Assembly: GCA_035315125.1 (NCBI GenBank) | Contig: DATFYI010000164.1 | Span: 444-64,443, forward strand | DNA length: 64,000 nt | Origin: Anaerolineaceae bacterium | GTDB lineage: Bacteria; Chloroflexota; Anaerolineae; Anaerolineales; Anaerolineaceae | Reading direction: 5' to 3' | Shown here: in pieces, positions 1 to 64,000 of the stretch | How the letters are laid out: the number at the start of each line of letters is the position of its first letter | How positions within the stretch are numbered: the stretch's first letter is position 1 | The notes under the pieces: model-generated | Databases searched by the model: none | Told to the model about the DNA's origin: nothing | The model's input: only the letters and a program-made list of their open reading frames with translations | Translations under genes and position numbers: made by a program

Positions 1-105
1 GCAGGAGAAACGATCCATAACGAACCTATTCCGGTTACACCGCAAATGGTTTTTTCGGCATTAAGAGCCGCAGATGGAGAAGGGAAACGTCGTAAACGGC
101 AATGA
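1..105 (+). CDS. C-terminal end of an unidentified protein (partial, enters from upstream of the window)
   Basis: Frame 1 is open from base 1 and ends ...RAADGEGKRRKRQ followed by TGA at 103-105. Too short to assign a family. Confidence 0.25.
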   Translation, partial: AGETIHNEPIPVTPQMVFSALRAADGEGKRRKRQ

Positions 106-127
106 AGGATTAATATATCAATATTGT

Positions 128-1972
128 TTAAACGGCTACTGGCTCTCGAATTTCGATTTTACTGAGTATGGCGTCAATCTGCGAGCCATCGATGGTTTCT
201 TGCTCACAAAGCAGGTCCGCCAAAGCACCCAGCTCTGAGCGATGACTTTCCAGGATGTTCCTGGCTTCCTCTACCGCTTCTTCAATCATCCGGCGCGTTT
301 CAGTATCCACCAGCGTGGCTGTTTCTGGGCTGACCCGAGCATCCAGGCCGAGTTGCTGGCTGAGGAAGTTCGCCTGTATATCCGTTGCCAGGCGAACAGG
401 GCCTAAGACCGGGCTCATGCCAAATTCCGTTACCATCCGGCGCGCCAGATCCGTAGCGTGTGCCAGGTCATCCACTGCGCCGGTGGAGGCTTCGCTAAAT
501 TCCAGTTCTTCTGCCACCCGCCCGCCCACCAGAACCGTCAAGCGGGTTGCCAGTTCCCTTTCCCCCAGAACATAGCGGTCATTGGTTGGCAACTGCATGG
601 TATATCCCATCGCTCGTCCACGCGGGACAATGGTTACCTTACGAACCTTATCTGCATTGGGCGTCAGGCTGGCAATCAGGGCGTGCCCCGCTTCATGTAC
701 GGCGATTACGCGCTTCTCATTGGCGGTGATGGATCGAGTCCTGTGCTCCGAGCCGGCCACAACCCGTTCGAAAGCCGCGTCAAAGTCGGACATTTCCACG
801 GCCTCTTTGCCGTTCCGCGAAGCCAACAGCGCCGCTTCATTGACCAGGTTAGCCAGGTCAGCGCCGGAGAATCCGGGGGTCATCTGGGCAACTGCCTCAA
901 GGTTGGCGTTCTCGGCTAGCGTGACCTGCTGGGCGTGGATATTGATGATTTCGAGGCGGCCCTGCCGGTCAGGCAGGTCGACCATTATGGTTCGATCAAA
1001 GCGGCCTGGCCGTAATAAGGCAGGATCCAAAATCTCGGGCCGGTTGGTGGCAGCCATCACAATTACACCTCGGGCGCTTTCAAAACCGTCCATCTCGGCC
1101 AACAACTGGTTCAGAGTCTGCTCGCGTTCCTCATGCACGCCAATGGCCCCTGCACCCGCTCGTCTGCCGCCTATAGCATCAATCTCGTCTATAAAGATGA
1201 TCGAAGGTGCGCTTTTCTTGGCCTGTTCGAAGAGATCGCGCACTCGTGATGCGCCGACGCCGACAAACATCTCTACAAATTCGGCCCCGCTCAGATTGAA
1301 GAATTGTACGCCAGCCTCGCCTGCCGTCGCTCTCGCAAGCAATGTTTTCCCGGTGCCAGGAGGACCAACCAACAGGACGCCTTTAGGCATTTTGCCACCC
1401 AGTCTTTGGAAGTGGAGTGGGTTTTTGAGGAATTCTGTTACTTCTTTCAGATCGGTGATCGCTTCTCCGGCGCCGCCCACATCTTCAAAGGTCACCCCGG
1501 TTTGTTCTCCCATAATGCTGCGAGCTTTGCTTTTGCCAAAGGAGAAGATACTGCCCATCGAGCTGGCGCCTCCCCGGTTTCGTCCGAAGAACAAATACCA
1601 TAGACCGATCATCAGCACCAACGGCAAGATCCAGGTCAATAGAAAACCTAGAATTCCACCATTATTGGGCGCCTGCCCAGTAATGTCTACCTTTTGCGCT
1701 TCTAACGTTTTTGTAAGGTCTGGGTCATCCACCCGCACCGTCGTAAAAGCCGTACCATCGCTCATCTTACCGGTAATGCCCGTATCGCTAACAACCACAC
1801 TGCTGATCTGCCCTCCATTAAGGGCCGTCTTGAAGGCACTGTAAGGGATAACTTTTGCCGTAGGAGCGAAAAAACCGGCTATCAGTTGATAACCAAAAAA
1901 GATGAGCAGGGCGATCCCGATCAAGGAAGTGATCGAAATATTAAACCTTGGCTTGTTAGGTTTGGTTTCCAT
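128..1972 (-). CDS. ftsH: ATP-dependent zinc metalloprotease FtsH
   Basis: N-terminal TM segments, AAA+ Walker [12 protein letters not shown], Walker [10 protein letters not shown], zinc-binding HEAGHA. Length 614 aa. Confidence 0.95.
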
Positions 1973-1998
1973 TTCCCTTTCCTTTCCAGGGATCTTTC

Positions 1999-3195
1999 TT
2001 ATTTAGCAAGAAACCTGACATTTTCGCTACAATAAGGATAGGGCGGCAGCCAATCTGGCTCAGGAGTGACAAAGTTAGCAAGGTTAAAATCCTGATACCT
2101 GGTTGTCTCTGTGCTATCAATGAGTAGAAATCCCGAGGAACTTGTCAAATAGCGGATAACGCTTACAGGAATGACGGCGAGGCGATCAGGCACCGGGACT
2201 TCATCAGAAGTCATGGATGCGTACTTTAGTTGCCTGTCGGGAAACTGCCCTTCTATGATCAGGTCAACGACGCGCCGGTTGTTCCGGTTGATAATCACTT
2301 GCCTGACAAAACCAAACAGCCCATCGTGAAAAAAGATCTCTTCACCGATAGAAGGTTGTAAAAAAGGCCGGTCTTCAGCGTCCAAATCAACCCCAGGGGC
2401 TGCTATATGATTGATCACGCCGCGCACCGCGGGAACGTTGCCGGCGCATTGCTCTGCTAAACCACGATCTTCTGCGCTGATCGCCATACCACTCAGTACT
2501 ACCACTCCATTTTCCACTTTCACGAAAATATGATTTCCTTCAGCTCGCTCGATTTGGGCCAGCGCTTCGGATACACTGAGCAGAAGTTTGTCATCTCCAA
2601 CCAGATGCATCCTTACAGCGAGTATACCCTTGACACTCCCAAGTGCATTTTCAATTCGTTGCTGGTTCATCACGCCGGTGATGTGGCCGGTTAAGGAGAC
2701 GACGCCATTTTTTACCTGAACGTCGATCTCGTGATAGTCGGTAACTCTCAATACTTGATCATTCCACAAGGCGCTATCTATTTCATTTGCTATGGATGCA
2801 TCCGTTTTATAATCGGTAAGTTCCTGAAATTTGCTCCGGTCGATAGAAAGCCAGACACCTGTGGGGCTTATATCGCTTACAAGCTCGACCGGTGCTATTT
2901 TATAGTGACCCCAATGATGGGTATGGATGACGAGATAGGAAACCTGGCCTGCATCGCCTGGCAACAGTTTCTTGATTCGTCCAATGGATTGACCGCCGGG
3001 TAAGAAGACATTCTGACCCGCCTGGATCAATCCCTCAAATCTGGATTGTGAGGCTGCGGTTTCCATCGGTAAGCTGCTATTTTCCGCTGAATTGGCTAAT
3101 CCATACCGTTTTTGCTGCTCTGTCGTTGACCATGCCAGATCACTACAGCGGTTGAATTCATCCAACTTGGTTTGTGTTGCTTGTTCTACTGTCAT
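1999..3195 (-). CDS. PRC-barrel-like / tandem BON domain protein
   Basis: Two BON-like segments (VKNGVVSLTGHITG..., VENGVVVLSGMAISAEDRGLAEQ...VRGVINHI) flanked by beta-rich PRC-barrel-like segments. Confidence 0.6.
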   Translation of the reverse strand: MTVEQATQTKLDEFNRCSDLAWSTTEQQKRYGLANSAENSSLPMETAASQSRFEGLIQAGQNVFLPGGQSIGRIKKLLPGDAGQVSYLVIHTHHWGHYKIAPVELVSDISPTGVWLSIDRSKFQELTDYKTDASIANEIDSALWNDQVLRVTDYHEIDVQVKNGVVSLTGHITGVMNQQRIENALGSVKGILAVRMHLVGDDKLLLSVSEALAQIERAEGNHIFVKVENGVVVLSGMAISAEDRGLAEQCAGNVPAVRGVINHIAAPGVDLDAEDRPFLQPSIGEEIFFHDGLFGFVRQVIINRNNRRVVDLIIEGQFPDRQLKYASMTSDEVPVPDRLAVIPVSVIRYLTSSSGFLLIDSTETTRYQDFNLANFVTPEPDWLPPYPYCSENVRFLAK

Positions 3196-3252
3196 ATTCG
3201 TATTCCTCTTTAATAACCTTGCTATGGTAAAACCTTAAAGCCACTTCTCTCT

Positions 3253-3510
3253 TCAGGAAACCACCTGGTTTATCAGGTTAACGCCAAGTGGTTTGCTTCT
3301 TTGCTGTAGGAAGTCTTGAAACAGGCCTTTTGTTTCTGACAAAGACCTAAAGTCACCTTCTTGTGCGATTTTTCCGGCATCAAAAACTAATATTCTGTCC
3401 GCATTTTTTAGAGTTGTCAGCCGGTGAGCAATCGTGATGATGGTTTTCTGTTTGAATATTCTGTTGAATGATTTTATTGGAAGCCACTCGATCAACTGAT
3501 CGAGTGGCAT
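3253..3510 (-). pseudogene. ABC-exporter ATPase remnant (C-terminal ~80 aa only)
   Basis: TIITIAHRLTTLKNADRILVFDAGKIAQEG...LFQDFLQQ matches the H-loop and C-terminus of MsbA-type ABC ATPases. Walker A, the signature motif and the membrane domain are absent upstream. Confidence 0.6.
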
Positions 3511-3515
3511 TCGTT

Positions 3516-3671
3516 CTAACGATTTAGTAAGATGAAAACTCCAGCCGCGATGGCGAGGATCGCCAGGACCGGCTCCAGGACATTCAGAGCTGGGATAAGT
3601 GCAAACAGACCCCAGGCAATGAGCCAGATGGCCAGCAAAAACATGCCGATGTTCCTCGTGAGTTTTTTCAT
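3516..3671 (-). CDS. small hydrophobic membrane protein (51 aa, below ORF-track cutoff)
   Basis: ATG at 3671 is preceded by AGGAAAGGA 8 nt upstream. Product MKKLTRNIGMFLLAIWLIAWGLFALIPALNVLEPVLAILAIAAGVFILLNR has two predicted helices. Confidence 0.35.
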   Translation of the reverse strand: MKKLTRNIGMFLLAIWLIAWGLFALIPALNVLEPVLAILAIAAGVFILLNR

Positions 3672-3687
3672 GGAAGTAATCCTTTCC

Positions 3688-4092
3688 TTATCTTAGATAG
3701 TGGTCTCGGACTTTGGCTGCAATTTGGTGATCCGTCATCTTATCAACCGTTTCAACACCCACGATCCGTCTTCCGAGATCGTCACGCTTAAGCCGATTTT
3801 CGAGCTCGACCTTGGCCTCGCCCGGGCCAAATATCCAAATTGAATCAGCATCACGTAGAAAGGAGATAACACCATCATAGTAACTACCCAGATGGTCTCC
3901 AAACTGCCGGTCTCGCATGTCCTCGGCGGTCGATCCTTGTGATATATTGGGAGCTTTCGAACGCGTACCGCTTGCAAACCGGACTTGCTTCTCCATGTTC
4001 GACCGTATTTCCCGGGTTACTTCAACCTCATTTTCGATTGTCACGAACACTGTCTTGCGATGATCGATCCACAAACCCACTTCCTTTTTCAT
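3688..4092 (-). CDS. hypothetical protein (134 aa from the internal ATG)
   Basis: Long ORF. The ATG at 4092 (MKKEVGLWIDHRK...) is preceded by AAGGAG. No motif recognised. Confidence 0.5.
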   Translation of the reverse strand: MKKEVGLWIDHRKTVFVTIENEVEVTREIRSNMEKQVRFASGTRSKAPNISQGSTAEDMRDRQFGDHLGSYYDGVISFLRDADSIWIFGPGEAKVELENRLKRDDLGRRIVGVETVDKMTDHQIAAKVRDHYLR

Positions 4093-4168
4093 TGCTTTCT
4101 CCTTTACAACGGGTGCGTGCGATTGGCGCGAATCCGTATCTTGAAATTTAGAATATCCTGATTTCAGG

Positions 4169-4432
4169 CTAATCAACGACTGGCGGCTTTAGAATCGGTC
4201 GTTTGTGATGGATGGTTAAGCTTCTATTAGTTCGATAAAACTGCTTCAGGAGTCTCTCCAATTCGTCGACAGCCTTATCATTGCTGTAGCCATAGCGGCT
4301 TTTAAGCAAGGCCAGGAACCGGTCACGTTTAGGGTTGGACTTTCTTGAATCCTCAGCACTATGTTTGCTCAACAATTCATGGATCCGACTGTGGTTCTGT
4401 TTATTCTGCCCATTCCCAATTTCGTTTGCCAT
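4169..4432 (-). CDS. hypothetical basic protein (87 aa)
   Basis: ORF in the same orientation as its neighbours. No recognisable motif. Confidence 0.4.
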   Translation of the reverse strand: MANEIGNGQNKQNHSRIHELLSKHSAEDSRKSNPKRDRFLALLKSRYGYSNDKAVDELERLLKQFYRTNRSLTIHHKRPILKPPVVD

Positions 4433-4501
4433 GGTTTATCTCCAATAACAACTGATGCTTTCCAAATGTAATCCAAGAAATTAGCCTTGGAGTGGCAAGA
4501 G

Positions 4502-5044
4502 CTAACTTAAGTAGCTTTCGTCGCCGGTAAGCTCGGGTTCGATGTAAGAGCGCAGCATCCAGGCCATCTTTTCGTGCTGGAATAATATGTCCACCAGAAA
4601 GTTATGTGTGCCTTCGTCCTCATACTCTTCCGAGCAAGTTTTAGCATCTTCGCGCAAGAAGCGGATGGTGGTTTCATGGTCGGCTAAAAGGTGCAAAGCG
4701 TCTGGTACAACTCCGGGTTGTTCCTCCAGCCGGGTATGATCAATGAATTCTTGCAAGGTTCCAATAGCAATTCCACCCAGCATGCGCACCCGCTCAACGA
4801 TCTCGTTAGAGAGATTGTTGAGCTTTTCGTACTGGGAATTGAACAGAAAATGCAACTCGAAGAAATTTGATCCAGTGGTGTTCCAGTGGGCGCTGCGGGT
4901 TTTCAGGGTGAGTACGGCCTCATTGGCCAGGATTTTATTGAGGATCTCCACAATTGAATTACGTGCATCACCTTCCAGTCCGATGTTTGGCTGGATAACG
5001 ACCTGCAGCTTCATGTTTTTATCGACGATCGGTAAGTGTTTCAT
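4502..5044 (-). CDS. dps: Dps family DNA-protection/ferritin-like protein (paralog 1)
   Basis: LNKILANEAVLTLKTRSAHWNTTGSNFFELHFLFNSQYEKL...VERVRMLGG is the typical Dps ferroxidase region. Start taken at the ATG at 5044, with SD GAAAGGA; the track start at 5059 is a TTG. Confidence 0.9.
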   Translation of the reverse strand: MKHLPIVDKNMKLQVVIQPNIGLEGDARNSIVEILNKILANEAVLTLKTRSAHWNTTGSNFFELHFLFNSQYEKLNNLSNEIVERVRMLGGIAIGTLQEFIDHTRLEEQPGVVPDALHLLADHETTIRFLREDAKTCSEEYEDEGTHNFLVDILFQHEKMAWMLRSYIEPELTGDESYLS

Positions 5045-5050
5045 GTGGCA

Positions 5051-5147
5051 TCCTTTCAATAGATAGTTTTTTGCGACAATACCATCCTATTCGAAAGGAG
5101 CTATAGATGTCCCTAAAAAAACCTATTAAATATCTATAAAATTATGG
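5051..5147 (-). promoter_or_regulatory. conserved stress promoter + 5' leader hairpin module, copy A (upstream of dps1)
   Basis: In gene orientation: ATTTAA (5131-5126), N12, GGGACAT (5113-5107), GATAGC-like box, then a long hairpin (5100-5051) whose 3' arm contains the SD GAAAGGA. Homologous to copies at 5860-5927, 9147-9243, 15566-15666 and 20190-20281. Confidence 0.55.
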
Positions 5148-5339
5148 AAATTGCCTCGTTAGTTTTAGGTAACTGCTCGCTTAATTAGAATCCTGTCTCG
5201 GGTGATGATCTGAATCATGCTACCCGAGGGGCACAATAATTTTTGCGCTGACGAGAGCTGACAGGTTGCTGTTAATAGCGGTTGTTGCTTCAATAAGCTA
5301 CTACGGCTGTGGCGGCTGAGTCAGCACATCTAACCCGCG

Positions 5340-5447
5340 TCAGCCAACAGCGGGCTTACGGGCTTCTTGCTTCAAACGCCGGTTATGGATACGCGTGCTC
5401 TTGGACAATCGTTTTAGTTTAGTCTTGCTTATTATTTTCTCTGCCAT
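5340..5447 (-). CDS. possible small basic protein (35 aa)
   Basis: ATG at 5447 is preceded by GGAGTAATTCA. Product MAEKIISKTKLKRLSKSTRIHNRRLKQEARKPAVG. Below ORF-track cutoff and unsupported otherwise. Confidence 0.3.
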   Translation of the reverse strand: MAEKIISKTKLKRLSKSTRIHNRRLKQEARKPAVG

Positions 5448-5578
5448 TGAATTACTCCTTATTTTGAAATGGAGTTGGGCCTTTCAATCTGAGCCGAGAT
5501 GCAGCACACGCCCGGATTAAAAATCGGGTGCGTAGATCTGGCATGAACTCTTGCTGCATTCGTTCAGGCTGTCTTTAT

Positions 5579-5806
5579 TTATGCAGACTTCTCGTTCTTG
5601 ATGACGCCGATTTCTTCATCATGTGCTTCTTCCCCAGCCCGCTCATTCTTGACGACGCCGATTTCTTCATCATGAGTTACTTCTCCAGCCCGCTCGTTAT
5701 TTACGACGCCAATTTCGGGCTGATGCAGTACTTCACCTGGCCGCTCGTTATTTACTCGGCCCACTACTACAGCTGTTACATTTTTAGGTGCTTCTTGGTC
5801 AGACAT
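5579..5806 (-). CDS. acidic 17-aa tandem-repeat mini-protein (75 aa), paralog 1
   Basis: About four 51-bp/17-aa repeats, xxxEIGVV(N/K)NER(A/P)GE(V/E). SD GAGGAG lies 8 nt before the ATG. Module copy C sits directly upstream. A paralog lies at 50746-50982. Confidence 0.55.
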   Translation of the reverse strand: MSDQEAPKNVTAVVVGRVNNERPGEVLHQPEIGVVNNERAGEVTHDEEIGVVKNERAGEEAHDEEIGVIKNEKSA

Positions 5807-5859
5807 TGAAAATCTCCTCTGATGGTCTAATACATTAGCTTGGTTTCTTATTACTACCT

Positions 5860-5927
5860 ACTATCCTATCCTAAATGGGCTATCTAAGTCCCTAATAAGC
5901 CCTATAAAATATCTAAAAAATTATAGG
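5860..5927 (-). promoter_or_regulatory. conserved stress promoter module, copy C (upstream of repeat mini-protein)
   Basis: ATTTTA (5910-5905), N12, GGGACTT (5892-5886), GATAGC. Identical to copy B apart from one substitution and one 1-nt indel over about 48 bp. Abuts the PAP2 stop codon. Confidence 0.5.
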
Positions 5928-5929
5928 TT

Positions 5930-6700
5930 TTATCCAAACCCTTTCAGCACATACCCGTCGACAATCACCCCGAGCAGCCCCCAGGCTGTGCCCAGGATGG
6001 CGCCGGCCAGCACGTCGCGCGGGTAATGCGCCCCGACGTACATGCGCGTGAGGCCCACCAGCAAGGCCGTAGCGTACAGCAGGAACACTATCCAAACGCT
6101 GGGGTGAAGGTGCTGGGCCAGCAGCGTTGCCATGAAAAAGGCCTGGCTGGTATGCCCGCTGGGGAAAGATCGCCCGGCGGGCCGGAAACCAACAATGCGC
6201 GCTTTGACCAGCTTGATAAAAGGTCGCGAGCGGTGGATTAAAAACTTAACCAGCTCGACCAGCAACCATAAGGTCAAAGTGCCTAAAATAAGCTCGGAGG
6301 CCAGATAACTTTCGTTGATCAAAAACAAGAACACGGCTATTGCCAGGGTAGTAAAGCCATTACCGACCTGGGTGAAAGCTAACATAATCCGGTCCAGCCA
6401 AAGCGGGCGCCGCCCGCGCACATTAAAGAACAAGAATGCCCAGGCGTCCAGCTGCTGACCGGTTGACCAGACTAATGATATGGCCAGTAAGCTGAAAACT
6501 AACAGCATGCCTGACAGGATTTTATGGGACAGCAAACCATCCCAAAAAGCAACCCGCATAGTTACAGGTAGAAAAGCAAGAAATACTAGCAGACCGGCCG
6601 ACAGGCCAATCAGCCGGGCTACCGGCTGATGATGATTCACCCAAAGTGTAAATCGCCCCCAGGTCGTTGGAATTTTAACTTCAGGCGAGGGTTGCATCAT
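5930..6700 (-). CDS. PAP2-family phosphatase (membrane)
   Basis: PAP2 motifs HRSRP, PSGHT, TRMYVGAHYPRD; polytopic. Start placed at the ATG-ATG at 6700 to limit overlap with the upstream gene; the track ORF extends to 6778. Confidence 0.8.
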   Translation of the reverse strand: MMQPSPEVKIPTTWGRFTLWVNHHQPVARLIGLSAGLLVFLAFLPVTMRVAFWDGLLSHKILSGMLLVFSLLAISLVWSTGQQLDAWAFLFFNVRGRRPLWLDRIMLAFTQVGNGFTTLAIAVFLFLINESYLASELILGTLTLWLLVELVKFLIHRSRPFIKLVKARIVGFRPAGRSFPSGHTSQAFFMATLLAQHLHPSVWIVFLLYATALLVGLTRMYVGAHYPRDVLAGAILGTAWGLLGVIVDGYVLKGFG

Positions 6701-7685
6701 TCGTTTGATGTTCAATGATGTTGCTCGTTTCCGGCTCAAGTTCTGGCGCCGGTTGGGAAACCATGACTGCCAGGGCATGCCGGCGCACTTTGATCTGTAC
6801 CCGTCCTTCTCCTATGGGAGACCCATCCACCATGACCGGCATAACAGGGTGGGTATCAATCACCACTCTGCGTACATGGTAGTGTTCGATGCGTGGGTCT
6901 TCCGGCTTGCCTTCGCCCACCCCTTGGAGAACATAGCCCAACAAATCCATCTTGGACAGGTCTGCAAAGAACAGCACATCCAATAAACCGTCACTAAAGG
7001 AAGCATCAGAGCCAATCCGATAATGAAGGCCAATTACGGGCATGTTGGAAACCAGTACAATATGGCCAAAATTATGGATCTCTTGCTTATTCTCCAATAA
7101 AAGATGGATTTCGGCTGGTGGGGAATTGACCAGTGTTGCCAGGAAATCGCCGACCCGTGCCAGGTTGCCGTGCTGTACGTCATCAGCGGATGGAAAAAGC
7201 GATGAGACCAGACCGACCGAGCAAACTTCCAAGAAAGGAGTAGAAATGTTGCCGCAGGTGGCCATGCCAACGTCCACTTTGATTCGCCGGCCATTTCGCA
7301 GAATGGAAATGGCAGCCGGAATATTGTTGGCAGGGATGCCCAGGCTGAGGGCATTGTTATTCTGTGTGCCGGTAGGGATAATCCCCAGGGTGGCATGTGT
7401 ACCGGCCAGGCTCCTGGCCGAAGTAGAAATCGTGCCGTCGCCGCCGCATACCACAAACATGCGGATGCCCTGCGCCAGTGCCTCCTGGATCACCCCCGGC
7501 AGGTCACAGCCCGGTTCGATCAAAAAAGGTTCTGGAATGAGCTTCCAATCCTGCATCTCACTGATCACATCCATCAGCTGGATAGGCGACTCGCCCGTTG
7601 ATCCAGATCCGGGATTGAAAATCAGCTTGGCTCGTATGGGGCGTCTACTCTTAGCACTGGGCTCTACATTCAAATGATTGTCCAT
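6681..7685 (-). CDS. diacylglycerol kinase family lipid kinase (YegS/DagK-like)
   Basis: AKLIFNPGSG...VVCGGDGTIS...GIIPTGTQNN is the typical DAGK catalytic-domain signature. Confidence 0.85.
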   Translation of the reverse strand: MDNHLNVEPSAKSRRPIRAKLIFNPGSGSTGESPIQLMDVISEMQDWKLIPEPFLIEPGCDLPGVIQEALAQGIRMFVVCGGDGTISTSARSLAGTHATLGIIPTGTQNNNALSLGIPANNIPAAISILRNGRRIKVDVGMATCGNISTPFLEVCSVGLVSSLFPSADDVQHGNLARVGDFLATLVNSPPAEIHLLLENKQEIHNFGHIVLVSNMPVIGLHYRIGSDASFSDGLLDVLFFADLSKMDLLGYVLQGVGEGKPEDPRIEHYHVRRVVIDTHPVMPVMVDGSPIGEGRVQIKVRRHALAVMVSQPAPELEPETSNIIEHQTNDATLA

Positions 7686-7745
7686 GCTTTACTCTTTTTG
7701 AAAAATATCATTTCCTGAGCTTGCGACAAGCTAGATTTTAATCAA

Positions 7746-8090
7746 CTATAAGGTCTGTCTAGAATGGAGTACCGGTAAGCGAGGGGTTGTCATGGGCAGA
7801 TTTTCTGATGGACTGAGCAGGACGGCGTAGCGCAGGCCAGCGGAGCTGCTGATCATTACCAGATGCCCATGTAGTGCGGCGGAAAGATGGGATAACACAC
7901 CGGCGGCAGTGTAGGATGCAAGGAATTCTAAAACCCTGTCATCCATCACCACAAACAACCAGGCATCCCCTTTCTCGGTTTCGGTCAAAACAAAACGACT
8001 GATGAGAGGGTCCAGGCCCTGCTCAGCCAGGATAGTTGGGATTACATGAGCAATGGCTTCAGCAGCCGGAAGATAACGATTAGCGCTCAT
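7746..8090 (-). CDS. hypothetical protein (114 aa)
   Basis: ORF separated by 2 nt from the upstream gene, which suggests coupling. No motif recognised. Confidence 0.45.
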   Translation of the reverse strand: MSANRYLPAAEAIAHVIPTILAEQGLDPLISRFVLTETEKGDAWLFVVMDDRVLEFLASYTAAGVLSHLSAALHGHLVMISSSAGLRYAVLLSPSENLPMTTPRLPVLHSRQTL

Positions 8091-8092
8091 AG

Positions 8093-9073
8093 CTACAGCC
8101 TTCCTTCAGTTGCCAATTGATGCTCCAGCTCGGCGATCCAATTTGCAATAGGTGGTTCGGCTGCATCAACAATTTCTACGTATGTCGTATTTTCACCTGG
8201 CAATACAGGCAGATTGGCCGGCCTTATTTCAGATGGAATGATCCGGTCAAGCCACGGATCATGGCCCGCAAAGCTTCCATCTATGATTGTCAAAGGGGTG
8301 GGGGTAACATTTGCAGGACCAATGCGCATACGACAAGGCCAGGGCATTGGCATAAACTGCCTGGAGACCAAAACAATTCCCAGGATGAACAACACAAGAT
8401 CCAGGACCGCAAATACAGGTATCAAAGGCTTGACGATTTGGTTTACAAAAGACTGTTGTTCCCGGCTGTATTCCTGCATCAGAAGGGCAGCCTGAGTGGC
8501 AGCGTAAGGTGTAGCCGTCAAAGGAGCAGCCGTCAAAGCTGCCACGGCCTGATTGGTTTGCAAGACCTGGACATTCAGAACCGCCTGAGCCTGGGCAGTC
8601 TGGCTGCCAACCACCCGGTAGGCTGATTGGGCGGCCGCAGCAGCACTGCGCTGAGCAGCGGCTGTGGCATCCCTGGCTATTTTCGTTTGCTGGGTTATGA
8701 ACTCTTGTGTGGCAGCAGCTCGGGTGATGTTCTGGCTGATAGTAGTTGCCTGGAAATCTAAAGCCAGTTGCTGGCGTTGGTTATACTGCAATGTGGACTG
8801 TGCGGCGCTATTTGCGGCCTGAGACATGTTTAGGCTGACCTCAGTGGATTGATGAGAGAGATCTAATAACTGGCTCTGGCCAGTATCGATGGTGGCCTGG
8901 GCATAAACGGAAGCAGGGTTGGGCAATCCAGAAATGTCTGGCGTGGGTGTACCAGGGCCTGATAGGATTGCAACTTCAGGTGTGGTTGCAACCGTGCTGG
9001 CACAAGCCAACATCAAAAGAGCTATGATGGCTATTATCAATTTCTTTATGATAGATTGCTTGTTTGTGTTCAT
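8093..9073 (-). CDS. Gln/Ala-rich putative lipoprotein with C-terminal TM helix
   Basis: Signal peptide with lipobox LLMLAC, long Q/A/T-rich low-complexity region, TM VFAVLDLVLFILGIVLV. Module copy D lies upstream. Confidence 0.55.
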   Translation of the reverse strand: MNTNKQSIIKKLIIAIIALLMLACASTVATTPEVAILSGPGTPTPDISGLPNPASVYAQATIDTGQSQLLDLSHQSTEVSLNMSQAANSAAQSTLQYNQRQQLALDFQATTISQNITRAAATQEFITQQTKIARDATAAAQRSAAAAAQSAYRVVGSQTAQAQAVLNVQVLQTNQAVAALTAAPLTATPYAATQAALLMQEYSREQQSFVNQIVKPLIPVFAVLDLVLFILGIVLVSRQFMPMPWPCRMRIGPANVTPTPLTIIDGSFAGHDPWLDRIIPSEIRPANLPVLPGENTTYVEIVDAAEPPIANWIAELEHQLATEGRL

Positions 9074-9146
9074 TCGATAATCATATAAACTTTATCTTAA
9101 TTTTGAGAGCAAGCAGGTTCTCTCTTTCGTAATTACCTGACCGGCT

Positions 9147-9243
9147 CTTTTTTCGTAAGATGGTTGATGTTCATCTATTATCTTATCCGAAAGCAGCTAT
9201 CGATGTCCCTAATTCAATCTGTAAAATACCTATTAAAATGATC
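9147..9243 (-). promoter_or_regulatory. conserved stress promoter + leader hairpin module, copy D
   Basis: ATTTTA (9227-9222), N12, GGGACAT (9209-9203), GATAGC, then a hairpin CTTTCG(GA)TAAGAT...ATCTTACGAAAG (9193-9147). Overlaps the mgtA stop codon. Confidence 0.5.
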
Positions 9244-11875
9244 ATTCGCCAAACTTATGGAAAAACCAGGTCTTTACCAGCTGTGTCAGAACCACATAAC
9301 ACAACAACATGACCGCCAGAAGCAGCCAATACAATGGTGGCAGTGTGACAAACCCTAGCGTGTTGGCCAAGGGTGAAACCGTCAGCCAGGCGCCCACCGC
9401 AACGATGATGAGAGATGTGCCGATCAGTGGCCAGCTGGCCCGGCTCTGGATAAATGGGATCTTGTTAGTACGGATGACGTGAATGATAAGGGTCTGCGTG
9501 AACAGGCTTTCTACGAACCAGCCGGTGTGGAAGAGGGCCGGGTTGTTCCATGAGTTGAAAACGTACAGCATAATAAAGAAAGTCAGGTAATCGAAGATCG
9601 AACTGATTGGGCCGATAAAGAGGATAAATCGCTGGATTGAGCCAATCGTCCATTTGCGCGGCTTGGCCAGCCAGTCAGCGTCGACCCCGTCAGTGGGGAT
9701 GGTAGTCTGTGAAAAATCATACAGCAAGTTATTTGTAAGCACCTGGATCGGCAGCATAGGGAGGAAAGGCAGGAATGCACTGGCCCCCACGACACTGAAC
9801 ATGTTGCCGAAGTTGGAGCTGGCTGCCATCCTGATATACTTAATGATGTTTCCGAACACCCTGCGACCCTCCAGAACGCCCTGCTTCAGAACCAGGAGGC
9901 TGTTTTCTAACAGAATGATATCGGAGGACTCCTTGGCGATATCTACAGCGCTGTTAACAGAGATGCCCACATCCGCCGCCTTCAAAGCCGGGGCGTCGTT
10001 AATACCATCGCCCATAAAACCAACCACGTGGCCTTTGCGCTGAAGAGCACGGATGATGTGTTCTTTGTGGGCCGGAGCCAGCTTGGCAAAGACACTGGCC
10101 GAGTTCACGGCTTCGTCGAGTTCCTTTTCGCTCATCGCCTCAATTTGAGGGCCTAGCAATATCTTCTCAATTGGCAGACCCACTTCTTTACAGATATAGG
10201 CAGTAATGATCTCATTATCACCGGTCAAAATCTTGACGTCCACATTTAGATCGTGCAACTGCTTCAAGGCCTGCGTGGCAGTATCCTTGGGCGGGTCAAG
10301 GAAGGACATGAAACCAAGCAGGATCATGTCCGATTCATCTTTAACAGTATAACTGGGCTCATCCGTGGCGCCTGGCATTTCCTTGTAAGCCAGGGCAATT
10401 ACCCGGAAGCCCTGATCGTTCAAGTTACTGGCGATCTTCAGTCCTTTGTCATGGTACTCGGGCAACATATCGATGGCCTTACCATCGATATCCACCCGGT
10501 TACAAAGGCTTATCACTTCTTCTACTGCGCCTTTACAGATCAGTGTATTCAACCCGGCTTTGTCTTCCACAATCACGGACATGCGTTTGCGTATAAAGTC
10601 AAATGGAATTTCGTCAATCTTGCGGTACTTTTCTTGTGCTTCTGAGGCAGGTTCCAGTTCCTCATGGTCGAGGACAGCGGCATCGAGCAAGTTCTTTAAC
10701 CCGGTATGATGGTAACTATTGAGGTAGCCATATTGGAGCACTTTATCACTGGAATTTCCCTGCACGTCCAGGTACTTCTCAAGTACGATCTTTCCCTGGG
10801 TGATGGTACCGGTCTTGTCGGTGCACAATACATCCATCGCTCCGAAGTTCTGGATGGAATTGAGGCGCTTGACAATGACTTTCTTCTTCGACATGTCGAG
10901 GGCGCCCTTGGACAGGTTGACCGTCACGATCATGGGCAGCATTTCGGGGGTCAGCCCAACAGCTACTGCCATGGCAAACAGAAATGCTTCCAGCCAGTTG
11001 TGTTTGCTGAAACCATTGATCAGGAAGACAGCCGGAACCATAATGGCTATAAAACGAATCATGAGCCAGGTGAATTTGTTTATCCCCTTGTCGAAGCCAG
11101 TCAGCTGGCGCTCACCTACAATACTGGCTGCCAATGATCCAAAGTAGGTCTGGTCTCCGGTGTGAATAACTACCGCGCTGGCAGAACCGCTCTGAACGTT
11201 GGAGCCCAGGAAGCAAATGTTGGGCAGTTCTAACGGGTTTTGAAGGGCTGCTGGAGCCTGGCCGGCTTTTTTCTCTACCGGCAGAGATTCACCGGTGAGA
11301 GCGGCCTGATCCAGGAAAAGGTCTTTAGCGGTAAGTACCCGCACGTCGGCCGGCGTCATATCACCGGCTGCCAGCCGGATGATATCGCCCGGCACCAAGA
11401 ACTTCAGCGGAACTTCTTTTTCCTTACCATCTCGCAGCACTGTGGCTGTGGTGCTGACCATCGCTTTGAGCTTTTCGGCCGCGTTATCGGCGCGCATTTC
11501 CTGGAAGAAACGCAACACCACGCCCAACAGCACCATCACGAAAATGACCAGCATGGCTCGCAGGTCGCCGGTCAGAAAAGATATCACACCCAGCGCCGTG
11601 AGCAGGATAACCAGGGGATTCTTGACGTTACTCAACAGACGCATCAGAGGGGATTGGCGTTTCTCACGGGCAATCTCGTTCAACCCATACTGCTTCGTAC
11701 GAGAGTCGGCTTCAGCAGTGCTTAAGCCGATTGTTTGCGAATCAAGCCCCTTCAAAACCGTATCATTATCTGCGCGTGCCTTTTCTAATAATTGATCGGA
11801 AAAATGCGCTCCATTCTTACTAGGGGGATTATTCAGACGCTGAGTTGGGTTCAGGGTCGTTTTCAGAGTTGCCAT
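9242..11875 (-). CDS. mgtA: magnesium-translocating P-type ATPase
   Basis: CTDKTGTITQGK phosphorylation site, TGDNE, MGDGINDAPALKAADVGIS, and the MgtA-specific C-terminal PIQVLTNNLLYDFSQTTIPTDGVDADWLAKPRKW. Confidence 0.92.
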   Translation of the reverse strand: MATLKTTLNPTQRLNNPPSKNGAHFSDQLLEKARADNDTVLKGLDSQTIGLSTAEADSRTKQYGLNEIAREKRQSPLMRLLSNVKNPLVILLTALGVISFLTGDLRAMLVIFVMVLLGVVLRFFQEMRADNAAEKLKAMVSTTATVLRDGKEKEVPLKFLVPGDIIRLAAGDMTPADVRVLTAKDLFLDQAALTGESLPVEKKAGQAPAALQNPLELPNICFLGSNVQSGSASAVVIHTGDQTYFGSLAASIVGERQLTGFDKGINKFTWLMIRFIAIMVPAVFLINGFSKHNWLEAFLFAMAVAVGLTPEMLPMIVTVNLSKGALDMSKKKVIVKRLNSIQNFGAMDVLCTDKTGTITQGKIVLEKYLDVQGNSSDKVLQYGYLNSYHHTGLKNLLDAAVLDHEELEPASEAQEKYRKIDEIPFDFIRKRMSVIVEDKAGLNTLICKGAVEEVISLCNRVDIDGKAIDMLPEYHDKGLKIASNLNDQGFRVIALAYKEMPGATDEPSYTVKDESDMILLGFMSFLDPPKDTATQALKQLHDLNVDVKILTGDNEIITAYICKEVGLPIEKILLGPQIEAMSEKELDEAVNSASVFAKLAPAHKEHIIRALQRKGHVVGFMGDGINDAPALKAADVGISVNSAVDIAKESSDIILLENSLLVLKQGVLEGRRVFGNIIKYIRMAASSNFGNMFSVVGASAFLPFLPMLPIQVLTNNLLYDFSQTTIPTDGVDADWLAKPRKWTIGSIQRFILFIGPISSIFDYLTFFIMLYVFNSWNNPALFHTGWFVESLFTQTLIIHVIRTNKIPFIQSRASWPLIGTSLIIVAVGAWLTVSPLANTLGFVTLPPLYWLLLAVMLLCYVVLTQLVKTWFFHKFGE

Positions 11876-11913
11876 CTATACCTCCGCGGTCGTTTATGAT
11901 CTTGTTTGATGAA

Positions 11914-11942
11914 ATCTAAATTCTGGCATTATTAATTTGCAA
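11914..11942 (-). promoter_or_regulatory. sigma70-like promoter for mgtA
   Basis: TTGCAA (11942-11937), 17-nt spacer, TTAGAT (11919-11914), about 40 nt upstream of the ATG. SD GCGGAGG. Confidence 0.4.
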
Positions 11943-11998
11943 AGAAAAGAAAAAAATCCACGCCGAACACAATATTTTTGTATAGGTGTCGTGGATTT
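11941..11998 (-). terminator. rho-independent terminator after glsB paralog 1
   Basis: Stem AAATCCACG/CGTGGATTT (11998-11954) followed on the minus strand by a TTTTTTTCTTTTCTTT run. A second 10-bp stem (12008-12057) lies just upstream. Confidence 0.6.
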
Positions 11999-12069
11999 GT
12001 TGATAGTCCTCCGTGGAGCTGCCGTAGGTGTCATCTCACAGCAGTGGTCCACGGAGGGCATGTCTGACC

Positions 12070-12339
12070 TCAACGAAAAATGCTTCGCCTTCCACCAGCC
12101 AAAAGGCGCAGCAGGATAAGTAAAATCACAGCTCCGACAAACGCTACCAGGATAGACTCCAGGTTGATGCCGTTCATAGTGGCGCCGATATGCAGGAAAG
12201 AGGTGGCGATCCAACCGCCCAACAATCCGCCGACCACGCCGACGATGATATCACCCAACAGCCCTTTGCCGCCTCGCATGACCATTCCGGCCAACCAACC
12301 AGCAATCAAACCAACAACGATCCAGGAAAGTATTCCCAT
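12070..12339 (-). CDS. GlsB/YeaQ/YmgE family stress-response membrane protein (paralog 1)
   Basis: MGILSWIVVGLIAGWLAG...GDIIVGVVGGLLGGW is the canonical transglycosylase-associated (GlsB) signature. Confidence 0.9.
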   Translation of the reverse strand: MGILSWIVVGLIAGWLAGMVMRGGKGLLGDIIVGVVGGLLGGWIATSFLHIGATMNGINLESILVAFVGAVILLILLRLLAGGRRSIFR

Positions 12340-12517
12340 TTCTAATCTCCGTTTCTATTTGAACAAGGCTATCGATTGTGTTCATGCGATGGATTTATCC
12401 ATTTCGCATGATAATTTTCATCACTATAAACAAGAGGATTTGTACCCCTTGGGAGTGCTGTTTTTACCAGTAATATTTCCATTACAAAGCTTCAGGCCCT
12501 TACGCCAATTGTGTGCA

Positions 12518-13027
12518 TCACATTTTGCCGTCGGAGATGGTCGTGTGAGTTGTGCGTACGTTTCCTTCTCCACCTGGCGTCTGTTCACGGGTCGTGCGCG
12601 TGAATGAGCGCGAGCCGGGACGGTCCGCAATCAACCGGATTACGTAAGCGAAGCCCCAGAAGATCAGCGCATAAACGACCATGGCAATGAGCGTAGTGAG
12701 TTCAAGGGCTGAGCCACCGGACGTTGGCGTTGGGATCAATCCGAAGAATGGCCAAACGAACACTCCCGTGACACCGTACATGAGCACTGAAAAGCCGCTG
12801 TCCGGATTGGCCGCAATCAATCTCAATACGAAGCGGAAAGCCAGCAGAATTTCTAAAAGGGCCAGAATGCTCCAAAGGATGCGGTTGATCTGGAACCATT
12901 CCATCCGGCGTTCGGCGGCCACATCGCGCACCACTTGCTCAGTAGCAACGTAGCCTGGATGTCGTGTGACCAACGTTTCTTCACGGCGATCCACCGCCAT
13001 ATCATCGGTCTCGAGGTTGTCGATCAT
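12518..13027 (-). CDS. YggT-like membrane protein (paralog 1)
   Basis: LLEILLAFRFVLRLIAANPDSGF...VTGVFVWPFFGLIP...LIAMVVYALI resembles the YGGT repeat. Paralog at 13838-14353. Confidence 0.6.
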   Translation of the reverse strand: MIDNLETDDMAVDRREETLVTRHPGYVATEQVVRDVAAERRMEWFQINRILWSILALLEILLAFRFVLRLIAANPDSGFSVLMYGVTGVFVWPFFGLIPTPTSGGSALELTTLIAMVVYALIFWGFAYVIRLIADRPGSRSFTRTTREQTPGGEGNVRTTHTTISDGKM

Positions 13028-13162
13028 AAAAGCTCCTTTTCGTTTCCCCTGTTATTGGGGACGTGCTTACTATTTCTGGTATCCGTGAGACAGGATTACT
13101 CATTAACTCTGCCTCACGGATGCTTTGATGACCTCTACCAATAAAATTTCTTTTACCGTCTA

Positions 13163-13435
13163 TCAATTCCTGGAACTTCTTCTGCCACCAGCTACCAGAC
13201 GAAAAACAATCAGCAGCAGGATAGCTCCACAGAAAGCTACCAAGATCGATTCAAGGTTGATCCCGTTTACCGCGGCGCTAATATGGAGGAAAGTAGTACC
13301 GATCCAGCCCCCTAACAAACCGCCCAGCACACCGACGATAATGTCGCCAATCAACCCGTAGCCACCACCCCTCATGACCTGTCCCGCCAAAAATCCGGCG
13401 ATCAAACCAACGACGATCCATGCAAGTATTCCCAT
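13163..13435 (-). CDS. GlsB/YeaQ/YmgE family stress-response membrane protein (paralog 2)
   Basis: MGILAWIVVGLIAGFLAG...GDIIVGVLGGLLGGW. Close paralog of 12070-12339. Confidence 0.9.
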   Translation of the reverse strand: MGILAWIVVGLIAGFLAGQVMRGGGYGLIGDIIVGVLGGLLGGWIGTTFLHISAAVNGINLESILVAFCGAILLLIVFRLVAGGRRSSRN

Positions 13436-13535
13436 AATAATCCTCCAAACATTTTTATATAGAATGCGTTTATTTGTGATGTGCGCAGATACTGCGCCTT
13501 ACGAATAGTGGTATTTCCAGTTTCAATCAGAAGGT

Positions 13536-13745
13536 TTAGCCCTTCTTGGCTTTTTTCTTCGAGTCCGAGGCAGGTTTTCCACCAGATTTGCTGGAAGAGA
13601 CGACCTTATCCGTATCCAGTGCCTTGACCGGCTGGCTTTCCGCCGCTTTTACTTCTAAAGATACGGCGCCACCGGCTTTCTCAACCGACAACGGTTTTGA
13701 TTTTGTTTTACTTTCCTTGCGTTTGCTTACGCCTTTACGTCCCAT
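13536..13745 (-). CDS. Lys/Ser-rich small hydrophilic protein (69 aa)
   Basis: ORF inside the stress operon. Low-complexity K/S/A-rich product; no known motif. Confidence 0.4.
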   Translation of the reverse strand: MGRKGVSKRKESKTKSKPLSVEKAGGAVSLEVKAAESQPVKALDTDKVVSSSKSGGKPASDSKKKAKKG

Positions 13746-13837
13746 CTATTTCTCCTTTCAGAATGTTTCATACAATCCTTGGTTTTCAGCGGTTAGGTTG
13801 CCAGACGAATGCAATGGTTTATATCCTTTCCCACCTA

Positions 13838-14353
13838 TCAAAGGGGACCGGGGGTTTGGGTCGTACGTTCGGTGACGACCGTTTGACTGGCGCTCACTGG
13901 TGCTTGGGTCGTAGTGCGATTAGTTGTCATCGTTCGGCTGACGCCCAAAGGTGCTTGCTGAGGGGTGTGATCGTTAATCGTCGTCTGTCTGGTGCTCACG
14001 GGGCCGCGCGGGCGGTAGAAAAGCACGTACACAATCTGTGCAAGAGCCCAACCGATCAGCAGATACACGATCATGGCAATGATGGAAGAAATCTCAAACA
14101 CCATGCCGCCAGCAGATAGGGGGGTTACTAGGCTTGCAAAAGGCGCCACGAAAAGGTTGGTCAGGTTGTAAAGCAGGGTTGCGAAAGGATTGGCCGCATT
14201 GACGCCGATCAACTTAAACAATACCCGTAGTGCAATTGCGATTTCGAGCAGTGCGACCAGCAGCCAGATCAATTGTGTGACTTTAAAGGTGGCCACGCGC
14301 TGCTCGCGCCCGGCTTCATGTTGTGAAGTTCTTATTTCTTGATAATCACTCAT
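13838..14353 (-). CDS. YggT-like membrane protein (paralog 2)
   Basis: LLEIAIALRVLFKLIGVNAANPF...LTNLFVAPFASL...IIAMIVYLLI. Paralog of 12518-13027. Confidence 0.6.
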   Translation of the reverse strand: MSDYQEIRTSQHEAGREQRVATFKVTQLIWLLVALLEIAIALRVLFKLIGVNAANPFATLLYNLTNLFVAPFASLVTPLSAGGMVFEISSIIAMIVYLLIGWALAQIVYVLFYRPRGPVSTRQTTINDHTPQQAPLGVSRTMTTNRTTTQAPVSASQTVVTERTTQTPGPL

Positions 14354-14367
14354 TTTGTCCTCTTTTC

Positions 14368-14541
14368 CTATCCTTTTTTGGCTCGCTCCTGGGAGTTACC
14401 AACCTTCTCCTGGATCTTGCCGGTTATTTTATCGATGTTTCCGCCAATTTTCTGACTGTTATTATGAGTAAGTTTGCCCCACCAGACCTTTGTCTGGCCG
14501 CGTATTTGCTTCCACTTGCCTTTCGAAACATTGTTGTTCAT
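14368..14541 (-). CDS. csbD: CsbD family general stress protein (57 aa)
   Basis: KGKWKQIRGQTKVWWGKLTHNN...ITGKIQEKVG matches CsbD. Start taken at the ATG at 14541, preceded by GGAGAAGG; the track ORF is extended upstream. Confidence 0.8.
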   Translation of the reverse strand: MNNNVSKGKWKQIRGQTKVWWGKLTHNNSQKIGGNIDKITGKIQEKVGNSQERAKKG

Positions 14542-14581
14542 TGTCCTTCTCCTATCGAATGGAATGAATTCAAGCCTGGTA

Positions 14582-15013
14582 CTATCCAAGCAGCGGCCGG
14601 ACAGGTCTGAGTAAACTACCCAGCAATAAACCAACAACCAGTGCGATCGTTATTGCAACCCAGGGATATCTGGCAGCCTGCTTGCCGAAGCCGCCTGGAA
14701 CTTTGTCGGCAACTTCCTGCGCCTTGGCGTTGTATTGGCTCAAGCCATGTCCAACATCCTTCTTCACTGTCGCTGCAGCGCCAACTACAGCCTCCTTGGC
14801 ATCGCCTGTCATTTTTTCGAATCCCTCGCCTAATTGAGAGACATTGTCATTCACCCAGCTGGTCAAGTCTTCTTTGGCTTTGACAGTGGCCTGGCTAAAG
14901 TTGTCTTGTACTCTGGTAACCCGAGCGGTGCTGTCGTCCATCAGGGTGCTTATATCTTTTTTTACCTTAGCAGTATCCTTGCGGACTTTGTTTTCAAATT
15001 GGTGGTCATTCAT
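14582..15013 (-). CDS. DUF883 / ElaB-YqjD-like membrane-anchored stress protein
   Basis: Helical hydrophilic N-terminus and C-terminal anchor YPWVAITIALVVGLLLGSLL, typical of ElaB/YqjD/YgaM. Overlaps the dps2 stop by 8 nt. Confidence 0.7.
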   Translation of the reverse strand: MNDHQFENKVRKDTAKVKKDISTLMDDSTARVTRVQDNFSQATVKAKEDLTSWVNDNVSQLGEGFEKMTGDAKEAVVGAAATVKKDVGHGLSQYNAKAQEVADKVPGGFGKQAARYPWVAITIALVVGLLLGSLLRPVRPLLG

Positions 15014-15563
15014 CTTTTAAAATCCTTTTCTGGCTTTCGCCGTAAACTGGTTCATTCTCGATATAGGAACGTAGGATCCAGGCCATCTTTTCATGCAAAC
15101 GCATAATGCTGACCAGCAATTCGAATGTGCCTTCATCCTCGTACTCTTCAGTGCATTTTCTGGCATCCTCACGTAAAAAACGAATGGTGGCCTCATGGTC
15201 AGCTAAAAGGCGCAGGATATCTGGCACAACACCAGTCTGTTCTTCCAGACGGGTGTAATTGATAAATTCCTGCAAGCTGCCGATAGCAATCCCACCCAGC
15301 ATGCGTGCCCGCTCGGCTAACTCATCGGAGATATCGCTCAATTGTTCGTACTGGGAATTGAATAGGATGTGCAGCTCGAAGAAACCTGCTCCGCTCACGT
15401 TCCATTGGGCGCTGCGGGTTTTTATGGTCAGCACGGCCTCATTGGCCAGAGTGTTGTTGAGGAGTTCCACAACCGAATGGCGGACATCGCTATCCAATCC
15501 TATATTCGGCTGGATGAGGACCTGCAGCTTCGTGTTATGGCCGTCGTTCCGATTGTGTTCCAT
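15006..15563 (-). CDS. dps: Dps family DNA-protection/ferritin-like protein (paralog 2)
   Basis: LNNTLANEAVLTIKTRSAQWNVSGAGFFELHILFNSQYEQL...AERARMLGG. Start taken at the second ATG (15563), behind SD GAAAGGAAG. Confidence 0.9.
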   Translation of the reverse strand: MEHNRNDGHNTKLQVLIQPNIGLDSDVRHSVVELLNNTLANEAVLTIKTRSAQWNVSGAGFFELHILFNSQYEQLSDISDELAERARMLGGIAIGSLQEFINYTRLEEQTGVVPDILRLLADHEATIRFLREDARKCTEEYEDEGTFELLVSIMRLHEKMAWILRSYIENEPVYGESQKRILKDE

Positions 15564-15565
15564 AT

Positions 15566-15666
15566 AGCTTCCTTTCATCAGATGGTTTTTTCTTGCAATA
15601 CCATCTTATGCGAAAGGAGCTATCTAAGTCCCTAATAAGCCCTATATAATATCTAAAAAATTATGG
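15566..15666 (-). promoter_or_regulatory. conserved stress promoter + 5' leader hairpin module, copy B (upstream of dps2)
   Basis: ATTATA (15650-15645), N12, GGGACTT (15632-15626), GATAGC, then hairpin arms 15621-15600 and 15586-15566. The 3' arm contains the SD. Confidence 0.55.
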
Positions 15667-15673
15667 TTATTGG

Positions 15674-16357
15674 TTAGAAGATTTTTTTCGAGTGCAGGTT
15701 ATATCCCATGCCGGGCACCGTTTCGAGCAGGTCGCCGTAATCCCCCAGTTTTCTGCGCAAGCGGCCGAGATAAGTATGTAAATAGTGATTCGAGCCGCGG
15801 TACTCTGGCCCCCAAACCTGGGTAATCAGCTCATCATGGGTAACGATGGCATCCAGGCGGTGCGCCAGTTCGGCAAGAATGGCATACTCGGTGTGGGTAA
15901 GATGCACATCGTTCTCACCGATCAGGACGCGGCGCGCTTCCAGGTCTATACTGAGGTCTCCAATCTGAATTTTTGAGTCATCGGTTTTCGCGGCGACGTA
16001 GGATCGGCGCAGAAAAGCGCGCACTCGCGCCAATAATTCTTCCTGCCCAAACGGTTTGGTGACGTAATCATCTGCGCCCGCATCCAGTGCCGCCACTTTG
16101 AGATCTTCTTCCAGCCGGGCGCTCAATACAATAATGGGCACATCCGAACGCGCCCGGATCCATTTACAAATATCGACCCCCGAAAGACCGGGCAGCATCA
16201 GGTCCAGCAGAACCAGGTCCACCGGTTCCTGTTCAAATAAGGCAAGCGCCTGGTGGCTGTCCTCCGCTTCGCTGACGGTGTAGCCACGTTTCACCAGGTT
16301 GACCCGCACCAATTTGCGGATATTTGGATCATCTTCAACAATTAATATATTCCCCAT
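15674..16357 (-). CDS. OmpR-family response regulator
   Basis: Receiver domain (ILIVEDD...DLVLLDLMLPG...DDYVTKPF) plus a winged-helix C-terminus (VHLTHTEYAILAEL...GMGY). Confidence 0.9.
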   Translation of the reverse strand: MGNILIVEDDPNIRKLVRVNLVKRGYTVSEAEDSHQALALFEQEPVDLVLLDLMLPGLSGVDICKWIRARSDVPIIVLSARLEEDLKVAALDAGADDYVTKPFGQEELLARVRAFLRRSYVAAKTDDSKIQIGDLSIDLEARRVLIGENDVHLTHTEYAILAELAHRLDAIVTHDELITQVWGPEYRGSNHYLHTYLGRLRRKLGDYGDLLETVPGMGYNLHSKKIF

Positions 16358-16360
16358 GCC

Positions 16361-18070
16361 TTATTGCTCCTCTTTGGAAGGTACCGCCGGGGCATGCAAA
16401 GGGACAAGAGGGATAGTAAATGAAATGGTCGTTCCCGGTGTGTTTTTTTTCTTAATCCAAATGCGGCCGCCATGAGCTTCTACCAGCCCTTTACAAATAG
16501 CCAATCCCAATCCGGCGCCTTTCGCCGAGCTATTCTCCGCATTTATGCCCCGTTGAAAAGCCCTAAATACCCTCTTTTGTTCGGCCGGTGGAATACCCGG
16601 CCCCTGGTCACTGATATTGATCTGCACAAAATCTCCCCGCACACTGGCCGAGATGCTGATTTCCGTCGCTTTGGGGGAATAGATAGAGGCGTTCCGCACC
16701 AGATTGACCAATACCTGGGCGATGCGCCTGGCGTCTACATAGACCTGCGGCAGGTTGGCAGGTAGATGATGTGTCAATGTATGCCCGCCAGTTAAGCTAT
16801 TAAATTGCGGCAAGGCATCTTCGATAATCTCGTAGAGAGAATGAGGCGCCAGCGAAATCGGCAGCATGCCCGCTTCCAGGCGGGAGAGATCCAGCAGGTG
16901 ATCGATGAGCTCCTGGAGCCGGTCGGCCTCCTGTTGAATAGTCTGGATGAAATCGCGCTGTTCGTCCGGCTCCCAGGTGACATCATCGGCCAACAATGTG
17001 GTGGTAAACCCGATGATAGAGGTCAAAGGAGTCCGCAGCTCATGCGAGATCATGGCCAGGAACTGGGTTTTTATTTCATTGGCCCGCTCAGCCTCATGGC
17101 GGGATCCTTCCTCGACCTCGAGCAGTTGCAGGTTATAAAGGGTGACCGAGGCCTGGTTTACGAGCACTTTAAGATGGTGCAGTTCGATATGATCGAATTG
17201 ATGTTCTTGTTTGTAATAAACCAACAGACATCCGAGCCAATCCGCTAAGGCGACCAGCGGGAAGATAGCCAGGGTTCGAATCTGTCCTTCCAGCAGGAAA
17301 TCACGCAGCAAGGGCGTCAAACGACTGTCGGATTGTATCCCTGTGATGATCACCGTCCGGTTGGATTGGAACAGCCCCCACAAAGCAGGTTCTTCGTACA
17401 GGCTGGTTTCAGTCAGCCAGGGAGGTGGATTCTGACTGGACAGCCAGGCGGCTTTCAAATCGACCCCGCCGGCCGGCCCAACCCGAGGATTATCGAAAAA
17501 AAGCAGGGCTGCTCGTTGGGCGGAACGAAGCTCACGTGCAGACATGAGTGTTTTGAGAACTGCTTCAGGTTTACGGGACAGGCTCATCTTGTGACTGAGG
17601 TCAAACTGCTCGCGAGAACGATCCAGGGCTTTCCGCAAAGTTTGATCCACCTGGTTTTGATCGGTGATATCCTGGGCAACACAGACCTGATAAGATGTGT
17701 CCGATGTCTCTGCACGGATCAGAAAGGTATGAACAGAAATCCATCTCAGGCTGCCGTCCGGACGCACAATTCGGTAAGAGAGGTCCAGGGAATTGCGCTG
17801 GTTATCGTCAGGGCTGGCAGACATCACTTTTACCCGGTCTTCCGGATGGACACTTTCGATCAGTGTTGCCGGATCGGCATAAAGGCTTTCGCAGGAACGA
17901 CCCCAAACGATCTCAAAAGCCGGGCTGACATAGAGAATGGAATCCGTATTCAAGTCAAGTATCCAGACCACTTGCTGAATGTTCTGCAAAATTTGCTTGA
18001 GGTAAGGGTAACCCTCAAGCAATGCTTTTATATCAATTTGAGATTTTTCCTGTTCTAGCATATCCGTCAT
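16361..18070 (-). CDS. PAS/GAF-containing sensor histidine kinase
   Basis: PAS-like N-terminus, GAF-like middle, H-box SHELRTPLTSI, N-box LVRNA, G-boxes DQGPGI and GAGLGLAICKG. No TM segment is evident. Confidence 0.88.
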   Translation of the reverse strand: MTDMLEQEKSQIDIKALLEGYPYLKQILQNIQQVVWILDLNTDSILYVSPAFEIVWGRSCESLYADPATLIESVHPEDRVKVMSASPDDNQRNSLDLSYRIVRPDGSLRWISVHTFLIRAETSDTSYQVCVAQDITDQNQVDQTLRKALDRSREQFDLSHKMSLSRKPEAVLKTLMSARELRSAQRAALLFFDNPRVGPAGGVDLKAAWLSSQNPPPWLTETSLYEEPALWGLFQSNRTVIITGIQSDSRLTPLLRDFLLEGQIRTLAIFPLVALADWLGCLLVYYKQEHQFDHIELHHLKVLVNQASVTLYNLQLLEVEEGSRHEAERANEIKTQFLAMISHELRTPLTSIIGFTTTLLADDVTWEPDEQRDFIQTIQQEADRLQELIDHLLDLSRLEAGMLPISLAPHSLYEIIEDALPQFNSLTGGHTLTHHLPANLPQVYVDARRIAQVLVNLVRNASIYSPKATEISISASVRGDFVQINISDQGPGIPPAEQKRVFRAFQRGINAENSSAKGAGLGLAICKGLVEAHGGRIWIKKKNTPGTTISFTIPLVPLHAPAVPSKEEQ

Positions 18071-18130
18071 TCTTGAGGCGAAAGGTTAAAAGACTGAGCG
18101 ATCATCCGCCTGGCCTGAGTACGTCGATCG

Positions 18131-18171
18131 TGTATCAAAAAACGTAGAGAGAAAGAAGTCATCTCTACGTT
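18131..18171 (-). terminator. terminator-like hairpin in the leader of the kinase operon
   Basis: Perfect 10-bp stem AACGTAGAGA/TCTCTACGTT (18141-18171) followed on the minus strand by TTTTGAT. Lies about 60 nt upstream of the kinase start. Confidence 0.35.
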
Positions 18172-18471
18172 CGTAAGGTTGAATTTAAATATGGCTGGTG
18201 GAGATGCTTCGTTCTATCCAGTCACTATCGATGATTTCAAACCAATTCCAACATATATTATACACTTTTTTGTATATCAATTGGCTACGCATTGGCGCCA
18301 TATTGTTAGAAATAATATAGGTTTTTTTGGGGACAATGATAGATGGATTTGGATAATATAGTAGTTGATGGAGAGGATTACCAATATCCTCTTTGTGCGT
18401 GTAAAAAAAAGCTTTATTTATGTGAGCAGTTTTTCTATAAGCTGTTTCACGGGTAACTAAGGAGGCGTTTT

Positions 18472-19032
18472 GTGAATGCTACATATTATTATATTATCGG
18501 CGTCGTTCTCGTATTGGTGATCATAGGTGCCATATTGGCGCCGATTTTTGCTCGCCGCAAACGTTCGGACAATTTCCATGATAAGTATGGGTCTGAATAT
18601 GATCACACTGTGGAGACTATGGGCAACGAGAAGAAAGCACAAACAGAGCTGGTTGAACGGCAGAAGCATGTGGATGCTTTGAATATTCGTCCCCTCTCTG
18701 TTAATGAGCACCAGCGTTATCTGGCTGATTGGACTGCTGTCCAGGCCAAATTTGTCGACGAACCGGGTCAGGCGACTGTGGAAGCCGACCACCTGATCAT
18801 GGAGGTCATGCAGGTTCGTAACTACCCGGTTTCTGATTTCGAGCAGCGGGCTGCCGATGTCTCGATCAGTTACCCTGCTTTGGTGAGTAATTACCGAGCC
18901 GCACGCGTGATTGCGCTCAAAAATGAGAAGCACCAGGCAAATACTGAAGAATTAAGACAGGCAATGATTTATTACCGCTCTCTGTTCGATGAACTCCTGG
19001 CAGAAGAGCCAGTCGCGGTAAAGGAGAGCTAG
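18472..19032 (+). CDS. membrane-anchored hypothetical protein with conserved C-terminal helical domain
   Basis: GTG start behind TAAGGAGG. N-terminal TM. The C-terminal domain ...WTAVQAKFVDEPGQATVEADHLIMEVM...LRQAMIYYRSLFDELL is shared with the next gene. Confidence 0.6.
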   Translation: MNATYYYIIGVVLVLVIIGAILAPIFARRKRSDNFHDKYGSEYDHTVETMGNEKKAQTELVERQKHVDALNIRPLSVNEHQRYLADWTAVQAKFVDEPGQATVEADHLIMEVMQVRNYPVSDFEQRAADVSISYPALVSNYRAARVIALKNEKHQANTEELRQAMIYYRSLFDELLAEEPVAVKES

Positions 19033-19034
19033 AG

Positions 19035-19739
19035 ATGAACGGTCAATATTTTGAAGAACGTTCGAATACCTCTGACATCGTTGGGAGAGCTGATACGGGT
19101 ACGAACAGCCCGGTAGTAACTTCAGATACTTTTGCCGGTAATGTCCCGCTGGATGCAACTCTTATACACGATATGCCGATGGGCGGTGGAAGCGTTGCTG
19201 CCGTGGGCCCGATGGACGTGCCTGTGGCCGATGAGGTCCCGATGTATCAGACTCCTGTCCAAAATATCCCTTTGAGCGAGACCGTTGCTCCGGTCAGTCC
19301 GATTTACCAGACGGTTGTCCCCGAGGCTCCGATGAGCGAGACGATCCATTACACAGCTGTGATGGGGGAAACAATTGTTGACGAGTCCCAAGCGAGCATG
19401 TCGACCCCTTACATGGCTCCGAAAGTTGAGCCTGCACCCTATGAAGCCCATCCTGGCTCGAATGCCGGACCATCGGCGGCTCTGCTTAATCGTGATCAAT
19501 CAGAGCATTTTCGTACACACTGGAATGAAATCCAGGGTATGTTTGTGGACGATCCTCGCTCTGCTGTCCAGCAGGCGGATGCACTGGTATCGGAGGTAGT
19601 CGAACAAATCACCCAGATGTTTGCCAGCGAACATACCTCACTGGAAACACAGTGGAAGCAGGGCAATGATGTCTCGACTGAAGATCTGCGTAAGGCCTTG
19701 CAGCACTACCGCTCCTTCTTCAATCGCCTGGTGGTTTGA
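19035..19739 (+). CDS. hypothetical protein, paralogous C-terminal domain
   Basis: Pro/Val/Met-rich repetitive N-terminus. C-terminus ...HWNEIQGMFVDDPRSAVQQADALVSEVV...LRKALQHYRSFFNRLV parallels 18472-19032. Confidence 0.6.
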   Translation: MNGQYFEERSNTSDIVGRADTGTNSPVVTSDTFAGNVPLDATLIHDMPMGGGSVAAVGPMDVPVADEVPMYQTPVQNIPLSETVAPVSPIYQTVVPEAPMSETIHYTAVMGETIVDESQASMSTPYMAPKVEPAPYEAHPGSNAGPSAALLNRDQSEHFRTHWNEIQGMFVDDPRSAVQQADALVSEVVEQITQMFASEHTSLETQWKQGNDVSTEDLRKALQHYRSFFNRLVV

Positions 19740-19786
19740 AAGCAGAAGAGTTAAACAATAACCTGTTAGAATTTGCAATTGCAAAG

Positions 19787-19822
19787 TGACCTGACCCTCA
19801 TACCGGGGGCCAGGTCATTCTT
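19787..19822 (+). terminator. probable intrinsic terminator
   Basis: Stem TGACCTG(A)CCC/GGG(G)CAGGTCA followed by TTCTT. The U-tract is weak. Confidence 0.4.
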
Positions 19823-19950
19823 AGGCGGGTAAAGAATGTTGAATTTGTAAAAAGTCTTAATACGGGGTAAGATAAAACTATCATCTAAATAACGATAAAA
19901 GAACACTCGCGTTAAGCCATTGGGTATTTCCGGGGTGCGAGGGTTAATAT

Positions 19951-20178
19951 ATGGAAATACCCATTGAGGAAACAATGCTGATCAGATATTCATGCAAGGA
20001 TATGGGCTTGAATTGCTTATTTGTGGCTAAGGGCCAGACGCTGGAAGAGGTGACAAAGATGGCGATAGAACACGTGTTGGATAAACACAAAGATGATTTT
20101 AATAGTCTCCAATCGCCGGAAGAGATCGAAAAGATGAAGCAGGCCTTAGCGCGTTCCACACGAGTGGTGGCAGGGTAA
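19951..20178 (+). CDS. DUF1059 small metal-binding-like protein
   Basis: MLIRYSCKDMGLNCLFVAKGQTLEEVTKMAIEHVLDKH fits the DUF1059 pattern (C-x-D-x-G-x-x-C...G-x-T-x-EE...H). Confidence 0.65.
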   Translation: MEIPIEETMLIRYSCKDMGLNCLFVAKGQTLEEVTKMAIEHVLDKHKDDFNSLQSPEEIEKMKQALARSTRVVAG

Positions 20179-20189
20179 TATAAAAAATT

Positions 20190-20281
20190 TTGACATTTGA
20201 TAGATATTTTATAGGTTTTTAAAGGGACATTGACAGCCTTTTTTTCGTAAAATGATCCAGAGGAAATTTTGCGAAAAAAAG
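20190..20281 (+). promoter_or_regulatory. conserved stress promoter + leader hairpin module, copy E (plus-strand orientation, faces usp-cgs)
   Basis: ATTTTA (20206-20211), N12, GGGACAT (20224-20230), TTGACAGC, then a 16-bp hairpin CCTTTTTTTCGTAAAAT...ATTTTGCGAAAAAAAG (20238-20281). Confidence 0.5.
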
Positions 20282-20284
20282 TAA

Positions 20285-20425
20285 TCATTAGTCGCCCTTC
20301 ACCCGATTGGCTGCCTTGGAAGGCCCAAGGAAGTGGCCGAACTGGTGATCTGGCCGAGTTCCAATCGAGCTCCCTTTGTTACCGGTGCTTATTATCCAAT
20401 AGATGGCGGCTATCTGGCTCGGTAA
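20285..20425 (+). pseudogene. short-chain dehydrogenase/reductase remnant (C-terminal ~45 aa)
   Basis: ...HPIGCLGRPKEVAELVIWPSSNRAPFVTGAYYPIDGGYLAR then stop is the canonical SDR C-terminus. No N-terminal Rossmann part; starts immediately after module copy E. Confidence 0.6.
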
Positions 20426-20483
20426 ATAATTAGCGCGATTAAGCTCTCCTCTGCTGGCATTCTGAAGGAATGGAGAAATTATT

Positions 20484-21581
20484 ATGTTTAACCGAATCCT
20501 GGTTCCACTGGATGGGTCGACGCTGGCAGAGCGAGCGATCCCTCACGCTGAGCAGTTTGCTCGCATCTTTGGCTCAAGTATTATTTTGCTGCAGATCCTT
20601 GATCCTACTTCCTATCATGAAAACCCGAATGCTGTAGATCCCTTGAGCTGGCAAATTCGAAAGGCCGAGGCCGATATGTATATGAAAGGGATCGCTGCAC
20701 GGATTCGTGAAAACATGGGCGTAAGCGCGTCTGATTCCAAAGATATACATAGCTCACAAAGCACAGGCCAGGATGAAAAAAAGGCCCACGTAACCTATTC
20801 GATTCGGGAGGGCAAAACGGCAGAAAACATCGTCAATTTTGCTCAAACAGAAGCGATCGACCTGCTTGTTATCAGCACGCATGGTTCGGGCGGGTTGAGC
20901 CGCTGGAACCTCAGCAGTGTCACTCAAAAGGTGATCAACCTGATTTATCTGCCAGTGCTCATCGTGCGCGCCTATAACCAACCCGAGACAGAGGATGCCA
21001 GGATTCGCTACCGGCGTATTCTCCTCCCGATCGACAGCTCACGCCGCGCCGAGTGTGCCCTGCCCGCCGGGATTGCCCTGGCACGTGGAGAAAGGTCCGT
21101 GCGACCGGCATCTAAGGCAAATAACCTTTTACCTCAAGACTCTGCGCCGGCTACCTCATCATTCCAAACAAAGCTGATCCTGGCCGCCGTGATCAAGCCG
21201 CCGGAAATTCCCATCCCCGAACCTTACCCCGTTGAGATTGAACGCCTCTCTGAACAATTGATTCAGGTCAGTCGTGAAACGGTTAGTAATTATGTGAATG
21301 AGATGAAAAAGCGCTTATCGGTAGATTGTGAGGCTTGCGTGGTTGAGAACAAAAGCGTAAATTCCGCCATTCAGGAATTAGCCAGCCAGGATCAGGACAT
21401 CGACCTGGTCGTGCTGTGTGCTCACGGTTATACAGGGCAATCCAACTGGCCTTATGGAAGCGTGGCTCGCAATTACATGGAGCATGGCACCAAACCCGTC
21501 CTGGTCATTCAGGATGTAGTGCGATCCCAGGTTCTGCCAACTACGGCAGAAATTGCCGCCGAAAAATCCGGGGGACGTTGA
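20484..21581 (+). CDS. tandem universal stress protein (two UspA domains with a linker)
   Basis: MFNRILVPLDGS...DLLVISTHGSGGLSRWNLSSVTQKV and RILLPIDSS...DLVVLCAHGYTG...GSVARNYMEHGTKPVLVI. Confidence 0.88.
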   Translation: MFNRILVPLDGSTLAERAIPHAEQFARIFGSSIILLQILDPTSYHENPNAVDPLSWQIRKAEADMYMKGIAARIRENMGVSASDSKDIHSSQSTGQDEKKAHVTYSIREGKTAENIVNFAQTEAIDLLVISTHGSGGLSRWNLSSVTQKVINLIYLPVLIVRAYNQPETEDARIRYRRILLPIDSSRRAECALPAGIALARGERSVRPASKANNLLPQDSAPATSSFQTKLILAAVIKPPEIPIPEPYPVEIERLSEQLIQVSRETVSNYVNEMKKRLSVDCEACVVENKSVNSAIQELASQDQDIDLVVLCAHGYTGQSNWPYGSVARNYMEHGTKPVLVIQDVVRSQVLPTTAEIAAEKSGGR

Positions 21582-21583
21582 GC

Positions 21584-24500
21584 GTGCTAAAAGACCCCAC
21601 CAATCAGGCAGAGGAGCGAGAGCTTGTTTCCGGCGCGAATTCCTCTGCCTTTAAAACTGACCAGATTCGAGAATTGGTAAATGCCCTGGCAAGCAATTAC
21701 CAGGATGCCAGCCAAAGCAATCCGGGCCGGTTATCGAAAAAGTTCTTGCCAGGACCCGACTTACCCGGGCGCGATCTGGGATTGTATGAATCCTGGCTGG
21801 CCGAAGCACATCGCTACTTTCGAGAAGCCTCCCATCAACAGGTATCGCTTACTTATGCCTCTGAGTGGGTGTTAGACAATTACTACATCATCCGCCAGGC
21901 CCTTCAGCAAATCGATGAGGATTTACCGTCCGGATATTATAGGCAGCTACCTAAGCTGACCGGTGGTCCACTGAAAGGCTATCCCCGCATTTATGCAATT
22001 GCACGCGCAGTGCTTTCATACCAGCATCTATTATTAGATCCAATCGAACTGCGGACCATTCTAATCCAATTCCAGGAACATGTCCCGCTGACGATGGGTG
22101 AGTTGTGGGCCTTGCCGATATTCCTGCGCTATGGTCTGATCGAGTTCCTGGCACACGCACTTATACCGGCGATTCATCCACCCAACCTTCCTGATTTGCC
22201 CGCTGTGCCTCCACATCTGCTGGGGAATGGCGACACTTTATCTTCCTGGTATATTTCCGCAGGAGAAGCAACAAACAATGATAGCGTTGCCAATATCATC
22301 CTAAGCCTGAGAGTCATATCAGAACAGGACTGGAGCGACTTCTTTGAATCTGTAAGTTGTCTGGAACAAACACTGCGGGGAGACCCGGCCGGAATATATG
22401 CCCGGATGGACTTTAAGACCCGCGACCTGTATCGAAAAAAGATCGAACGGCTCTCGTTTGCCACCGGCCGGGAGGAGAACGAGCTGGCCGAGATCACAGT
22501 CAGGTTGGCTGGCTCAGCTGGTATGAGCTTATCTTCAAATTCGGTCCGAAATTCAACCACGAACAATGATCCTGTTTTGCCATCTCGGGCTGTACATATC
22601 GGTGAGTATCTGCTTGGAGAAGGCCAATCTGTTTTAGAACAGCAAATTGGCTATCGTCCGGATGTTAAAACGGTTTTCAAGCGTTGGGTGTTCCGGCATG
22701 CCAGTACTTTTTATCTCTCCAGTATAGGAGTACTTACCGTTTTTATTCTGGTAGCACTGCTCCTTTCAACTGGCCTGCCAAAAATCCTGAATGGCTCTCC
22801 GCTGCAATGGATCATTGTTATCTTTTTAACTGCAACAATGGTGATCCCCCTGCTGACCGTATCAACCAGTTTGGCCAACTGGCTGATTACCCTGATGATA
22901 CCGCCACGTGTTCTACCCAAGCTCGACTTCAAAAGTGAAATCCCCAATCCGTTCCAAACGCTGGTAGTTATCCCGGCCATGATTACCAGCCGCGAGGAAA
23001 TCGATTCACTGGCCCACCAGCTCGAACTGCATTATCTTCGTAATCCTGAACCGGGGCTTCAATTTGCCTTGTTGACCGATTTCCGCGACGCTGATAGTGA
23101 AACTTTGCCCGAGGACGAAGGACTGCTTAAGTATGCCACTGCTAAAATCGAGATCTTGAACAGCAAATACAAATACATTGCTCCTGGCAGTAATACTGAA
23201 CCTGTTCCGGATAACGGCCAGGAGGAGAGCCAGAATGGCAGCAGGCTTTTTTATTTCCTCCATCGCAAGCGCTTATGGAACGCATCTGAAGGCAGGTGGA
23301 TGGGCTGGGAGCGTAAACGCGGTAAGCTGAATGAGCTCAACTTGCTGCTGCGCGGCGGCGGAAACCTGTCATTCATCCCTCTGAGAGGCGAGCTGGGTAC
23401 AAGTACCGACTCTCTGCAAGCTGTGCGTTTCGTCATCACCCTCGACACAGACACTATTCTACCGCGTGGGGCAGCTTGCCGCCTTGCCGGTACGCTGGCT
23501 CACCCGCTTAACCGGGCTGTTTTCGATCAAACAACCGGGCAGGTTATCTCAGGCTACACGGTTCTGCAGCCGCGCATGGAGATCCATCCAAGGAGTGCAA
23601 ATCATTCCTGGTTTACACGCTTCTTTGCCGGAGATACCGGTTTGGACCTGTATACCCTGGCCGTCTCCGACGCCTACCAGGATTTGTTCGGCGAGGGTAG
23701 TTACGTTGGCAAAGGCATTTACGATGCGGACGCATTCGAGCGCAGCGTAGACAGGCATATCCCTGAAAACACCGTGCTCAGCCACGACCTGTTGGAAGGG
23801 CTGATGGGCCGCGCCGGGCTGGTTACCGACATTACCATGATCGAGGACTACCCGCAGAATTACTTCATCCAGGTCATGCGCCAACGTCGTTGGATGCGCG
23901 GGGATTGGCAGTTGCTCCCCTGGTTGTTCAAACCCAATCGTAATGGGCTGGTTTTCTCGCTGATTGATCGCTGGAAGATGTTCGATAACCTGCGCCGCGC
24001 CCTGCTGGCTCCGGCGCTGCTGCTGATCTTCTTCATAGGGCAGATATTCCTACCCGGACTGGCTTGGCTATGGACAGCGGTTGTGCTGGTTTCTCTCGGC
24101 GTTCCTGTATTAACGGGTGCGGCCCGCAGCGTCCTACAAATTATAGGTGGCGGGTACGTAGAGATAGCCCTGCGCCCATTGGGCTGGAACTTGCTGCGCT
24201 GGCTGCTGGCGGTTGCTTTCCTGCCCTACGAAGCCTATATTTCCATCGATGCAGCTCTTACCACACTCTATCGCCTGTTGATCAGTCACCGCAACCTCTT
24301 GCAGTGGACGACTGCAGCCCAAACTGCCCGAGTCTTTGGCTTGCAAACCCGCCGGAATGTTGCCTGGGAGAAAATGGGCGCCTCTACAGTCGCGGCTGTG
24401 ATTCTAGCGGCAGGGATACAGGTCATTTCTGATCTGAGCAGGAATGGGATTGCGCCGGCGCTGACTTACGCTTCAACAGTGCTGCTTCTTTGGCTGTTTT

Positions 24501-27500
24501 CCCCGATCATCGTATGGTGGATTAACCGGCCAATCATCAAACAGGTTGTTCCCTTGACCGATGAACAGGCAAATCTCTTACGACAGGTTGCCAGGCGAAC
24601 CTGGGGCTTTTTTGAACGTTTCGTTGGTCCAGAAGATCATTGGCTGCCGCCCGATCATTACCAGGAGTCACCCGTTGGAACGGTTGCACACCACACCTCT
24701 CCAACCAATATCGGCTTGCTGCTCACCTCGACCCTGGCTGCCTACGATCTCGGTTATTTGGATCAACTGGGGTTGGCCACCCGCCTGGTTACTACAATGG
24801 ACACACTCGACCGGTTGGAGCGTTTCCGCGGGCATTTTATAAACTGGTATGACACGTTAACTCTTCAGCCGCTGCACCCGCGCTATATCTCCACAGTTGA
24901 CAGCGGCAATCTGGCCGCCAGTCTTATTGTCACCGCCCAGGCTTGCAAAACCATGCCGGATGAGCGCGTATTCCGTTGGGATTTATGGCAGGGTTACCTG
25001 GATACACTTTCAAATCTGACTGAGACGCTGACAGGTATGCGCAAGGCCGAGTTCGACCAGCAGCTTGAAGAAATTAACCAACGCATCGCGGCGATACACG
25101 CTGAAATCCTGGCGGTACGGTCTCAACCAGAGCGCTGGTACCCACTTTATGTGAAGGCAAGTGGACCGTTCTGGCAGGATCTTTCCAGCCGCCTGATGAA
25201 ACTGGTGGAAGTGGGTCGCTCTGCTTTCGACTTGATGACATTAGGAAAGCTGCAAGAAGTCGCCGGGCAGGTTGAACGGCATCACAACGCCGTACAACGC
25301 ACGATCAGTGAGCTAGTGCCCTGGATTCCCTTGTTTGAGAATCTCCCCGTGCTGTTCAATGAACCTCAATTCAACCAGAAGATGGCTGAATTGAGAGCCA
25401 ATTTACCCTACAACCTTACACTTGGGCAGGTTCACACTCAGGTCGAGGCGGCTTTACCCGGTATCATCGCCCTGCGTAATTTGTTAGCTGCGGATCCTGC
25501 GCCTGTTGATTCCGTAGAAGTATCTGTCTCATTGGCAATAAACGAGCAAGAACCAATGGCACTGGCATGGCTGGAAGCGTTAGGCCAGGCTCTGAAGCAT
25601 GCGGATACAAATTCGAGTTCGCTGGTAGCACGATTCGCACTCATCATGCGGCGAGCTGAACAGTATGTGAACGAGATGGACTTTCGCTTCCTCTATCATT
25701 TGCAGCGGCGTGTCTTCCACATTGGTTTTAACCTCGAGGCCGGCCAACTCGACCACAACTATTACGATCTGCTGGCCTCAGAGGCACGTATCGCCTCGAT
25801 CATCGCCATTTCAAAAGGAGAAGTGCCGCAGTCTCATTGGCTGCAGTTGAGCCGGCCGGTCACGCGGGTGGAAGGTGCATACGTTTTGCTTTCGTGGAGC
25901 GGGACGATGTTCGAATACCTGATGCCGCCGCTTTTTTTACGCTCCTACCCGGGTACTTTACTGGCAGAAAGCGCCAGGGGAGCAGTCCTACACCAAATTG
26001 CTTATGGTAAAGCCAAGAATGTGCCCTGGGGCATCTCTGAATCCGGTTTTTACCGGTTCGACGCCAATCAGAATTATCAGTACCGCGCATTTGGCGTGCC
26101 CGGGTTGGGCTTCAAGCGAGGTTTGGGTGATGACTTGGTGATTGCCCCGTATGCCTCCCTCATAGCGATTAATTATGACCCCGCGGCTGTGGTTCGCAAT
26201 CTGGCCAACCTGATTGCACACAATATGATCGGGTTATACGGCGTTTATGAGTCGATTGATTTCACAACGGACCGGCTGCTGTTGGATGAAACTTCTGAAG
26301 TCGTGGGCGAATATATGGCACACCATCAAGGCATGATCTTAATGGCGATGGTTAACTTCTTTAACCATGATATTATGGTGCGGCGCATGCACAGCGACCC
26401 ACGCATCCAAAGTGTTGAGATGCTCCTGCAGGAGCAGGTGCCGCAGGCCGTACCAGTGCAAGACCCTTATGCCGAGGATGTGAAGGGTGTGCAGCGTTTA
26501 ACCGTTGCGCCAGTTGAAATCATTCCCTGGAGTGTACCGGTACAAACCCCCATTCCCCAGGTCCACCTGCTCTCCAACGGAAGCTACAATGTGCTGCTTT
26601 CCAATATGGGTGGTGGATACAGCTCCTGGCGTGATATTGACCTGACACGCTGGCAGCCTGACGGTGTGTTGGATTCATGGGGAAGCTGGATCTATATCCA
26701 GGAATTGGAAAAGGAACCACAAAAGAGACGCAGATTGTGGTCTGCCGGCTACCAACCTGTTCCAGGAGACAAGGCGGTAATTCAGGTAACCTACTTTGCT
26801 CACATGGCTGTCTTCGGCCGGACTGAAAATGGCATCACATCCACCATGGAAGTTACCATAGCGCCAGAAGACCCGGTTGAGATTCGCCGCATACACCTGC
26901 ACAATAACCACGATTACTCCCACAACCTGCGTCTGACCTCCTATGGCGAGGTGATTCTGGCCGCCCAGACGGCAGATGCTCGCCACCCCGCCTTCAATAA
27001 GCTGTTTATCGAAAGTGAGTTCGTGCCGGATCTTAATTTGCAAATCTTCATCCGCCGTCCGCGCTCCAATACAGAAACAACCTTGCTGATGGGCCATATG
27101 ATGGTTATCGAAGGTAAGCAAATAATCGCACGGCATGAAGCAGATCGGTATCGCTTTATTGGCCGTGGTCGCAGCTTACACAGCCCAGCTGCCCTGACTT
27201 CGCAGGAGTACCTGACCGGCTCGACCGGTGCGACACTCGACCCAATCTTTGCTCTTGGACAGGAAATCGCGCTGGATCCGCATGAAAGTGCAAATATAGC
27301 TTACCTGACCATTGCTGGGGAGAGCCGTGAAGCAATTATTGCGCTGGCCAGACGGTACAGCAGCTGGACTCTGGTCGAGCGCTCCTTCCACCAGTCTAAT
27401 ATCGCTGCCCAAACATGGCTGGGCAAGCAAGAAATTGATACCCAGGCCTTCAAGGACACCCTGCAGATCCTTTCAGCGTTGATCTATTCATTCAAGGCGG

Positions 27501-30457
27501 TGCGTGCTGCGCCGGAAACGCTCGCAGCCAACCGGCTCGGACAGCCTGGGCTGTGGCGTTTTGGTATCTCTGGCGACTATCCCATCCTATTGGTAGAGTT
27601 GGACAATCCAAAACAGGTCGACTTGGTGAGGGAAGCCCTGCAGGTGCACACATATTTGCGCAGCCGCCGGTTTATGATGGATGTGGTGATTCTCAATCGC
27701 CAGCAGACCGATTACGGCGCTGAATTAAATGGAATGCTCTACCGCTTGATCAACCGAATGAATGGTGAAGAGTGGTTAAACCAGCGCGGAGGAATCTATA
27801 TCCTGTATGGCGACCAGATGGGGTCTGAGGAAAGCAAACTGCTCAAATCAGCCGCGCGAGTGCTGCTTATTGGCGCCAATGGACCGTTGAGCAGTCAGAT
27901 GCCGGGCTATTCAATCCCGGTGCACCATTTACCAGAGTTTACGCCAACCCGGCAGGCAGAAGTGGCTGCGAGAGCAGCGTCTATCCCTCAGGCTTATCCT
28001 TTGGGGAAAAGAAGTGAGCTAAAGTTCTACAATGGTTACGGAGGCTTTAGTGCGGATGGGCGCGAATATGTCGTCGACCTACCAGCCGGTAAAAACACCC
28101 CGGCCCCGTGGGTTAATGTAATTGGCTATCCGGAATTTGGTTTTATGGTCAGTGAAACTGGCAGCCAATGCACCTGGGCATTGAATAGCGGTGAAAACCG
28201 CCTGACCCCCTGGTCAAATGATCCGGTGCGCGATCCAACCGGCGAAGCGCTTTACTTGCGAGATGAGGAAACTGGCGAGGTGTGGACGCCCACGCCCCTG
28301 CCCTCCGGATCAGGTCAGCCTTACCGCGTAACTCATGGAGCGGGTTATACCATCTTTGAGCACAGCTCCCACGGCCTCCGTCAGCGTCTTTCTCTTTTTG
28401 CCAGCCCGGAAGACCCTGTCAAAATTATTCATCTGACAGTAGAGAACACCTTAGACCGTACTCGCCGGATTACTGCTACGCAGTATGTCGAATGGGTTTT
28501 GGGCAGCACTCATGCCACAAGCCAGGCCTATATCATTCCGGAATATGACTCAGCCCTGGAATGTTTAATGGCCAGCAACCCCTACAATGCCGAATTCGGC
28601 ACAAGAGTGGCGTTCCTGATTGCCAGCAAAACGGTGCACGGGTTGACCGCCGATCGTACGGAGTTCCTGGGACGCGGCGGAACAGCCGCCTTCCCGGCGG
28701 CTCTGCATCGTCTGGGACTGGAAACCCGTATCAGTCCTGGTGAAGATCCCTGCGCGGTTTTGCAGTTACACCTCGACCTGCTGCCTGGCGCCAGCGAAGA
28801 GATTTATTTTGTGCTCGGACAGGGAAATGATAAAGATCACGCCCTGTCCCTGGCCAAGAAATACCATACCCCGGCCTACGTGGGTGCAGCCTACGAACGC
28901 ACGCATGTATTTTGGGATCGTTTGCTCGGCACTATTCAGGTACATACCCCCGAACCGGCCAGCGATTTGATCCTTAACCGCTGGATGTTATACCAGACCC
29001 TGTCTTGCCGCATTTGGGGCCGCACGGGCTTTTACCAATCCAGTGGAGCGTTCGGTTTCCGCGACCAACTGCAAGATGTTATGGCCCTGCTGGCTATCGA
29101 CCCGGCCATCACACGCAGCCAGATTATCAACGCAGCTCAGCGCCAGTTCGAGCAAGGAGACGTGATGCACTGGTGGCATCCGCCATCAGGTCGTGGAGTG
29201 CGAACGCGTTTTTCGGACGACTTGCTATGGCTGCCTTACGTCACCGCTCTGTATGTTGAAGTAACTGGCGACAAGAGTCTTCTTGATGAAAAGGTACCCT
29301 TTCTTCATGCCCCGGAACTTGCGGAAGGTGAGGACGAGCGCTATGGCAAATACCTGCAGACAGAGCAGACCTTCTCATTGATGGATCACTGCTTACGTGC
29401 AATCGAGAAGGGCGCCAGTACTGGTCCGCACGGTCTGCCGTTGATCGGTACCGGCGATTGGAATGACGGCCTGAACCGCGTTGGAGAAAATGGGCAGGGC
29501 GAGAGCATCTGGTTGGCCTGGTTCTTGTGCGATGTATTAAAACGCTTTGCCACGCTCTGTGAACAAAATGGAAAAGTCGAAACAGCACAGCATTTCAAGT
29601 CAATGGCAGAGGTGTACGCAGCTGCGGTAGAGAGGTCCGCCTGGGATGGGGCCTGGTACCGGCGGGCTTACTATGACGATGGGACGCCGCTCGGTTCGAT
29701 CCAGGAAACAGAATGCCAGATCGATACAATTGCCCAATCCTGGGCAGTCCTGAGTGGGGCAGGCGATCCCCAGCGCAGCAGCCAGGCCATGCAATCGGTG
29801 TTGGACCGTTTGATATGCCCACAGGAGCGCCTGTCACTGCTCTTTACGCCGCCATTCGACAAAACCCCGCATGACCCGGGCTACATCAAGGGCTACCTGC
29901 CCGGAACTCGTGAGAACGGTGGGCAGTACACGCATGCTGCCACCTGGACTGCCTGGGCTTTTGCAAGCCTGGGGAATGGAAAGCAAGCTGGGGCGCTGTT
30001 TGACCTGCTCAATCCCATCTTTCAGTCTGACAGCGCAGAAAAGGTCGCTGTATACCGCGTCGAGCCGTATGTGGTTTGCGCAGATATCTACAGCAGAGCA
30101 CCCTATGTGCGCCGCGGTGGCTGGACCTGGTATACCGGTTCAGCGGCCTGGATGTACCGCCTTGGTCTGGAAGCTATGCTTGGCTTCCACAAAATTGGAG
30201 ATACCATTCACATTAACCCGGTCATTCCACCGACCTGGGATGGATTTGAGATTCGTTATCAATTTGGAGAATCTGTGTACTTTATTCAAGTACACAACCC
30301 CGAGCATGTGGCAAGCCATGTCCGGCAAATGCTGCTGGATGGGCAGCCGCTGAAAGGATCCATTCCGCTGGTCGACGATAAACAGAAACATCAGGTAGTT
30401 GTGACAATGGGAGATTCTGATCATTCCTTAGTTGACATGAATATTTTCTCGTGCTAA
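21584..30457 (+). CDS. cyclic beta-1,2-glucan synthase-like protein (GT84 glycosyltransferase + GH94 phosphorylase modules, ~2957 aa)
   Basis: N-terminal TM region; GT domain with ITLDTDTILP and QRRRWMRGDWQLL; C-terminal GH94-type region with GTGDWNDGLNRVG, RENGGQYTHAATW. Size matches Cgs/NdvB/ChvB. Start taken at the in-frame GTG at 21584, 2 nt after the usp stop. Confidence 0.85.
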   Translation: MLKDPTNQAEERELVSGANSSAFKTDQIRELVNALASNYQDASQSNPGRLSKKFLPGPDLPGRDLGLYESWLAEAHRYFREASHQQVSLTYASEWVLDNYYIIRQALQQIDEDLPSGYYRQLPKLTGGPLKGYPRIYAIARAVLSYQHLLLDPIELRTILIQFQEHVPLTMGELWALPIFLRYGLIEFLAHALIPAIHPPNLPDLPAVPPHLLGNGDTLSSWYISAGEATNNDSVANIILSLRVISEQDWSDFFESVSCLEQTLRGDPAGIYARMDFKTRDLYRKKIERLSFATGREENELAEITVRLAGSAGMSLSSNSVRNSTTNNDPVLPSRAVHIGEYLLGEGQSVLEQQIGYRPDVKTVFKRWVFRHASTFYLSSIGVLTVFILVALLLSTGLPKILNGSPLQWIIVIFLTATMVIPLLTVSTSLANWLITLMIPPRVLPKLDFKSEIPNPFQTLVVIPAMITSREEIDSLAHQLELHYLRNPEPGLQFALLTDFRDADSETLPEDEGLLKYATAKIEILNSKYKYIAPGSNTEPVPDNGQEESQNGSRLFYFLHRKRLWNASEGRWMGWERKRGKLNELNLLLRGGGNLSFIPLRGELGTSTDSLQAVRFVITLDTDTILPRGAACRLAGTLAHPLNRAVFDQTTGQVISGYTVLQPRMEIHPRSANHSWFTRFFAGDTGLDLYTLAVSDAYQDLFGEGSYVGKGIYDADAFERSVDRHIPENTVLSHDLLEGLMGRAGLVTDITMIEDYPQNYFIQVMRQRRWMRGDWQLLPWLFKPNRNGLVFSLIDRWKMFDNLRRALLAPALLLIFFIGQIFLPGLAWLWTAVVLVSLGVPVLTGAARSVLQIIGGGYVEIALRPLGWNLLRWLLAVAFLPYEAYISIDAALTTLYRLLISHRNLLQWTTAAQTARVFGLQTRRNVAWEKMGASTVAAVILAAGIQVISDLSRNGIAPALTYASTVLLLWLFSPIIVWWINRPIIKQVVPLTDEQANLLRQVARRTWGFFERFVGPEDHWLPPDHYQESPVGTVAHHTSPTNIGLLLTSTLAAYDLGYLDQLGLATRLVTTMDTLDRLERFRGHFINWYDTLTLQPLHPRYISTVDSGNLAASLIVTAQACKTMPDERVFRWDLWQGYLDTLSNLTETLTGMRKAEFDQQLEEINQRIAAIHAEILAVRSQPERWYPLYVKASGPFWQDLSSRLMKLVEVGRSAFDLMTLGKLQEVAGQVERHHNAVQRTISELVPWIPLFENLPVLFNEPQFNQKMAELRANLPYNLTLGQVHTQVEAALPGIIALRNLLAADPAPVDSVEVSVSLAINEQEPMALAWLEALGQALKHADTNSSSLVARFALIMRRAEQYVNEMDFRFLYHLQRRVFHIGFNLEAGQLDHNYYDLLASEARIASIIAISKGEVPQSHWLQLSRPVTRVEGAYVLLSWSGTMFEYLMPPLFLRSYPGTLLAESARGAVLHQIAYGKAKNVPWGISESGFYRFDANQNYQYRAFGVPGLGFKRGLGDDLVIAPYASLIAINYDPAAVVRNLANLIAHNMIGLYGVYESIDFTTDRLLLDETSEVVGEYMAHHQGMILMAMVNFFNHDIMVRRMHSDPRIQSVEMLLQEQVPQAVPVQDPYAEDVKGVQRLTVAPVEIIPWSVPVQTPIPQVHLLSNGSYNVLLSNMGGGYSSWRDIDLTRWQPDGVLDSWGSWIYIQELEKEPQKRRRLWSAGYQPVPGDKAVIQVTYFAHMAVFGRTENGITSTMEVTIAPEDPVEIRRIHLHNNHDYSHNLRLTSYGEVILAAQTADARHPAFNKLFIESEFVPDLNLQIFIRRPRSNTETTLLMGHMMVIEGKQIIARHEADRYRFIGRGRSLHSPAALTSQEYLTGSTGATLDPIFALGQEIALDPHESANIAYLTIAGESREAIIALARRYSSWTLVERSFHQSNIAAQTWLGKQEIDTQAFKDTLQILSALIYSFKAVRAAPETLAANRLGQPGLWRFGISGDYPILLVELDNPKQVDLVREALQVHTYLRSRRFMMDVVILNRQQTDYGAELNGMLYRLINRMNGEEWLNQRGGIYILYGDQMGSEESKLLKSAARVLLIGANGPLSSQMPGYSIPVHHLPEFTPTRQAEVAARAASIPQAYPLGKRSELKFYNGYGGFSADGREYVVDLPAGKNTPAPWVNVIGYPEFGFMVSETGSQCTWALNSGENRLTPWSNDPVRDPTGEALYLRDEETGEVWTPTPLPSGSGQPYRVTHGAGYTIFEHSSHGLRQRLSLFASPEDPVKIIHLTVENTLDRTRRITATQYVEWVLGSTHATSQAYIIPEYDSALECLMASNPYNAEFGTRVAFLIASKTVHGLTADRTEFLGRGGTAAFPAALHRLGLETRISPGEDPCAVLQLHLDLLPGASEEIYFVLGQGNDKDHALSLAKKYHTPAYVGAAYERTHVFWDRLLGTIQVHTPEPASDLILNRWMLYQTLSCRIWGRTGFYQSSGAFGFRDQLQDVMALLAIDPAITRSQIINAAQRQFEQGDVMHWWHPPSGRGVRTRFSDDLLWLPYVTALYVEVTGDKSLLDEKVPFLHAPELAEGEDERYGKYLQTEQTFSLMDHCLRAIEKGASTGPHGLPLIGTGDWNDGLNRVGENGQGESIWLAWFLCDVLKRFATLCEQNGKVETAQHFKSMAEVYAAAVERSAWDGAWYRRAYYDDGTPLGSIQETECQIDTIAQSWAVLSGAGDPQRSSQAMQSVLDRLICPQERLSLLFTPPFDKTPHDPGYIKGYLPGTRENGGQYTHAATWTAWAFASLGNGKQAGALFDLLNPIFQSDSAEKVAVYRVEPYVVCADIYSRAPYVRRGGWTWYTGSAAWMYRLGLEAMLGFHKIGDTIHINPVIPPTWDGFEIRYQFGESVYFIQVHNPEHVASHVRQMLLDGQPLKGSIPLVDDKQKHQVVVTMGDSDHSLVDMNIFSC

Positions 30458-30512
30458 TGTATAGATAGCCCATTTGTAGTTGGGCATTACATCGATAAGT
30501 ATAGCATTCCAG

Positions 30513-30546
30513 CGCCCCTACAATTGCAGGGGCGATTGCGTTTTTT
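30513..30546 (+). terminator. rho-independent terminator after the glucan synthase gene
   Basis: Stem CGCCCCT/AGGGGCG (30513-30534), then a TTTTTT run at 30541-30546. Confidence 0.6.
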
Positions 30547-30622
30547 ATTAACCCGAATCGAGGGGGCGGGTCGTCGATTACTGTTTTGACCAGTTACTGG
30601 TAAACGAGAAAGATAGGTAAGC

Positions 30623-31588
30623 ATGTTTAAGCATATCCTTGTTCCCTTAGACGGATCCCTCCTGGCCGAATGCACCCTGCCCCATGTCATAGCCTTTGCC
30701 CTGACCTCTTGCGCCAGGGTCACGCTCTTGCAAGTATTAGATCGGGAAGTTACCTACGGCCCAATGAAAGTTGCTGATCCTTTGGATTGTGCCATCCGCA
30801 AAGCTGAAGCTGAGGTCTATCTGGAGGACGTCTGCGATCGATTACGTAAAGCAGGTTTGCAAGTTTCGACTGCTATCATTGAAGGCCGGGCTGCTGATGG
30901 CATCATCAATTATGCGCACGATAACAACGTTGATTTAATTTCACTGAGCAGCCATGGACTAAGCGGTTTAAGCGGCTGGAATATCAGCAGCGTTGTTCAA
31001 AAAGTCCTCTATCGCGCTCAGGTATCTTCACTTCTTATCCCAGCCTACCGGCAAATCCAAATGGATTTGACAGGTTTTCACTACCAGAAGGTTTTTGTTG
31101 GATTAGATGGCTCCCACAGAGCGGAGTGGGTTTTACCAGAAGCTTTAGAATTGATTGCCTTTCACCATGCTTCACTCCTGTTAGCCCATGTAGTATCCAG
31201 GACAGAAATGCCCTGCCACCTGCCTCGTGATAAAGAAGTGGTTGACTTGATAAATCTAATGAACGAACGCAACCGGCTATATGCAGAAATCTATCTAAAG
31301 GAACTTTGCTCTCGGCTGCCCGCAGATTTGTATAACATCAAAACCTTTCTTGTGATGAGTGAAAATCCGATCGATGCTCTTCGCGACCTGGCGGAGCAGG
31401 AAAGTGCAGATCTGGTGATATTGAGTGCACATGGTGGTTCGGGTGGTTATAAAAGGCTGTATGGCAGTGTGGCCTTGAGTTTCATCAGCTATTGCACCAC
31501 CCCCATGTTGATATTACAGGATCTAAACCCGTCTATGATCGTGCCTAGCCAGGCTGAAATAGCAACCGTAGAGCTGCCAAAACATTAG
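30623..31588 (+). CDS. tandem universal stress protein
   Basis: MFKHILVPLDGS...DLISLSSHGLSGLSGWNISSVVQKV and KVFVGLDGS...DLVILSAHGGSGGYKRLYGSVALSF. Confidence 0.88.
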   Translation: MFKHILVPLDGSLLAECTLPHVIAFALTSCARVTLLQVLDREVTYGPMKVADPLDCAIRKAEAEVYLEDVCDRLRKAGLQVSTAIIEGRAADGIINYAHDNNVDLISLSSHGLSGLSGWNISSVVQKVLYRAQVSSLLIPAYRQIQMDLTGFHYQKVFVGLDGSHRAEWVLPEALELIAFHHASLLLAHVVSRTEMPCHLPRDKEVVDLINLMNERNRLYAEIYLKELCSRLPADLYNIKTFLVMSENPIDALRDLAEQESADLVILSAHGGSGGYKRLYGSVALSFISYCTTPMLILQDLNPSMIVPSQAEIATVELPKH

Positions 31589-31656
31589 CCTATGCTCATG
31601 GTTTCGAATGGATGCCATGTGGATTATCGATCTATTTTCGGAAAGGTTCTTAGAGT

Positions 31657-32085
31657 TTATCTGACAGTTATGTTTACAGCGAAGGTCTGAGCGGGTGGTA
31701 CATCTTTCTCAAACGGCCGGTGGTAGATAAGTTTCAACTCCATCTGGCCGCTCCCAACCGCTGCAAAGCGCAAGCTAATCTTACCCCCGCTGCCGATCGC
31801 ATTGTTGGATGGTTTAAACTCCGGCTCGCCCAGCGGTTGCAGGATGGCGCTGTTTCCAACACCGACCTGCCACTGGAAGCCGGTAGTTGGATTGCCGGGC
31901 AATGTTATTTCAAGTTGATCGCCGGCGCGCAGTTCAATCGAGCGGCCGTTATCGGCTTCGCTGAGTTGCCTGGTCGAGGCTCCGGGTGAGGGTTCAGCGC
32001 CGCATGCGCACAACATTCCGATGATGACGATCAGGATCACGGGCAGCATAAGCATTCTCGGCTTCCTATCGCTGGGCCGGCTCAC
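31657..32085 (-). CDS. chagasin-family (I42) cysteine peptidase inhibitor, lipoprotein
   Basis: Lipobox GMLCAC. Chagasin motifs GNPTTGFQW, GSGG, YHRPFE. Confidence 0.85.
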   Translation of the reverse strand: MSRPSDRKPRMLMLPVILIVIIGMLCACGAEPSPGASTRQLSEADNGRSIELRAGDQLEITLPGNPTTGFQWQVGVGNSAILQPLGEPEFKPSNNAIGSGGKISLRFAAVGSGQMELKLIYHRPFEKDVPPAQTFAVNITVR

Positions 32086-32125
32086 TCAGCCGGTCCCAGC
32101 GATGCTCTGATCAATATCCTTTGGG

Positions 32126-33064
32126 CTAGAGACCAAACATTTTCGTATCGACCCACTCGCTCTTGAGCAGCGACCACCAATCTACGGCCAGCGAATGCAG
32201 CACGTAGTCATATGGCAGCCAGCCATAACCTGCGTCGCCCCAACCTGTGCCCCACGAATTGCGGATCAGCAGTGCGCCCACCGTCTCTTTTGCGCCCGGG
32301 CTGGTGTTCTTGATATGCATGGCGTCATCGAAACCGACCGCCACCACCGCGTGCCCGCCAGCGACTTGTTCACCGGGCATTGGATATGGAAACTTACCTG
32401 TTGAAGCAGCCTGGACGTAAGAGCTGTAGACAGTGAAACCAAACATGGAAGGCAAATAGGCTGTCAGAAACAGCTTGATCAGGCTCAACAGCGTTGCCGG
32501 CGAAACACCGGGAGGATCGAGGCGATAGTAGCGGATCGCCTGATAATTCTGTGCAAAAGCGTATTCGAACGCGTTCGGCTCTTGATCGAAGTCGGGTTGG
32601 ACGTCTGTGTACGGCCAGTATTTCTCAGGCGGCGTGCCGAACAGGGTTAACGCTCCCATTGTGGTGCGCAGATACGCCCCGGTATCCCCTGTCCAGCCCA
32701 GCAGGTCACGCGTCGTTTTGTAGAGGAACAGACGAGAAGCATCAATGTACGTGCCAAAAGAGCGGTTTTCGAAATATTCCACAATGCCAACACCGGCATT
32801 CGCAGTGCAAGAGCCGAGATTCATCTGGTCATCGATTGCCGAGCACCACGGGCGCAGATCCATCGTGGCCGCCAAAGCCGGTGCGGACGTTTTAAGAACG
32901 CCTACCTTGTTGAGATCTGCCTTCACTGACCGTTGCCCCATAACTTTAAGGTGGGGCGTCACCTCATCATGATTGACCGTGTAATCGCGGAAATCAGGGT
33001 TGTCATGCAGCCAACCCATCCTATAAGTGGAATTCGACATTACATTTGCTCCTTTCTGATACAA
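32126..33064 (-). CDS. papain-like C1 family cysteine peptidase
   Basis: Catalytic Cys context QMNLGSCTANAG, His GGHAVVAVGFDD, Asn/Trp NSWGTGWGDAGYGW. No obvious signal peptide. Confidence 0.88.
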   Translation of the reverse strand: MYQKGANVMSNSTYRMGWLHDNPDFRDYTVNHDEVTPHLKVMGQRSVKADLNKVGVLKTSAPALAATMDLRPWCSAIDDQMNLGSCTANAGVGIVEYFENRSFGTYIDASRLFLYKTTRDLLGWTGDTGAYLRTTMGALTLFGTPPEKYWPYTDVQPDFDQEPNAFEYAFAQNYQAIRYYRLDPPGVSPATLLSLIKLFLTAYLPSMFGFTVYSSYVQAASTGKFPYPMPGEQVAGGHAVVAVGFDDAMHIKNTSPGAKETVGALLIRNSWGTGWGDAGYGWLPYDYVLHSLAVDWWSLLKSEWVDTKMFGL

Positions 33065-33213
33065 TATTGATCCAATCGACTGGAGAGTTCTACGGCGAGC
33101 AACGCTTTCGCTCAGCCCGCCCTCTTCATCACGCTAGTGAAAAAACATCACCTCCTTTGACCTGGATTGACGCTCGTCCGCTGGCAGGGGATCTATTTTA
33201 CTGGCTTTACCCA

Positions 33214-33254
33214 GGAAATAAAAAAGGCAAATCCATCGAAATGTGGATTTGCCT
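33214..33254 (-). terminator. rho-independent terminator (minus strand)
   Basis: 11-bp stem AGGCAAATCCA/TGGATTTGCCT (33225-33254) followed on the minus strand by TTTTTTATTTCC. Confidence 0.6.
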
Positions 33255-33398
33255 CATTGTTTCCAGGTCAACGAGCCTACAGAACCCGGCGATGCCTAAA
33301 CCTGGTTAAATCCCGCTATTGTCTAGACATATCATAGCACGTAAGATTCTGAATTTCAATACAAACTCGCTACCGTTTGAACTCCCCTCTTTGCCCCT

Positions 33399-33428
33399 CC
33401 CCTAAAATCTGTTCCCCGGATTTTGGGG
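33399..33428. repeat. G/C-capped palindromic (REP-like) hairpin
   Basis: CCCCTAAAATC-N9-GATTTTGGGG. Same architecture as the hairpins at 37917-37945 and within 38015-38223. Confidence 0.5.
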
Positions 33429-33483
33429 TCGCGGAGCATGCCGTAGGCGGAGGCTGGGTGGGGGTGCATTTAGCCCTGTCGGA

Positions 33484-33585
33484 TTAGAGGTCGGCTCTGG
33501 CAAGTGCTCCGGCCACCCAGATCGCTGCGATCAGAACGGCCAACACCGCCAGCAGCATGTCAGGAATTCGTACAGCCCAAATCAT
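33484..33585 (-). CDS. possible 33-aa hydrophobic peptide
   Basis: ATG at 33585 with GAGGGG 9 nt upstream. Product MIWAVRIPDMLLAVLAVLIAAIWVAGALARADL. Below track cutoff and otherwise unsupported. Confidence 0.2.
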   Translation of the reverse strand: MIWAVRIPDMLLAVLAVLIAAIWVAGALARADL

Positions 33586-33791
33586 AGTCGTCTACCCCTC
33601 ACCGTAGGTGGTTGAGGGTTCATTGTAACATTCAATACCGGACTAGATGTTCGACCGCTATCCGCAAAATTAGTACTGGTTTTTTTAACGAAGTTCTAAA
33701 TGGATATGCCAGGATGAAAGTAGGTTTCGCATTCGCTCAATGTATTTTGCAAGCTTTCTACATTATTATTCTTATTAGCTATTTCTTGAAT

Positions 33792-36188
33792 TTAAGCCGG
33801 GTTATTTCTAATTTCCAGGTATGCATGAAAAGGAACATTAATTTTATAACGTTCAAATCCAGTTTCTTCAGTAACGCGTTTTGCAAGTTTCTGTATTACT
33901 TTTTTTCTGCTTTCATCATACACAAATTCAAAGCTATTTATATCCGTTTCCAATCCTAGAAACGTTGAATCAATTAATAAATCAATTATAGAATCCACAT
34001 TTGACTTAGGAATTTTGACCTTTTCTAATAATTCTTGGATCTCATTTCTTGAAATAATCTCTTTTCCACCGGCAAATTCATAAAGAAAATCTTCAATTCC
34101 ATCAAATTGTGTTTCGGTCTCAGCTAGTAAGGAACTAAAAGCCAATTCGGAGTAGCTATCTTCAGCTTGAAGAATATCTTTTTCTTCAATTTTTTTGTTT
34201 TTATGATTAACAGCATTATTCAATGCATTTTTACAAAGAAAAATTAAATCCCTTGGCCTAGGAATAATCCGACTAACCAGATATTCTTTAATTGGCAAAT
34301 TATTGATTTTTGAAACAAAATACTTTTCCCAAATATTGTCTATGTCAATCTCTGTAGATGAACTTAAGAATCGTTCTTCTATTATTCGTTGTAATAATTG
34401 ATGGTCATTCCAATCCATTCTAGTAAAATTTAATTTATCGCTTTCTCTTGCATTGGACTTAACATAAGAAAATATATCACTTCGCAAGAAAATTATTAAC
34501 GATAAATGAACCGGTGCAAATCTCATCTTTTGTTTATTAAATTCATCGGCAATAGTTTGCCCACAACTAAGTAATCCGAATAGAAAATCTGTTAAAAGTT
34601 TAATGTTTTCCCCCTTTTCCCATGCTTTATCTAGATTGTCTATTAATATTATTACTTTATTTTTAGTTTCTAAAATGTTGCCAAGGAGTTCTCGCAATTC
34701 GCCTAAAATCTTAATGTGGAGTATTTCACTCACCTTGGCACGCTGTTCTCTAATATTGAATTGCAAGTTTAATCCGCATAAATTATCAATAGCATATTCC
34801 ATTCGCCAGGTAAAATCTTGTTTTATAAATGGTTGATTATTTTCAATAAATGTTATTAAATTTTTCTCCTTTTCTGTGGAATCTATATATGAAGGCTTAT
34901 TATTAATATTGCTATAAACAAGATTCGCCAATTCAGTATATATAAGAAATTTCCATAAGCTTTCAATCAGATAACCGGGGTCTGCTTTCGTAATGTTCGA
35001 ACTTAATAGACGCAGTACACCCTCAAGTTCATAATCAATGGGCTTAATAATGCACACTAAATTTCGTTTATCTAATTCGAGTTGCTTAGCGATTTGGAAC
35101 AAATTCGCCGTTTTTCCGCTCCCCTTTCGACCAATATATATTAAGTATTTTTCTGCTTTTAGAGCTTGAAAATAAGAAGCAGTAGTGACAAAATAATCGC
35201 TTAATTGCTGTTCTTCATTCTCAGCCACATATTCACCGATATTAATTTTTTGCAAATCAGCCATCAATGCTAAATTTGTTTTTCTTTCTTGCCCTTCTTC
35301 ATCAATAGTAAAAAATTTATTTTTAACCCAAGGTAGCCAAGTTTCTAATTTAGCCTTTAATTCAGAAGCAGTTTCATGAATATAAAGGAGGTCTCGAAAA
35401 TCAATTGGCGAATTAAATGGTGAATGGGCTAACATTAGTAGCGGTTTACCAAGACCAAATGCTATTCCTGAAATGATGGAATATTTCGAATTTTGTATTA
35501 GTCCGATATTTTCTTCTCTGTCTTCACTTATAAAATGGGCTATTACTCCAAACGAAGAATAGACATTTTGAGCATACCAGATTAATGGTTGCCCAGATAT
35601 TTCTTTGTTGTCATCAACTACTAATCGTATTTTCGACTCTTTTAAACTTCGATTAAGCTCAATGCTAGCATCAGTATTTACTTCGCTTTTTAAGTAAAAC
35701 AAGAATGGCTTTCTATCCTGATATTGAGATTCAAGGTTTTCGAAAATCCTTTTATAAATGGTTGACTCTAAATCTAGATAAGGTTGTTCTATAAAGAAAT
35801 TTCTTGTAAGATCTACGGAGTTTTGATATGCCGAGTATGCAATAGTTGATAATAACCCCAATTTTTTATAATTCTTTACAGATTCATCTAAAGATGTGTC
35901 CAGCGTTATCCAAATTCTTTTATTTCTTGAAATCGCATATCCAAGTTCAAATAAAACGTTCCTATTTAAAATTGTTAAATCACAGATGAAAATATCACAA
36001 TCATCTATTGATTTACATATTTCAGAAATGATTTCCTTCCCAGTGTTATTTAATGTTTTCCACCCAACCATATTGACATAATCACTTGCACAGCCATTTA
36101 CATTGGATATAAACAATTCAATGGATTCTCCCCTATCAAGAGGCTTCTCGGGATATGCAACAAAACATTTTGCACTTGTCATTTCCAT
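33792..36188 (-). CDS. tandem TIR-like (Cap12/Pycsar-effector-type) domains fused to a P-loop NTPase and a helical C-terminal region (798 aa); candidate defence protein
   Basis: Domain 1 has CFVAYPEKP...DIFICDLTILNRNVLFELGYAISRNKRIWI. Domain 2 has FLFYLKSE...AHFISEDREEN...SIISGIAFGLGKPLLML. Walker A is YIGRKGSGKTANL and Walker B is KVIILIDNLDKAWE, followed by an arginine-containing IIPRPRDLIFL segment. Codon usage is very AT-rich. Confidence 0.7.
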   Translation of the reverse strand: MEMTSAKCFVAYPEKPLDRGESIELFISNVNGCASDYVNMVGWKTLNNTGKEIISEICKSIDDCDIFICDLTILNRNVLFELGYAISRNKRIWITLDTSLDESVKNYKKLGLLSTIAYSAYQNSVDLTRNFFIEQPYLDLESTIYKRIFENLESQYQDRKPFLFYLKSEVNTDASIELNRSLKESKIRLVVDDNKEISGQPLIWYAQNVYSSFGVIAHFISEDREENIGLIQNSKYSIISGIAFGLGKPLLMLAHSPFNSPIDFRDLLYIHETASELKAKLETWLPWVKNKFFTIDEEGQERKTNLALMADLQKINIGEYVAENEEQQLSDYFVTTASYFQALKAEKYLIYIGRKGSGKTANLFQIAKQLELDKRNLVCIIKPIDYELEGVLRLLSSNITKADPGYLIESLWKFLIYTELANLVYSNINNKPSYIDSTEKEKNLITFIENNQPFIKQDFTWRMEYAIDNLCGLNLQFNIREQRAKVSEILHIKILGELRELLGNILETKNKVIILIDNLDKAWEKGENIKLLTDFLFGLLSCGQTIADEFNKQKMRFAPVHLSLIIFLRSDIFSYVKSNARESDKLNFTRMDWNDHQLLQRIIEERFLSSSTEIDIDNIWEKYFVSKINNLPIKEYLVSRIIPRPRDLIFLCKNALNNAVNHKNKKIEEKDILQAEDSYSELAFSSLLAETETQFDGIEDFLYEFAGGKEIISRNEIQELLEKVKIPKSNVDSIIDLLIDSTFLGLETDINSFEFVYDESRKKVIQKLAKRVTEETGFERYKINVPFHAYLEIRNNPA

Positions 36189-36241
36189 CCTCCGACAATC
36201 CAGTATGTGGGGGGCGTTGGCAATACGCCATCCCTCTTGCC

Positions 36242-36418
36242 TTACTTTTCGTAAGCTATTGGGTTATCTTTCTTGTTTTCACCATTCCATCCCGCACATA
36301 ATATCCCCTCAGGCACAATGAAAATTATTTGAGGCTCTGCTGTTACAAGAATTGGCAAACGGCGGTAAATAAAAGAATATATCCCACCTGGAATAAACGA
36401 ATGCCGATAATTAGGCAT
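36242..36418 (-). pseudogene. decayed Y1 (IS200/RAYT-type, COG1943-like) transposase fragment
   Basis: MPNYRHSFIPGGIYSFIYRRLPIL resembles the conserved N-terminus MPNYRR..vPGGtYFFTv..rR.piL of REP-associated tyrosine transposases. The HUH region is missing and the fragment is about 58 aa. Confidence 0.4.
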
Positions 36419-36470
36419 AAAAATATTATAGCAGTTTTGCGATTTTTGTCGCGTTGTCAACACATCCTAC

Positions 36471-37376
36471 TTAACTAATGGAGATGGATCGCCAGAAACG
36501 CATTTCAGTTTTGTAATGTAATTGCATATAAATTTGATCCAGGAAATGTTCAATCTCTTTCGTGTCCCATCCATAAAGTCGCCATAAACACCATAGTACT
36601 TTTGCGAATGACGTTACAGATATATTGCAAAGATACATGGCACTTTCGGGATGAAGGTGCTTTTCAATGGCATTTGTATCCTGTCCTTCTGGGTTTTCTA
36701 CATCGTTGATACGAAACGCAATCTTCCATAGGGCCCAATGATGACCATGAGCAATTGCTGATAAGAGCCGATAATCTGCTTCTCGATCTAAAGTTGTTCC
36801 AATCAAATCTATAATGCTTGGCATACGTAAGGCAATGCCATTAATATTTCCATTCTTATTCAATAGTCGAGGATAGCCAAGTGAGACGGCGTCTTGTTCT
36901 ACCTTTATTATTCTCTGTTGCGCCATATCTATTTCCGTTTGCATTTTCTTTAAATCTAAAAACTTGATTTGTTCAATAAACCCTTCATAACGAAAAGCAA
37001 AACACCTTCCTACTCGAGTCTTTGCATCAATCGTAGGATCAAGAAACCAAACGGCGATAGCACATGACTCTAATAAACCACGCACACATGTCCAGGGTGC
37101 AATGGTCTTGGCTGGTTCAGTCATAGAATCAGCAAAAGCCATGAAATGATCAGCCGCTGATTCCATTGATAATATTCCCCTATAATGCACATCCTTAATA
37201 AGTACTTGATTTGAGAAACTATTCCGTTCTTGAACTGCAAGAGATCCGGATGCAGGTTCATTATTGTATTTGTTATAAATCTGTGCTGACCCATCAATTA
37301 AATTATGTACAGTAGAAAGCATATTTAGCACGTCTTCATATGTAAATTTTGAAATTGTGTTCCTAATCTCAGACAT
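36471..37376 (-). CDS. orphan all-alpha-looking protein (301 aa), partner of the TIR-like NTPase gene
   Basis: AT-rich ORF on the same strand and in the same island. No motif recognised; it contains AIAHGHHWALWK. Confidence 0.55.
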   Translation of the reverse strand: MSEIRNTISKFTYEDVLNMLSTVHNLIDGSAQIYNKYNNEPASGSLAVQERNSFSNQVLIKDVHYRGILSMESAADHFMAFADSMTEPAKTIAPWTCVRGLLESCAIAVWFLDPTIDAKTRVGRCFAFRYEGFIEQIKFLDLKKMQTEIDMAQQRIIKVEQDAVSLGYPRLLNKNGNINGIALRMPSIIDLIGTTLDREADYRLLSAIAHGHHWALWKIAFRINDVENPEGQDTNAIEKHLHPESAMYLCNISVTSFAKVLWCLWRLYGWDTKEIEHFLDQIYMQLHYKTEMRFWRSISIS

Positions 37377-37555
37377 ATAAAATTCCCTTCTTGTTTCTTA
37401 ATGCATTGCCCCTTGACCTTGATCCATTTGATGGACACCGAATTGAGGTCGATCCTAATAATTGGTCCCGAATTCAGCTCGGGATAAACACCTCGAGCCG
37501 AATGCAACTTGACGGTATTGTAAAACCCTTACAAAAATCGGATCTGCCCTTATTT

Positions 37556-37903
37556 TCACAGCGCTTCCAAAATAGCCTGCGCCACGCCATCTAAATTCTT
37601 CAAAACCTCGTCGTTCCAGAAACGCAATACCCGGTAGCCCTTGGATTTAAGGAAAGCGGTACGCTCAAGGTCATATTCTTGCTGGTCAAGATGCTGGCCT
37701 CCGTCCAGCTCGATCACCAATTTCTGGCGCGGGGCGCAAAAATCAACGATGTAAGGGCCGATGGCGTGTTGGCGGCGGAAGTGGATGTCCTCTAATTGGT
37801 GCGAACGCAGCGCTCGCCATAGTCTGGCTTCGGCCTCGGTCTGGTTGTGGCGCAGTTGGCGGGAATTCGAGAAGGTTTGCGGGCTGGTGCGACGGTGGGT
37901 CAT
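37556..37903 (-). CDS. DUF559 (Vsr-like) endonuclease domain protein
   Basis: RQLRHNQTEAEARLWRALR...FRRQHAIGPYIVDFCAPRQKLVIELDGGQH...DLERTAFLKSKGYRVLRFWNDEV. Start at the ATG at 37903; the track TTG start lies inside a palindromic repeat. Confidence 0.85.
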   Translation of the reverse strand: MTHRRTSPQTFSNSRQLRHNQTEAEARLWRALRSHQLEDIHFRRQHAIGPYIVDFCAPRQKLVIELDGGQHLDQQEYDLERTAFLKSKGYRVLRFWNDEVLKNLDGVAQAILEAL

Positions 37904-37916
37904 ACCCCCTCCAGCT

Positions 37917-37945
37917 CCCCCAATTTTAAAAACCAAAATTGGGGG
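37917..37945. repeat. G/C-capped palindromic (REP-like) hairpin
   Basis: CCCCCAATTTT-N7-AAAATTGGGGG, a perfect 11-bp inverted repeat. Confidence 0.55.
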
Positions 37946-38014
37946 AGAGAAAAACAGAGCATTTCAGGCAAAATTGGGTACGGAGAGCATCTTATTATAA
38001 GATTTACAGCTTGT

Positions 38015-38223
38015 CCCCTCCGCTAAAATCCGGTTTTTGGATTTGTCAAAGCTGGGCCTGTAAAAATCGGGGCAATTGTGGTCGTGGATATATGGTTTTA
38101 CCCCCCCGCTGAAATCCGGTTTTTGGATTTGGCAAAGGTGGGTCTTTAAAAAACCAGGTTAATGATGGTCGTGGATATATGGTCTTACTCCTCCCCCAAA
38201 ATCATGTTTTTTGATTTTGGGGG
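38015..38223. repeat. tandem ~86-bp repeat (2 full copies + partial), each containing a palindromic hairpin
   Basis: Copy 1 is 38015-38096 and copy 2 is 38101-38183; they share CCCC(T/C)CCGCT(A/G)AAATCCGGTTTTTGGATTTG...GGTCGTGGATATATGGT. A third palindrome CCCCAAAATCATGTTTTTTGATTTTGGGG lies at 38194-38222. Confidence 0.7.
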
Positions 38224-40394
38224 AGGCGGGAGGGGGTGATCCGCTCCGGCGTGAAGGGAATCTGTCTCAACCGCAGCCCGCTGGCATCGAAGATGGCGTT
38301 GGCCACTGCTGCCGCCGTGGTGACGGTGGTAGGCTCGCCGGCGCCCAGGGCCGGTTGCTCGGGCCGGTTGATCAGCACGATCTCGATCTCGGGCACTTCG
38401 GAGAACTTCAGAATGGGGTAGCTCTCCCAATCCACGCTGGTCTGGCGGATCTGGTCAAATTTGATCTCTTCTTTGAGCGCCCGGCTGAGGGATTGGATAA
38501 CGTTGCCTTCGATCTGGTTTTTCAGCCCATCCGGGTTGATGATCAGCCCGCAGTCGTGCGCCACCACGATGCGCGGCACACGTATCGTTCCATTGTTGAG
38601 ATCGACCTGCACGAAGGCGATGCAGGCCACGATGGCCTGGTCGTTTTCGTAGCGGGCGAAGGCCAAACCCCTTCCCTCGACCAAGCCCTCTTTTGGAGCG
38701 TTGTGAGCGGGCGAGGAATGCGCCTGCCAGCCGGCCTGATCGGCTGCGGCCTGCAGCACTTCTCGCAGGCGCGCCTCGTGCAGATAGCGCAGCCGGAATT
38801 CCAGCGCATCGGCACCGGCCGCCGCAGCCAGCTCGTCCATAAAGGATTCGTTGGCGAAGGTGTTTTCAGCCCCACCCAGGCTGCGGAAAGCCGAGGCACG
38901 CAGCGGGCTGTCCGAGAGCGAATGTACCGTCACGCGCTGCACTGGGAAGGCGTAGTTGGTGGGTGCGTTGCGCTCGGCCCCAAAGGAGAACGGCAGCGGC
39001 GGGGCGCTTTCGCCCGAGATCAGTTGGGTCGCCACGAATTGGTTACCAAAGCGCGGCCGGGCCACGTGCGAGGGCGACCAGACCTGGTAGTCCCAGGCGG
39101 TCACCGCACCCTGTACATCCAGGCCGGCGCTCACTTCCATCACCATGGCCGGCCCTTTTGGCTCCCACACGAACTCGTCTTCGCGACTCCACTGTACCCT
39201 TACCGGCCGGCCAACCGCCTGCGATAGCAACACCGCATCGGCGGCCACGTCATCCGAGCCGTTCTGGCCGTAGCCCCCGGCGCCTTCCATGTAGATGGTA
39301 TGGACTTTTTCCTTGGGCATTTCCAGCATCTCGGCCAGCGTGTCACGCAGCGGGTGCGGGCCCGAGCTGCTGGTCCAGACCGTCACCTGCTCGGCGCTGA
39401 CATCCGCCACGGCGCAGGCCGGCCCGATCGAGGCGTGGGCGTGATAGGGTTGGTAATAGGTGGCATGCACCTGGCGGGCGGAGCGCTGCAAGGCGGCGGC
39501 GACATCCCCGTTTTCGACCAGCACATTGTCCTGGGTTGGCTGGGAGCGCAGGCTGGTGAACAGATCCGCCATGGCCGGGAAGGCGGGCGTCTCCTGCCAG
39601 ACCACCTTCAGCTTTTTGGCAGCCAGCACGGCCTGCTCTTCGCGCTCGCATACCACTCCGATAAAGTTGCCGCGTTGCACCACTTTGACCAGCCCGGGCA
39701 GGTCGGCCAGCGAGCTCTCGTCCAGCGAGATCAGGTGGGATTTCAAATTCGGCGGGTGCACCATGCGGGCGTGCAACATGCCGGGCACTTCTAGATCCTG
39801 GATAAAGCTGCGCTGCCCGGTAAATTTGCCTGGCAAATCCACGCGTGGCACCGATCTACCCACGATAGTGTAGTCCTGCGGGTTCTTCAACGGGGCTTTG
39901 CCGGTCACCGTACGGTTGAACTTCTTACCGCCCATCAGCTCGGCATAGCTGGTGCTGCGCTCCGGGCGTTTGGTAACAAAGATGATGCCATCTTTTACAG
40001 ATAATTCGTCCGGGCTGGCGTCCAGTTTTTCCGAGGCCAACTCCAGCAAAGCGCGGCGCGCTTCAGCGGACGCTTTGCGCAGCGCTCCGCCGCTGGTCAG
40101 GATGGTCATGCTGCCGGCGGTATAGCCTTCGTTGGGGGTGCGGTCGCTGTCGCCCATCAGCATGTGGACGCGCTCGAAGGGCAGATCCAGCTCTTCGGCC
40201 ACAATTTGAGCCAGGGCGGTGCGTGTGCCGGTGCCCAGTTCCACTTTGCCGCTGAAGGCGGTCACGGAGCCATCCGGCTCGATGGCCAGCCAGTCATCCA
40301 GTTGGTCGGATAAGCGTCCCCAGAAGGCTTCAGCCCGTCCCGAGCCGGGACGTTGGCCCTGGCCGCGCGGCGGCCAGTTCGGGTTATTGCTCAT
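38202..40394 (-). CDS. molybdopterin-binding subunit of a xanthine dehydrogenase-family hydroxylase (IorB/aldehyde oxidase-like)
   Basis: 730-aa ORF with a typical family layout (GTGTRTALAQIVAEEL..., ...GAGEPTTVTTAAAVANAI). Overlaps the 2Fe-2S subunit gene by 4 nt. Confidence 0.8.
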   Translation of the reverse strand: MSNNPNWPPRGQGQRPGSGRAEAFWGRLSDQLDDWLAIEPDGSVTAFSGKVELGTGTRTALAQIVAEELDLPFERVHMLMGDSDRTPNEGYTAGSMTILTSGGALRKASAEARRALLELASEKLDASPDELSVKDGIIFVTKRPERSTSYAELMGGKKFNRTVTGKAPLKNPQDYTIVGRSVPRVDLPGKFTGQRSFIQDLEVPGMLHARMVHPPNLKSHLISLDESSLADLPGLVKVVQRGNFIGVVCEREEQAVLAAKKLKVVWQETPAFPAMADLFTSLRSQPTQDNVLVENGDVAAALQRSARQVHATYYQPYHAHASIGPACAVADVSAEQVTVWTSSSGPHPLRDTLAEMLEMPKEKVHTIYMEGAGGYGQNGSDDVAADAVLLSQAVGRPVRVQWSREDEFVWEPKGPAMVMEVSAGLDVQGAVTAWDYQVWSPSHVARPRFGNQFVATQLISGESAPPLPFSFGAERNAPTNYAFPVQRVTVHSLSDSPLRASAFRSLGGAENTFANESFMDELAAAAGADALEFRLRYLHEARLREVLQAAADQAGWQAHSSPAHNAPKEGLVEGRGLAFARYENDQAIVACIAFVQVDLNNGTIRVPRIVVAHDCGLIINPDGLKNQIEGNVIQSLSRALKEEIKFDQIRQTSVDWESYPILKFSEVPEIEIVLINRPEQPALGAGEPTTVTTAAAVANAIFDASGLRLRQIPFTPERITPSRLPQNQKT

Positions 40395-40870
40395 TGCTCA
40401 CCTCCCCACATCAGCTCGGCGGCCCGTTTGACAGCCCGCAGGATGCGCAGGTGGGAGCCGCAGCGGCACAAATTGCCGTCCAATGCGGCCCGGATTTTTT
40501 TGTCGCTCGGCTCCGGGTTCGTCAGCAGCAGGGCGGTGGCGCTGATGATCATACCGTTGGTACAGTAACCGCATTGCGCGGCCTCTTCTTCAATGAAGGC
40601 GCGCACCACCGGGTGCAGTTGTCCGTCTTCGTTGAGCCCTTCAAGGGTGGTGATGGGCGTTTGCCCCACCTCGGCCACCGTCAGCTTGCAGGACTGTTTC
40701 GCTTCGGCGCCGATCAGCACCATGCAGGCGCCGCACTGCTCCAGACCGCAGCCAAACTGCGGGGCGTGCAGCCCCAGTTCGTTGCGCAGCACATACAGCA
40801 GGGGTGTATCCGCCGCGGCCTGGACGGTATGGGATTTTCCATTGACTTGAATAACAAGATCGGATGCCAT
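40391..40870 (-). CDS. (2Fe-2S)-binding small subunit of molybdenum hydroxylase
   Basis: Cys clusters GCGLEQCGACMV and QCGYCTNGMI...CRCGSHLRI. Confidence 0.88.
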   Translation of the reverse strand: MASDLVIQVNGKSHTVQAAADTPLLYVLRNELGLHAPQFGCGLEQCGACMVLIGAEAKQSCKLTVAEVGQTPITTLEGLNEDGQLHPVVRAFIEEEAAQCGYCTNGMIISATALLLTNPEPSDKKIRAALDGNLCRCGSHLRILRAVKRAAELMWGGEQ

Positions 40871-40913
40871 TGAACTGAGCTCCTTTCTTACAAAGCGGAC
40901 CGTTAATTTCCAG

Positions 40914-41783
40914 CTATATTGTAATCAATCCAATGGCTACCAGACAGATCAATATCCCCATCCACTGGCTGCGGGACACTTTTTCTTTGAAGATCAGGCT
41001 GGATAGGAACACGGTTACGGCCGGATAGAGAGAAGCCAGCACCACCGCCACATCCAGCCGGGTGAGTTGTTTGGACAGCATGTAAAATAAATTGCCTCCC
41101 ACATCCAGCACGCCGGTCAGCAGGGCGGCCGGGTTGGAGTTAAGCGCTGGAAAAGGCAGGCGATTGATTTTGATCAAGAGCAGGCCGGTGCATAGCGCCA
41201 TGCTGCGAGCGATGATCACGGGCGTGAATATCTTGCCAGGATCCACCTGGCCAATGCAAATGAAAAAGCCTGCAAAGCCGGCGCCCGCCAGGCAAGCCAG
41301 CAGGAAACCCGGGCGGCTGGCCGAAGGTGCCTTACTGGCCGAAGGTGCTTTCCTGTCCGCAGGCGCTGCCGAGACCAGCCAGATACCGGCCAATGCCAGT
41401 CCGAATCCCAACAGCTTGAGCGGGCCCGGTAACCCTTCGGTAAATCCGGCGAATATCACCGGCAAAGCTGCCCCAATCACGCCGGCCGTGGGAGCCACGG
41501 TAGCAGCCGGGGCGCTCGCCAGGCCGCGATAAAAGGTGGCAATGCCAAGCCCACCGGATATCCCCGCTGCCATGGCCCACAGCATGCCCCCCAGCGAAGG
41601 AAAGCTCTCACGCCATAAAAGCGCCGCCACAATCACGATCAGCAGGCCGGAGAAAGAAGATATCGCCAGCACGTAGTACTGGCTGCTGCGCCGGGCGGCA
41701 TAGCCGCCGGCAAAGTCTCCGCTGCCCCAGGCGCAGGCAGCGGTTAAGGCCAGTACGATTCCGAGCAGGTTGGCAGGTAACAT
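40914..41783 (-). CDS. DMT superfamily (EamA-like) transporter
   Basis: About 10 TM segments in two EamA-like halves. Confidence 0.75.
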   Translation of the reverse strand: MLPANLLGIVLALTAACAWGSGDFAGGYAARRSSQYYVLAISSFSGLLIVIVAALLWRESFPSLGGMLWAMAAGISGGLGIATFYRGLASAPAATVAPTAGVIGAALPVIFAGFTEGLPGPLKLLGFGLALAGIWLVSAAPADRKAPSASKAPSASRPGFLLACLAGAGFAGFFICIGQVDPGKIFTPVIIARSMALCTGLLLIKINRLPFPALNSNPAALLTGVLDVGGNLFYMLSKQLTRLDVAVVLASLYPAVTVFLSSLIFKEKVSRSQWMGILICLVAIGLITI

Positions 41784-41784
41784 A

Positions 41785-42504
41785 TTAACTGAGCAGCGTC
41801 TGGCCGAACAGGATCAGGGCGCTAACGGCCGAGAGCGCCAATAAAAGGTAGCGGGTGGCATTTGCCGGCAGCTTGCCAATAAAAAATGCCGAAATCAGAA
41901 AGCCTAATACCACGCCGGGTAGCAGCCACAGGGTCAGATTGAGCTCGACTGCTCCCAGGCGGCCGGCCGGGATCAGCCCCAGCAGTGCAAAAAAACCGGA
42001 TAACATGAAAAAGCCTGAGAGTGTGGCGCGCAGTTTTTTGGGCTCCATCTCCTGGTTGACCAGTGCAACTGGCGGGCCGCCGATCGAAGCCAGCACACTG
42101 CCTAAACCGGAGACGAACCCGGCCAGGAGCAGGATCCAGACCTTGGGTGGGAAATGCAGCCCGCTCAGGCTGAGCGCCACCCCGGCCAGCACCAGCCCGG
42201 CCAGGATAAAGGCAATGGCTTTATGTGGAATCAATGGCAACAGATAACTTGCCAGCGCCGTGCCCGGCAGCATGCCGGCCGCCATCCAGCCGATGCCGCG
42301 CAGATCAATGCCGGTGCGGTCGCGCAGCACCATCAAGATCGTCAGCAGCAGGGCGCAGGCCAGGATCGGTCCAGGCACAAAGCGTGGCTGGTCCATCATT
42401 AAGATGGGCGAGGCGAACATATTCAAGCCCACGCCAACCACGCCCTGTAACATCGATCCAAAGGTGATCGTCAGCAGTGCGCCCAGAATCTGCAGTACAT
42501 TCAT
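41785..42504 (-). CDS. TauE/SafE family sulfite/anion exporter
   Basis: Polytopic 239-aa protein, GVVGVGLNMF...SGLGSVLASIGGPP pattern. Confidence 0.7.
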   Translation of the reverse strand: MNVLQILGALLTITFGSMLQGVVGVGLNMFASPILMMDQPRFVPGPILACALLLTILMVLRDRTGIDLRGIGWMAAGMLPGTALASYLLPLIPHKAIAFILAGLVLAGVALSLSGLHFPPKVWILLLAGFVSGLGSVLASIGGPPVALVNQEMEPKKLRATLSGFFMLSGFFALLGLIPAGRLGAVELNLTLWLLPGVVLGFLISAFFIGKLPANATRYLLLALSAVSALILFGQTLLS

Positions 42505-43094
42505 CGCTGATATTCAAACGCGCCGGGGAAATCGGGCCCGACCTGTTTGCGTTTGCCGCTCCACTGCTGGATGTCGATGCGGTAGACGGCTACCGTGTCC
42601 AGCTCCTCCGGCGAGGGAGTGCGATAATCCCGGCCGGGCTGCAGGTGTGAGAAGTATTTGTCGACCAGCATCTGTAAGGCGCGCGCCGCCTCAGCCGGCT
42701 CGTCCAGGATAGAGGCGCGTCCAAAAACGACCACGCTGGCATATTCCACGCTCATACTGGCGGCGCTTTCGCCCGGCAGCAGGCGGCCCATCTGGCTGAC
42801 GCTGAAGCAAACCTGCGGATTGGCCTGCACTGCCTGAAAGGTTCGCCCTTTGCGGCCGCTGTGCAGGTAGATCACGTTTTGAGAAGGATCGAAGACAAAC
42901 AGGTTGGTGGTGAGGTACGGCTGGTCCTGTTGGGCGCTGGCCAGGACGCCGGTGGCTGCGCCTTGCAGCATGGCGCGAATCCAGGCTTCGTCTTCTACGG
43001 CGCGGTCTTTGCGTAAGACCGGGGCAAACGGAATGCGAGCGTTGTCATGAGTCATTTTATTTTCCTCTATGGGCCCAGAAGAATAAAAAAACAA
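42501..43094 (-). CDS. pyridoxamine 5'-phosphate oxidase family (NimA-like) flavoprotein
   Basis: GVLASAQQDQPYLTTNLFVFD...IYLHSGRKGRTFQAVQANPQVCFSV...VVVFGRA split-barrel pattern. Confidence 0.7.
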   Translation of the reverse strand: MFFYSSGPIEENKMTHDNARIPFAPVLRKDRAVEDEAWIRAMLQGAATGVLASAQQDQPYLTTNLFVFDPSQNVIYLHSGRKGRTFQAVQANPQVCFSVSQMGRLLPGESAASMSVEYASVVVFGRASILDEPAEAARALQMLVDKYFSHLQPGRDYRTPSPEELDTVAVYRIDIQQWSGKRKQVGPDFPGAFEYQR

Positions 43095-43256
43095 TTAACC
43101 ACGGATGGACAGTGCGATCCTTCGGCACGACCAAAAAACATTTACCGCGCAGGCGCTAAGAACGCAAAAGAAGAACTTTATTTAAACAAAAAAGAATTCT
43201 TTCTTCTTGGCGTGCTTTGAGTCTTTGCGATGATCTTGTCTCCTCAGCTTCATGAG

Positions 43257-43739
43257 CTAAATGATCTTTACCCAATCGGGCAGGGGGCTGATCTGGTAAG
43301 ACAGGATCTGGCCGGAGCGGTATTCAAAATCGTAGACCTGTGGCGGGGCGCCGGACAGCACCGGCGGGCCAAAGACGTGGATATTCGAGACCACCTCGTC
43401 CGAGCTAAAAACCCACTGCATGGGCTTCCAGGCCAGTTTACCCTCATCATTCCCGACCGCTTCTCCTTGCGGGGCAGCGGCGGTAAAGATATACAGCCCG
43501 CCATCCTGCACTTCGAAGCCGCGCCAGGTCAAAAGCCCGGCAAAATGGGCCGTGGCAAGCTGGAAGCCGGTCTCTTCGCGCACTTCCCGCAGGACGCTGG
43601 CCAGCGGCAGCTCGCCCGGCTCAATCCGTCCGCCGACGCCGTTCCACAGACCCTGGTTGGGCGGGTTGCGCCGGTGGAGCATCAAAACCTGATCACGGCG
43701 GGTCAAAAAACAGAGGGTATACGGTAATGAGAGCGCCAT
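43257..43739 (-). CDS. NUDIX hydrolase
   Basis: Nudix box GGRIEPGELPLASVLREVREETGF. Start taken at the ATG at 43739. Confidence 0.85.
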   Translation of the reverse strand: MALSLPYTLCFLTRRDQVLMLHRRNPPNQGLWNGVGGRIEPGELPLASVLREVREETGFQLATAHFAGLLTWRGFEVQDGGLYIFTAAAPQGEAVGNDEGKLAWKPMQWVFSSDEVVSNIHVFGPPVLSGAPPQVYDFEYRSGQILSYQISPLPDWVKII

Positions 43740-43806
43740 ACCCGTCCAATTATAGAGCATCTGAAGGAAAAAAGGCACATCTGCGGAAAGTGTTTATAAT
43801 TGGTAA

Positions 43807-45195
<1,389 letters not shown>

Positions 45196-45225
45196 ATTTA
45201 GAGCGGTCTGAAAAGAGAAAATAAA

Positions 45226-45552
45226 ATGGAAACTGCCTATACCTATATCCCCGACCTGCTTAAGAGCATGAGCGCCATACCCGAAGACAGCATCATCAGC
45301 CGGGTGATCGCCAAGGGCGAGCGCCTGGATGTGACCCTGTTTGGTTTTGCCGCCGGCCAGGAGCTGACCGAACACAGCTCGCCCTACCGGGCCATCATCC
45401 AGGTGCTGGCGGGTCAGGCTCAGATCACGCTGGGCAAAGATACCCTCAGCGCCGAAGCCGGGGCCTGGATCAATATGCCGCCCAACCTGCCGCACAGTCT
45501 TAAGGCTACCAGTCCGTTTGTCATGCTGCTGACGCTGATCAAGGGAGAGTGA
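45226..45552 (+). CDS. cupin domain protein
   Basis: G-x5-H...IQVLAGQAQITLG...NMPPNLPHSL cupin motifs. 108 aa. Confidence 0.7.
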   Translation: METAYTYIPDLLKSMSAIPEDSIISRVIAKGERLDVTLFGFAAGQELTEHSSPYRAIIQVLAGQAQITLGKDTLSAEAGAWINMPPNLPHSLKATSPFVMLLTLIKGE

Positions 45553-45670
45553 TTTAAGCTCAACCCTTTGTGATCTTATTCATCAACCTGTCATGATATT
45601 TTGGTATAAATAGATCAATTGAGTGGCAGTCAATTGGTAATTTTGTTTGTTTAGTAAGGGAGTTGTTCGT

Positions 45671-46138
45671 ATGAAAGCTTTGTGGAAATGGATTTTATTA
45701 TTTTTCGGTGTGCTGGTGCTGGCTTTTTTGGTCGCTCTGCCGTTTTTCGTGGGTCGCTCGCTGGGCCTGGTCAGGGTGCCAATGATGTTCCTGTTTGGCG
45801 GTGGGCCCGCTTTTGCGCCGGCCATGCGGGGCGGTTTTGGCATACTGGCAGGGTTGTTCCTGTTTGGTAGATTGATCTTGCCGCTGGCGCTGATCGTCCT
45901 GGCTGCCTTCGGCTTGGTAGCCCTGTTGAGCGGTGGTACACCGTCCAGTTCTCATCCTGCAGCTGCAGATACGGCGACACCTCCGGCTGTTTCGGCGGAT
46001 GTCACGCCGGCCTCCAGCGCTGCGGTCGAGCAGGCTGCAACAAAGACCTGCGCGCACTGCGGTTCACCGTTGCAGAGCGGCTGGGTCGCCTGCCCTTATT
46101 GTGGTGAGAAGGTAGATATAATTACGCAGCTTTGTTGA
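45671..46138 (+). CDS. membrane protein with C-terminal zinc-ribbon
   Basis: ATG behind AAGGGAG, three hydrophobic segments, C-terminal CAHCGSPLQSGWVACPYCGEKV. Confidence 0.6.
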   Translation: MKALWKWILLFFGVLVLAFLVALPFFVGRSLGLVRVPMMFLFGGGPAFAPAMRGGFGILAGLFLFGRLILPLALIVLAAFGLVALLSGGTPSSSHPAAADTATPPAVSADVTPASSAAVEQAATKTCAHCGSPLQSGWVACPYCGEKVDIITQLC

Positions 46139-46260
46139 TTTGGTAAATTCCATTAATAAAGCTGCGATGTCCTCATCGGTCTTTGCTTTCGCAGGTGCGT
46201 TTGGTTTCTCCTCCCAGGCTCTTAAGGGTTGTAAAGCCCTTGGGAGCCTACGCTTTAAGG

Positions 46261-46482
46261 CTAAAAGATGCTGCGCAACAGGAGCAGAAAACCAATCAGC
46301 AGCAGGGGTATGCCAACAATTGCCCCAACTACGGTCAGCGTGGCAACAATCCCGGCGATCATCAGGGCCAGGCTCAGCACAACACCGACCACCCGTCCGG
46401 TTAATCCAACGATAAATGCGATCAACAGCCAGATCGCATAAAAAGGCATTAATATCCAGGGTACATGTCGTTTTGCATTCAT
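46261..46482 (-). CDS. small two-TM membrane protein (73 aa)
   Basis: Hydrophobic ORF. No motif recognised. Confidence 0.4.
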   Translation of the reverse strand: MNAKRHVPWILMPFYAIWLLIAFIVGLTGRVVGVVLSLALMIAGIVATLTVVGAIVGIPLLLIGFLLLLRSIF

Positions 46483-46557
46483 TTTATTCCTCCAAGAACT
46501 ATATACGCAAAACGCCTATGCAAGTTGCAGATTATCCTTCAAAGCCAGATTCAATAT

Positions 46558-48546
46558 TTATTTCACTCTCTTAGCAACACATAGGTCAACCCCATCACGA
46601 TCGACCGAATAAGCGATCGGGTATTGGGGGTAATACAGTTCATGATCAAAGCGCATGGGTAAAGTGATCAGGCTTCCGGCAGGGTAAGGAACAATCTCGG
46701 GATTAATCACGGTAATATTTTTATTGGCGTACAAATTAACCAGGCCAGGATTGGAATCTGCATAGACATTTATCTGACCCTTCTCGCTTGCGTTGATTTG
46801 TTGCGTCAGTTTCTTATAGCAGGTCAGCCATACATCTATTTCGTATTTGTAAGCGGCGCCCTTGACTCCTCCAACCATTGAATTGTAATAGGTATACTCG
46901 TACGGATGTAGCTGGACGTTGGCCAGGAAACCCGGGAAAAGGATGGCAAGCATGAGCAACCCATTCATCCAGGCTCTCTTTGTTTTTTGGAAAATGAAAT
47001 TGATCGATAAAGCTGAAAATAAAAATGCCCCCGGCATGATAAAGAGCAATTGGCGATAATTATCATAGATATTGGGTGTGGTAATCACAACATAAAAGAA
47101 TGGCAAAAAAAACCAGACCAACGGAATGAGAATTTCGGTTCGGCTGATTTCTTTCTTTGTGAAACGGTAAACAGAAACGATCACCCCCAGCACAATTAAT
47201 AGAACGGCAGGCTCTGTCAGTGATATTGCCAATAGGGTGGGCAAATAAGAGGCAGGTAAAGCACGTGAATCATAGAATCGACCCCCAAACAGAACGGTGT
47301 GGGGATCTGGAAAATCTGTGATGTTCAAAATACCGGCTATAAGATGCGGCAGGGTATCTTGCCAGAGATAAGGCCAGGATAGGAAGAAGACGAGAAATGA
47401 GGCCAGACCGTAAAACACGATCAATGGAATTGATTTCTTTTTCAGGTTAATCACCCAAACCCATATCACCAGAAGAGCTGCAAATGGACCGACTGTGCGG
47501 GTGGCGCTTGCAAAAGCCAGAAAAACGCATGCGCCTATAAAACTGGCTATAAATGCTTTTTTGTGGGGATAATTCGCATAATTGTTTACAAGTCCGGCCA
47601 GGAAATTGTAAAGGGAATTGAACTGTTTATTAAAAAATGGCTGGAACCAGAAGTAAATAATAACAATCAAGTAAAGCAGGGTGATAACCAAGAACCAGCC
47701 CAATAGCTGATTGAAAATGGTGGTGACTTTGACAGCGTAATTAGCCAAGGGCAGGTTGGATGCATGATGGGCAAACTTGACAAAGAGCCTATCCATAAAA
47801 TTGGCTGGGTGCTTAATATTAATTGACAAAATAGTATTGGTAATCAATCTCCGAATAGCGTCTGCCGCAATTTCCAGTATCAGCGCAAGCAGTCCCAGGA
47901 CAATACCGAAAACAGCCGCCGTCTTTGCCCTTTTTGTGTGAACAGTGCTTTTTTGAACGGGGTTCATCTGCACATCTTGCTCTGGTCGGGCCTGATCTCT
48001 AAAAACAAGGCGGGCTTGATCGGAAAAGGCAAGACCAAAATAAACAGCCCCCAGGAAAAAGACCATAAAGGGCATATCTTTCGGGTCGAACCAGGACAGG
48101 CCAAAAAAGACCGGTTGGCTGGCGAAGAGCAGCGTTGAAATGGCGGCGGCGCTGGTGCTGACCCAGCGTTGGGCTAATTTATAAAAAAAGAATATCCCCA
48201 GTAAAAAAGAGAAATAAACGATCAGATGCCAGATATCGATTGAAAGCGCCTGTGGAAAAATTAATGAAAGCAGGGCATGAATCCCGTATCCGACGATGAA
48301 AAAAGGTTGGCCATAATGTCGATAAAAATTTTGATAAACTCCCGAGCCGGGATTGGTATAGGCGCTCAGTGTAATTCCGCCAAAAAAGTAATAACTGGGT
48401 TCATCATAACTGGCGCTGAAATCTTGAAAGATCAGAAACCCCAGGATAATTCCAAATAAAAGGATAACAATAATTGGAAAATTACGATGGCGAGTAAACT
48501 TTTGTATTCGATGCATATCGAAACGGTTTCTTTGGGGAGGCAACAT
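46558..48546 (-). CDS. GT-C fold glycosyltransferase (family 39 / ArnT-PMT-like)
   Basis: 662-aa polytopic protein with YDEPSYY in the first loop (DE motif of PMT/ArnT-type enzymes). More AT-rich than its neighbours. Confidence 0.6.
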   Translation of the reverse strand: MLPPQRNRFDMHRIQKFTRHRNFPIIVILLFGIILGFLIFQDFSASYDEPSYYFFGGITLSAYTNPGSGVYQNFYRHYGQPFFIVGYGIHALLSLIFPQALSIDIWHLIVYFSFLLGIFFFYKLAQRWVSTSAAAISTLLFASQPVFFGLSWFDPKDMPFMVFFLGAVYFGLAFSDQARLVFRDQARPEQDVQMNPVQKSTVHTKRAKTAAVFGIVLGLLALILEIAADAIRRLITNTILSINIKHPANFMDRLFVKFAHHASNLPLANYAVKVTTIFNQLLGWFLVITLLYLIVIIYFWFQPFFNKQFNSLYNFLAGLVNNYANYPHKKAFIASFIGACVFLAFASATRTVGPFAALLVIWVWVINLKKKSIPLIVFYGLASFLVFFLSWPYLWQDTLPHLIAGILNITDFPDPHTVLFGGRFYDSRALPASYLPTLLAISLTEPAVLLIVLGVIVSVYRFTKKEISRTEILIPLVWFFLPFFYVVITTPNIYDNYRQLLFIMPGAFLFSALSINFIFQKTKRAWMNGLLMLAILFPGFLANVQLHPYEYTYYNSMVGGVKGAAYKYEIDVWLTCYKKLTQQINASEKGQINVYADSNPGLVNLYANKNITVINPEIVPYPAGSLITLPMRFDHELYYPQYPIAYSVDRDGVDLCVAKRVK

Positions 48547-48652
48547 GAAAGATTGGAATTTTCTCTCAAACTTTTATTATAACAAATATATCTGGGTGTA
48601 TTTTTGTACCCCGAGTAAGGTTATTGGCTGAGCCACTATCAGGCAATATTTT

Positions 48653-49399
48653 TCAGTTGAATGCGAACAGGGCTCCTTGCGAAATGGGCGTCAGATAGGC
48701 GCATTGTTCTAAAGTGAGATAGATTCCGTCTACCTGATTCCTGGTTGCCCTGTATTCCCTTGCGTGTTCTTCTGACCAGAAGAATACCGAATTCCGTCAG
48801 TAAGAATCGATGATCGTTCGCCCGGTGAAATGTTCCCAATCAACATCTGGCATAAATACCAATGCCCGCGCGTCCTGCTCATGCACTGAAAATTGCATGC
48901 CACTATCTACGGTAATATGCAGGATCTGATTGCAGTGTTTACAATTTGTTTCTATTTCAACCGATAGCCATGCGTTTCGTAATTGTCCTTGCACGAAGGA
49001 CGCCGCCAGTGCGTCCTCTGCTCAGGCACCGTACAATTGTTCCCCTGAGCTGAATTTCAAATGGTGAGGTGTAGGCTCCACCGTCAGCGGGTAGGCCCAG
49101 GCGACGGCGTTTTGCTCGTTTCGCGCCAGAAAGAAAAGCTTACTTTCCAGCTCTTCCAAAATCTGCTGAACGGATTCGAGCGGTAATTTCAACTTTTCGG
49201 CGATATACTCCGGCTCTAAAGGCATTTGCCTGTCTACCAGTTCTTTGACTACAAAATACCGCACTCGCTGGTGTGCATCTGTCATGAACGCTAACCTTTC
49301 CTGGCTATGTTCTGGAATTTGCGTCAGATGCTTTTTCCAGGAGTCCTGTGGTATTTCCAATATTTGCCGGCCTCGTCCAAGCAAAATCTTTTCATCCAT
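48653..49399 (-). CDS. MerB (alkylmercury lyase) family protein with two in-frame TGA codons at the catalytic Cys positions; candidate double selenoprotein
   Basis: Three co-linear same-frame segments (49399-49025, 49021-48800, 48796-48656) are separated only by TGA at 49024-49022 and 48799-48797. LYGA-TGA-AEDAL aligns with MerB LYAWCALDTL (Cys96/Asp99). SY-TGA-RNSVFFWS aligns with FCCHVHFFAS (Cys159). Each TGA is followed by a hairpin. Confidence 0.6.
48767..48784 (-). promoter_or_regulatory. SECIS-like hairpin after the second in-frame TGA
   Basis: RNA UUCUUCU-GGUC-AGAAGAA. The GGUC tetraloop begins 19 nt after the UGA; E. coli fdhF has 18 nt and a GGUC loop. Confidence 0.5.
48996..49018 (-). 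promoter_or_regulatory. SECIS-like hairpin after the first in-frame TGA
   Basis: RNA GAGGACGC-ACUGGCG-GCGUCCUU, an 8-bp stem starting 3 nt after the UGA. It can be redrawn with a bulged A and a UGGC loop. Confidence 0.4.
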
Positions 49400-49421
49400 C
49401 CCGATTCCCTCCAATTCTGGT

Positions 49422-49781
49422 TTAGTCCGGCGGGTTTACCTCAAACATGCGGTGGCTGGCATCCGCCCCATAATCCATCCCATATATTTGCTTAATTGCC
49501 GTAATCTTTTCCAGGGTCTCTTCACTGAAAGCGGATTTTCCTTCGAAGGCATGCAGCACAATTCCTTCCAGAAGATCTCCCAGCGATAGATCCAGATATT
49601 CGGCCAGGGCTTTGAGCACTTTAAGCATTCTCTCTTCAATTCGAACGCCCGTCTGGACTCGTACAACCTGATATTTGTGGGAATTCAATTCGTGCGGACT
49701 ATTTTCTTTGGACATATCCCTGACCTTTTTGCTATTTGCGACTCTTTGGCGCAGAATGTTATTTTGGTACAATGATAACAT
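49422..49781 (-). CDS. hypothetical protein upstream of the merB-like gene
   Basis: ORF ends 22 nt before the merB-like ATG. A likely start is the ATG at 49715 (MSKENSPHE...). No motif recognised. Confidence 0.45.
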   Translation of the reverse strand: MLSLYQNNILRQRVANSKKVRDMSKENSPHELNSHKYQVVRVQTGVRIEERMLKVLKALAEYLDLSLGDLLEGIVLHAFEGKSAFSEETLEKITAIKQIYGMDYGADASHRMFEVNPPD

Positions 49782-49998
49782 AATAACACGGAATTACCCT
49801 CCGGTCAATAAGTGTTTTTTATGGTCGTTGCGAGCGATTTTTGCGAAGATCTCCCTCTCAATTATTTAGGAGTAACTTGACAAATAAACTAAGCAATATA
49901 CAATAAGACCAGAATCTGGATGGGGGTGTGGTCAAAAGCTTTTTTTTGTTCAAATCCTATGATAAAACCTGCCATCAATTGGTAATGGGAGACGTTTC

Positions 49999-50571
49999 AT
50001 GAGAAAAGTGGTTGCATCGGAGTACGTGTCATTGGACGGCGTGATGGGTGATCCAGGTGGCGGCGATAAAACCAGGCGCGGCGGTTGGAGCTTTCAATTC
50101 TGGAATGATGAAGCGGCCAGGTTTAAATTCGACGAGCTGTTTGCCAGCGACGCTTTGCTGCTGGGGCGGGTAACCTATGAAGGTTTCGCCAAAGCCTGGC
50201 CGAGCATGAAGGACGAAGCGGGTTTTGCCGACCGTATGAACAACCTGCCCAAGTACGTCGTTTCCAAAACGCTGGACACGCTTATCTGGAACAATTCAAG
50301 ACTGATCACCGGAAATATTTCCGAGGAAGTGACCAAACTGAAGCAGGAAGCCGGGCAGGATATCCTGCTGGCCGGCAGTTCCAGGCTTTTTCAAACCCTG
50401 ATGCAGCGCGACCTGATCGATGAGTACCGGCTGATGGTGCATCCGGTCGTGCTGGGGGAAGGGAAGCGGCTCTTTGGCTCTGAAAGCGATATGAAGGTAT
50501 TGCGGCTGGTAGATACGAAACAGTTCAGTTCAGGTGTGCTGGTGCTGACTTACGAGCCGGTACGTATGTAA
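49999..50571 (+). CDS. dihydrofolate reductase family protein (RibD C-terminal-like)
   Basis: MRKVVASEYVSLDGVM...LLLGRVTYEGFAKAWP...ILLAGSSRLFQTLM...YRLMVHPVVLGEGKRLF. Confidence 0.8.
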   Translation: MRKVVASEYVSLDGVMGDPGGGDKTRRGGWSFQFWNDEAARFKFDELFASDALLLGRVTYEGFAKAWPSMKDEAGFADRMNNLPKYVVSKTLDTLIWNNSRLITGNISEEVTKLKQEAGQDILLAGSSRLFQTLMQRDLIDEYRLMVHPVVLGEGKRLFGSESDMKVLRLVDTKQFSSGVLVLTYEPVRM

Positions 50572-50673
50572 GTGCAGAGATAGAGGTAAGACAATAATTC
50601 GTTTCATATGAACTGTAGCGCTGCCAGAGATGAGCCAAAGTGGGAGGCTATCTAAAAAAAGAGGAGCAGGATT

Positions 50674-50703
50674 TGCAATTAATATGATATATATGATATA
50701 ATA
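50674..50703 (+). promoter_or_regulatory. sigma70-like promoter for repeat mini-protein 2
   Basis: TTGCAA (50674-50679), 18-nt spacer, TATAAT (50698-50703), embedded in an ATATGATAT-type AT repeat. Confidence 0.4.
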
Positions 50704-50745
50704 TATATAATTATATACCGGTATTCAGATCGAAAGGAGAGCTTA

Positions 50746-50982
50746 GTGATGACAGCAAATCGAAAACCTGATGAAAATGAAGAAATCGGTGTGGTCAATA
50801 ACGAGCGGGCTGGAGAGGAATCCGCCTTACCCGAAGTTGGCCTGACCCATAACGAACGGCCGGGTGAAGTAGGCCACGATCCAGAAGTTGGTATCGTCAA
50901 CAACGAGCGACCTGGAGAGGAAGCCAGACGGGAAATCGGCGTGGTCTATAACGACTCGGATTCCGACAGCGAATCCTCGTAG
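50746..50982 (+). CDS. acidic 17-aa tandem-repeat mini-protein (78 aa), paralog 2
   Basis: SD AAAGGAGAG. Repeats ENEEIGVVNNERAGEES / ALPEVGLTHNERPGEVG / HDPEVGIVNNERPGEEA / RREIGVVYND, then an SDSDSESS tail. The start may be the ATG at 50749. Confidence 0.55.
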   Translation: MMTANRKPDENEEIGVVNNERAGEESALPEVGLTHNERPGEVGHDPEVGIVNNERPGEEARREIGVVYNDSDSDSESS

Positions 50983-51064
50983 ACCTGACCGATCCATTCA
51001 CGAATTCTATTTCTCCACCGCTGTGGCAATCTGCCGCAGCGGTATTTATTTATATAAGCCAGAC

Positions 51065-52645
51065 CTACGGTTGGACGACCACCACCACGCCATCATCGGC
51101 CCAGTTGTAGACCGTTTGGGCATCGGCCAGGGTCATAATGATGCAGCCGAAAGAAGCCGGCTTGCCCAGCACGCTGCCCCACAGGCGCACACCGCTGGAG
51201 AGCATCGGCAGGCCGTGGATGCCGTTCATAAAGCCCGGGCTGGCTTCGTAAATGCCCAGGAAATTGGGCATGTACAAATCCCAGATGGAGGCGTAGGCAT
51301 TGGGAACGTGGCTCTGCACCTGGAAGACGCCCGGCTGGGTGGGCGATTTGGCGATGCCGGTGCTGATTACGTATTCCTTGAGCAGGCTGCCGTTCTGGTA
51401 AGTCCACAGGCGCTGCTGGGTGATGCTGATGACGATGCGTTTGTTTGGGACGACCGGCAGCGGCAGCAGGTCGTTCTTGGAAGGGATGGTCAGCGTCTGC
51501 CCGGCGTATAGCTTATTGGCATCGAGCCCGGGGTTGGCCTGCAGAATTTTCCAGGCCATCATCTGCTGATCGAAGGAAATGGATAGGAGAGTATCGCCCG
51601 GTTGCAACACGTATTGGGTGGGTTGGTAGTGTACGAACACGCTGAAAGACTGGCCGGACTGCCAGGTGTCCGTCAGCGCGTCCAGGTTTTCAGGCGGCTG
51701 GATGGTCTTGCCCGAGCCGAGACCGGCGGGCTGCCAGGTAGTCAGGTATTTAAGGAACTGGTTCGGGTCGATGGTGATGAGTGGGTCGCCGGTGGGGTTC
51801 TGCACCAGCACCCAGGGGGCCAGGGTTTCGGGAGGTATGTTGGCTTTGATGGTCTTATCGCTAATGGCATCATAGACGTTGATTTTGAGAGGACGGCTCA
51901 ACAGGCCATTTAATTTATCCAAAATGGGCGAAAGATCGCTGACCGTGGGTGCTACCGGTTTCATCTTAAGCGGCACATAGCCGCTGGTCATCACCAGGGT
52001 AGGGTTGGCGCTGATCTCAGCCAGGGTGGCATCGATGTCGAGCGTGCTGCCATTTTGGCCGGGCACTGCCTGCCATTGTCCGTTCTGGTAGGTCAGGCTG
52101 GCATCTTTGGCGGGTTGTTGGACGGTGGCTGCCCAGCTTTTTAGTTTCAGGCGGGCAAAGTCGGGGTCAAACTGAACCACCGGGTTGACTGAAGGGGCAT
52201 GGAAAGTCAGAATGCTGAATAGTTGGCTACCGCCATTGCTGCCCCGGCCGATGGCGTAGGCGGATTGGGCGGTGGCCTGCGGGTCGAGCCACAGGCCGAA
52301 GTCAAGCGGGTCGGCCGGCCAGAACTTCTGCCCGTCGCTGGCGACCAACAGTCGCTGGTTCCAGGATTTATCGAGGGTTTGCTGAGACTGTTTAACGGTC
52401 AGGCCACCCAGGGAAGTGCTGCCCACTTTTACACCGGGATAGACCAGCCCGAAGGCCTGGAAGCAGAAATAAGCTGCCAGGAACAGCAGGAAGGGGGCCA
52501 TCACTGCCAGCAAGGCGCAGCCGCCCAGCGCCAGAGCGGTATTGGTCGAAAGCGCGGAACCTGCTGTGGTAGTACCCGGGCGTCCCCGTGAGGGGCCAGC
52601 GGCAGGAAGTTTTACCCAGGTAGCGGCATGTCTGGAACGGTCCAT
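51065..52645 (-). CDS. L,D-transpeptidase (YkuD) with LysM domain
   Basis: N-terminal TM; LysM YVLQPGDTLLSISFDQ...YAGQTLTIP; YkuD catalytic region ...GIHGLP...KPASFGCIIM. Confidence 0.85.
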   Translation of the reverse strand: MDRSRHAATWVKLPAAGPSRGRPGTTTAGSALSTNTALALGGCALLAVMAPFLLFLAAYFCFQAFGLVYPGVKVGSTSLGGLTVKQSQQTLDKSWNQRLLVASDGQKFWPADPLDFGLWLDPQATAQSAYAIGRGSNGGSQLFSILTFHAPSVNPVVQFDPDFARLKLKSWAATVQQPAKDASLTYQNGQWQAVPGQNGSTLDIDATLAEISANPTLVMTSGYVPLKMKPVAPTVSDLSPILDKLNGLLSRPLKINVYDAISDKTIKANIPPETLAPWVLVQNPTGDPLITIDPNQFLKYLTTWQPAGLGSGKTIQPPENLDALTDTWQSGQSFSVFVHYQPTQYVLQPGDTLLSISFDQQMMAWKILQANPGLDANKLYAGQTLTIPSKNDLLPLPVVPNKRIVISITQQRLWTYQNGSLLKEYVISTGIAKSPTQPGVFQVQSHVPNAYASIWDLYMPNFLGIYEASPGFMNGIHGLPMLSSGVRLWGSVLGKPASFGCIIMTLADAQTVYNWADDGVVVVVQP

Positions 52646-52835
52646 AATAAGAATCAGAGCAATAAATATACCAGAACAGGTAAATCAACTCTTATTATAT
52701 GACGAAAATAGGTGGAATTTGGTTCCGGCTCTTTTTAGACAGCATCTACGCTTTAAAACGCAATGACCCGTCCTGGAGAACAAACGGCAGGTGGGGTCTG
52801 ATCCAGGGCAAGTAAATCGGTTTCAATATTCCCAC

Positions 52836-52864
52836 TTGACAGAACTTTAGTTCTATAATATAGT
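52836..52864 (+). promoter_or_regulatory. sigma70-like promoter for the phnB-like gene
   Basis: TTGACA (52836-52841), 17-nt spacer, TATAGT (52859-52864), about 40 nt before the ATG. Confidence 0.45.
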
Positions 52865-52905
52865 ATACATACCTGATCTATATTATCTATAAACAAGGAG
52901 AAAAT

Positions 52906-53322
52906 ATGCAAACCAAACTCAACCCGTACCTGTCGTTTAGGGATAACGCACGCGAAGCGATAAACTTTTATAAGTCTGTCTTTGGCGGCAAACTGACCAT
53001 GAGCACATTCAAAGAATATAATGCCTCGAAAGACCCGAGCGAAGATAACAAGATTATGCATTCTCAGTTAGATGCTGAGAATGGCATCACTTTGATGGCC
53101 TCCGACACGCCGAACGGCATGGAGTATCGTGTCGGGACGAATATCAGCGTATCGCTCAGCGGCGACAACCAGGCTGAATTAAAGACCTACTTTGAGAAGC
53201 TTTCGGCTGGCGGCAAGATCACAATGCCACTTGAAAAAGCTCCCTGGGGCGATTGGTTCGGTATGTGCGTTGATAAGTTTGAGGTTAGTTGGTTGGTGAA
53301 CATCACCGCTCCAAAAGTGTAA
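52906..53322 (+). CDS. VOC/glyoxalase-fold PhnB-like protein
   Basis: MQTKLNPYLSFRDNAREAINFYKSVFGG...MHSQL...APWGDWFGMCVDKFEVSWLVN. Confidence 0.8.
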   Translation: MQTKLNPYLSFRDNAREAINFYKSVFGGKLTMSTFKEYNASKDPSEDNKIMHSQLDAENGITLMASDTPNGMEYRVGTNISVSLSGDNQAELKTYFEKLSAGGKITMPLEKAPWGDWFGMCVDKFEVSWLVNITAPKV

Positions 53323-53389
53323 TGTATTGAATGGTTTCTATACAAATACGCCAGGAAAAAGCTCACGTTACGGTGGGCTTTTTTTAGCA

Positions 53390-53700
53390 AGTATGTTGGG
53401 TGAAAGTGCGGTCATTAAGGGACTTGTTCTGCAATTCCCCCGCACGCAACCCAACAGCTTTATTCCATCCGACCTTCACGGTCCCAAATTTTTCCATCAC
53501 CTCCCGAATCAATCGGATAAATCCCTTCGCCCACATATTTCATAAAACTGGAATATTTCCAAATAAATGTATATGATCCGGTAAAATGACGCTGGCAACA
53601 ATGATAAATGGCATTTGCTGCATGTTAAAGCGAATTGTAGCATTTGACCGGGATTCGTTGGGTTGCGGGGAGCCCAGGAATTTACCCATTGCAATTAATC
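53390..53700 (-). pseudogene. decayed HUH (Y1, IS200/RAYT-like) transposase
   Basis: Frame with ...FIIVASVILPDHIHLFGNIP (HUH motif PDHIH) is interrupted by a stop. Downstream pieces continue in other frames (...VKVGWNKAVGLRAGELQ). No intact ORF of transposase length. Confidence 0.4.
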
Positions 53701-53819
53701 CTCCCCCTCCACCCAACCTACGTGCTAGTTCGATGGGAACGGCCGCGTTCCAATTTTCGTATCCTCTTAATTCTTTTTTTATCCCCTTCATTCTTTCTTA
53801 TCCCTGTTTTCTTGTTCCT

Positions 53820-54491
53820 CTAACTCGGCCGGCGCGCCAGCACCGCTGCAAATTGCGAGACCTGAGAGGCGTGCACCACCGCCAGGACTTCATCGGCCGG
53901 CTGCAGCACCGTATCGCCATGCGGGATGATCAGACGGCCTTTGCGGATGATAGCAGCCACCACGCATTCGCTGGGAATTTCGAGCTCCTGCAGCATTTTC
54001 CCCACCGCCACTGAGATGGGGGCGACCTTTTCTTCCACCACCGAATATTCACCCTTGCGCAGCTTGAGCAGGGTCATCATATCGCCCAGCGACATTTCCT
54101 CGGCGATCAACTGGGCCAGGATGTCGGCCTGATTGAGGGCCACGTCCACACCCATTTCGGCGGTAAACAGCCAGGCGTTTTTGGGGTTATTGACCCGGGC
54201 GATGACGCGCGGCACGTTGAATTCAAAGCGGGCCAGGCTGGTGATGACCAGGTTGGCCTCGTCCTCGCCGGTCACGGCTGCCAGCACCTGGGCCTGGCCA
54301 ATACCGGCCTTTTCCAGGATGGTCGGGGCGCTGCCGTCGCCGGCCACCACCACCTCGGCCGGCAGCTCCTGCTGTAAGCGTTCCAATACAATCTCACGGT
54401 CTTCGATAATCTTGACCTGGTGTCCGGCCTTGAGCAGAAAGTTGGCCAACTGCGATCCGGTTTTTCCGCCACCTACGATAATGACAAACAT
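53820..54491 (-). CDS. trkA: TrkA/KtrA-type RCK (K+ transport regulatory) protein
   Basis: MFVIIVGGGKTGSQLANFL Rossmann motif plus an RCK_C-like C-terminus. Confidence 0.85.
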   Translation of the reverse strand: MFVIIVGGGKTGSQLANFLLKAGHQVKIIEDREIVLERLQQELPAEVVVAGDGSAPTILEKAGIGQAQVLAAVTGEDEANLVITSLARFEFNVPRVIARVNNPKNAWLFTAEMGVDVALNQADILAQLIAEEMSLGDMMTLLKLRKGEYSVVEEKVAPISVAVGKMLQELEIPSECVVAAIIRKGRLIIPHGDTVLQPADEVLAVVHASQVSQFAAVLARRPS

Positions 54492-54525
54492 AGCTCTCTC
54501 CTTGCCGGGTAAACCCTGCCCCGGA

Positions 54526-55173
54526 TCATATTCCTAGCATTGACTCCAGGCGCTCCATAGCAGAGCTATGGACGGCAAAATGCACCAGATCACCTGCGCT
54601 GAATTCACTCCCCAGGGTTGGCAGAATAGCCTCGCCATCCCGCGTGATCGAAACGACATTGATCTCACCCGGCACGGTGATCTGGGCGACCTGACGTCCA
54701 ACCAGGTGAGGCGGGATTTCAATCGCCACCAGGGAAACTTCGCCGCGCCCAAAACTCATGGTCGAATCGAGGTTGGAATGAGCCAGCAGTTCGTTGATGC
54801 GGTTGGCGCCCCAGACCGTCATGGAGATGGTTACCAGCCCCAGGCGGTGGTAAATTTCGGCGCGGCGCGGGTCGTACAGCCGGGCAATGACGCGCGGCAC
54901 GTGGAAGAAGTTGCGAGCGATCCGAGCCGCCACGATGTTGACGTTATCCGATTGGCTGGTGGCTACAAAGGCATCCGCTTGCTCGACCCCGGCCTTGATG
55001 AGCACATCCCGGTCGAAGCCAATACCGTGCAGCTTATGGCCTTTGAACTCGGCGCCCACCAGGGCCAGATTTTTGGCGTCCGGGTCGATCACCGTAACGT
55101 CATGCCCGTCAGCGTCCATCAGCCGACTGAGCTGTTGGCCTACCCGGCCGCATCCCATGATGATCACTTTCAT
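54526..55173 (-). CDS. trkA: TrkA/KtrA-type RCK (K+ transport regulatory) protein
   Basis: MKVIIMGCGRVGQQLSRLM Rossmann motif plus RCK_C. The start overlaps the upstream ATPase stop by 4 nt. Confidence 0.85.
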   Translation of the reverse strand: MKVIIMGCGRVGQQLSRLMDADGHDVTVIDPDAKNLALVGAEFKGHKLHGIGFDRDVLIKAGVEQADAFVATSQSDNVNIVAARIARNFFHVPRVIARLYDPRRAEIYHRLGLVTISMTVWGANRINELLAHSNLDSTMSFGRGEVSLVAIEIPPHLVGRQVAQITVPGEINVVSITRDGEAILPTLGSEFSAGDLVHFAVHSSAMERLESMLGI

Positions 55174-58001
55174 ACAGCTACTCCTTGGTCGGAACGGTTT
55201 TTAACCTGGTTCAGGTTTGAGACTAAGCGGAAAATCGATTTGCGAACTCGTTCGATACCATACAGCAGAGGAGCAAACAGCACCAATCCCAGCCAGTAAT
55301 TGGGCGGCAGCGGCCGGTGCTCGAAAGCAACTGCCAGAGGGTGGATATAAATCATCGACAGGATCATTCCAATCTCAATGGCTATCCCGATCAATAAAAA
55401 GCGATTGCTCAACCAGCCCATGTGGCGTACATTGCGGGTTTCGGAGCGGCAGGCGAAGGCGTTGCCAATCTGGCACATCACCACACCGGCGTAAAAGGTG
55501 GTCGTAGCCAGTGTATAGATTGCCAACGGCTGGCCGGGCCCGATCCCGGACGGTAATCCAACCCACAGCGGATACCCATACATATAATACACGAAAAAGA
55601 AACCGGTGTAACATAAGACTGCCTCGATCATGCCCAACCAGGCGCAGGCTCGCACGATCAGTTGACTGTCCACCAGGGGCTGGTCGCGCCGGCGGGGCGG
55701 GAGCAGCATGATGCCGGGTTCCGGCGTGTCCATGCCCAGCGCCAGGGCCGGGAAGAGGTCTGTGCCCAGATCGATCGCCAGGATTTGAGCGACGGTTAGC
55801 GCCAACGGCAGCTTAAAGAGGGCCGTCAGGATAAACGGCAGCACCTCCGGGACGTTGGATGCCATGATGTAGGTAATGAATTTGCGCAGGTTTTGATAGG
55901 CGGTGCGACCTTCTTCAATGGCGCGCACGACCGTCTCAAAATTGTCGCTGGTCAGGATCACATTGGCGGCTTCTTTGGCTACATCGGTGCCGGTCAGGCC
56001 CATGGCGATGCCGACATCGGCCTTACGCAGGGCCGGGACGTCGTTTACGCCATCCCCAATGACTGCCACAACCTCGCCGCGCTTTTGATAGGCTCCCACC
56101 AGTCGCAATTTGTGCTCGGGCGCCATGCGGGCGAAAATAATTTCCTGAGCGAGCAGTGCATTCAGCTCTTCATCACCCAGACATTCCAGTTCGGCGCCGG
56201 TCATAATGCGCGGGCTCTCGCCAGCCAGCATGCCGATCCTACGGGCCAGCGATTCGGCCGTCAGACCGTAATCGCCGGTGATCATGGCAATACGAATACC
56301 GGCGGCGCGTAGCTCCTGGACTGCCTGGGCAACCTCCGGGCGGGGCGGATCCATCATGGCTGCCAGGCCGATAAAGACCAGCTCTTTTTCAATTTTTTCG
56401 ACGGTATAAGGCTCGCTACGTCCTACAAAAGCCTGGCGGGCGGGTAGTTCCCGGTAGGCCAGCGCCAGCACGCGCAACGCCGAGCGAGCGTAACTGTCAT
56501 TGGCAGACAGGATGGCGGCCCGGGAGCTATTATCCAATGGAAGCACCTGGCCGTGTATCTGGATGAAGCTGCAAAGTTGCAGGACTTCTTTGGGGGCGCC
56601 TTTGACAAAGACGATTTCGCAGCCGTCAGAGCTGTGGATGGTGCTCATGCGTTTGCGGCGGGCATCGAATGGCAGTTCATACAGGCGTGGGTATGCCTCG
56701 GCCTGCTCCTGTTCGTCCAGACCGCCTTTCAAGGCGACCACCCGCAGCGCAGCCTCAGTCTGGTCACCCAGGGCGCTCCAGTGCGGTTGTTCCGGGCTGG
56801 GAGGGTTGAGGCGCGCGTTATTACAAAGCAAGGCGGCTTTGAACAACATCTGTACATCGGCCAGGTTGGCCCGATCTGGGTGCCCGTTCAGACCGGAAAG
56901 GGCCGGACTGAAGCTGCCTTTTGGCTGGTAACCCACCCCGGAGACGTCGATGCGGGTGTTGGCTACCCATAACTTGCGCACGGTCATCTGGTTTTGAGTG
57001 AGGGTGCCGCTCTTATCGGTGCAGATCAGTGAGATCGTGCCCAGCGTATCCACAATCGACAGCTTTTTGACCAGCACGTTGTGTTGGGCCAGGCGCTGGA
57101 CGGCCATCGCCAGGGTCAGGGTAACGGTGGCGGTCAACCCTTCCGGAATAGTAGCGACCAGGATGCCGATTGCCAGGATGAAGGCATCGTGGATCGGCAT
57201 GGATACCTCGGAGTAAGCCACCACAAATACGATCAGCCCGGTCGCCAGGGCGGCAATCGAAAGCAGGCGTGTCAGACGAGCCATCTGCTGCTGGAGCGGC
57301 CCGGGCGCTTCTTTGACGGTTAGGGTCAGGTTGGCAATCCGGCCGCATTGGGTGAGCATACCGGTGGCATAAACGACCGCCCGGCCTGTGCCTGAGACAA
57401 CCGATGTCCCGGCAAACAACAGGTTGGGTCGTTCCAGCTCGCTCAGGTCATCCCGCAGAGAGGCATCTGCCAGCTTGCGAGCCGGCAGCGATTCGCCGGT
57501 CAGCGAGGCGTTGTTGGTGCGCAGGCCGTATTCTTCCACCAGGCGGGCATCCGCTGGTATGTTATCCCCCTCGGCCAGCACCAGGATATCGCCCGGCACG
57601 ATCTCACTGGTTGGCAGGTGGACTTCTTGCCCGCCCCGTACCAGCCGGGCATAGGCCGGCAGGAGATGTTTCAATGAATTAACTGCCTGTCCGGCGCGAT
57701 ATTCGCGCCAGAAGGAGAAACTGCCGTTGATCAGCACCACCAGCCAGATGACCAGACCCAGGGCTGCCCGGTTGTTCAACAAAGCCACGGCGCCGGCCAG
57801 CCAGAGCAGCAACGCCATGGGATGAAAAAGGGAGAGGGCCAATTTTCGCCAGAACGGGGCGGGCGGCGGCTCGGCTAACAGGTTGGGTCCGTACAATTCC
57901 AGGCGTTGGGCTGCTTCTTCAGGCGTCAGGCCATCCGGCGATGTAGACAGGGCGGTATAGACTTCACTTTTCCGGAGCTGGTAGAGCGGTAAGCCGGGCA
58001 T
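55170..58001 (-). CDS. P2-type cation-translocating P-type ATPase (Ca2+/Na+/K+-type; substrate not assignable)
   Basis: Cation_ATPase_N-like start (GLTPEEAAQRLELYGPN), ICTDKSGTLTQNQM, ITGDYGLTA, IGDGVNDVPALRKADVGIAMG. 943 aa. Confidence 0.88.
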   Translation of the reverse strand: MPGLPLYQLRKSEVYTALSTSPDGLTPEEAAQRLELYGPNLLAEPPPAPFWRKLALSLFHPMALLLWLAGAVALLNNRAALGLVIWLVVLINGSFSFWREYRAGQAVNSLKHLLPAYARLVRGGQEVHLPTSEIVPGDILVLAEGDNIPADARLVEEYGLRTNNASLTGESLPARKLADASLRDDLSELERPNLLFAGTSVVSGTGRAVVYATGMLTQCGRIANLTLTVKEAPGPLQQQMARLTRLLSIAALATGLIVFVVAYSEVSMPIHDAFILAIGILVATIPEGLTATVTLTLAMAVQRLAQHNVLVKKLSIVDTLGTISLICTDKSGTLTQNQMTVRKLWVANTRIDVSGVGYQPKGSFSPALSGLNGHPDRANLADVQMLFKAALLCNNARLNPPSPEQPHWSALGDQTEAALRVVALKGGLDEQEQAEAYPRLYELPFDARRKRMSTIHSSDGCEIVFVKGAPKEVLQLCSFIQIHGQVLPLDNSSRAAILSANDSYARSALRVLALAYRELPARQAFVGRSEPYTVEKIEKELVFIGLAAMMDPPRPEVAQAVQELRAAGIRIAMITGDYGLTAESLARRIGMLAGESPRIMTGAELECLGDEELNALLAQEIIFARMAPEHKLRLVGAYQKRGEVVAVIGDGVNDVPALRKADVGIAMGLTGTDVAKEAANVILTSDNFETVVRAIEEGRTAYQNLRKFITYIMASNVPEVLPFILTALFKLPLALTVAQILAIDLGTDLFPALALGMDTPEPGIMLLPPRRRDQPLVDSQLIVRACAWLGMIEAVLCYTGFFFVYYMYGYPLWVGLPSGIGPGQPLAIYTLATTTFYAGVVMCQIGNAFACRSETRNVRHMGWLSNRFLLIGIAIEIGMILSMIYIHPLAVAFEHRPLPPNYWLGLVLFAPLLYGIERVRKSIFRLVSNLNQVKNRSDQGVAV

Positions 58002-58078
58002 TCAGAAGGCTCTCAGTATCAAAGGCGGCGATTGGTGGGGCATCGATAGCGTTCGCCCTTCAAAGTTTTTCAAACGAC

Positions 58079-59917
58079 CTAGGCGATTCCAGGCGGTAAG
58101 GCGGTCTCGTTTGGCGCTCCACCGATGTGCGGCTCGGGTGGGGTAGTATCCGGCACGGGATCTGGGGTCATATATTTGGCCAGGAATGAATCGGCGTCCA
58201 CATCGCTGCGGATGGCATCTTCGTAGGCGCCAGAAGCGGCCGGCTGCTGATAAAGGAGCGGGCTGCGCACACCGAACCATTCGAAAAAGCGGTGGATGCC
58301 TGTCAGCAAGCTGTAACGGTATTCCTGCATGCGCAGGGACTGCCATTCAACGATGGTGGCCATGTGCCCCTGGACACGGGCTTTCTTACGGACGATGCGG
58401 TGGATCTGGTTTGGCTCGCGGAATCCGAGCGGCGACAGCAGCAGCGTATGCGCCAGCAAAGCCAGGGTTGTGAAAGAAATCAGCACCACCCAACCGCCTT
58501 CCGACCATTTCCCGATGATCTGCATGATGAAAACGATACCTGATAGAACCGCCGCGAAACCGGCTGCGAACGCGCCCCATTTGAGCGCCCGCCCGCTGAA
58601 ATGCTTGAGAATGTGCTGGCGGATGGCCAGGCCCATCACCATGATCGGCATGAACACACCCACGCCGTAGTATGGCACTGCCAGGGTCGTCTCGCCGTGC
58701 ACCAACAGCATGATGATGACGGCGATGCCGAAGGTGATGGTCACCGAACGGGTGAAGGTGCCGCGCGGGTCACGGTAAACGATGATCTCGGGAATTTCAC
58801 CAATGGAGACATCCCGCCACTCGGTGGCCTGGGCGTCCTGGAAAGCGGTCATCGAGGCGCCTGCCAGCAGCAGCACCGCCAGCAGCTGATAGACCCAATA
58901 CAGGATATTACCGCCCGGCAGCTGGGTGAAACCGATGAAGGCCAGGTTGCCAACCAGGCTGCGCCCCAGCGATCCATCGAATACGTTGAAACGGATGGAA
59001 AAGGCCGTCAGCAGGAAGGTGGTCAGGCCGCCGTAGAACAGAAAAGAGGTCTGGACGAAGCGCCCGATGCCGGCTTTGCCGCTGTAGAAATTCCAAATCT
59101 TACCCAGGCGAGGCATGTGAACCTTGCCCCATTTGACCAGTTTGACGTCTTCATCGATCACGAACTGGATGCCATTCGACATGGCTTCCAGCCCGGTCAG
59201 GGCCACCATGCCTTTCATAGAAGCGGTCAGCAGGGCCATGAGCGCCTGAGCCAGGGTGGGCGTTTGGGGGGCTATGGGGGTTGCCGCAGGCGGTACGCCG
59301 CGCAGGTTGGCGACCACCAGACCGACAGCCAGAGTGATGGTCAGCATCACAAAGATGCCCAACATCGTGAACATCACCCTGGATGATTCGCCCCGGCCGC
59401 GAATGGTGAGATACCAGGTAATGGCGGCCAGGCTGGCCCCAATCAAGAAATGCCAGATCCAGTTCGTTCCGTAGGCATTCAGGATCGAAAGCAGTTGGTC
59501 TCCCCCGGACAGAGCCGATACCACAATGGTCAGCACGTAGTCCTGGATCAAGGTCACTGCCACGATCAGGCTGAGGGTGGGTTTGAGATAACGCATGGAG
59601 GCGGTATAAGACCCGCCGCCCTCGTTGAAAACCCCTAACGAGTACATGTAAAGCCCCCCAAAGACGATATTGGCAAAGGCGATCACACCCGCGGCAATGT
59701 AACCATAATGCTGCAGGCCGTACGGGTGCAAAGCGCTCATCAGCTCGCCGGTGGCATAAAAGTAGGAGGTGAAATAGTCGGCGCCAAACAACGCCAGGGC
59801 TGCCAGCAGGCCGATCTGGCCGGCGCCATGCACATGGGCGTGTTCCTTGTTTTCACGCGGAGATGCTTTATAAGCGAGAAATGCGATCACCAATAAGAGC
59901 AGTATTGAAAAGAGCAT
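58079..59917 (-). CDS. APC-superfamily permease, KimA-like (possible K+/H+ symporter)
   Basis: 612-aa polytopic protein with a cytoplasmic C-terminal domain. GGGSYTASMRYLKPTLSLIVAVTLIQDYVLTIVVS parallels my recollection of B. subtilis KimA GGGAYIVSKENLG...LLVDYILTVAVS. Confidence 0.55.
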   Translation of the reverse strand: MLFSILLLLVIAFLAYKASPRENKEHAHVHGAGQIGLLAALALFGADYFTSYFYATGELMSALHPYGLQHYGYIAAGVIAFANIVFGGLYMYSLGVFNEGGGSYTASMRYLKPTLSLIVAVTLIQDYVLTIVVSALSGGDQLLSILNAYGTNWIWHFLIGASLAAITWYLTIRGRGESSRVMFTMLGIFVMLTITLAVGLVVANLRGVPPAATPIAPQTPTLAQALMALLTASMKGMVALTGLEAMSNGIQFVIDEDVKLVKWGKVHMPRLGKIWNFYSGKAGIGRFVQTSFLFYGGLTTFLLTAFSIRFNVFDGSLGRSLVGNLAFIGFTQLPGGNILYWVYQLLAVLLLAGASMTAFQDAQATEWRDVSIGEIPEIIVYRDPRGTFTRSVTITFGIAVIIMLLVHGETTLAVPYYGVGVFMPIMVMGLAIRQHILKHFSGRALKWGAFAAGFAAVLSGIVFIMQIIGKWSEGGWVVLISFTTLALLAHTLLLSPLGFREPNQIHRIVRKKARVQGHMATIVEWQSLRMQEYRYSLLTGIHRFFEWFGVRSPLLYQQPAASGAYEDAIRSDVDADSFLAKYMTPDPVPDTTPPEPHIGGAPNETALPPGIA

Positions 59918-59944
59918 AGATTTTTCCTTGAGGGTGCAGAGATT

Positions 59945-61120
59945 TCAGTCTTTCGATAAAGTAAAAAAGGCTTTTTCGAGCATCTCTAATTCGGCCAATA
60001 AATATTTGCGAGTGGAATGGCTCAGGCGGGTATCCTGCGCCACCATGGCCTTCTGCTGGCGAGCGGCCCGCACCACAAAGGCCGGCACAAACATGATCCG
60101 CCCGCCCGGGATGACTTCGAAGTCGTGGGTGCGCAGCTGCAGGTCCTGGTCGTCGAAATAGGGCAGGCTCAGGCTGAGGCCGCGGTTGAGGTCGTGGGCG
60201 GCTGCTCGGCGCTGGATGGTCTGGATCATTTCCATAGTCTCGTATTGGGCCAGGGCCCGGCCCTGGTTGATCAACTGTCCCAGCATTCCGTAGCGTTTCT
60301 GCTGGTAGAGCGGGTCTGCCACGATGTAGGGCGCCAGTGAAACCGCCCCATGCAGGATCGAGAGGTACATTTGCATCGAGGTCAGATAGCTTTCGGCTTC
60401 ATTTACGGAGTTGACCAGCAAATGACACTCGTTGTCAAAAGCGACCCACTGCGGCAGGTAAAACCGGCGGGCAGCCGGCACAAAGGGCACCTGTAACTGG
60501 CCGCGCTGTTCATTGCGGGCGGCGTCTTCGACTACCGCATCGCCGGCAGCCAGGATAGCCGATTCGGGGTCGTCCTGACTGGCCAGCGGGATGGTGGGGA
60601 TTTCTTCGCCCTCAGCCGCCTGGTAGGTCACCGAGCGTCCGGAGGGCAGCAGGTTGTAAACCATGTGAATGACCAGAGCGTAGCGCAGCAGACCGGCGCT
60701 GACCGCCACCGGGCGTTCCGAGCATTCTTCCAGCTCAGCCAGGCTCTGGCGCAGCATAGTGCGCAGGTCGATGCGTGTCAGACGGTTGATGACGCCGCCG
60801 ATGGTTTGCTGGCGGCTTTCGCTGGGAATTGTCTGCGGAGCCTGCCTGCTTTGTGGGCCACGTGCTGCAATTTCCACCACCACCCGGTCCGGTAGGCTGA
60901 AGCTGGCCTGAAGCTGGTTGTGCAGGATGGCGTCGGCCAGTTGGCGCGCCTGGGCCTCCAAAAAACGCTGCACCAGGGTGGGCTGGACGTCGAATAGGCG
61001 CTGGGCGGCCTGATATTCCAGGGTGAGTGGGGAATTAGGGTCAGCCAACAAATGAGAGGGGTGGCTTTTTAATAGAGCGTGCGGAACTGCGGTCTTTTTG
61101 GCCATTACGATGCTATCCAA
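59945..61120 (-). CDS. hypothetical protein (391 aa)
   Basis: Long ORF overlapping the upstream gene by 8 nt. No motif recognised. Confidence 0.5.
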   Translation of the reverse strand: MDSIVMAKKTAVPHALLKSHPSHLLADPNSPLTLEYQAAQRLFDVQPTLVQRFLEAQARQLADAILHNQLQASFSLPDRVVVEIAARGPQSRQAPQTIPSESRQQTIGGVINRLTRIDLRTMLRQSLAELEECSERPVAVSAGLLRYALVIHMVYNLLPSGRSVTYQAAEGEEIPTIPLASQDDPESAILAAGDAVVEDAARNEQRGQLQVPFVPAARRFYLPQWVAFDNECHLLVNSVNEAESYLTSMQMYLSILHGAVSLAPYIVADPLYQQKRYGMLGQLINQGRALAQYETMEMIQTIQRRAAAHDLNRGLSLSLPYFDDQDLQLRTHDFEVIPGGRIMFVPAFVVRAARQQKAMVAQDTRLSHSTRKYLLAELEMLEKAFFTLSKD

Positions 61121-61835
61121 TTAATGATGCCCATAAGTAAATCAGTCCAATCTCAATGGCCACAATGATCAATAATAAAACTTGTCCAATCCAGCCTTTA
61201 ACGGAGGCATCCACCATGGCTTCGAACTTGAAGAAGCCGGCGATGGTGGCTAGGATGACGATCCAATAGGGGATGGCCTTGATCCAATTTGGTACGCTGG
61301 CCGGCGGCGGCTGGTAAAAGCCTTTCAGGCGGTAGACCGGCGCTTTAAATGCGGAAACCAGCGCCAGGGCGAGCGGGGTACGTTTGCCGATGCCGGTGGC
61401 GATATCCTGCTCGGCCGGGCAGACCAGCAAATCACCGGGCTGCCAGACCTGGCGGGCGATTTTAAGCCAGGAGTGACTGGAAAAAACCTGGGTCTCGATG
61501 TGCAGGCGTGGGTCGCGCAGAATAGCAGCGATGGTGGTCAGGCGACGTTCGGCGGTCAGCAGATAGTCCGGATCGATCGGCAGGGTAATCAGCAGGATAT
61601 CCAGCCGGTCCGGGAAGGCCAGTGACCAGATGCGCCGGCTGAAGGCAGCGACATCGATATCCTGGTTGGGAACCAGTACCACCAGGCGTTTTACATCCGG
61701 TAGAGTCATGCCGTCATCGTATAGTAGAGATGCAATATTTTGCGTCTCTACGTCTTGGGCGCGATTTTCCCGGCCGTCGGCAGCCAATCCGGCCGGGCCA
61801 GTATTTTGAGGGACATGCGTATGGGATTTAAACAT
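61113..61835 (-). CDS. hypothetical membrane protein with USP-like N-terminal half
   Basis: RLVVLVPNQDIDVAAF...LLVCPAEQD resembles an alpha/beta USP-like fold. Two C-terminal TM helices. Confidence 0.45.
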   Translation of the reverse strand: MFKSHTHVPQNTGPAGLAADGRENRAQDVETQNIASLLYDDGMTLPDVKRLVVLVPNQDIDVAAFSRRIWSLAFPDRLDILLITLPIDPDYLLTAERRLTTIAAILRDPRLHIETQVFSSHSWLKIARQVWQPGDLLVCPAEQDIATGIGKRTPLALALVSAFKAPVYRLKGFYQPPPASVPNWIKAIPYWIVILATIAGFFKFEAMVDASVKGWIGQVLLLIIVAIEIGLIYLWASLIG

Positions 61836-61935
61836 AAAAATCTCCTGTGACTGATTTCACAAGAGATTCTATCTAGCGGCTATAAAGCGGATACAAAGAA
61901 AGCAATCAATAGTATAAAGAAAACATCAAGATTTC

Positions 61936-62631
61936 TTAATCACCGGTCACAAAGCGATAACCCACGCCTGGCTCGGTCAGGATATATTCGGGCTGTTCGG
62001 GGTTTTCTTCCAGTTTTTTGCGGAGCTGCCCGATATACACCCGCAGGTATTCGATGTGCTCGGCGTAGGTATTGTCCCAGACATGGGTCAGGATAGCCTG
62101 GTGGGTCAACACCCGCCCGGCGTTAGCGGCCAGGTAGGCCAGCAATTTGAATTCAGTAGCGGTCAGTTTGATCTCTTCACCGTTGCGGCTGACGGTATGG
62201 CCGGTCAGATCGACGAAAATGGGCCCGGCGCTGATCACCTGCTGGCTGCTGCCCATGGCCTGGGCAGAATGTTTCAGGGCAACACGTATGCGCGCCAGCA
62301 GCTCCTCGATCCCAAAGGGCTTGGTCAGGTAATCATCGGCGCCTTTCTCCAGGGCGGTCACCTTATCATTTTCGCTGTCGCGCACGGAGAGCACAATAAT
62401 GGGTGCCTGAGTCCACTCGCGCAGCCGTTCGGTCACTTCAAAACCGCTCATGTCGGGCAGGCTGAGATCCAGGATAATGACGTCGGGGGGCTGAGCCGCT
62501 GCCAGGGTCAGGCCTTCATTGCCTCGGCTGGCGGTAGTCACCCGAAACTGTTTGGCAGTCAGGATGGTGTGCAGAGCCCTTAAAATCTGAGGTTCGTCGT
62601 CAATGACCAGGATGTGAGGCTGGGCAGCCAT
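61936..62631 (-). CDS. kdpE: OmpR-family response regulator KdpE
   Basis: ILVIDDEPQILRAL...DVIILDLSLPDMSG...APIIVLSVRDSENDKVTALEKGADDYLTKPFGIEELLARIRVAL closely parallels E. coli KdpE. Immediately follows the kinase stop. Confidence 0.8.
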   Translation of the reverse strand: MAAQPHILVIDDEPQILRALHTILTAKQFRVTTASRGNEGLTLAAAQPPDVIILDLSLPDMSGFEVTERLREWTQAPIIVLSVRDSENDKVTALEKGADDYLTKPFGIEELLARIRVALKHSAQAMGSSQQVISAGPIFVDLTGHTVSRNGEEIKLTATEFKLLAYLAANAGRVLTHQAILTHVWDNTYAEHIEYLRVYIGQLRKKLEENPEQPEYILTEPGVGYRFVTGD

Positions 62632-64000
62632 TTATTTCTCCTCGGGAAAGCGGGGGCGTTCGCCTTGCCAGGTCACCGGCAAAGTAAACTTGAACACAAA
62701 ACTACCCGGGGCATTTTCGGCCCAGATGCGCCCACCGTGAGCCTCGATGATGCCTTTGCAAATCGAGAGCCCCAGGCCGGTGCCGGTGATCTTATCGGCA
62801 GCGGTAACCCGGTAAAATTTATCAAAGATGCGCTCCAGGTGCTCTTCCGGAACGGGCGGTCCCTGGTTGCTGACCTGGACTAAGACGGTCTGATCGGTCT
62901 GCAAGCGGGCTTTAATGCTGATGAGGGTGTGGGGCGGCGCATATTTTACACTGTTGCTGATCAGGTTTGCGAAGACCTGCTCGATCATCAAATAATCAAC
63001 CGGTACCAGCGGCGTTTCAGCCGGAATATCCACTTCGATCTTGTGCTGCTGGATGGATTGGCTCATTCTGCTGCGGGCCAGCAACCCGTTGACAATTTCG
63101 GACAGGGAATTCCATTTACGCTGCGGGTTGAGCGCCCCGGTTTCGATGCGAGTCATATCCAGCAGGTTGCCAACCAACAGGTTAAGGTAATCGGTTTCTT
63201 CTTCGATAGCCGAAAGCAGCTCCTGGCGGGCCGGGCTATCCCACTCAATGGTTCCACTGTGCAGGCTGGAAACAGAGGCCTTGATGGTAGCCAGGGGCGA
63301 GCGCAGCTCATGCGAAACGGAGGACAGCAATGCGGATTTCAACCGGTCGCTTTCCTCTAAAACCTTTGAGCGGGTTTCGGACTGCGCCAGGACAGCTCTT
63401 TCCACTGCCAGTGCGCCCTGGCTGGTGTAGGTGCTCAATAGCCTTTGTTCGGAGAAGGAGAGCGGGGGCAGCTTGCGCCATAAATGGGCTTCGCCTTGCC
63501 GGCCGCGTGCCGTCAGAAGCGGGACGGTCAGATCAGGCTTGCTCGCGTCTAACGGTGAGGCCGGCACACTATAAATGAAGGGTGCACCGTTCGAATGGCT
63601 GGGCAGTACGATTTCTACCCTTTCGGTTTCGAAAGACTGCTGGATTTTTTCTGCCAGCACCTGGGCGATCGATTGCTCATCGTGCAGCCCGGCCAGCGAC
63701 ATACTGAGTTCGTATAGGTGAGTAGCCTCGCGTTCTCTTGAAACAGCCGACCCGATGCTTTCCTGGGCTCGTCCAAGCAGTTGGCTCATTACCACCGCTA
63801 CGATCAGAAAGACGATCAATGCCAGCAGATCCTGGGTATGGTGGACAACCAGGGTGAAATAGGGTGGTAAGAAGAAATAATTCAGACAGAGAAATGCGCA
63901 GGTAGCGGCGAGTATGCCGGGTCCCAGTCCCCACAGCCGGGTGGCTAGAACCACCGGCAGCAAGAACAGCAGGGCAATCACCTGGGTGCTCAGGTAGTTT
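62632..64000 (-). CDS. kdpD: sensor histidine kinase KdpD (partial; N-terminal part lies beyond the window end)
   Basis: The frame stays open to base 64000. KdpD-type TM block (DUF4118-like LFLLPVVLATRLWGLGPGILAATCAFLCLNYFFLPPYFTL), GAF-like linker, H-box SHELRSPLATI, G-box GTGLGLSICKG. Confidence 0.75.
   Translation of the reverse strand, partial: NYLSTQVIALLFLLPVVLATRLWGLGPGILAATCAFLCLNYFFLPPYFTLVVHHTQDLLALIVFLIVAVVMSQLLGRAQESIGSAVSREREATHLYELSMSLAGLHDEQSIAQVLAEKIQQSFETERVEIVLPSHSNGAPFIYSVPASPLDASKPDLTVPLLTARGRQGEAHLWRKLPPLSFSEQRLLSTYTSQGALAVERAVLAQSETRSKVLEESDRLKSALLSSVSHELRSPLATIKASVSSLHSGTIEWDSPARQELLSAIEEETDYLNLLVGNLLDMTRIETGALNPQRKWNSLSEIVNGLLARSRMSQSIQQHKIEVDIPAETPLVPVDYLMIEQVFANLISNSVKYAPPHTLISIKARLQTDQTVLVQVSNQGPPVPEEHLERIFDKFYRVTAADKITGTGLGLSICKGIIEAHGGRIWAENAPGSFVFKFTLPVTWQGERPRFPEEK

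Follow-up and report, generated by a model that had tools for sequence, protein, structure and literature searches.

A Conserved Control Cassette of Stress Genes in Anaerolineae-Type Chloroflexi and Its Probable Two-Component Regulator

Introduction

Promoters of the SigB type carry a −10 element of the form GGGWAW. In IS10, read-through transcripts are masked while the element's own mRNA is translatable, and we propose a like arrangement for the cassette described here. Activators of the OmpR/PhoB family bind tandem direct-repeat sites, with the proximal dimer overlapping the −35 region and replacing its contact (PMC11825685).

We analyzed a 64-kb stretch of DNA (hereafter the window) in which a cassette of ~65 bases fronts six groups of stress genes, every copy facing a gene (Table 1). 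The initial annotation took it for the shared promoter-plus-leader unit of a stress-type regulon. This description is borne out in related uncultured Chloroflexi, where the cassette stands in the same orientation ahead of orthologous dps, elaB/csbD/yggT/glsB, usp-cyclic-glucan-synthase, mini-protein, and lipoprotein genes. It was recovered from 10 Chloroflexi (Anaerolineae-type) MAGs and ~45 metagenome contigs, giving 78 non-redundant instances, all of which face a gene at distances within a narrow range. Because dps genes follow most instances, many of the counts below are not phylogenetically independent.

Table 1. Cassette copies, associated hairpins, and neighboring genes in the window
Feature	Coordinates	Strand	Details
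Copy A	5077-5142	−	cassette positions −5 to 60, position 1 at 5136; 95 bits; faces dps1
Copy A elements		−	GGGACA 5113-5108; TAGGAT 5089-5084
Copy A hairpin 3′ arm	5048-5067	−	includes SD GAAAGGA; pairs with positions 36-56 (5101-5081); −18.9 kcal/mol, z −4.2
Genes behind copy A	3253-5044	−	dps1 4502-5044; small ORFs 4169-4432, 3688-4176, 3516-3671, 3253-3510
Further genes after those of copy A		−	BON-domain protein 1999-3195; FtsH 128-1972
Copy B	5856-5921	−	position 1 at 5915; TAGGAT 5868-5863; 78 bits; faces repeat mini-protein
Genes behind copy B	5341-5806	−	repeat mini-protein 5579-5806; tiny basic ORF 5341-5448
Copy C	9173-9238	−	position 1 at 9232; TAAGAT 9185-9180; 77 bits; faces lipoprotein-DAGK-PAP2 string
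Genes behind copy C	5930-9073	−	326-aa protein 8093-9073 (no Pfam match); 114-aa ORF; DAGK/YegS 6681-7685; PAP2 5930-6778
Copy D	15596-15661	−	position 1 at 15655; TAAGAT 15608-15603; 97 bits; faces dps2 string
Copy D hairpin 3′ arm	15567-15586	−	includes SD GAAAGGAAGC; pairs with positions 36-56 (15620-15600); −20.4 kcal/mol, z −4.6
Genes behind copy D	12070-15563	−	dps2; DUF883/ElaB-like; CsbD; YggT-like; 69-aa ORF; GlsB/transglycosylase-associated; second YggT-like; second GlsB
P-type ATPase	9242-11875	−	after copy D genes
OmpR/PhoB-family response regulator	15674-16357	−	candidate regulator of the cassette
PAS-GAF-HisKA-HATPase histidine kinase	16361-18070	−	partner of the regulator
Copy F	18301-18366	+	position 1 at 18307; TAATAT 18354-18359; 53 bits; faces ORFs 18472-19032 and 19035-19739
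Genes behind copy F	18472-20178	+	186-aa and 234-aa proteins (no family matches); DUF1059 19951-20178
Copy E with hairpin	20195-20281	+	position 1 at 20201; TAAAAT 20248-20253; 57 bits
Copy E hairpin arms	20238-20253 and 20266-20281	+	16 bp; z −5.9
Genes behind copy E	20484-30457	+	tandem Usp protein 20484-21581; GH94 cyclic β-1,2-glucan synthase-like protein (to 30457)

Copies and Anatomy of the Cassette

Five copies had been reported initially, with the gene-oriented reading TAGATATTWWATAGG-N8-GGGACWT-N-GATAGC. All five are real and lie where they were placed, on evidence stronger than first claimed, but a sixth (copy F) had been missed. A 65-column weight matrix whose training set came solely from other genomes and metagenomes picks exactly these six sites in the 64 kb at 52–97 bits, the next score (−32) being at the level of shuffled sequence. 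The pattern ATAGG-N8-GGGACWW-NN-AYAG gives 5 matches against 0.01 expected, and GGGACW-N18-TANNAT gives 6 against 0.16. Since scans anchored on the upstream half and on the downstream half each recover the other, the module is one unit.

Copy B starts 15 nt past the PAP2 stop, copy D 18 nt past the stop codon of the response regulator, and copy C, which has the most degenerate upstream half, immediately past the mgtA stop. Copy F and the kinase gene diverge; orthologous copies of F occur in loci L003 and L011. Downstream of copy E lie an SDR gene stump, usp, and the cyclic glucan synthase gene; the stump is confirmed, and in the related locus L005 an intact SDR gene stands between cassette and usp. 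The near-identical pair was misassigned to 5860-5927 and 9147-9243 (copies B and C), which agree at 32/47 positions; the true pair is 5860-5927 and 15566-15666 (copies B and D), at 45/47.

With position 1 set at the T of TAGATA, TAGR boxes fall at positions 1, 12, 22 (and 30/34), phased at 10–11 bp with first spacings of 11 and 10 bp. GGGACA occupies positions 24–29, and no other block of the cassette is conserved as strongly as its GGGAC. An 18-bp spacer, variable in sequence and fixed in length (18 nt, with a single exception), leads to TAnnAT at positions 48–53, in which T48, A49, A52, and T53 are near-invariant and the middle two bases vary freely; this motif is kept even in families with completely different positions 37–47. 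Seven nt beyond it, position 60 is a purine in 79/88 instances. A sigma-70 scan independently flags copy E (GGGACA-18-TAAAAT). The 12-nt spacer of the initial annotation holds if counted from ATTWWA, but the distance from ATAGG to GGGAC is 8 nt.

Linked Regulator and Leader Hairpin

An ortholog of the response regulator (79–91% identity) is encoded in 26 motif-recovered loci and ends 22–140 nt before the cassette in 22 of them; the kinase has an ortholog in 20 loci. The proposal of this neighbor as a candidate binder was the best-supported part of the earlier reading. Within 440 kb of cassette-flanking DNA, no motifs of enhancer-binding proteins, RpoN, or sigma-70 region 2.2 were found.

As sense RNA, cassette positions 36–57 can also pair with the Shine-Dalgarno (SD) region downstream. 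The leader hairpin first ascribed to the module as a whole folds strongly in copies A, D, and E (z −4.2 to −5.9) but is weak in copy C (z −1.4), lacks significance in copy B, and is absent from copy F, where no hairpin involves the cassette; z values of −4.2 to −5.9 recur in five independent gene families. Paired cells make up 88.5%, against 37–65% in slid controls, with eight pairs changed on both sides, that is, compensatory. Each 5′ arm pairs better with the downstream sequence of its own copy than foreign arms do, in 60/78 instances the sense strand folds more stably than the antisense strand, and G:U pairs outnumber A:C (58 vs 24). Pairing probability is 0.9 in the arms vs 0.11 at positions 60–64. 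Median predicted SD accessibility is 0.000 when transcripts begin at −30, 0.001 with a start at 36, and 0.153 with a start at 60, the last giving the higher value in 53/63 cases. Copies B and C have co-oriented upstream genes yet fold weakly, and the usp copy of L007 lies in a divergent intergenic region yet folds (z −1.7 to −3.5). A search directly upstream of copies B, C, and D found no terminator-like site. Copy E retains its hairpin, even in improved form, though the masked SD was lost with the SDR gene, which may indicate a function besides SD masking.

Competing Interpretations

The reading we tentatively prefer, with slightly less than even confidence, is a regulator-activated promoter whose start would lie inside the hairpin loop. 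The TAGR boxes would be direct-repeat sites of the regulator, the last of them overlapping a −35-like GGGACA; after the 18-bp spacer, TAnnAT would serve the acting sigma factor as the −10 hexamer, and the conserved purine near position 60 would mark the start of transcription. The 5′ arm of the hairpin (36–57) would thus consist of spacer and −10 sequence. A transcript entering from upstream, for example, from the kinase-regulator operon, which ends 20–50 nt before the cassette without a terminator, would fold into a stable hairpin (−18 to −22 kcal/mol) burying the ribosome-binding site. With the predicted start in the loop, the cassette's own induced transcript would lack the 5′ arm and so be translatable. 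The start-site argument is one of sequence logic throughout.

Several observations sit uneasily with this promoter model. For a −35 element meant to be replaced by an activator, the maximal conservation of GGGAC is unusual, and 70% of instances carry G at position −9 of the putative −10. The three or four TAGR boxes, at spacings of 11, 10, and then 8 or 12, do not make up a tidy, even-numbered set of 11-bp units. Nor does hairpin strength cleanly follow the orientation of the upstream gene (copies B and C and the L007 usp copy).

A SigB/SigF-like group-3 sigma factor, as first suggested, would read ATTTWA as −35 and, after a 12–14-nt spacer, GGGACWT as −10, with a start near G36; the 5′-terminal hairpin would then stabilize the mRNA, and the SD would stay masked until something opened it. 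We consider this assignment uncertain and, on balance, unlikely, though it remains a serious contender. It accounts for GGGAC, partially resembling GGGWAW, being the most conserved block, for conservation starting ~40 bp upstream of position 36, and for RNA pairing that begins at positions 36–38 in most families, including one divergent intergenic copy where read-through is unexpected. The genes (dps, csbD, usp, and glsB) form a typical SigB-type set, and the hairpin of copy E is maintained without an SD. Left unexplained, however, are the near-invariant TAnnAT fixed 18 nt past GGGACA despite unrelated intervening sequence between families and the strong conservation, within the putative spacer, of ATAGG and TAT. 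Pairing also appears to reach positions 34–35 (22–28/30 dps leaders), which would put the start ≤4 nt after GGGACAT. Hairpins this stable (SD accessibility ~0.001 from position 36) would, moreover, require a dedicated unmasking factor, and the 440 kb of flanks yielded no sigma/anti-sigma signature, vs an OmpR-type regulator linked in 26 loci.

Both starts might coexist in one cassette, that near 36 giving a masked stable mRNA and that near 60 an unmasked one; the boxes would overlap the first start's core and occupy an activator position for the second, so that phosphorylation would switch isoforms. This improbable scheme reconciles RNA pairing from 36, including in the divergent context, with the −10-like TAnnAT at fixed spacing, and the box positions are compatible with repressing one start and activating the other. 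Its price, however, is two promoters, perhaps with two sigma specificities, inside 60 bp, both starts being predicted from sequence; read-through along an 18-kb string of co-oriented genes is the more parsimonious account.

Far less probable still is a sigma-54 (−24/−12) promoter formed by G24G25-N10-G36C37 with flanks AGGGACA...TAGCT and a start at the invariant T48/A49. Sigma-54 is present in some Chloroflexi (PMC3162934), 10/12 consensus positions of TGGCAC-N5-TTGCW match, the GG-N10-GC spacing is correct, both blocks are conserved, and A49 is a near-invariant purine after a pyrimidine. Yet C37 is conserved in just 78% of instances, A52 and T53 go unexplained, and a start at 49 leaves out the outer hairpin arm (36–45) with its compensatory changes. 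The 440 kb of flanks yielded no GAFTGA-type activator or RpoN motif, and the linked regulator is of the OmpR type rather than an AAA+ enhancer-binding protein.

We give equally little credence to the whole module being a riboswitch-like structured cis-regulatory RNA transcribed from an upstream promoter such as the TATAAT before copy B. A sigma-70-like site (10/12) does end 4 nt upstream of copy B, and CATAAT is found at the same place in copies A and D, but conservation across positions −10 to −5 is poor overall. Positions 1–35 have neither an internal nor a downstream complement, their pairing probability is at background, and the features of the upstream half are direct repeats; an Rfam search of the module gave no match, even at E-values up to 1, which also counts against such an RNA.

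Conservation and Descent

The recent spread of a MITE-like or cassette-like mobile promoter, raised in the initial annotation, is hardly credible: the near identity of copies B and D, three copies adjoining upstream stop codons, and the gene stump after one copy would fit it, but conservation before orthologous genes in the same orientation effectively excludes it, as do the 78/78 gene-facing instances with their narrow distance range. Gene-family-specific variants are instead common to orthologous loci of other genomes. The window shares the F-type variant TAGRAATAATATAGG...GGGGACAA with L003 and L011 and the E-type variant CCTTTTTTTCG with L005, pointing to vertical inheritance together with the gene; the B/D variant GGGCTTATTAGGGACTT likewise occurs at the orthologous loci L023 and L047. 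Direct reading of the window copies showed no terminal inverted repeats within a copy.

The module is a conserved control region of a stress regulon in Anaerolineae-type Chloroflexi. It is probably run by the neighboring PAS-GAF kinase and the OmpR/PhoB-family regulator, whose binding to the cassette we infer.

Cassette Copies in the Window

All five copies of the promoter-plus-leader module described in the initial annotation were recovered at the places it had given, but the set was incomplete: repeat finding and pattern searches located a sixth (copy F), which faces a pair of ORFs. The proposed common architecture held in the five reported copies, which in gene orientation share TAGATATTWWATAGG-N8-GGGACWT-N-GATAGC (an 8-nt gap separating ATAGG from GGGAC) followed by a conserved leader. 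The near-identity ascribed to the second and third copies had been misassigned, as the 45/47 match belongs to 5860-5927 and 15566-15666. The pattern ATAGG-N8-GGGACWW-NN-AYAG matched five times in the window versus 0.01 expected, and GGGACW-N18-TANNAT six times versus 0.16 expected. A weight matrix trained solely on instances from other genomes scored the six window sites at 52-97 bits, with the next score, -32, at the level of shuffled sequence. The six sites all fall within 5.1-20.3 kb of the window, and every one faces a gene.

Coordinates of cassette copies and associated features, with folding z-scores of the leaders
Feature	Coordinates (strand)	Gene served or content	Folding z
Copy A	5077-5142 (-)	dps1	-4.2
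Copy B	5856-5921 (-)	repeat mini-protein	+0.7
Copy C	9173-9238 (-)	lipoprotein-DAGK-PAP2	-1.4
Copy D	15596-15661 (-)	dps2 string	-4.6
Copy F	18301-18366 (+)	ORFs 18472-19032 and 19035-19739 (186/234 aa)	-0.8
Copy E	20195-20281 (+)	usp-cyclic glucan synthase	-5.9
Co-oriented gene string	128-18070 (-)	18 kb, kinase to FtsH	
35-aa ORF	5341-5448 (-)	very basic (MAEKIISKTKLKRLSK...), between mini-protein and copy A	
Promoter-like site	18230-18265 (-)	kinase-regulator operon	
SDR gene remnant	20260-20483 (+)	3' stump between copy E and usp	
Low-GC stretch	~33800-38200	798-aa and 301-aa ORFs, DUF559 gene	
66-nt direct repeats	38001-38066, 38087-38152	after low-GC stretch	
Mini-protein paralog	50750-50982 (+)	VNNER.GE-type repeats	
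L015 (related locus)	4867-6561 (-)	N-ATPase-like operon	-4.7
L005 (related locus)		SDR-type copy	-4.2
RRM family (related loci)		RRM-type RNA-binding protein	-4.4

The minus-strand string comprises the kinase, the regulator, the dps2 string, a P-type ATPase, a lipid-enzyme string, the mini-protein, the dps1 string, a BON-domain protein, and FtsH. Directly upstream of copies B, C, or D there is no terminator-like site, and the region looks like a stress island of cassette-headed units. Relative to L005, a related locus from another genome, the SDR gene behind copy E has lost ~650 bp. Farther away, a stretch with a GC content of 0.31-0.42 (~0.5-0.6 in its surroundings), whose two long ORFs lack a Pfam match, may be a foreign insert.

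Conservation in Other Genomes

An exact scan with the upstream half plus GGGACWT, covering one genome per species, returned 13 stretches in 10 genomes, all of them Chloroflexi MAGs labelled Anaerolineaceae, Bellilinea, Chloroflexia, or Chloroflexi. When metagenomes were scanned with the downstream half only (GGGACWT-N-GATAGCTCCTTTCG), 45 of the 46 stretches retrieved also carried the upstream half, and the module is therefore one unit. Filtering left 78 non-redundant instances. Some columns are set by the recovery patterns themselves, but each half was checked on instances anchored on the other. Matches to the window itself came from metagenome contigs only, and exact look-ups of both window Dps proteins gave no record.

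The stress-type gene set claimed for the window recurs elsewhere. Cassettes precede orthologs of dps (30 instances), the 186/234-aa pair, usp-cyclic glucan synthase, the repeat mini-protein, a 326-aa protein, GlsB, ElaB-like, and 69-aa proteins, although these counts are not independent given how many instances are dps orthologs. They also precede genes absent from the window, encoding an RRM-type RNA-binding protein, an N-ATPase-like operon, sensor kinases, and small membrane proteins. Across genomes, copies that precede one gene family have variants specific to that family in common, which points to vertical descent with the gene and argues against recent MITE-like spread.

Several of these loci merit mention in their own right. 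In L015, the cassette has a perfect 8-bp compensated hairpin and stands before an operon whose first gene encodes an F-type ATPase beta subunit and whose gene order resembles that of N-ATPase operons, suggesting an ion-stress arm of the regulon. A homolog of the 35-aa ORF has its own cassette in another locus (L026), so this ORF probably encodes a genuine small protein belonging to the regulon. Loci L004 and L010 carry, between regulator and dps, a gene for an 85-aa RRM_1 RNA-binding protein with its own cassette. Behind the cassettes of L020, L045, L055, L064, L027, L035, and L029 lies a conserved noncoding leader of ~330 nt that precedes a small secreted protein and has the blocks AGTGAAGGGAATTTG and CGAGCGTCTGGCAGTGG in common; as it matches nothing in Rfam or ARAGORN, it is a candidate new cis-regulatory RNA.

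Promoter-like Geometry

Numbered from the T of TAGATA, the information profile of the cassette shows an abrupt onset of conservation at position -5. The conserved blocks are, upstream, T1A2G3A4, A6T7T8T9, A11T12A13G14G15, and T19A20T21; in the middle, A23G24G25G26A27C28A29T30 and G32A33T34A35G36; and downstream, T41T42T43C44G45, T48A49nnA52T53, T56A57, and a purine at 60. Direct repeats of TAG(A/G), each with an A/T-rich 5' flank, begin at positions 1, 12, and 22 (and 30/34), phased by 11 and then 10 bp and irregularly spaced beyond the third box, which overlaps GGGACA. Whereas the two middle bases of the TAnnAT element at 48-53 are free to vary, the element itself is retained in ~76 of 80 genuine instances, including families with unrelated sequence at positions 37-47. 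Its distance from GGGACA is constant at 18 nt, with one 17-nt exception. Two invariant hexamers separated by a variable spacer of fixed length, with a purine 7 nt further on, constitute the sequence signature of a -35/-10 promoter. A generic sigma-70 scan flagged copy E in this same register (GGGACA-18-TAAAAT) and in copy F paired GGGACA with another hexamer, GATAAT, at 16-nt spacing. The cassette-free mini-protein paralog, 45 kb away, has an AT-rich upstream region with a canonical TTGCAA-N17/18-TATAAT and provides an example of a housekeeping-type promoter for this organism.

A Linked Two-Component System

An OmpR/PhoB-family response regulator (Response_reg and Trans_reg_C domains) is encoded at 15674-16357, its gene ending 18 nt before copy D, and the preceding gene specifies a PAS-GAF-HisKA-HATPase kinase. 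The regulator best matches KdpE, PhoB, MtrA, and RegX3 but falls under every equivalog cutoff and is thus a generic family member. An ortholog with 79-91% amino acid identity occurs in 26 of ~59 loci recovered purely by DNA motif, and in 22 of these 26 the cassette begins 22-140 nt past the regulator stop codon (typically 20-50 nt), whichever gene follows (dps, RRM protein, or kinase). The kinase has an ortholog in 20 loci, where its other side is often divergent from a usp-type or 186-aa-type cassette. By this association, the two proteins are the candidate sensor-regulator pair of the cassette regulon. A search of 440 kb of cassette flanks for enhancer-binding-protein (GAFTGA), RpoN-box, and sigma-70 region 2.2 motifs found none, a weak negative. 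The kinase-regulator operon has its own promoter-like site of the TTGATA...TGTATAAT type, ~45 bp from the upstream edge of the divergent copy F, whose regulator boxes could therefore also serve autoregulation.

A Predicted RNA Hairpin Overlapping the Proposed Promoter

The complement of positions 36-57 lies 10-40 nt further downstream and, in most families, takes in the Shine-Dalgarno (SD) sequence. Within the 36-57 arm, CUCCUUUC at 38-45 is identical to the anti-SD motif of the 16S rRNA 3' end. Folding is pronounced in copies A, D, and E and in the SDR, ATPase, and RRM leaders tabulated here. RNAalifold returned no structure on a MAFFT alignment of 39 leaders because loop lengths vary, and explicit pair counting was used instead. 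On that unfitted alignment, 88.5% of cells in a two-stem structure pair, compared with 37-65% for slid partners, and eight of its pairs have changed on both sides. Compensation also extends across families: AAGAUGGU/ACCAUCUU in dps corresponds to AAGAUUAC/GUAAUCUU in the ATPase leader, CGUAAAAU/AUUUUGCG in window copy E to CGUAAGA/UCUUGCG in L005, and CUCC:GGAG to UCAU:AUGA in L006/L008, while the RRM family has an independently placed UUCCUGUACU/AGUAUAGGAA. In the RRM cassettes of L004 and L010, the anti-SD UUCCU sits elsewhere in the 5' arm, implying that the SD mask evolved independently there. In the 3' arm of the copy E hairpin, the earlier SD GAAAGGGAG has become GAAAAAAAG, with improved pairing relative to L005.

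Further measures concern strand and partner specificity. Pairing is better with a copy's own arm than with a foreign one, the sense strand is more foldable than the antisense in 60 of 78 instances, and G:U pairs outnumber A:C (58 vs 24). Pairing and compensation together indicate that an RNA containing positions 36-57 exists and is under selection. No described family accounts for it: Rfam 15 gave no match at the gathering threshold for the window and six loci, nor at E-values up to 1 for window positions 4900-20600, and ARAGORN had no match in the related loci.

Transcription Start and Alternative Readings

The two strong lines of evidence diverge, the DNA invariants placing a -10 element at 48-53 and a start at ~60, and the RNA pairing requiring a start at or before 36. 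Our preferred reading, held tentatively, is a response-regulator-activated promoter whose own start lies inside the hairpin loop, an arrangement that would reconcile both. The pairing probability is 0.11 at positions 60-64 versus ~0.9 in the arms, and a transcript starting at 60 would lack the anti-SD arm. The median predicted SD accessibility is 0.153 for transcripts from position 60 as opposed to 0.000-0.001 for those from -30 or 36, and accessibility is greater from 60 in 53 of 63 instances. The masked form of the mRNA would arise by read-through from upstream; at copies B, C, and D and at the 22 regulator-linked loci, the gene upstream runs in the same direction and stops 15-140 nt short of the cassette, with no terminator-like site in between. 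Median hairpin z is -2.7 with a co-oriented upstream gene and -0.8 without, the expected direction, but the comparison is confounded by dps over-representation and noisy ORF calls and was given no weight; some folding copies lie in divergent regions. With a start at 60, the TAGR boxes would sit at about -59, -48, and -38, a geometry resembling that of OmpR/PhoB-family activators, in which the proximal dimer overlaps the -35 (PMC11825685). Metagenome contig ends, checked as transcript-like ends, coincided with neither position 36 nor 60.

The strongest competitor, possible but in our view doubtful, is the SigB/SigF-like promoter of the initial annotation, with GGGACWT as the -10 and a start near G36. 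It accounts for GGGAC as the best-conserved block, the onset of pairing at 36-38, the folding of the usp copy of L007 in a divergent intergenic region, and the retention of the copy E hairpin after its SD was lost with the SDR gene. The Firmicutes SigB and the SigF/SigB-like factors of Actinobacteria and cyanobacteria likewise use a G-rich GGG-type box with an A/T-rich hexamer 12-14 nt upstream and serve the same kinds of genes (dps, csbD, usp, glsB). The claimed arrangement is present insofar as all copies contain ATTTWA-N12-GGGACWT. Compared with GTTTAA-N12-15-GGGWAW, however, the -35 matches at 3-4 of 6 positions and the -10 has an extra or changed base (GGGACWT, not GGGWAW). The spacer, expected to be nonconserved, contains conserved ATAGG and TAT, with GATAG and TAnnAT conserved downstream, and the reading leaves these unexplained together with the fixed 18-nt spacing of TAnnAT. 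Neither does it explain why positions 34-35 are paired in 22-28 of 30 dps leaders or why the resulting mRNAs have near-zero predicted SD accessibility, and no linked sigma/anti-sigma genes were found in the 440 kb of cassette flanks.

Two start sites in one cassette would be a less probable arrangement. Here the spacer and -10 would double as the anti-SD arm, such that transcripts from ~36 or upstream are masked and those from ~60 open. The regulator boxes would overlap the core of the upstream start and occupy an activator position for the downstream one, and the phosphorylated regulator would flip the regulon from silent stable to translatable transcripts.

A sigma-54 promoter starting at ~49 is very unlikely. 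The cassette does contain G24G25-N10-G36C37 and agrees with TGGCAC/TTGCW at 10 of 12 consensus positions with the correct GG-N10-GC spacing, and sigma-54 is present in some Chloroflexi (PMC3162934); yet starting at ~49 would leave the covarying outer stem out of the transcript, and the 440 kb of flanks showed no activator motif. We give equally little credence to a structured RNA transcribed from further upstream, since positions 1-35 contain direct repeats and have neither a complement nor an Rfam family. The recently spread, MITE-like element once proposed is the least credible reading of all, contradicted by orthologous positions and family-specific variants that recur across genomes, by the orientation of all copies toward genes, and by the lack of terminal inverted repeats in repeat finding and direct reading of the copies.

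Other candidate elements were discarded. As a -10, TATTAG (19-24), TAGATA (30-35), and TATTTT (5-10) each lack conservation of the -11 A or the -7 T, or else imply a start past the paired region. An ECF-type GGGAC-N15-CG would start too far downstream; the SigH-, SigE/K-, and SigF/G-type Bacillus consensus sequences match poorly; and similarity to SP6/T7-like phage promoters appears only with gaps. A CsrA site (AGGAUGG) is missing its GGA in about half of the instances, and a mini-ORF from A52UG has no SD, with G54 being A or U in a third of instances.

Comparison with Known Systems

The preferred reading, a regulator-activated start in the hairpin loop, combines features of several systems. 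Fold-back inhibition in IS10/IS50 relies on a transposase start located between two complementary arms, with the ribosome-binding site in the 3' arm, such that only transcripts from outside fold and are silenced. The cassette likewise holds the ribosome-binding site in its 3' arm with a complementary 5' arm upstream, and its predicted start, placed from TAnnAT, would fall between the two. The differences are that it would serve a cellular multi-operon stress regulon instead of a transposase and that the spacer and -10 of the promoter itself form the 5' arm. For IS10, a passage in PMC13181058 citing Davis, Simons and Kleckner (1985) describes protection of the transposase from external promoters by sequestration of translation signals in secondary structure.

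OmpR/PhoB-family activators bind direct repeats as tandem dimers, the proximal one overlapping the -35 and replacing its contact (PMC11825685). PHO-box promoters (E. coli PhoB; PhoP of Bacillus, Streptomyces, and Mycobacterium) resemble the cassette in their ~11-bp tandem direct repeats reaching the -35 region, a recognizable -10 with a noncanonical -35, and a same-family regulator encoded next to a target (PMC11825685; PMC2275107). In contrast, the repeat unit of the cassette (TTWTAGR) bears no relation to any PHO box, its spacing is 11, 10, and then 8 or 12 with no clean 7+4 unit, its GGGAC block is better conserved than the repeats, and its regulon consists of stress and protection genes, not phosphate genes, with regulator binding predicted.

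As in ROSE/fourU thermometers and the rpoS leader, the anti-SD CUCCUUUC pairs with the SD of stress genes, but the cassette leader has no Rfam match, and stems of 15-20 bp at -18 to -22 kcal/mol are probably too stable for a thermometer. HLR1/RpaB pairs a direct repeat with an OmpR-type regulator, and RDRM/DdrO a palindrome with a repressor. Both the Deinococcus RDRM/DdrO and cyanobacterial HLR1/RpaB systems, like the cassette, join a long, conserved, lineage-wide motif and a protection regulon to one dedicated regulator; the cassette is unrelated in sequence, extends into the leader, and carries an RNA function.

Overall, the cassette would work like a PHO-box-type regulator-dependent promoter joined to an SD-masking fold-back and controlling a SigB-like gene set. 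It is outside every named motif family, given that its repeat unit, regulator, and leader have no described counterpart and Rfam has none. Two things are surprising: how long and rigid the conserved unit is, and that positions 36-57 serve at both the DNA and the RNA level. A literature search on promoters and stress regulation in Anaerolineae-type Chloroflexi found no prior description.

Significance

If transcription does start in the loop, a cellular regulon would use its own promoter DNA as an anti-SD, keeping read-through transcripts silent where gene strings have no terminators. This design has so far been described for transposases; such a cassette would also offer synthetic biology a compact portable insulator. 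A start-site switch, if true, would amount to a bacterial equivalent of isoform-based translational control that acts on an entire regulon. Sediments, peat, digesters, and groundwater harbor Anaerolineae-type Chloroflexi in abundance, most of them uncultured. In these organisms, the ~65-bp cassette allows a stress and protection regulon to be predicted straight from MAGs, comprising Dps, Usp, CsbD, YggT, GlsB, cyclic glucan synthase, the N-ATPase-like operon, the RRM-type RNA-binding protein, and several proteins of unknown function.

Follow-up and report, generated by a model that had tools for sequence, protein, structure and literature searches.

Two unlinked genes of an Anaerolineaceae bacterium encode mini-proteins made almost entirely of a short tandem repeat, which raises the question of whether these are true protein genes, what in the repeat has been conserved and what such proteins may do in the cell. 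We analyzed both genes in a stretch of 64,000 nucleotides of contig DATFYI010000164.1 (assembly GCA_035315125.1), hereafter called the window. A sequence-only reading of this DNA had described them as acidic paralogs built of 17-residue repeats and had suggested that they are either hydrophilin- or LEA-like protectants or metal-binding peptides.

Two paralogous repeat genes and their coding strand

We looked at the organization of the two genes. The first, rep1 (paralog 1), is found on the minus strand at 5579–5806 and, from the ORF list and the sequence, encodes 75 aa in four 17-residue (51-bp) repeats, whose cores (VVGRVNNE, EIGVVNNE, EIGVVKNE, and EIGVIKNE) are spaced by 17, 17, and 17 residues. 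Tandem Repeats Finder detected the 51-bp period at 5591–5755 as 3.2 copies with 82% matches and a score of 160; over the inner 2.5 copies, matches and score rise to 86% and 189, respectively. A Shine-Dalgarno (SD) sequence, GAGGAG, can be read on the same strand at 5814–5819, 7 nt 5′ of the ATG. Identity to the rep1 orthologues (P0001/L006 and L013) is 71%; these carry 3 and 5 repeats, respectively, so that repeat number among the rep1 orthologues is 3, 4, or 5. Folding of the rep1 leader RNA was no better than that of shuffled sequence (z = +0.93). A 35-aa basic ORF located 3′ of rep1 (5340–5447) was considered as the partner of an acidic/basic pair and discarded, as neither L006 nor L013 conserves it.

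The second gene, rep2 (paralog 2), lies on the plus strand at 50749–50982, where the start chosen by the gene caller (P0005) gives 77 aa from an ATG; an alternative GTG start at 50746 would give 78 aa (50746–50982). Its product contains four cores, spaced by 17, 17, and 16 residues, and ends in a Ser/Asp-rich tail, YNDSDSDSESS, which is kept by the rep2 orthologues P0002–P0006, P0014, and P0024. The promoter scan revealed a sigma-70–type promoter on the plus strand at 50673–50702 (TTGCAA-18-TATAAT, with a TG before the −10), conserved almost base for base 5′ of the orthologues in L003 and L004, and the second paralog of genome G108 (L020) has a comparable TTGACT-17-TATAAT upstream. The SD sequence AAGGAG (50734–50739, plus strand) is also conserved in L003 and L004. 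Downstream, the terminator scan found an intrinsic terminator at 51017–51043 on the plus strand, with a 12-bp stem (8 G-C pairs), a 3-nt loop, and a T-rich tail. Rep2 is therefore a separate monocistronic unit with a strong sigma-70–type promoter and its own terminator. The neighbours of paralog-2 loci are RibD_C, YkuD, and TetR genes, and the order RibD_C, repeat gene, convergent YkuD is conserved around the rep2 orthologues.

BLASTP aligned the two proteins with 60% identity over 57 residues (E = 2e-19). Taken together, these results confirm that rep1 and rep2 are real paralogous genes, and the ORFs, the four 17-residue/51-bp repeats, the SD sequences, the sigma-70 promoter of rep2 and the stress module of rep1 (described below) were all present as the sequence-only reading had it.

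That reading had also pointed out that the antisense frame is open in these genes and had proposed to compare the conservation of both strands across orthologues. The antisense frame is indeed open opposite rep1 (5528–5809, plus strand, 93 aa), while at rep2 stop codons break the antisense frames; all relatives have an uninterrupted sense frame. We estimated dN/dS from three paralog-2 sequences (the window, L003, and L004) and found pairwise values of 0.08–0.16 for the sense frame. Among these sequences, differences at codon positions 1/2/3 were 8/4/21, 7/2/21, and 9/2/31 (totals of 33, 30, and 42). The antisense frame that is open at rep1, the codon-aligned one, gave a dN/dS of 1.0–1.9 between the same paralog-2 orthologues and contains a stop in 2 of the 3 sequences (the window rep2 and L004). 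Because the equivalent frame at paralog 2 shows this combination of high dN/dS and stops, we conclude that the open frame opposite rep1 is not a gene. A second antisense frame at paralog 2 has a low dN/dS (0.18–0.25); its wobble positions are common with those of the sense frame, and it too carries stops in 2 of the 3 sequences.

The idea that rep1 and rep2 are non-coding DNA or RNA repeats, or that the gene lies on the opposite strand, draws on the 93 open codons opposite rep1. It has to face the third-position bias and low sense dN/dS of the paralog-2 comparisons, the codon-aligned antisense values of at least 1, the fact that the one antisense frame with a low value borrows its wobble positions from the sense frame and is interrupted, an Rfam scan of the whole window that returned zero matches, and an SD sequence, start, promoter, and terminator that are all in place. 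We give it almost no credence. Most relatives examined likewise have an AAAGGAG, AAGGAG, or GAGGAG 6–9 nt 5′ of the assigned start. The pattern of substitutions thus establishes rep1 and rep2 as protein genes evidently under purifying selection on their annotated strands, in agreement with the strand assignment made from the sequence.

A rare family defined by an octapeptide

We asked how widespread these proteins are. A word-indexed search of 5.8 billion proteins retrieved six members, phmmer, run exhaustively against 1.8 billion representatives, returned 6 true relatives and added four more members, and a profile search raised the family total to 32; a further search seeded with the RRM fusion P0019 added P0035. 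Two eukaryotic repeat proteins matched by phmmer (P0010 and P0011) were spurious on inspection. In all, the family counts about 40 sequences among the 5.8 billion proteins, 44–150 aa in length. All relatives come from metagenome-assembled genomes (MAGs) or short metagenome contigs, and where a record is named, it is an Anaerolineaceae or "uncultured Chloroflexia" MAG, with the exception of a single contig assigned to a Bacteroidota bin. Of 301 Anaerolineaceae genomes, the family profile found a copy in 6, which represent 6 of 74 genera; in 400 genomes spread over other Chloroflexota it found none. Three genomes (G000, G108, and G301) each contain two paralogs, one with the promoter module and one without it.

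Profile searches with the repeat had been proposed as a check, and their outcome is a rare family without Pfam, NCBIfam, or PDB sequence match. Scans of both window proteins and 31 members against Pfam and NCBIfam gave sub-threshold matches to Bflower_2 and noise only, and a sequence-profile search of the PDB gave no match at E ≤ 10. The profiles of KGG/LEA group 1 (PF10685, PF00477), CsbD (PF05532), LEA_4 (PF02987), and dehydrin (PF00257) were absent at E ≤ 10 for the window proteins, and these Pfam families were absent at E ≤ 1 across the 31 members. The earlier statement that the repeat is not that of KGG, CsbD, or LEA proteins therefore holds for the window proteins and for the 31 members. 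A literature search for the motif strings did not find them. As judged from these searches, the genes belong to a very rare, unnamed, and lineage-restricted family of repeat mini-proteins, apparently confined almost entirely to a few Anaerolineaceae genera.

We then compared the repeats across the family. The 17-mer had been presented as the conserved unit, and this is true of the window clade only; across the family, conservation is limited to an octapeptide, E-[IV]-G-[RV]-[VIT]-x-N-[ED], present in usually four copies (2–7). Among 103 cores from 31 proteins, E was found in 97, I/V in 103, G in 103, R/V in 82, V/I/T in 95, N in 98, and E/D in 99. Conservation of the R-P-G-E that follows the core is incomplete, with P retained in 43 and G in 54 of the 103 repeats, the linkers are variable and rich in Pro, Gly, and Glu, and the repeat period ranges from 16 to 40 residues, with 17, 18, and 22 the commonest. 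In the rep1 clade, each core is preceded, at a distance of four or five residues, by a His; outside the close clade, neither this His nor the PGE half of the repeat is conserved. The specificity of the motif was tested by running the pattern E[IV]G[RVLI][VIT]xN[ED] against the six-frame translation of the 3.7-Mb assembly (7.4 million residues): it matched seven times genome-wide, and all seven matches were inside rep1 and rep2.

Acidity does not behave as a family property either, because the pI varies from 4.1 to 9.95 across members; the description of the proteins as acidic fits the window clade alone. Composition is more uniform. Gly exceeds 6% in 29 of the 31 members and is mostly 7%–11%, Cys is almost absent, aromatic residues number 0–1 in the close clade, and the GRAVY is mostly below −1. 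For the window proteins, GRAVY and Gly content are −0.80 and 9.3% for rep1 and −1.17 and 10.4% for rep2, and both have 0–1 aromatic residues and no Cys. Hydrophilins, as reportedly defined by Garay-Arroyo et al. (2000) and Battaglia et al. (2008), show Gly above 6%, a hydrophilicity index above 1 (GRAVY below −1), and accumulation under water deficit, to which here the promoter module and the stress-gene neighbours described below point only indirectly. Both compositional values are reached by rep2 and by 22 of the 31 members, while rep1 misses the hydrophilicity cut-off; the hydrophilin-like reading thus stands on composition for rep2 and most of the family but not for rep1. AlphaFold2, run with alignments of 12 and 31 sequences, returned a pLDDT of 52–53, a pTM of 0.11–0.12, and zero DSSP elements. 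The rep1 and rep2 products are predicted to be small, cytoplasmic, intrinsically disordered, and very hydrophilic.

The promoter module of rep1 and its stress island

We also looked for the signals that could drive rep1. A promoter-plus-leader element, which we call the stress module, is located on the minus strand at 5855–5925 and consists of ATTTTA (5905–5910), a 12-nt spacer, GGGACTT (5886–5892), and then the conserved GATAGCCCATTTAGGATAGGATAGTA. In full, the module is about 70 nt long and reads TTTTAGATATTTTATAGGnnTTATTAGGGAC[AT]TnGATAGCyCnTTTCGnATAgGATgGTA. A genome-wide scan found six true copies, one on contig C88 and five in the window, where they precede dps1, rep1, a 326-aa gene (8093–9073), dps2, and the universal stress protein (USP) operon, and the alignment of these five copies has a mean column identity of 67%. 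The same module is found 5′ of the rep1 orthologues in L006 and L013 (G108), and diverged forms are found 5′ of relatives in L017 (G301) and L021/L023. In the syntenic island of G108, the Dps and the Transgly_assoc gene also have the module in front of them, and the Dps gene has a stand-alone RRM gene as its neighbour.

SigB-type promoters have the consensus GTTTAA-N12-15-GGGTAT, to which the module core, ATTTTA-N12-GGGAC[AT]T, is similar but not identical. No sigma factor of the SigB/F/G class was above the NCBIfam cut-off in this 91%-complete MAG; TIGR02980 gave four matches at three places, the best of 144.8 bits, all below the cut-off of 234 bits.

The gene next to rep1 on its 3′ side is dps1 (4502–5059, minus strand; Pfam Ferritin, E = 2.4e-23), encoding a ferritin-like/Dps protein and preceded by its own module copy at about 5051–5147. 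On the other side of rep1, Pfam identified a PAP2 phosphatase (5930–6778) and a DAGK/YegS-like kinase (6681–7685), followed by the 326-aa gene, a P-type ATPase (9242–11875), and two YGGT-like genes (12518–13027 and 13838–14353) that flank a gene for a small membrane stress protein of the GlsB/YeaQ/YmgE type (Transgly_assoc, PF04226; 13163–13435, minus strand). Farther along are the gene of an ElaB-like, tail-anchored 143-aa protein (14582–15013), dps2 (15006–15578), an OmpR/PAS-GAF two-component pair (15674–18070), and a tandem-USP gene (20484–21581) ahead of an open frame of about 3000 codons. The paralog-2 loci do not lie in a stress island. Sequence comparison therefore establishes rep1 as a member of a conserved, putative promoter-module regulon with Dps, USP, and Transgly_assoc genes; the "stress" label of the module itself comes by guilt by association with these genes.

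Neighbourhoods elsewhere gave a similar picture. Transgly_assoc is the most recurrent neighbour, at 0.3–4.6 kb from the repeat genes in L006, L018, L013, and L038, and the L038 copy is 68% identical to that of the window. In L018, the neighbours include DUF3309, CBS, two CsbD genes, and Transgly_assoc; a PAS histidine kinase is found in L019 and PsiE in L021–L023. An ElaB-like neighbour of 138 aa is 42% identical to the window product of 14582–15013. No gene was conserved next to family members in all contexts inspected, and no modifying enzyme, protease, or exporter was recurrent in the neighbourhoods of L003, L004, L006, L013, L018–L023, and L038–L040. The association with stress that had been read from the promoter of rep1 is thus borne out, both by a module common to two dps genes and a USP gene and by relatives that adjoin CsbD, Transgly_assoc, DUF3309, and PsiE.

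In two members, P0019 (149 aa) and P0035 (145 aa), four cores come after an RRM_1 domain, and the repeat parts of the two are 72% identical. Their genes directly follow either Transgly_assoc (68% identical to the window copy) or the ElaB-like gene (42%). The fusion is known from two sequence clusters only, on contigs of 1.3–1.5 kb. The window genome has three ordinary RRM genes with Gly tails, all on other contigs, and none is preceded by the module. The fusion hints that the array may be able to work with an RNA-binding protein, which we take as a lead and not as a proof.

Proposed function of the array and comparison with known systems

Because the family sits among general-stress genes, rep1 and rep2 most likely represent a new kind of stress-protection protein. 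With moderate confidence, we propose that they are hydrophilin-like, disordered motif-array proteins, acting through their repeated motif in a putative protective function. Rep1 would be transcribed from the module that also drives the two dps genes, the tandem-USP operon, and, in a related genome, Transgly_assoc. As rep1 is on the stress module and rep2 on its own sigma-70–type promoter, one copy would be stress induced and the other differently regulated, and both copies have been retained in three genera. On water loss or another stress, an abundant, flexible, and multivalent chain could then shield or bind macromolecules through the repeated motif, as hydrophilins and LEA proteins would do, the functional unit being presumably the octapeptide array with variable linkers in between. 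By considering that (i) only the 8-residue core is conserved and (ii) charge is free to vary, both the metal-binding idea and a purely bulk-charge mechanism are weakened, and a specific repeated motif is indicated. The strict conservation of eight residues, together with free linkers and free net charge, seems to fit better with a specific binding motif than with a non-specific shield.

Such conservation can be read in another way. In the main alternative, the array would be a short linear motif that docks, multivalently, one specific partner, whose role would most plausibly lie in the handling of RNA or ribosomes and which the protein would scaffold, sequester, or regulate during stress. Conservation limited to the core, with drifting linker length, composition, and net charge, agrees with docking, and so do the position of the array C-terminal of RRM_1 in P0019 and P0035, where bacterial RRM proteins usually have a Gly-rich tail, the stand-alone RRM gene in the island of G108, and the location of the fusion genes beside members of the same island set (Transgly_assoc and ElaB-like genes). 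However, the three RRM genes of the window genome are on other contigs and without the module, a neighbour conserved in all contexts was not found, and the fusion comes from two sequence clusters on short contigs; we hold this possibility as tentative and on the whole unlikely. In a related form, which we find slightly less probable still, E-[IV]-G-[RV]-[VIT]-x-N-[ED] would be a previously unrecognised bacterial short linear motif whose arrays, free or fused to RRM, dock a stress-time partner (RNA, the ribosome, an RRM protein, or Dps). If this were true, the mini-proteins would be scaffolds or regulators of a stress-induced assembly and not passive protectants. A peptide that binds or buffers divalent metal (Fe2+, Ca2+, or Mg2+) beside Dps, with Glu, Asn-Asn-Glu, and the His of the rep1 clade as chelating groups, would make sense of the two or three conserved carboxylate/amide ligands per core, of the His before each core of that clade, of the adjacency of rep1 to dps1 with a common promoter module, and of the SDSDSESS end of paralog 2. 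We consider it doubtful, since the His is not conserved beyond the rep1 clade, some members are basic (pI 9.3–9.95), Cys and known metal-binding motifs are missing, none of the neighbours of paralog-2 loci is metal related, and adjacency to Dps is not general.

Structural and peptide-based explanations fare worse. The repeats might form the β-hairpin "petals" of a small β-flower–like barrel, perhaps only upon oligomerisation or ligand binding. Indeed, Bflower_2 (PF21785) is the commonest weak Pfam match (7 of 31 members, best E of 0.037), and the E-R-P-G of the window repeats resembles the [DNEQ]xxG found at the hairpin tip; nevertheless, the score of 13.8 bits (E = 0.052) is far from the gathering cut-off of 38 bits, AlphaFold2 predicted no strands at its pLDDT of 52–53, the 0–1 aromatic residues contrast with the aromatic/hydrophobic cores of β-flowers, and the P and G of the would-be tip are kept in only 43 and 54 of 103 repeats at a period of 16–40 residues, all of which makes this fold very improbable. 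Even less plausible to us is a multi-core precursor of a processed or exported ribosomal peptide (RiPP or signalling peptide). A short conserved core with variable spacers and copy number does recall multi-cassette precursors, but more than 10 neighbourhoods contained no recurrent maturation enzyme, protease, or dedicated exporter, the proteins lack Cys as well as any leader or signal peptide, the core does not conserve Ser, Thr, or Lys, and the RRM fusion is hard to reconcile with processing. From the sequence, two particular cases were ruled out: an RTX-like β-roll, as there is no GGxGxD motif and the PGE half is unconserved, and a lasso-peptide core, in which the Gly-to-Glu spacing would be 6–8 residues and not the 5 found here.

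If the hydrophilin-like reading is right, the few bacterial stress proteins that are hydrophilic and built of repeats (KGG/GsiB, CsbD, and LEA-like) are joined by a family unrelated to them in sequence, in the phylum Chloroflexota, whose stress physiology is almost unstudied. With one invariant octapeptide, free linkers and charge, and a variable copy number, it is a good model for asking whether such proteins work by bulk properties or by a specific motif. For Anaerolineaceae, the analysis also helps to delineate a conserved promoter module for stress, together with the Dps, USP, Transgly_assoc, and repeat-protein genes that make up its regulon. We regard the general impact as moderate, because members of the family are very few, their distribution is narrow, and current ideas are not overturned.

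Among known systems, β-flowers are shallow β-barrels of hairpin petals whose interior is aromatic/hydrophobic and whose tips bear a semi-conserved [DNEQ]xxG (Durairaj et al. 2023, PMC10584680). The family has in common with them (PF21785, clan CL0395) short tandem repeats of similar length, the E-R-P-G element, and the recurrent weak Pfam match, and differs in being far below threshold, without a predicted fold or aromatic core, and variable in period. In P0019 and P0035, the array takes the place of the Gly-rich tail behind RRM_1, as in bacterial RRM proteins of the cyanobacterial Rbp type, whereas rep1 and rep2 have no RRM domain and the array is acidic or neutral, not RGG-like. Proteins of LEA group 3 (LEA_4), with their 11-mer repeats, are also repeat-built and disordered stress proteins, and their repeats form amphipathic helices on drying. 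Helices of this type are impossible here because each 17-mer of the window has two Pro and two Gly; AlphaFold2 predicted no helix, and there was no Pfam match to LEA_4.

A close resemblance is seen with the hydrophilins/LEA group 1 and the KGG proteins (GsiB and YciG; PF10685, PF00477), which are likewise of small size, rich in Gly, strongly hydrophilic, and disordered by prediction. GsiB and YciG are general-stress proteins. As in the window family, one conserved hydrophilic motif is present in tandem copies of variable number, and the genes are placed in a general-stress regulon beside CsbD, Dps, and GlsB-type genes. The differences are that there is no sequence similarity, the motif being E-[IV]-G-[RV]-[VIT]-x-N-[ED] and not KGG or the LEA 20-mer, that the window family conserves eight residues only and leaves its linkers free, and that its distribution is extremely narrow (6/301 Anaerolineaceae and 0/400 other Chloroflexota genomes). 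By analogy, the rep proteins may thus be functionally akin to the KGG/GsiB, CsbD, and LEA hydrophilins, while by profile they are members of none of these families.

A promoter-plus-leader module and the rep2 promoter region

A module of about 70 nt, comprising promoter and leader, is conserved almost base for base and occurs in six copies in the genome, five of which sit inside 15 kb. In the window, four copies lie on the minus strand (5051-5147, 5855-5925, 9147-9243 and 15566-15666) and one on the plus strand (20190-20281), while the copy on another contig of the genome, C88, is found near position 1435 on the minus strand. Conservation is equally strong in the promoter and in the segment located 3' of its -10-like GGGAC[AT]T, which reads GATAGCyCnTTTCGnATAgGATgGTA. 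The module is also carried by other genera: L013, a locus with a rep1 orthologue, has three copies in 12 kb, upstream of Dps, repeat-protein and Transgly_assoc genes.

The promoter of the second mini-protein gene, rep2, is enclosed by an AT-rich repetitive stretch, ATATGATATATATGATATAATATATAT (50680-50717). As this stretch is kept at L003 and L004, two loci with rep2 orthologues, it may have a second role as an operator.

Small genes accompanying the stress island

The island around rep1 is accompanied by two minus-strand genes encoding proteins of 87 aa (4169-4432) and 162 aa (3688-4176), neither with a Pfam match. The smaller of the two, of 87 aa, shares 66% identity with the product of L013:9343-9651 and is also present at L006, another rep1-orthologue locus, and a homologue of the 162-aa protein is encoded at L013:9726-10130. 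Between rep1 and dps1, a 35-codon ORF (5340-5447, minus strand) with a strong SD, AAGGAG, encodes a very basic peptide, MAEKIISKTKLKRLSKSTRIHNRRLKQEARKPAVG; its conservation was looked for at L006 and L013 and was absent.

Elsewhere in the window, an 87-bp unit is repeated in tandem at 38015-38217 (2.3 copies, 81% matches, TRF score 264), with no relation to the octapeptide-repeat genes.

Unusual family members and the ElaB-like gene

The sole family match outside Chloroflexota-labelled records, a four-core member, is carried by the contig L016 (JBLMZU010000022.1, 6351 bp), which binning assigned to a Bacteroidota MAG; this placement could be due to horizontal transfer or to a binning error. 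In P0019 (L038:458-907) and P0035 (L039:754-1191 and L040:918-1355), an RRM_1 RNA-binding domain is joined to four octapeptide-array copies, which replace the usual Gly-rich tail, and both fusion genes are directly 3' of Transgly_assoc or ElaB-like stress genes. Ahead of RRM-repeat fusion genes is encoded a homologue, 42% identical, of a 143-aa protein whose gene (14582-15013, minus strand) is immediately downstream of dps2, its start overlapping the dps2 stop. This protein has a helical N-terminal part, with a weak Apolipoprotein match, and a C-terminal transmembrane segment, YPWVAITIALVVGLLLGS, an architecture that we take to be ElaB/YqjD-like.

Follow-up and report, generated by a model that had tools for sequence, protein, structure and literature searches.

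The AT-rich stretch that interrupts the DNA analysed here, a 64,000-nt window from an Anaerolineaceae bacterium (Chloroflexota; assembly GCA_035315125.1, contig DATFYI010000164.1, positions 444 to 64,443), is horizontally acquired DNA. This conclusion is well supported, because the stretch combines an extreme composition with patchiness among relatives, and its gene families occur in unrelated neighbourhoods across many phyla. The island is of an ordinary kind, an AT-rich islet of small size that lacks an integrase and occupies a variable position in the chromosome. More specifically, it is probably a small composite islet carrying defence-type single-gene cargo, lodged at a hypervariable spot downstream of an Fe-S/Mo-hydroxylase operon.

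The source assembly is a fragmented 3.7-Mb MAG of an uncultured Chloroflexi (345 contigs). The GC content over positions 33600-37550 is 0.343 (0.318 in 33600-36200 and 0.392 in 36200-37550), against a genome mean of 0.486 (sd 0.042, 2-kb windows), and of the 6194 2-kb windows in the assembly, the one with the least GC falls inside the island (0.3105, about -4.2 sd). Maximum-likelihood change points place the left composition break at 33666 (GC 0.52 to 0.30, LR 105) and the right one at 37575 (0.39 to 0.54, LR 48), with a third within the island at 36123 (0.32 to 0.40, LR 19.5). Relative to the 2013 long ORFs of the genome, third-position GC (GC3) is 0.243 in the gene for a TIR-like ATPase (0.15th percentile) and 0.306 in orf301 (0.6th percentile), while it reaches 0.678 in a DUF559 gene (96th percentile), 0.632 in a peptidase gene and 0.786 in the Mo-hydroxylase gene (99.7th percentile). 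The block thus has the deviant base and codon composition of a genomic island. The original prediction of an abrupt switch to AT-rich DNA at about 33.6-37.55 kb, with native composition returning at the DUF559 gene (GC 0.56), is borne out by the sliding GC and codon profiles, whose discontinuity is strong, and by the change points.

All genes of the locus lie on the minus strand. The native right-hand anchor is the large subunit (MoCoBD) of the Mo-hydroxylase (38202..40394), and the left flank is a papain-family C1 peptidase gene of native composition (32126..33040). Next to the Mo-hydroxylase stands the DUF559 gene (37556..37903), encoding a protein of the Vsr/restriction-endonuclease fold with 115 aa counted from its ATG, which matches PF04480 at 146 bits (E 4e-43; gathering threshold 20.6) and is single-copy in the genome. 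The AT-rich block proper holds orf301 (36471..37376; 301 aa, GC 0.38), a 73-aa ORF (36242..36463; 58 aa counted from ATG) and the ATPase gene (33792..36188; 798 aa, GC 0.31). The gene content first described stands for the TIR-like NTPase and the 301-aa ORF; the Y1 identity of the short ORF could not be confirmed, and orf301 is not an orphan. Between the block and the left repeat, a 34-codon hydrophobic, GC-rich ORF (33486..33590) can be read from the sequence; no homologue of it was found, and nothing points to its being a gene. An intrinsic-terminator-like hairpin with a 12-bp stem and a T-tail (33224..33255, minus strand; folding z -4.6) is present before the peptidase gene as had been proposed, and is predicted to end minus-strand transcription of the island and so to isolate the peptidase.

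Comparison with related loci shows how variable the spot is. Nothing is conserved downstream of the Mo-hydroxylase orthologues at 80 metagenome loci, and one locus (L135) carries a low-GC type IIG R-M methylase at the spot after the Mo-hydroxylase; content thus varies and distribution is sporadic at one locus, as in genomic islands. The most informative relative is a metagenome contig (L014) whose Mo-hydroxylase is 84% identical to that of the window in amino acids and 83.6% in nucleotides. It carries an orthologue of orf301, orf307 (78% aa and 81.6% nt identity), which at a GC of about 0.39 is also AT-rich. It also retains the hairpin and a 3' remnant of DUF559, and where the window has the ATPase it holds different cargo (g93, AHSA1, g196 and g587). 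The synteny comparison was less helpful on the peptidase side, which is not conserved among the genomes compared; an exact empty site did not come to light, and the nearest genomes compared belong to other genera.

L014 shares orf301 but has other cargo at the ATPase position. The island is therefore a composite, in part old, and the idea of a horizontally acquired cassette holds for the horizontal origin and lacks support for the single cassette. The TIR-ATPase segment is lineage-specific and distinct in GC from the orf301 part, and the cargo was gained in at least two steps. The comparison shows that the hairpin element, DUF559 and an AT-rich orf301 already stood at the spot in the common ancestor with the L014 organism. 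After the split, the window lineage would have acquired, beyond orf301, the TIR-like/AAA+ ATPase gene, which is even richer in AT, and the L014 lineage would have lost most of DUF559 and acquired its own four genes.

As the mode of insertion, recombination at a hotspot, either illegitimate or assisted by repeats, is favoured over a dedicated mobile element. No integrase, recombinase or verifiable transposase lies in the island block, no tRNA target was found, and a search at the composition breaks revealed no att-like direct repeats; the mobility gene that, with att or direct repeats or a tRNA, marks a genomic island is accordingly not seen. Repeats of about 75 nt do occur; they are members of a dispersed family and are located beyond the breaks. 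On the right, a perfect 15-bp hairpin (CCTCCCCCAAAATCA/TGATTTTGGGGGAGG; 38190..38226, -27 kcal/mol, z -7.6) overlaps the stop codon of the Mo-hydroxylase, the last 11 codons of which run into the hairpin element, orthologue alignments ending at residue 719 of 730. It is followed by two tandem 86-bp units of 82% identity (38001..38152), each with a weaker AAATCC...GGATTT hairpin (z 0.05 and -1.6), and by a perfect 13-bp hairpin (37915..37947, z -3.5), which precedes the start codon of DUF559 by 12 nt. On the left, the element at 33390..33470 (minus strand; hairpin proper 33399-33428) is one copy of the dispersed repeat. Palindromes are thus present on both sides, as had been noted, yet they do not bracket the island: the left hairpin lies about 200 bp outside the composition break, beyond a GC-rich stretch, and those on the right are set off from the AT-rich DNA by the DUF559 gene, which is native in composition.

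These repeats could be read as the att-like ends of one integrated element of 4.8 kb, inserted at the Mo-hydroxylase 3' end and comprising everything between the stop codon of that gene and the left repeat (DUF559, orf301, the 73-aa stump, the ATPase and the small ORF). The left element is indeed 82% identical to the sequence directly 3' of the Mo-hydroxylase in L014 and shares the orientation of the hairpin at the window's Mo-hydroxylase stop; the hairpin and DUF559 are confined, among 82 Mo-hydroxylase loci, to the window and L014/L015; and in L014 a direct repeat of about 72-100 nt of the DUF559 3' end flanks the whole island. The block, however, contains no integrase or recombinase, the repeat occurs in 15 copies genome-wide with no association with low-GC DNA, and the two copies in the window are strongly diverged, the right one being some 20 nt shorter. 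Nor did the block arrive in one piece, for L014 has only some of it, alongside other cargo; a single element is accordingly improbable.

In the window orf301 immediately follows DUF559, and orf301 homologues repeatedly stand beside PD-(D/E)xK-type nucleases (g587, a 516-aa gene in the contig L017, VRR-NUC, DUF559); the bracketing of the L014 island by the DUF559 3' end belongs to the same set of observations. A rather speculative reading which these arrangements would fit, and to which we give little weight, is that DUF559 seeded the spot as a site of cargo exchange: together with its upstream hairpin it would have arrived as a homing-type selfish unit, and the 3' end of DUF559 would then have become a recombination site for swapping single-gene defence cargo. 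Were this so, orf301 and a nuclease could form an undescribed two-gene module.

Still less credible is that a Y1 transposase of the IS200/IS605 or RAYT type mobilised the island via its flanking hairpins and left the 73-aa ORF as a decayed remnant. Beyond the hairpins on either side, this proposal draws on the start of that ORF, the first ~20 residues of which from the ATG (MPNYRHSFIPGGIYSFIYRR) resemble the N-termini of COG1943 transposases. The hairpins, however, do not abut the AT-rich DNA, and the claimed Y1/RAYT stump has no statistical support: the ORF matches nothing in Pfam (PF01797 included), NCBIfam or PHROG at a cut-off as loose as E 10; phmmer against 1.8 billion representatives returns no transposase, its hits being the ORF and three repetitive proteins; tblastn against plasmids gives nothing below E 0.1; the HUH and Tyr motifs of a Y1 transposase are absent; and the sole Y1_Tnp-domain ORF of the genome bears it no similarity. 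The truncated Y1-transposase fragment of the original prediction is accordingly unverified. The same stretch holds a promoter-like site (36452-36425, by promoter scan), which could drive the TIR-ATPase gene.

An assembly or binning error that attached AT-rich DNA of foreign origin to a contig of Chloroflexi is slightly more doubtful again. The MAG is fragmented, Logan contigs from the same run break on either side of the block (at about 33170-33244 and about 38101), and the junction of island and peptidase gene is supported by the MAG contig only. Against this, a separate Logan contig spans both composition breaks, joining the GC-rich DUF559 and repeat to the AT-rich genes, and in independent assemblies of other samples (L014 and L015) a single contig holds the Mo-hydroxylase and the hairpin together with the DUF559 remnant and an AT-rich orf301 orthologue.

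The horizontal origin of the island genes is also apparent from the distribution of their families. The ATPase family occurs at 247 loci among 185,579 species genomes, in about 20 phyla, and within the class it is present in 2 of 401 genomes. On its tree the phylum labels form clusters, and the window copy falls inside a Chloroflexota clade with 99% support. The family of orf301, far from being an orphan, comprises 165 homologues with identities of up to 78%, is present in 1 of the 401 genomes and recurs in many phyla, its neighbourhood differing each time. The ATPase homologues have no conserved neighbour, and orf301, DUF559 and the putative Y1 ORF are near none of those examined; the ATPase and orf301 therefore appear to be independent modules rather than partners, each family moving alone. 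In both mobile families the low GC persists over time and is not only a sign of recent arrival, because orf301 keeps about 38-40% GC beside a 64% GC operon across a nucleotide divergence of about 17%, and because the ATPase gene is lower in GC than its flanks at 77 of 77 other loci (mean gap 0.09). The same two facts might suggest that the genes are native, inherited vertically without any horizontal transfer and held at high AT by selection. This is the least probable account of all, for the families are found in just one or two genomes of the class, their neighbourhoods change in every genome and the locus is hypervariable among relatives.

The 798-aa protein consists of two TIR/nucleoside-deoxyribosyltransferase (NDT)-like domains, an ORC/Cdc6-like AAA+ P-loop ATPase of the Sll1717 family and a winged helix. 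Residues 317-771 match NF047389 (P-loop ATPase, Sll1717 family) at 277.9 bits (E 1.8e-82), above the curated whole-protein cut-off of 75 bits. Foldseek matched Cdc6/Orc1 and RPP1, the fold being that of an ORC/Cdc6-like AAA+. Glu81, in the first TIR/NDT-like domain, and G353/G356/G358/K359 are invariant in the 40 homologues compared, and the second domain lacks the Glu; the protein thus couples a TIR-superfamily domain that has a catalytic Glu to a Walker A-containing P-loop NTPase. The N-terminal domain shows a weak alignment to DNPH1/NDT around that Glu and weak matches also to PF05014, PF10137 and the CAP12 TIR, in all cases below the family cut-offs. The protein scores far below the cut-offs of the NACHT and nSTAND models, and in its structural model the chain ends in the winged-helix region, with no C-terminal TPR, LRR or WD40 sensor.

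This architecture, together with the neighbourhoods of the families, suggests a defence role for the cargo. The 798-aa protein may be a stand-alone, NLR-like antiphage sensor-effector, in which a cue of infection would be sensed by the ORC/Cdc6-like ATPase together with the winged helix; their oligomerisation would follow and would switch on the TIR/NDT-like glycosidase (Glu81), depleting NAD+ or a nucleotide pool and leading to abortive infection. Among the neighbours of homologues of the cargo genes are BREX PglZ/SNF2 and Ymh genes and, in immediate vicinity, matches to R-M, DISARM and PDC systems; these are raw sightings, and many neighbours have no defence match. In the window, no PADLOC model matches the 798-aa or the 301-aa protein, and DUF559 shows only a weak HEase/DpdF similarity, so that genes of known defence systems are not found in the block. 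The orf301 product is a conserved, all-helical protein riding in mobile and defence contexts: its homologues adjoin Schlafen/AlbA, DAC, large serine recombinase, VRR-NUC and CHAT/DUF4238 genes (again raw sightings). The family has no fold match in the PDB or among viral models; PF18928 (DUF5677) gives weak matches in 4 of 42 members (best E 0.0017), and the window protein, which does not reach its gathering threshold, has none.

The present analysis thereby flags two conserved and widely transferred families with no described function, the tandem-TIR/NDT-like ORC/Cdc6-like ATPase and the 301-aa helical family, as candidate antiphage or conflict systems, and offers a clean example of low GC as a lasting trait of mobile defence-type genes rather than a clock of recent arrival. 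It also corrects three annotations: orf301 as an "orphan", the short ORF as a "Y1 stump" and the palindromes as "bracketing".

Several known systems invite comparison. With REP/RAYT and IS200/IS605 elements the window shares short hairpin repeats dispersed in its genome and a short ORF claimed as a Y1 stump, but it has no verifiable Y1 domain and its repeats are not tied to the island or to low-GC DNA. To DNPH1/Rcl, the nucleoside 2-deoxyribosyltransferases and the CAP12/Pycsar TIR effectors, the likeness is confined to the weak N-terminal similarity described above. The DUF4062 'Swarozyc' proteins are TIR-like NADases (bioRxiv 10.64898/2026.05.01.722283), and the window ATPase resembles them in having a TIR/NDT-superfamily domain and a patchy distribution near defence genes, yet has no DUF4062 match. 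TIR-STAND and NLR-like proteins (Avs/AVAST, bNACHT, Rst_TIR-NLR; the plant TNL RPP1) likewise combine a TIR-superfamily Glu domain with a P-loop ATPase and winged helix in what, for the window protein too, is a stand-alone and widely transferred gene; the ATPase here, however, is ORC/Cdc6-like AAA+ (Sll1717, NF047389) and not NACHT or NB-ARC, and the protein differs further in its two tandem TIR/NDT-like domains, the lack of a C-terminal repeat sensor, its length of just 798 aa and the lack of a PADLOC match. Defence islands and variable islets at integrase-less hotspots, where related strains hold different defence genes, differ from the islet in that its cargo matches no described defence family (PADLOC) and its spot has been seen in three metagenomic lineages of uncultured Chloroflexi only, with no empty site recovered. 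The islet nonetheless shares with them a strong deviation in composition, a sporadic distribution and a cargo that varies at one position between related lineages (the TIR-ATPase in the window, g196/g587 in L014, the type IIG R-M methylase in L135). Homologues of the cargo have been sighted beside BREX, R-M, DISARM, Schlafen and CHAT genes, among many neighbours with no defence match.

The switch to strongly AT-rich DNA that the original prediction had read by eye between about 33.6 and 37.55 kb is real and extreme. In the sliding profile, GC content falls from 0.52-0.58 to 0.29-0.33 across about 33.6-36.2 kb, stays at about 0.38-0.40 up to 37.5 kb and then rises to 0.5-0.67, with maximum-likelihood change points at 33666, 37575 and, within the island, 36123. 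The island holds the lowest-GC 2-kb window (0.3105; n=6194, sd 0.042) of the whole assembly, which comprises 3.70 Mb in 345 contigs at a mean GC of 0.4865, the present stretch lying on contig C164. Among 2013 long ORFs, the GC3 of the 798-aa ATPase gene (33792-36188, minus strand) is 0.243, at the 0.15th percentile, and that of orf301, the 301-aa gene (36471-37376, minus strand), is 0.306, at the 0.6th percentile. Native-like composition is back, as proposed, at the DUF559 gene (37556-37903, minus strand; GC3 0.678), and the flanking peptidase (32126-33040, minus strand) and Mo-hydroxylase (38202-40394, minus strand) genes have GC3 values of 0.632 and 0.786 (99.7th percentile), respectively. 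The Mo-hydroxylase and Fe-S subunit genes (38202-40870) are themselves unusually GC-rich at third codon positions (GC3 0.79 and 0.75, both beyond the 99th percentile), and the contrast at the right border is therefore overstated.

As a check for assembly artefact, an independent Logan contig (run SRR5271157) covers 33244-38101, including both composition breaks, and two contigs from other metagenomes, L014 and L015, independently join the Mo-hydroxylase gene, the hairpin, a DUF559 remnant and an AT-rich orf301. Only the MAG contig joins the island to the peptidase gene. Logan contigs of the same run end at about 33170-33244, at the terminator hairpin, and at about 38101, inside the 86-bp tandem repeat; these breaks could reflect the repeats, or the presence of the block in some strains and its absence from others. 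The strong minus-strand terminator itself was located at 33224-33255, with a 12-bp stem and a T-tail, and would shield the peptidase-chagasin operon from transcription of the island.

The hairpins, together with the 86-bp tandem units (38001-38152), are present where they had been placed, yet the further claim, that they bracket a single cassette, was not supported. The left element (33390-33470) shares 82% identity with the L014 sequence downstream of the Mo-hydroxylase gene and is oriented like the hairpin found at the stop of that gene in the window; a 4.8-kb block, DUF559 included, therefore lies between diverged direct copies. An island-specific att site was considered for the left element and rejected, as it is one of 15 dispersed copies. 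This family, recovered genome-wide with a profile built from the copies, consists of repeats of about 50-80 nt with the consensus CCCTCACCCTGCCCTCGCCTTCGGCATGCTGCGCGATCCCGGAGGGAGAGG, whose C-rich and G-rich ends can pair; besides the copy at 33402-33470, members occur on contigs C331, C178, C111, C49, C269, C42, C31, C231 (three copies), C338, C59, C61 and C316. The distance of the 15 copies to low-GC DNA is no smaller than for randomly placed sites (P 0.56). The hairpin with an A/T core, a local variant, occurs five times here and once on C231. The hairpins also sit outside the composition breaks: DUF559 separates those on the right from the AT-rich DNA, and a GC-rich stretch does so on the left. 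The latter holds a 34-codon ORF (33486-33590, minus strand), with the ATPase stop on one side and the left repeat on the other, that encodes a hydrophobic peptide (MIWAVRIPDMLLAVLAVLIAAIWVAGALARADL), is preceded by GAGGGG and gave no match in a homologue search. No tRNA, Rfam family or integrase was found in the region, and the search for att sites or direct repeats at the breakpoints was negative. On these grounds the hairpins are not accepted as marking where a mobile cassette ends, though they may have served as recombination substrates. The final 11 Mo-hydroxylase codons (38202-38237; ITPSRLPQNQKT) are supplied by the hairpin element, and alignments to 80 orthologues stop at residue 719, so that the repeat has replaced or extended the C-terminus of the protein.

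The comparison with relatives, based mainly on L014 (plus L015 and L016, likewise from other metagenomes), points to an island that is composite. The Mo-hydroxylase of L014 is 84% identical to that of the window in protein and 83.6% in DNA, and is followed directly by a similarly designed hairpin element and then by a remnant, 72 nt long, of the 3' end of DUF559. Beyond this remnant lie unrelated genes (g93, AHSA1 and g42) and then a low-GC block of g196, g587 and an orthologue of orf301 (78% amino acid and 81.6% nucleotide identity), after which come a second DUF559 3' remnant and native-GC DNA. The two remnants (L014:2150-2240 and L014:7190-7290) are direct copies of 72-100 nt, about 90% identical, the second carrying an in-frame TGA; they bracket the whole variable block, from g93 to the orf301 orthologue, and may be the scar of a recombination event or else an att-like site. 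The divergence of orf301 between the two lineages is about that of the neighbouring housekeeping gene and the gene is AT-rich in both, which argues that orf301, the hairpin and DUF559 were probably in place before the lineages split. The ATPase segment, of distinct and lower GC, is specific to the window lineage in this comparison, and the island was thus built up in at least two steps.

The downstream side of the Mo-hydroxylase gene behaves as a hypervariable hotspot. In 80 metagenome loci with more distant orthologues (47-78% identity), the Fe-S/Mo-hydroxylase pair is kept and nothing downstream is conserved, and neither the hairpin nor an adjacent DUF559 occurs in any of them. The cargo of one of them, L135, supports the hotspot idea: immediately downstream of the Mo-hydroxylase, right after the operon, L135:11597-14933 carries a type IIG R-M methylase of the Eco57I/TaqI type, low in GC (0.32-0.44), along with a 377-aa gene. 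On the peptidase side, the nearest genomes compared (other genera of the same family) show no conserved synteny from which an empty site could be reconstructed, and no exact empty site was found among the 80 loci either.

The 798-aa protein matches NCBIfam NF047389 ("P-loop ATPase, Sll1717 family") over residues 317-771 with 278 bits, and its N-terminus, around a Glu81 that is invariant, weakly resembles nucleoside 2-deoxyribosyltransferase, DNPH1 and CAP12/Pycsar-TIR. Its AlphaFold model (pLDDT 87) comprises two Rossmann-like TIR/NDT domains, an AAA+ module and a winged helix, with Cdc6/Orc1, RuvB, TnsC and the plant TIR-NLR RPP1 as top structural matches; PADLOC has no model for it, and a literature search for Sll1717 found no papers. 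Full-length relatives occur at 247 loci (prokaryotes, one genome per species) in Chloroflexota, Acidobacteriota, Bacillota, Bacteroidota, Planctomycetota, Actinomycetota and other phyla, and, within the class, in two of the 401 genomes sampled, including that of the window. Phylum labels cluster on the tree (23 changes versus 40 when shuffled), so that transfer has been mostly within phyla; the window protein falls in a Chloroflexota clade (99% support), with its closest relative at 51% identity. The TIR-ATPase protein is identical in two MAGs (L032 and L033), one labelled as the archaeon Methanofastidiosum and the other assigned to Anaerolineaceae, for which a binning error is more likely than recent cross-domain transfer.

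The ATPase gene is lower in GC than its surroundings in all 77 loci with enough flank, by 0.09 on average and by more than 0.10 in 27 of them. Clustering of the flanking ORFs revealed no conserved neighbour (the largest family reaches 4 of 83 loci), no homologue of orf301, DUF559 or the 73-aa ORF occurs at any of these loci, and the ATPase is a module that stands alone. Among the genes beside it are those of BREX PglZ/SNF2, a Ymh protein, R-M and DISARM methylases and PADLOC candidate systems. At one locus, a 68-aa ORF 5' of the homologue (L018:2393-2599) is the N-terminal stump of a DNA methyltransferase (IDLIYLEPPFNS), typical defence-island debris. The protein would be a compact NLR-type sensor-effector, in which ATP-dependent oligomerisation of the ORC/Cdc6-like module would switch on the Glu81 glycosidase domain; the latter would then destroy NAD+ or a nucleotide pool, with abortive infection as the outcome. 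A ligand may be bound by the second TIR-like domain, which lacks the Glu.

Two gene identities in the original prediction were not borne out. The 73-aa ORF (36242-36463, minus strand), taken for a truncated Y1 transposase, was tied to such enzymes by no search: Pfam (at E 10), NCBIfam and PHROG gave no match, phmmer against 1.8 billion representatives found no transposase, and tblastn against plasmids and a comparison with the only Y1_Tnp ORF of the genome were negative. A promoter scan placed a promoter-like site with an extended -10 inside it, facing the ATPase gene. Nor is orf301 an orphan, for it has 165 homologues (identity up to 78%) with 34 invariant positions; among the 401 genomes sampled from the class, the family was found in that of the window only. 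Its confident model (pLDDT 91) is all-helical and had no Foldseek match in PDB or the viral models of BFVD (best TM 0.26); a profile search of PDB sequences was empty. A HEPN domain, an idea drawn from the R203-x6-H210 spacing, found no support. Only four of 42 family members match Pfam DUF5677, and these weakly; one study (PMC12632615) included DUF5677, near serine recombinases, in its tests of defence candidates and did not count it as a positive. The conserved D76-H77, R99, E103, R121/124/129 and H210/H212/H213 suggest an enzyme or a metal site.

Homologues of orf301 adjoin Schlafen/AlbA and a DAC-fusion protein in one setting, a large serine recombinase with MauJ and VRR-NUC in another, and CHAT and DUF4238 in a third; other settings are a prophage- or plasmid-like stretch and, once, housekeeping genes, and no homologue was found in IMG/VR. 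A partnership with the TIR-ATPase was rejected, with orf301 homologues at none of 83 ATPase loci and the ATPase at no orf301 locus. Of about nine contexts of the family, four place its gene beside a PD-(D/E)xK-type nuclease: g587 (L014:4154-5917), a 516-aa gene (L017:4332-5882), VRR-NUC (L021:7322-7879) and, in the window, DUF559 (37556-37903), a solid PF04480 member of native composition and single copy in the genome. An E...D...E-K core is common to the first two (BLASTP E 0.011). The orf301 gene and the nuclease may form a two-gene module, or the association may be a coincidence.

The predicted horizontal origin of the island is supported by its extreme composition, by the rarity of its families in the class (2/401 and 1/401 genomes) and by their changing neighbourhoods. 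The two uncharacterised, widely transferred gene families that it carries deserve testing; the island itself is one more example of an already known type of feature.
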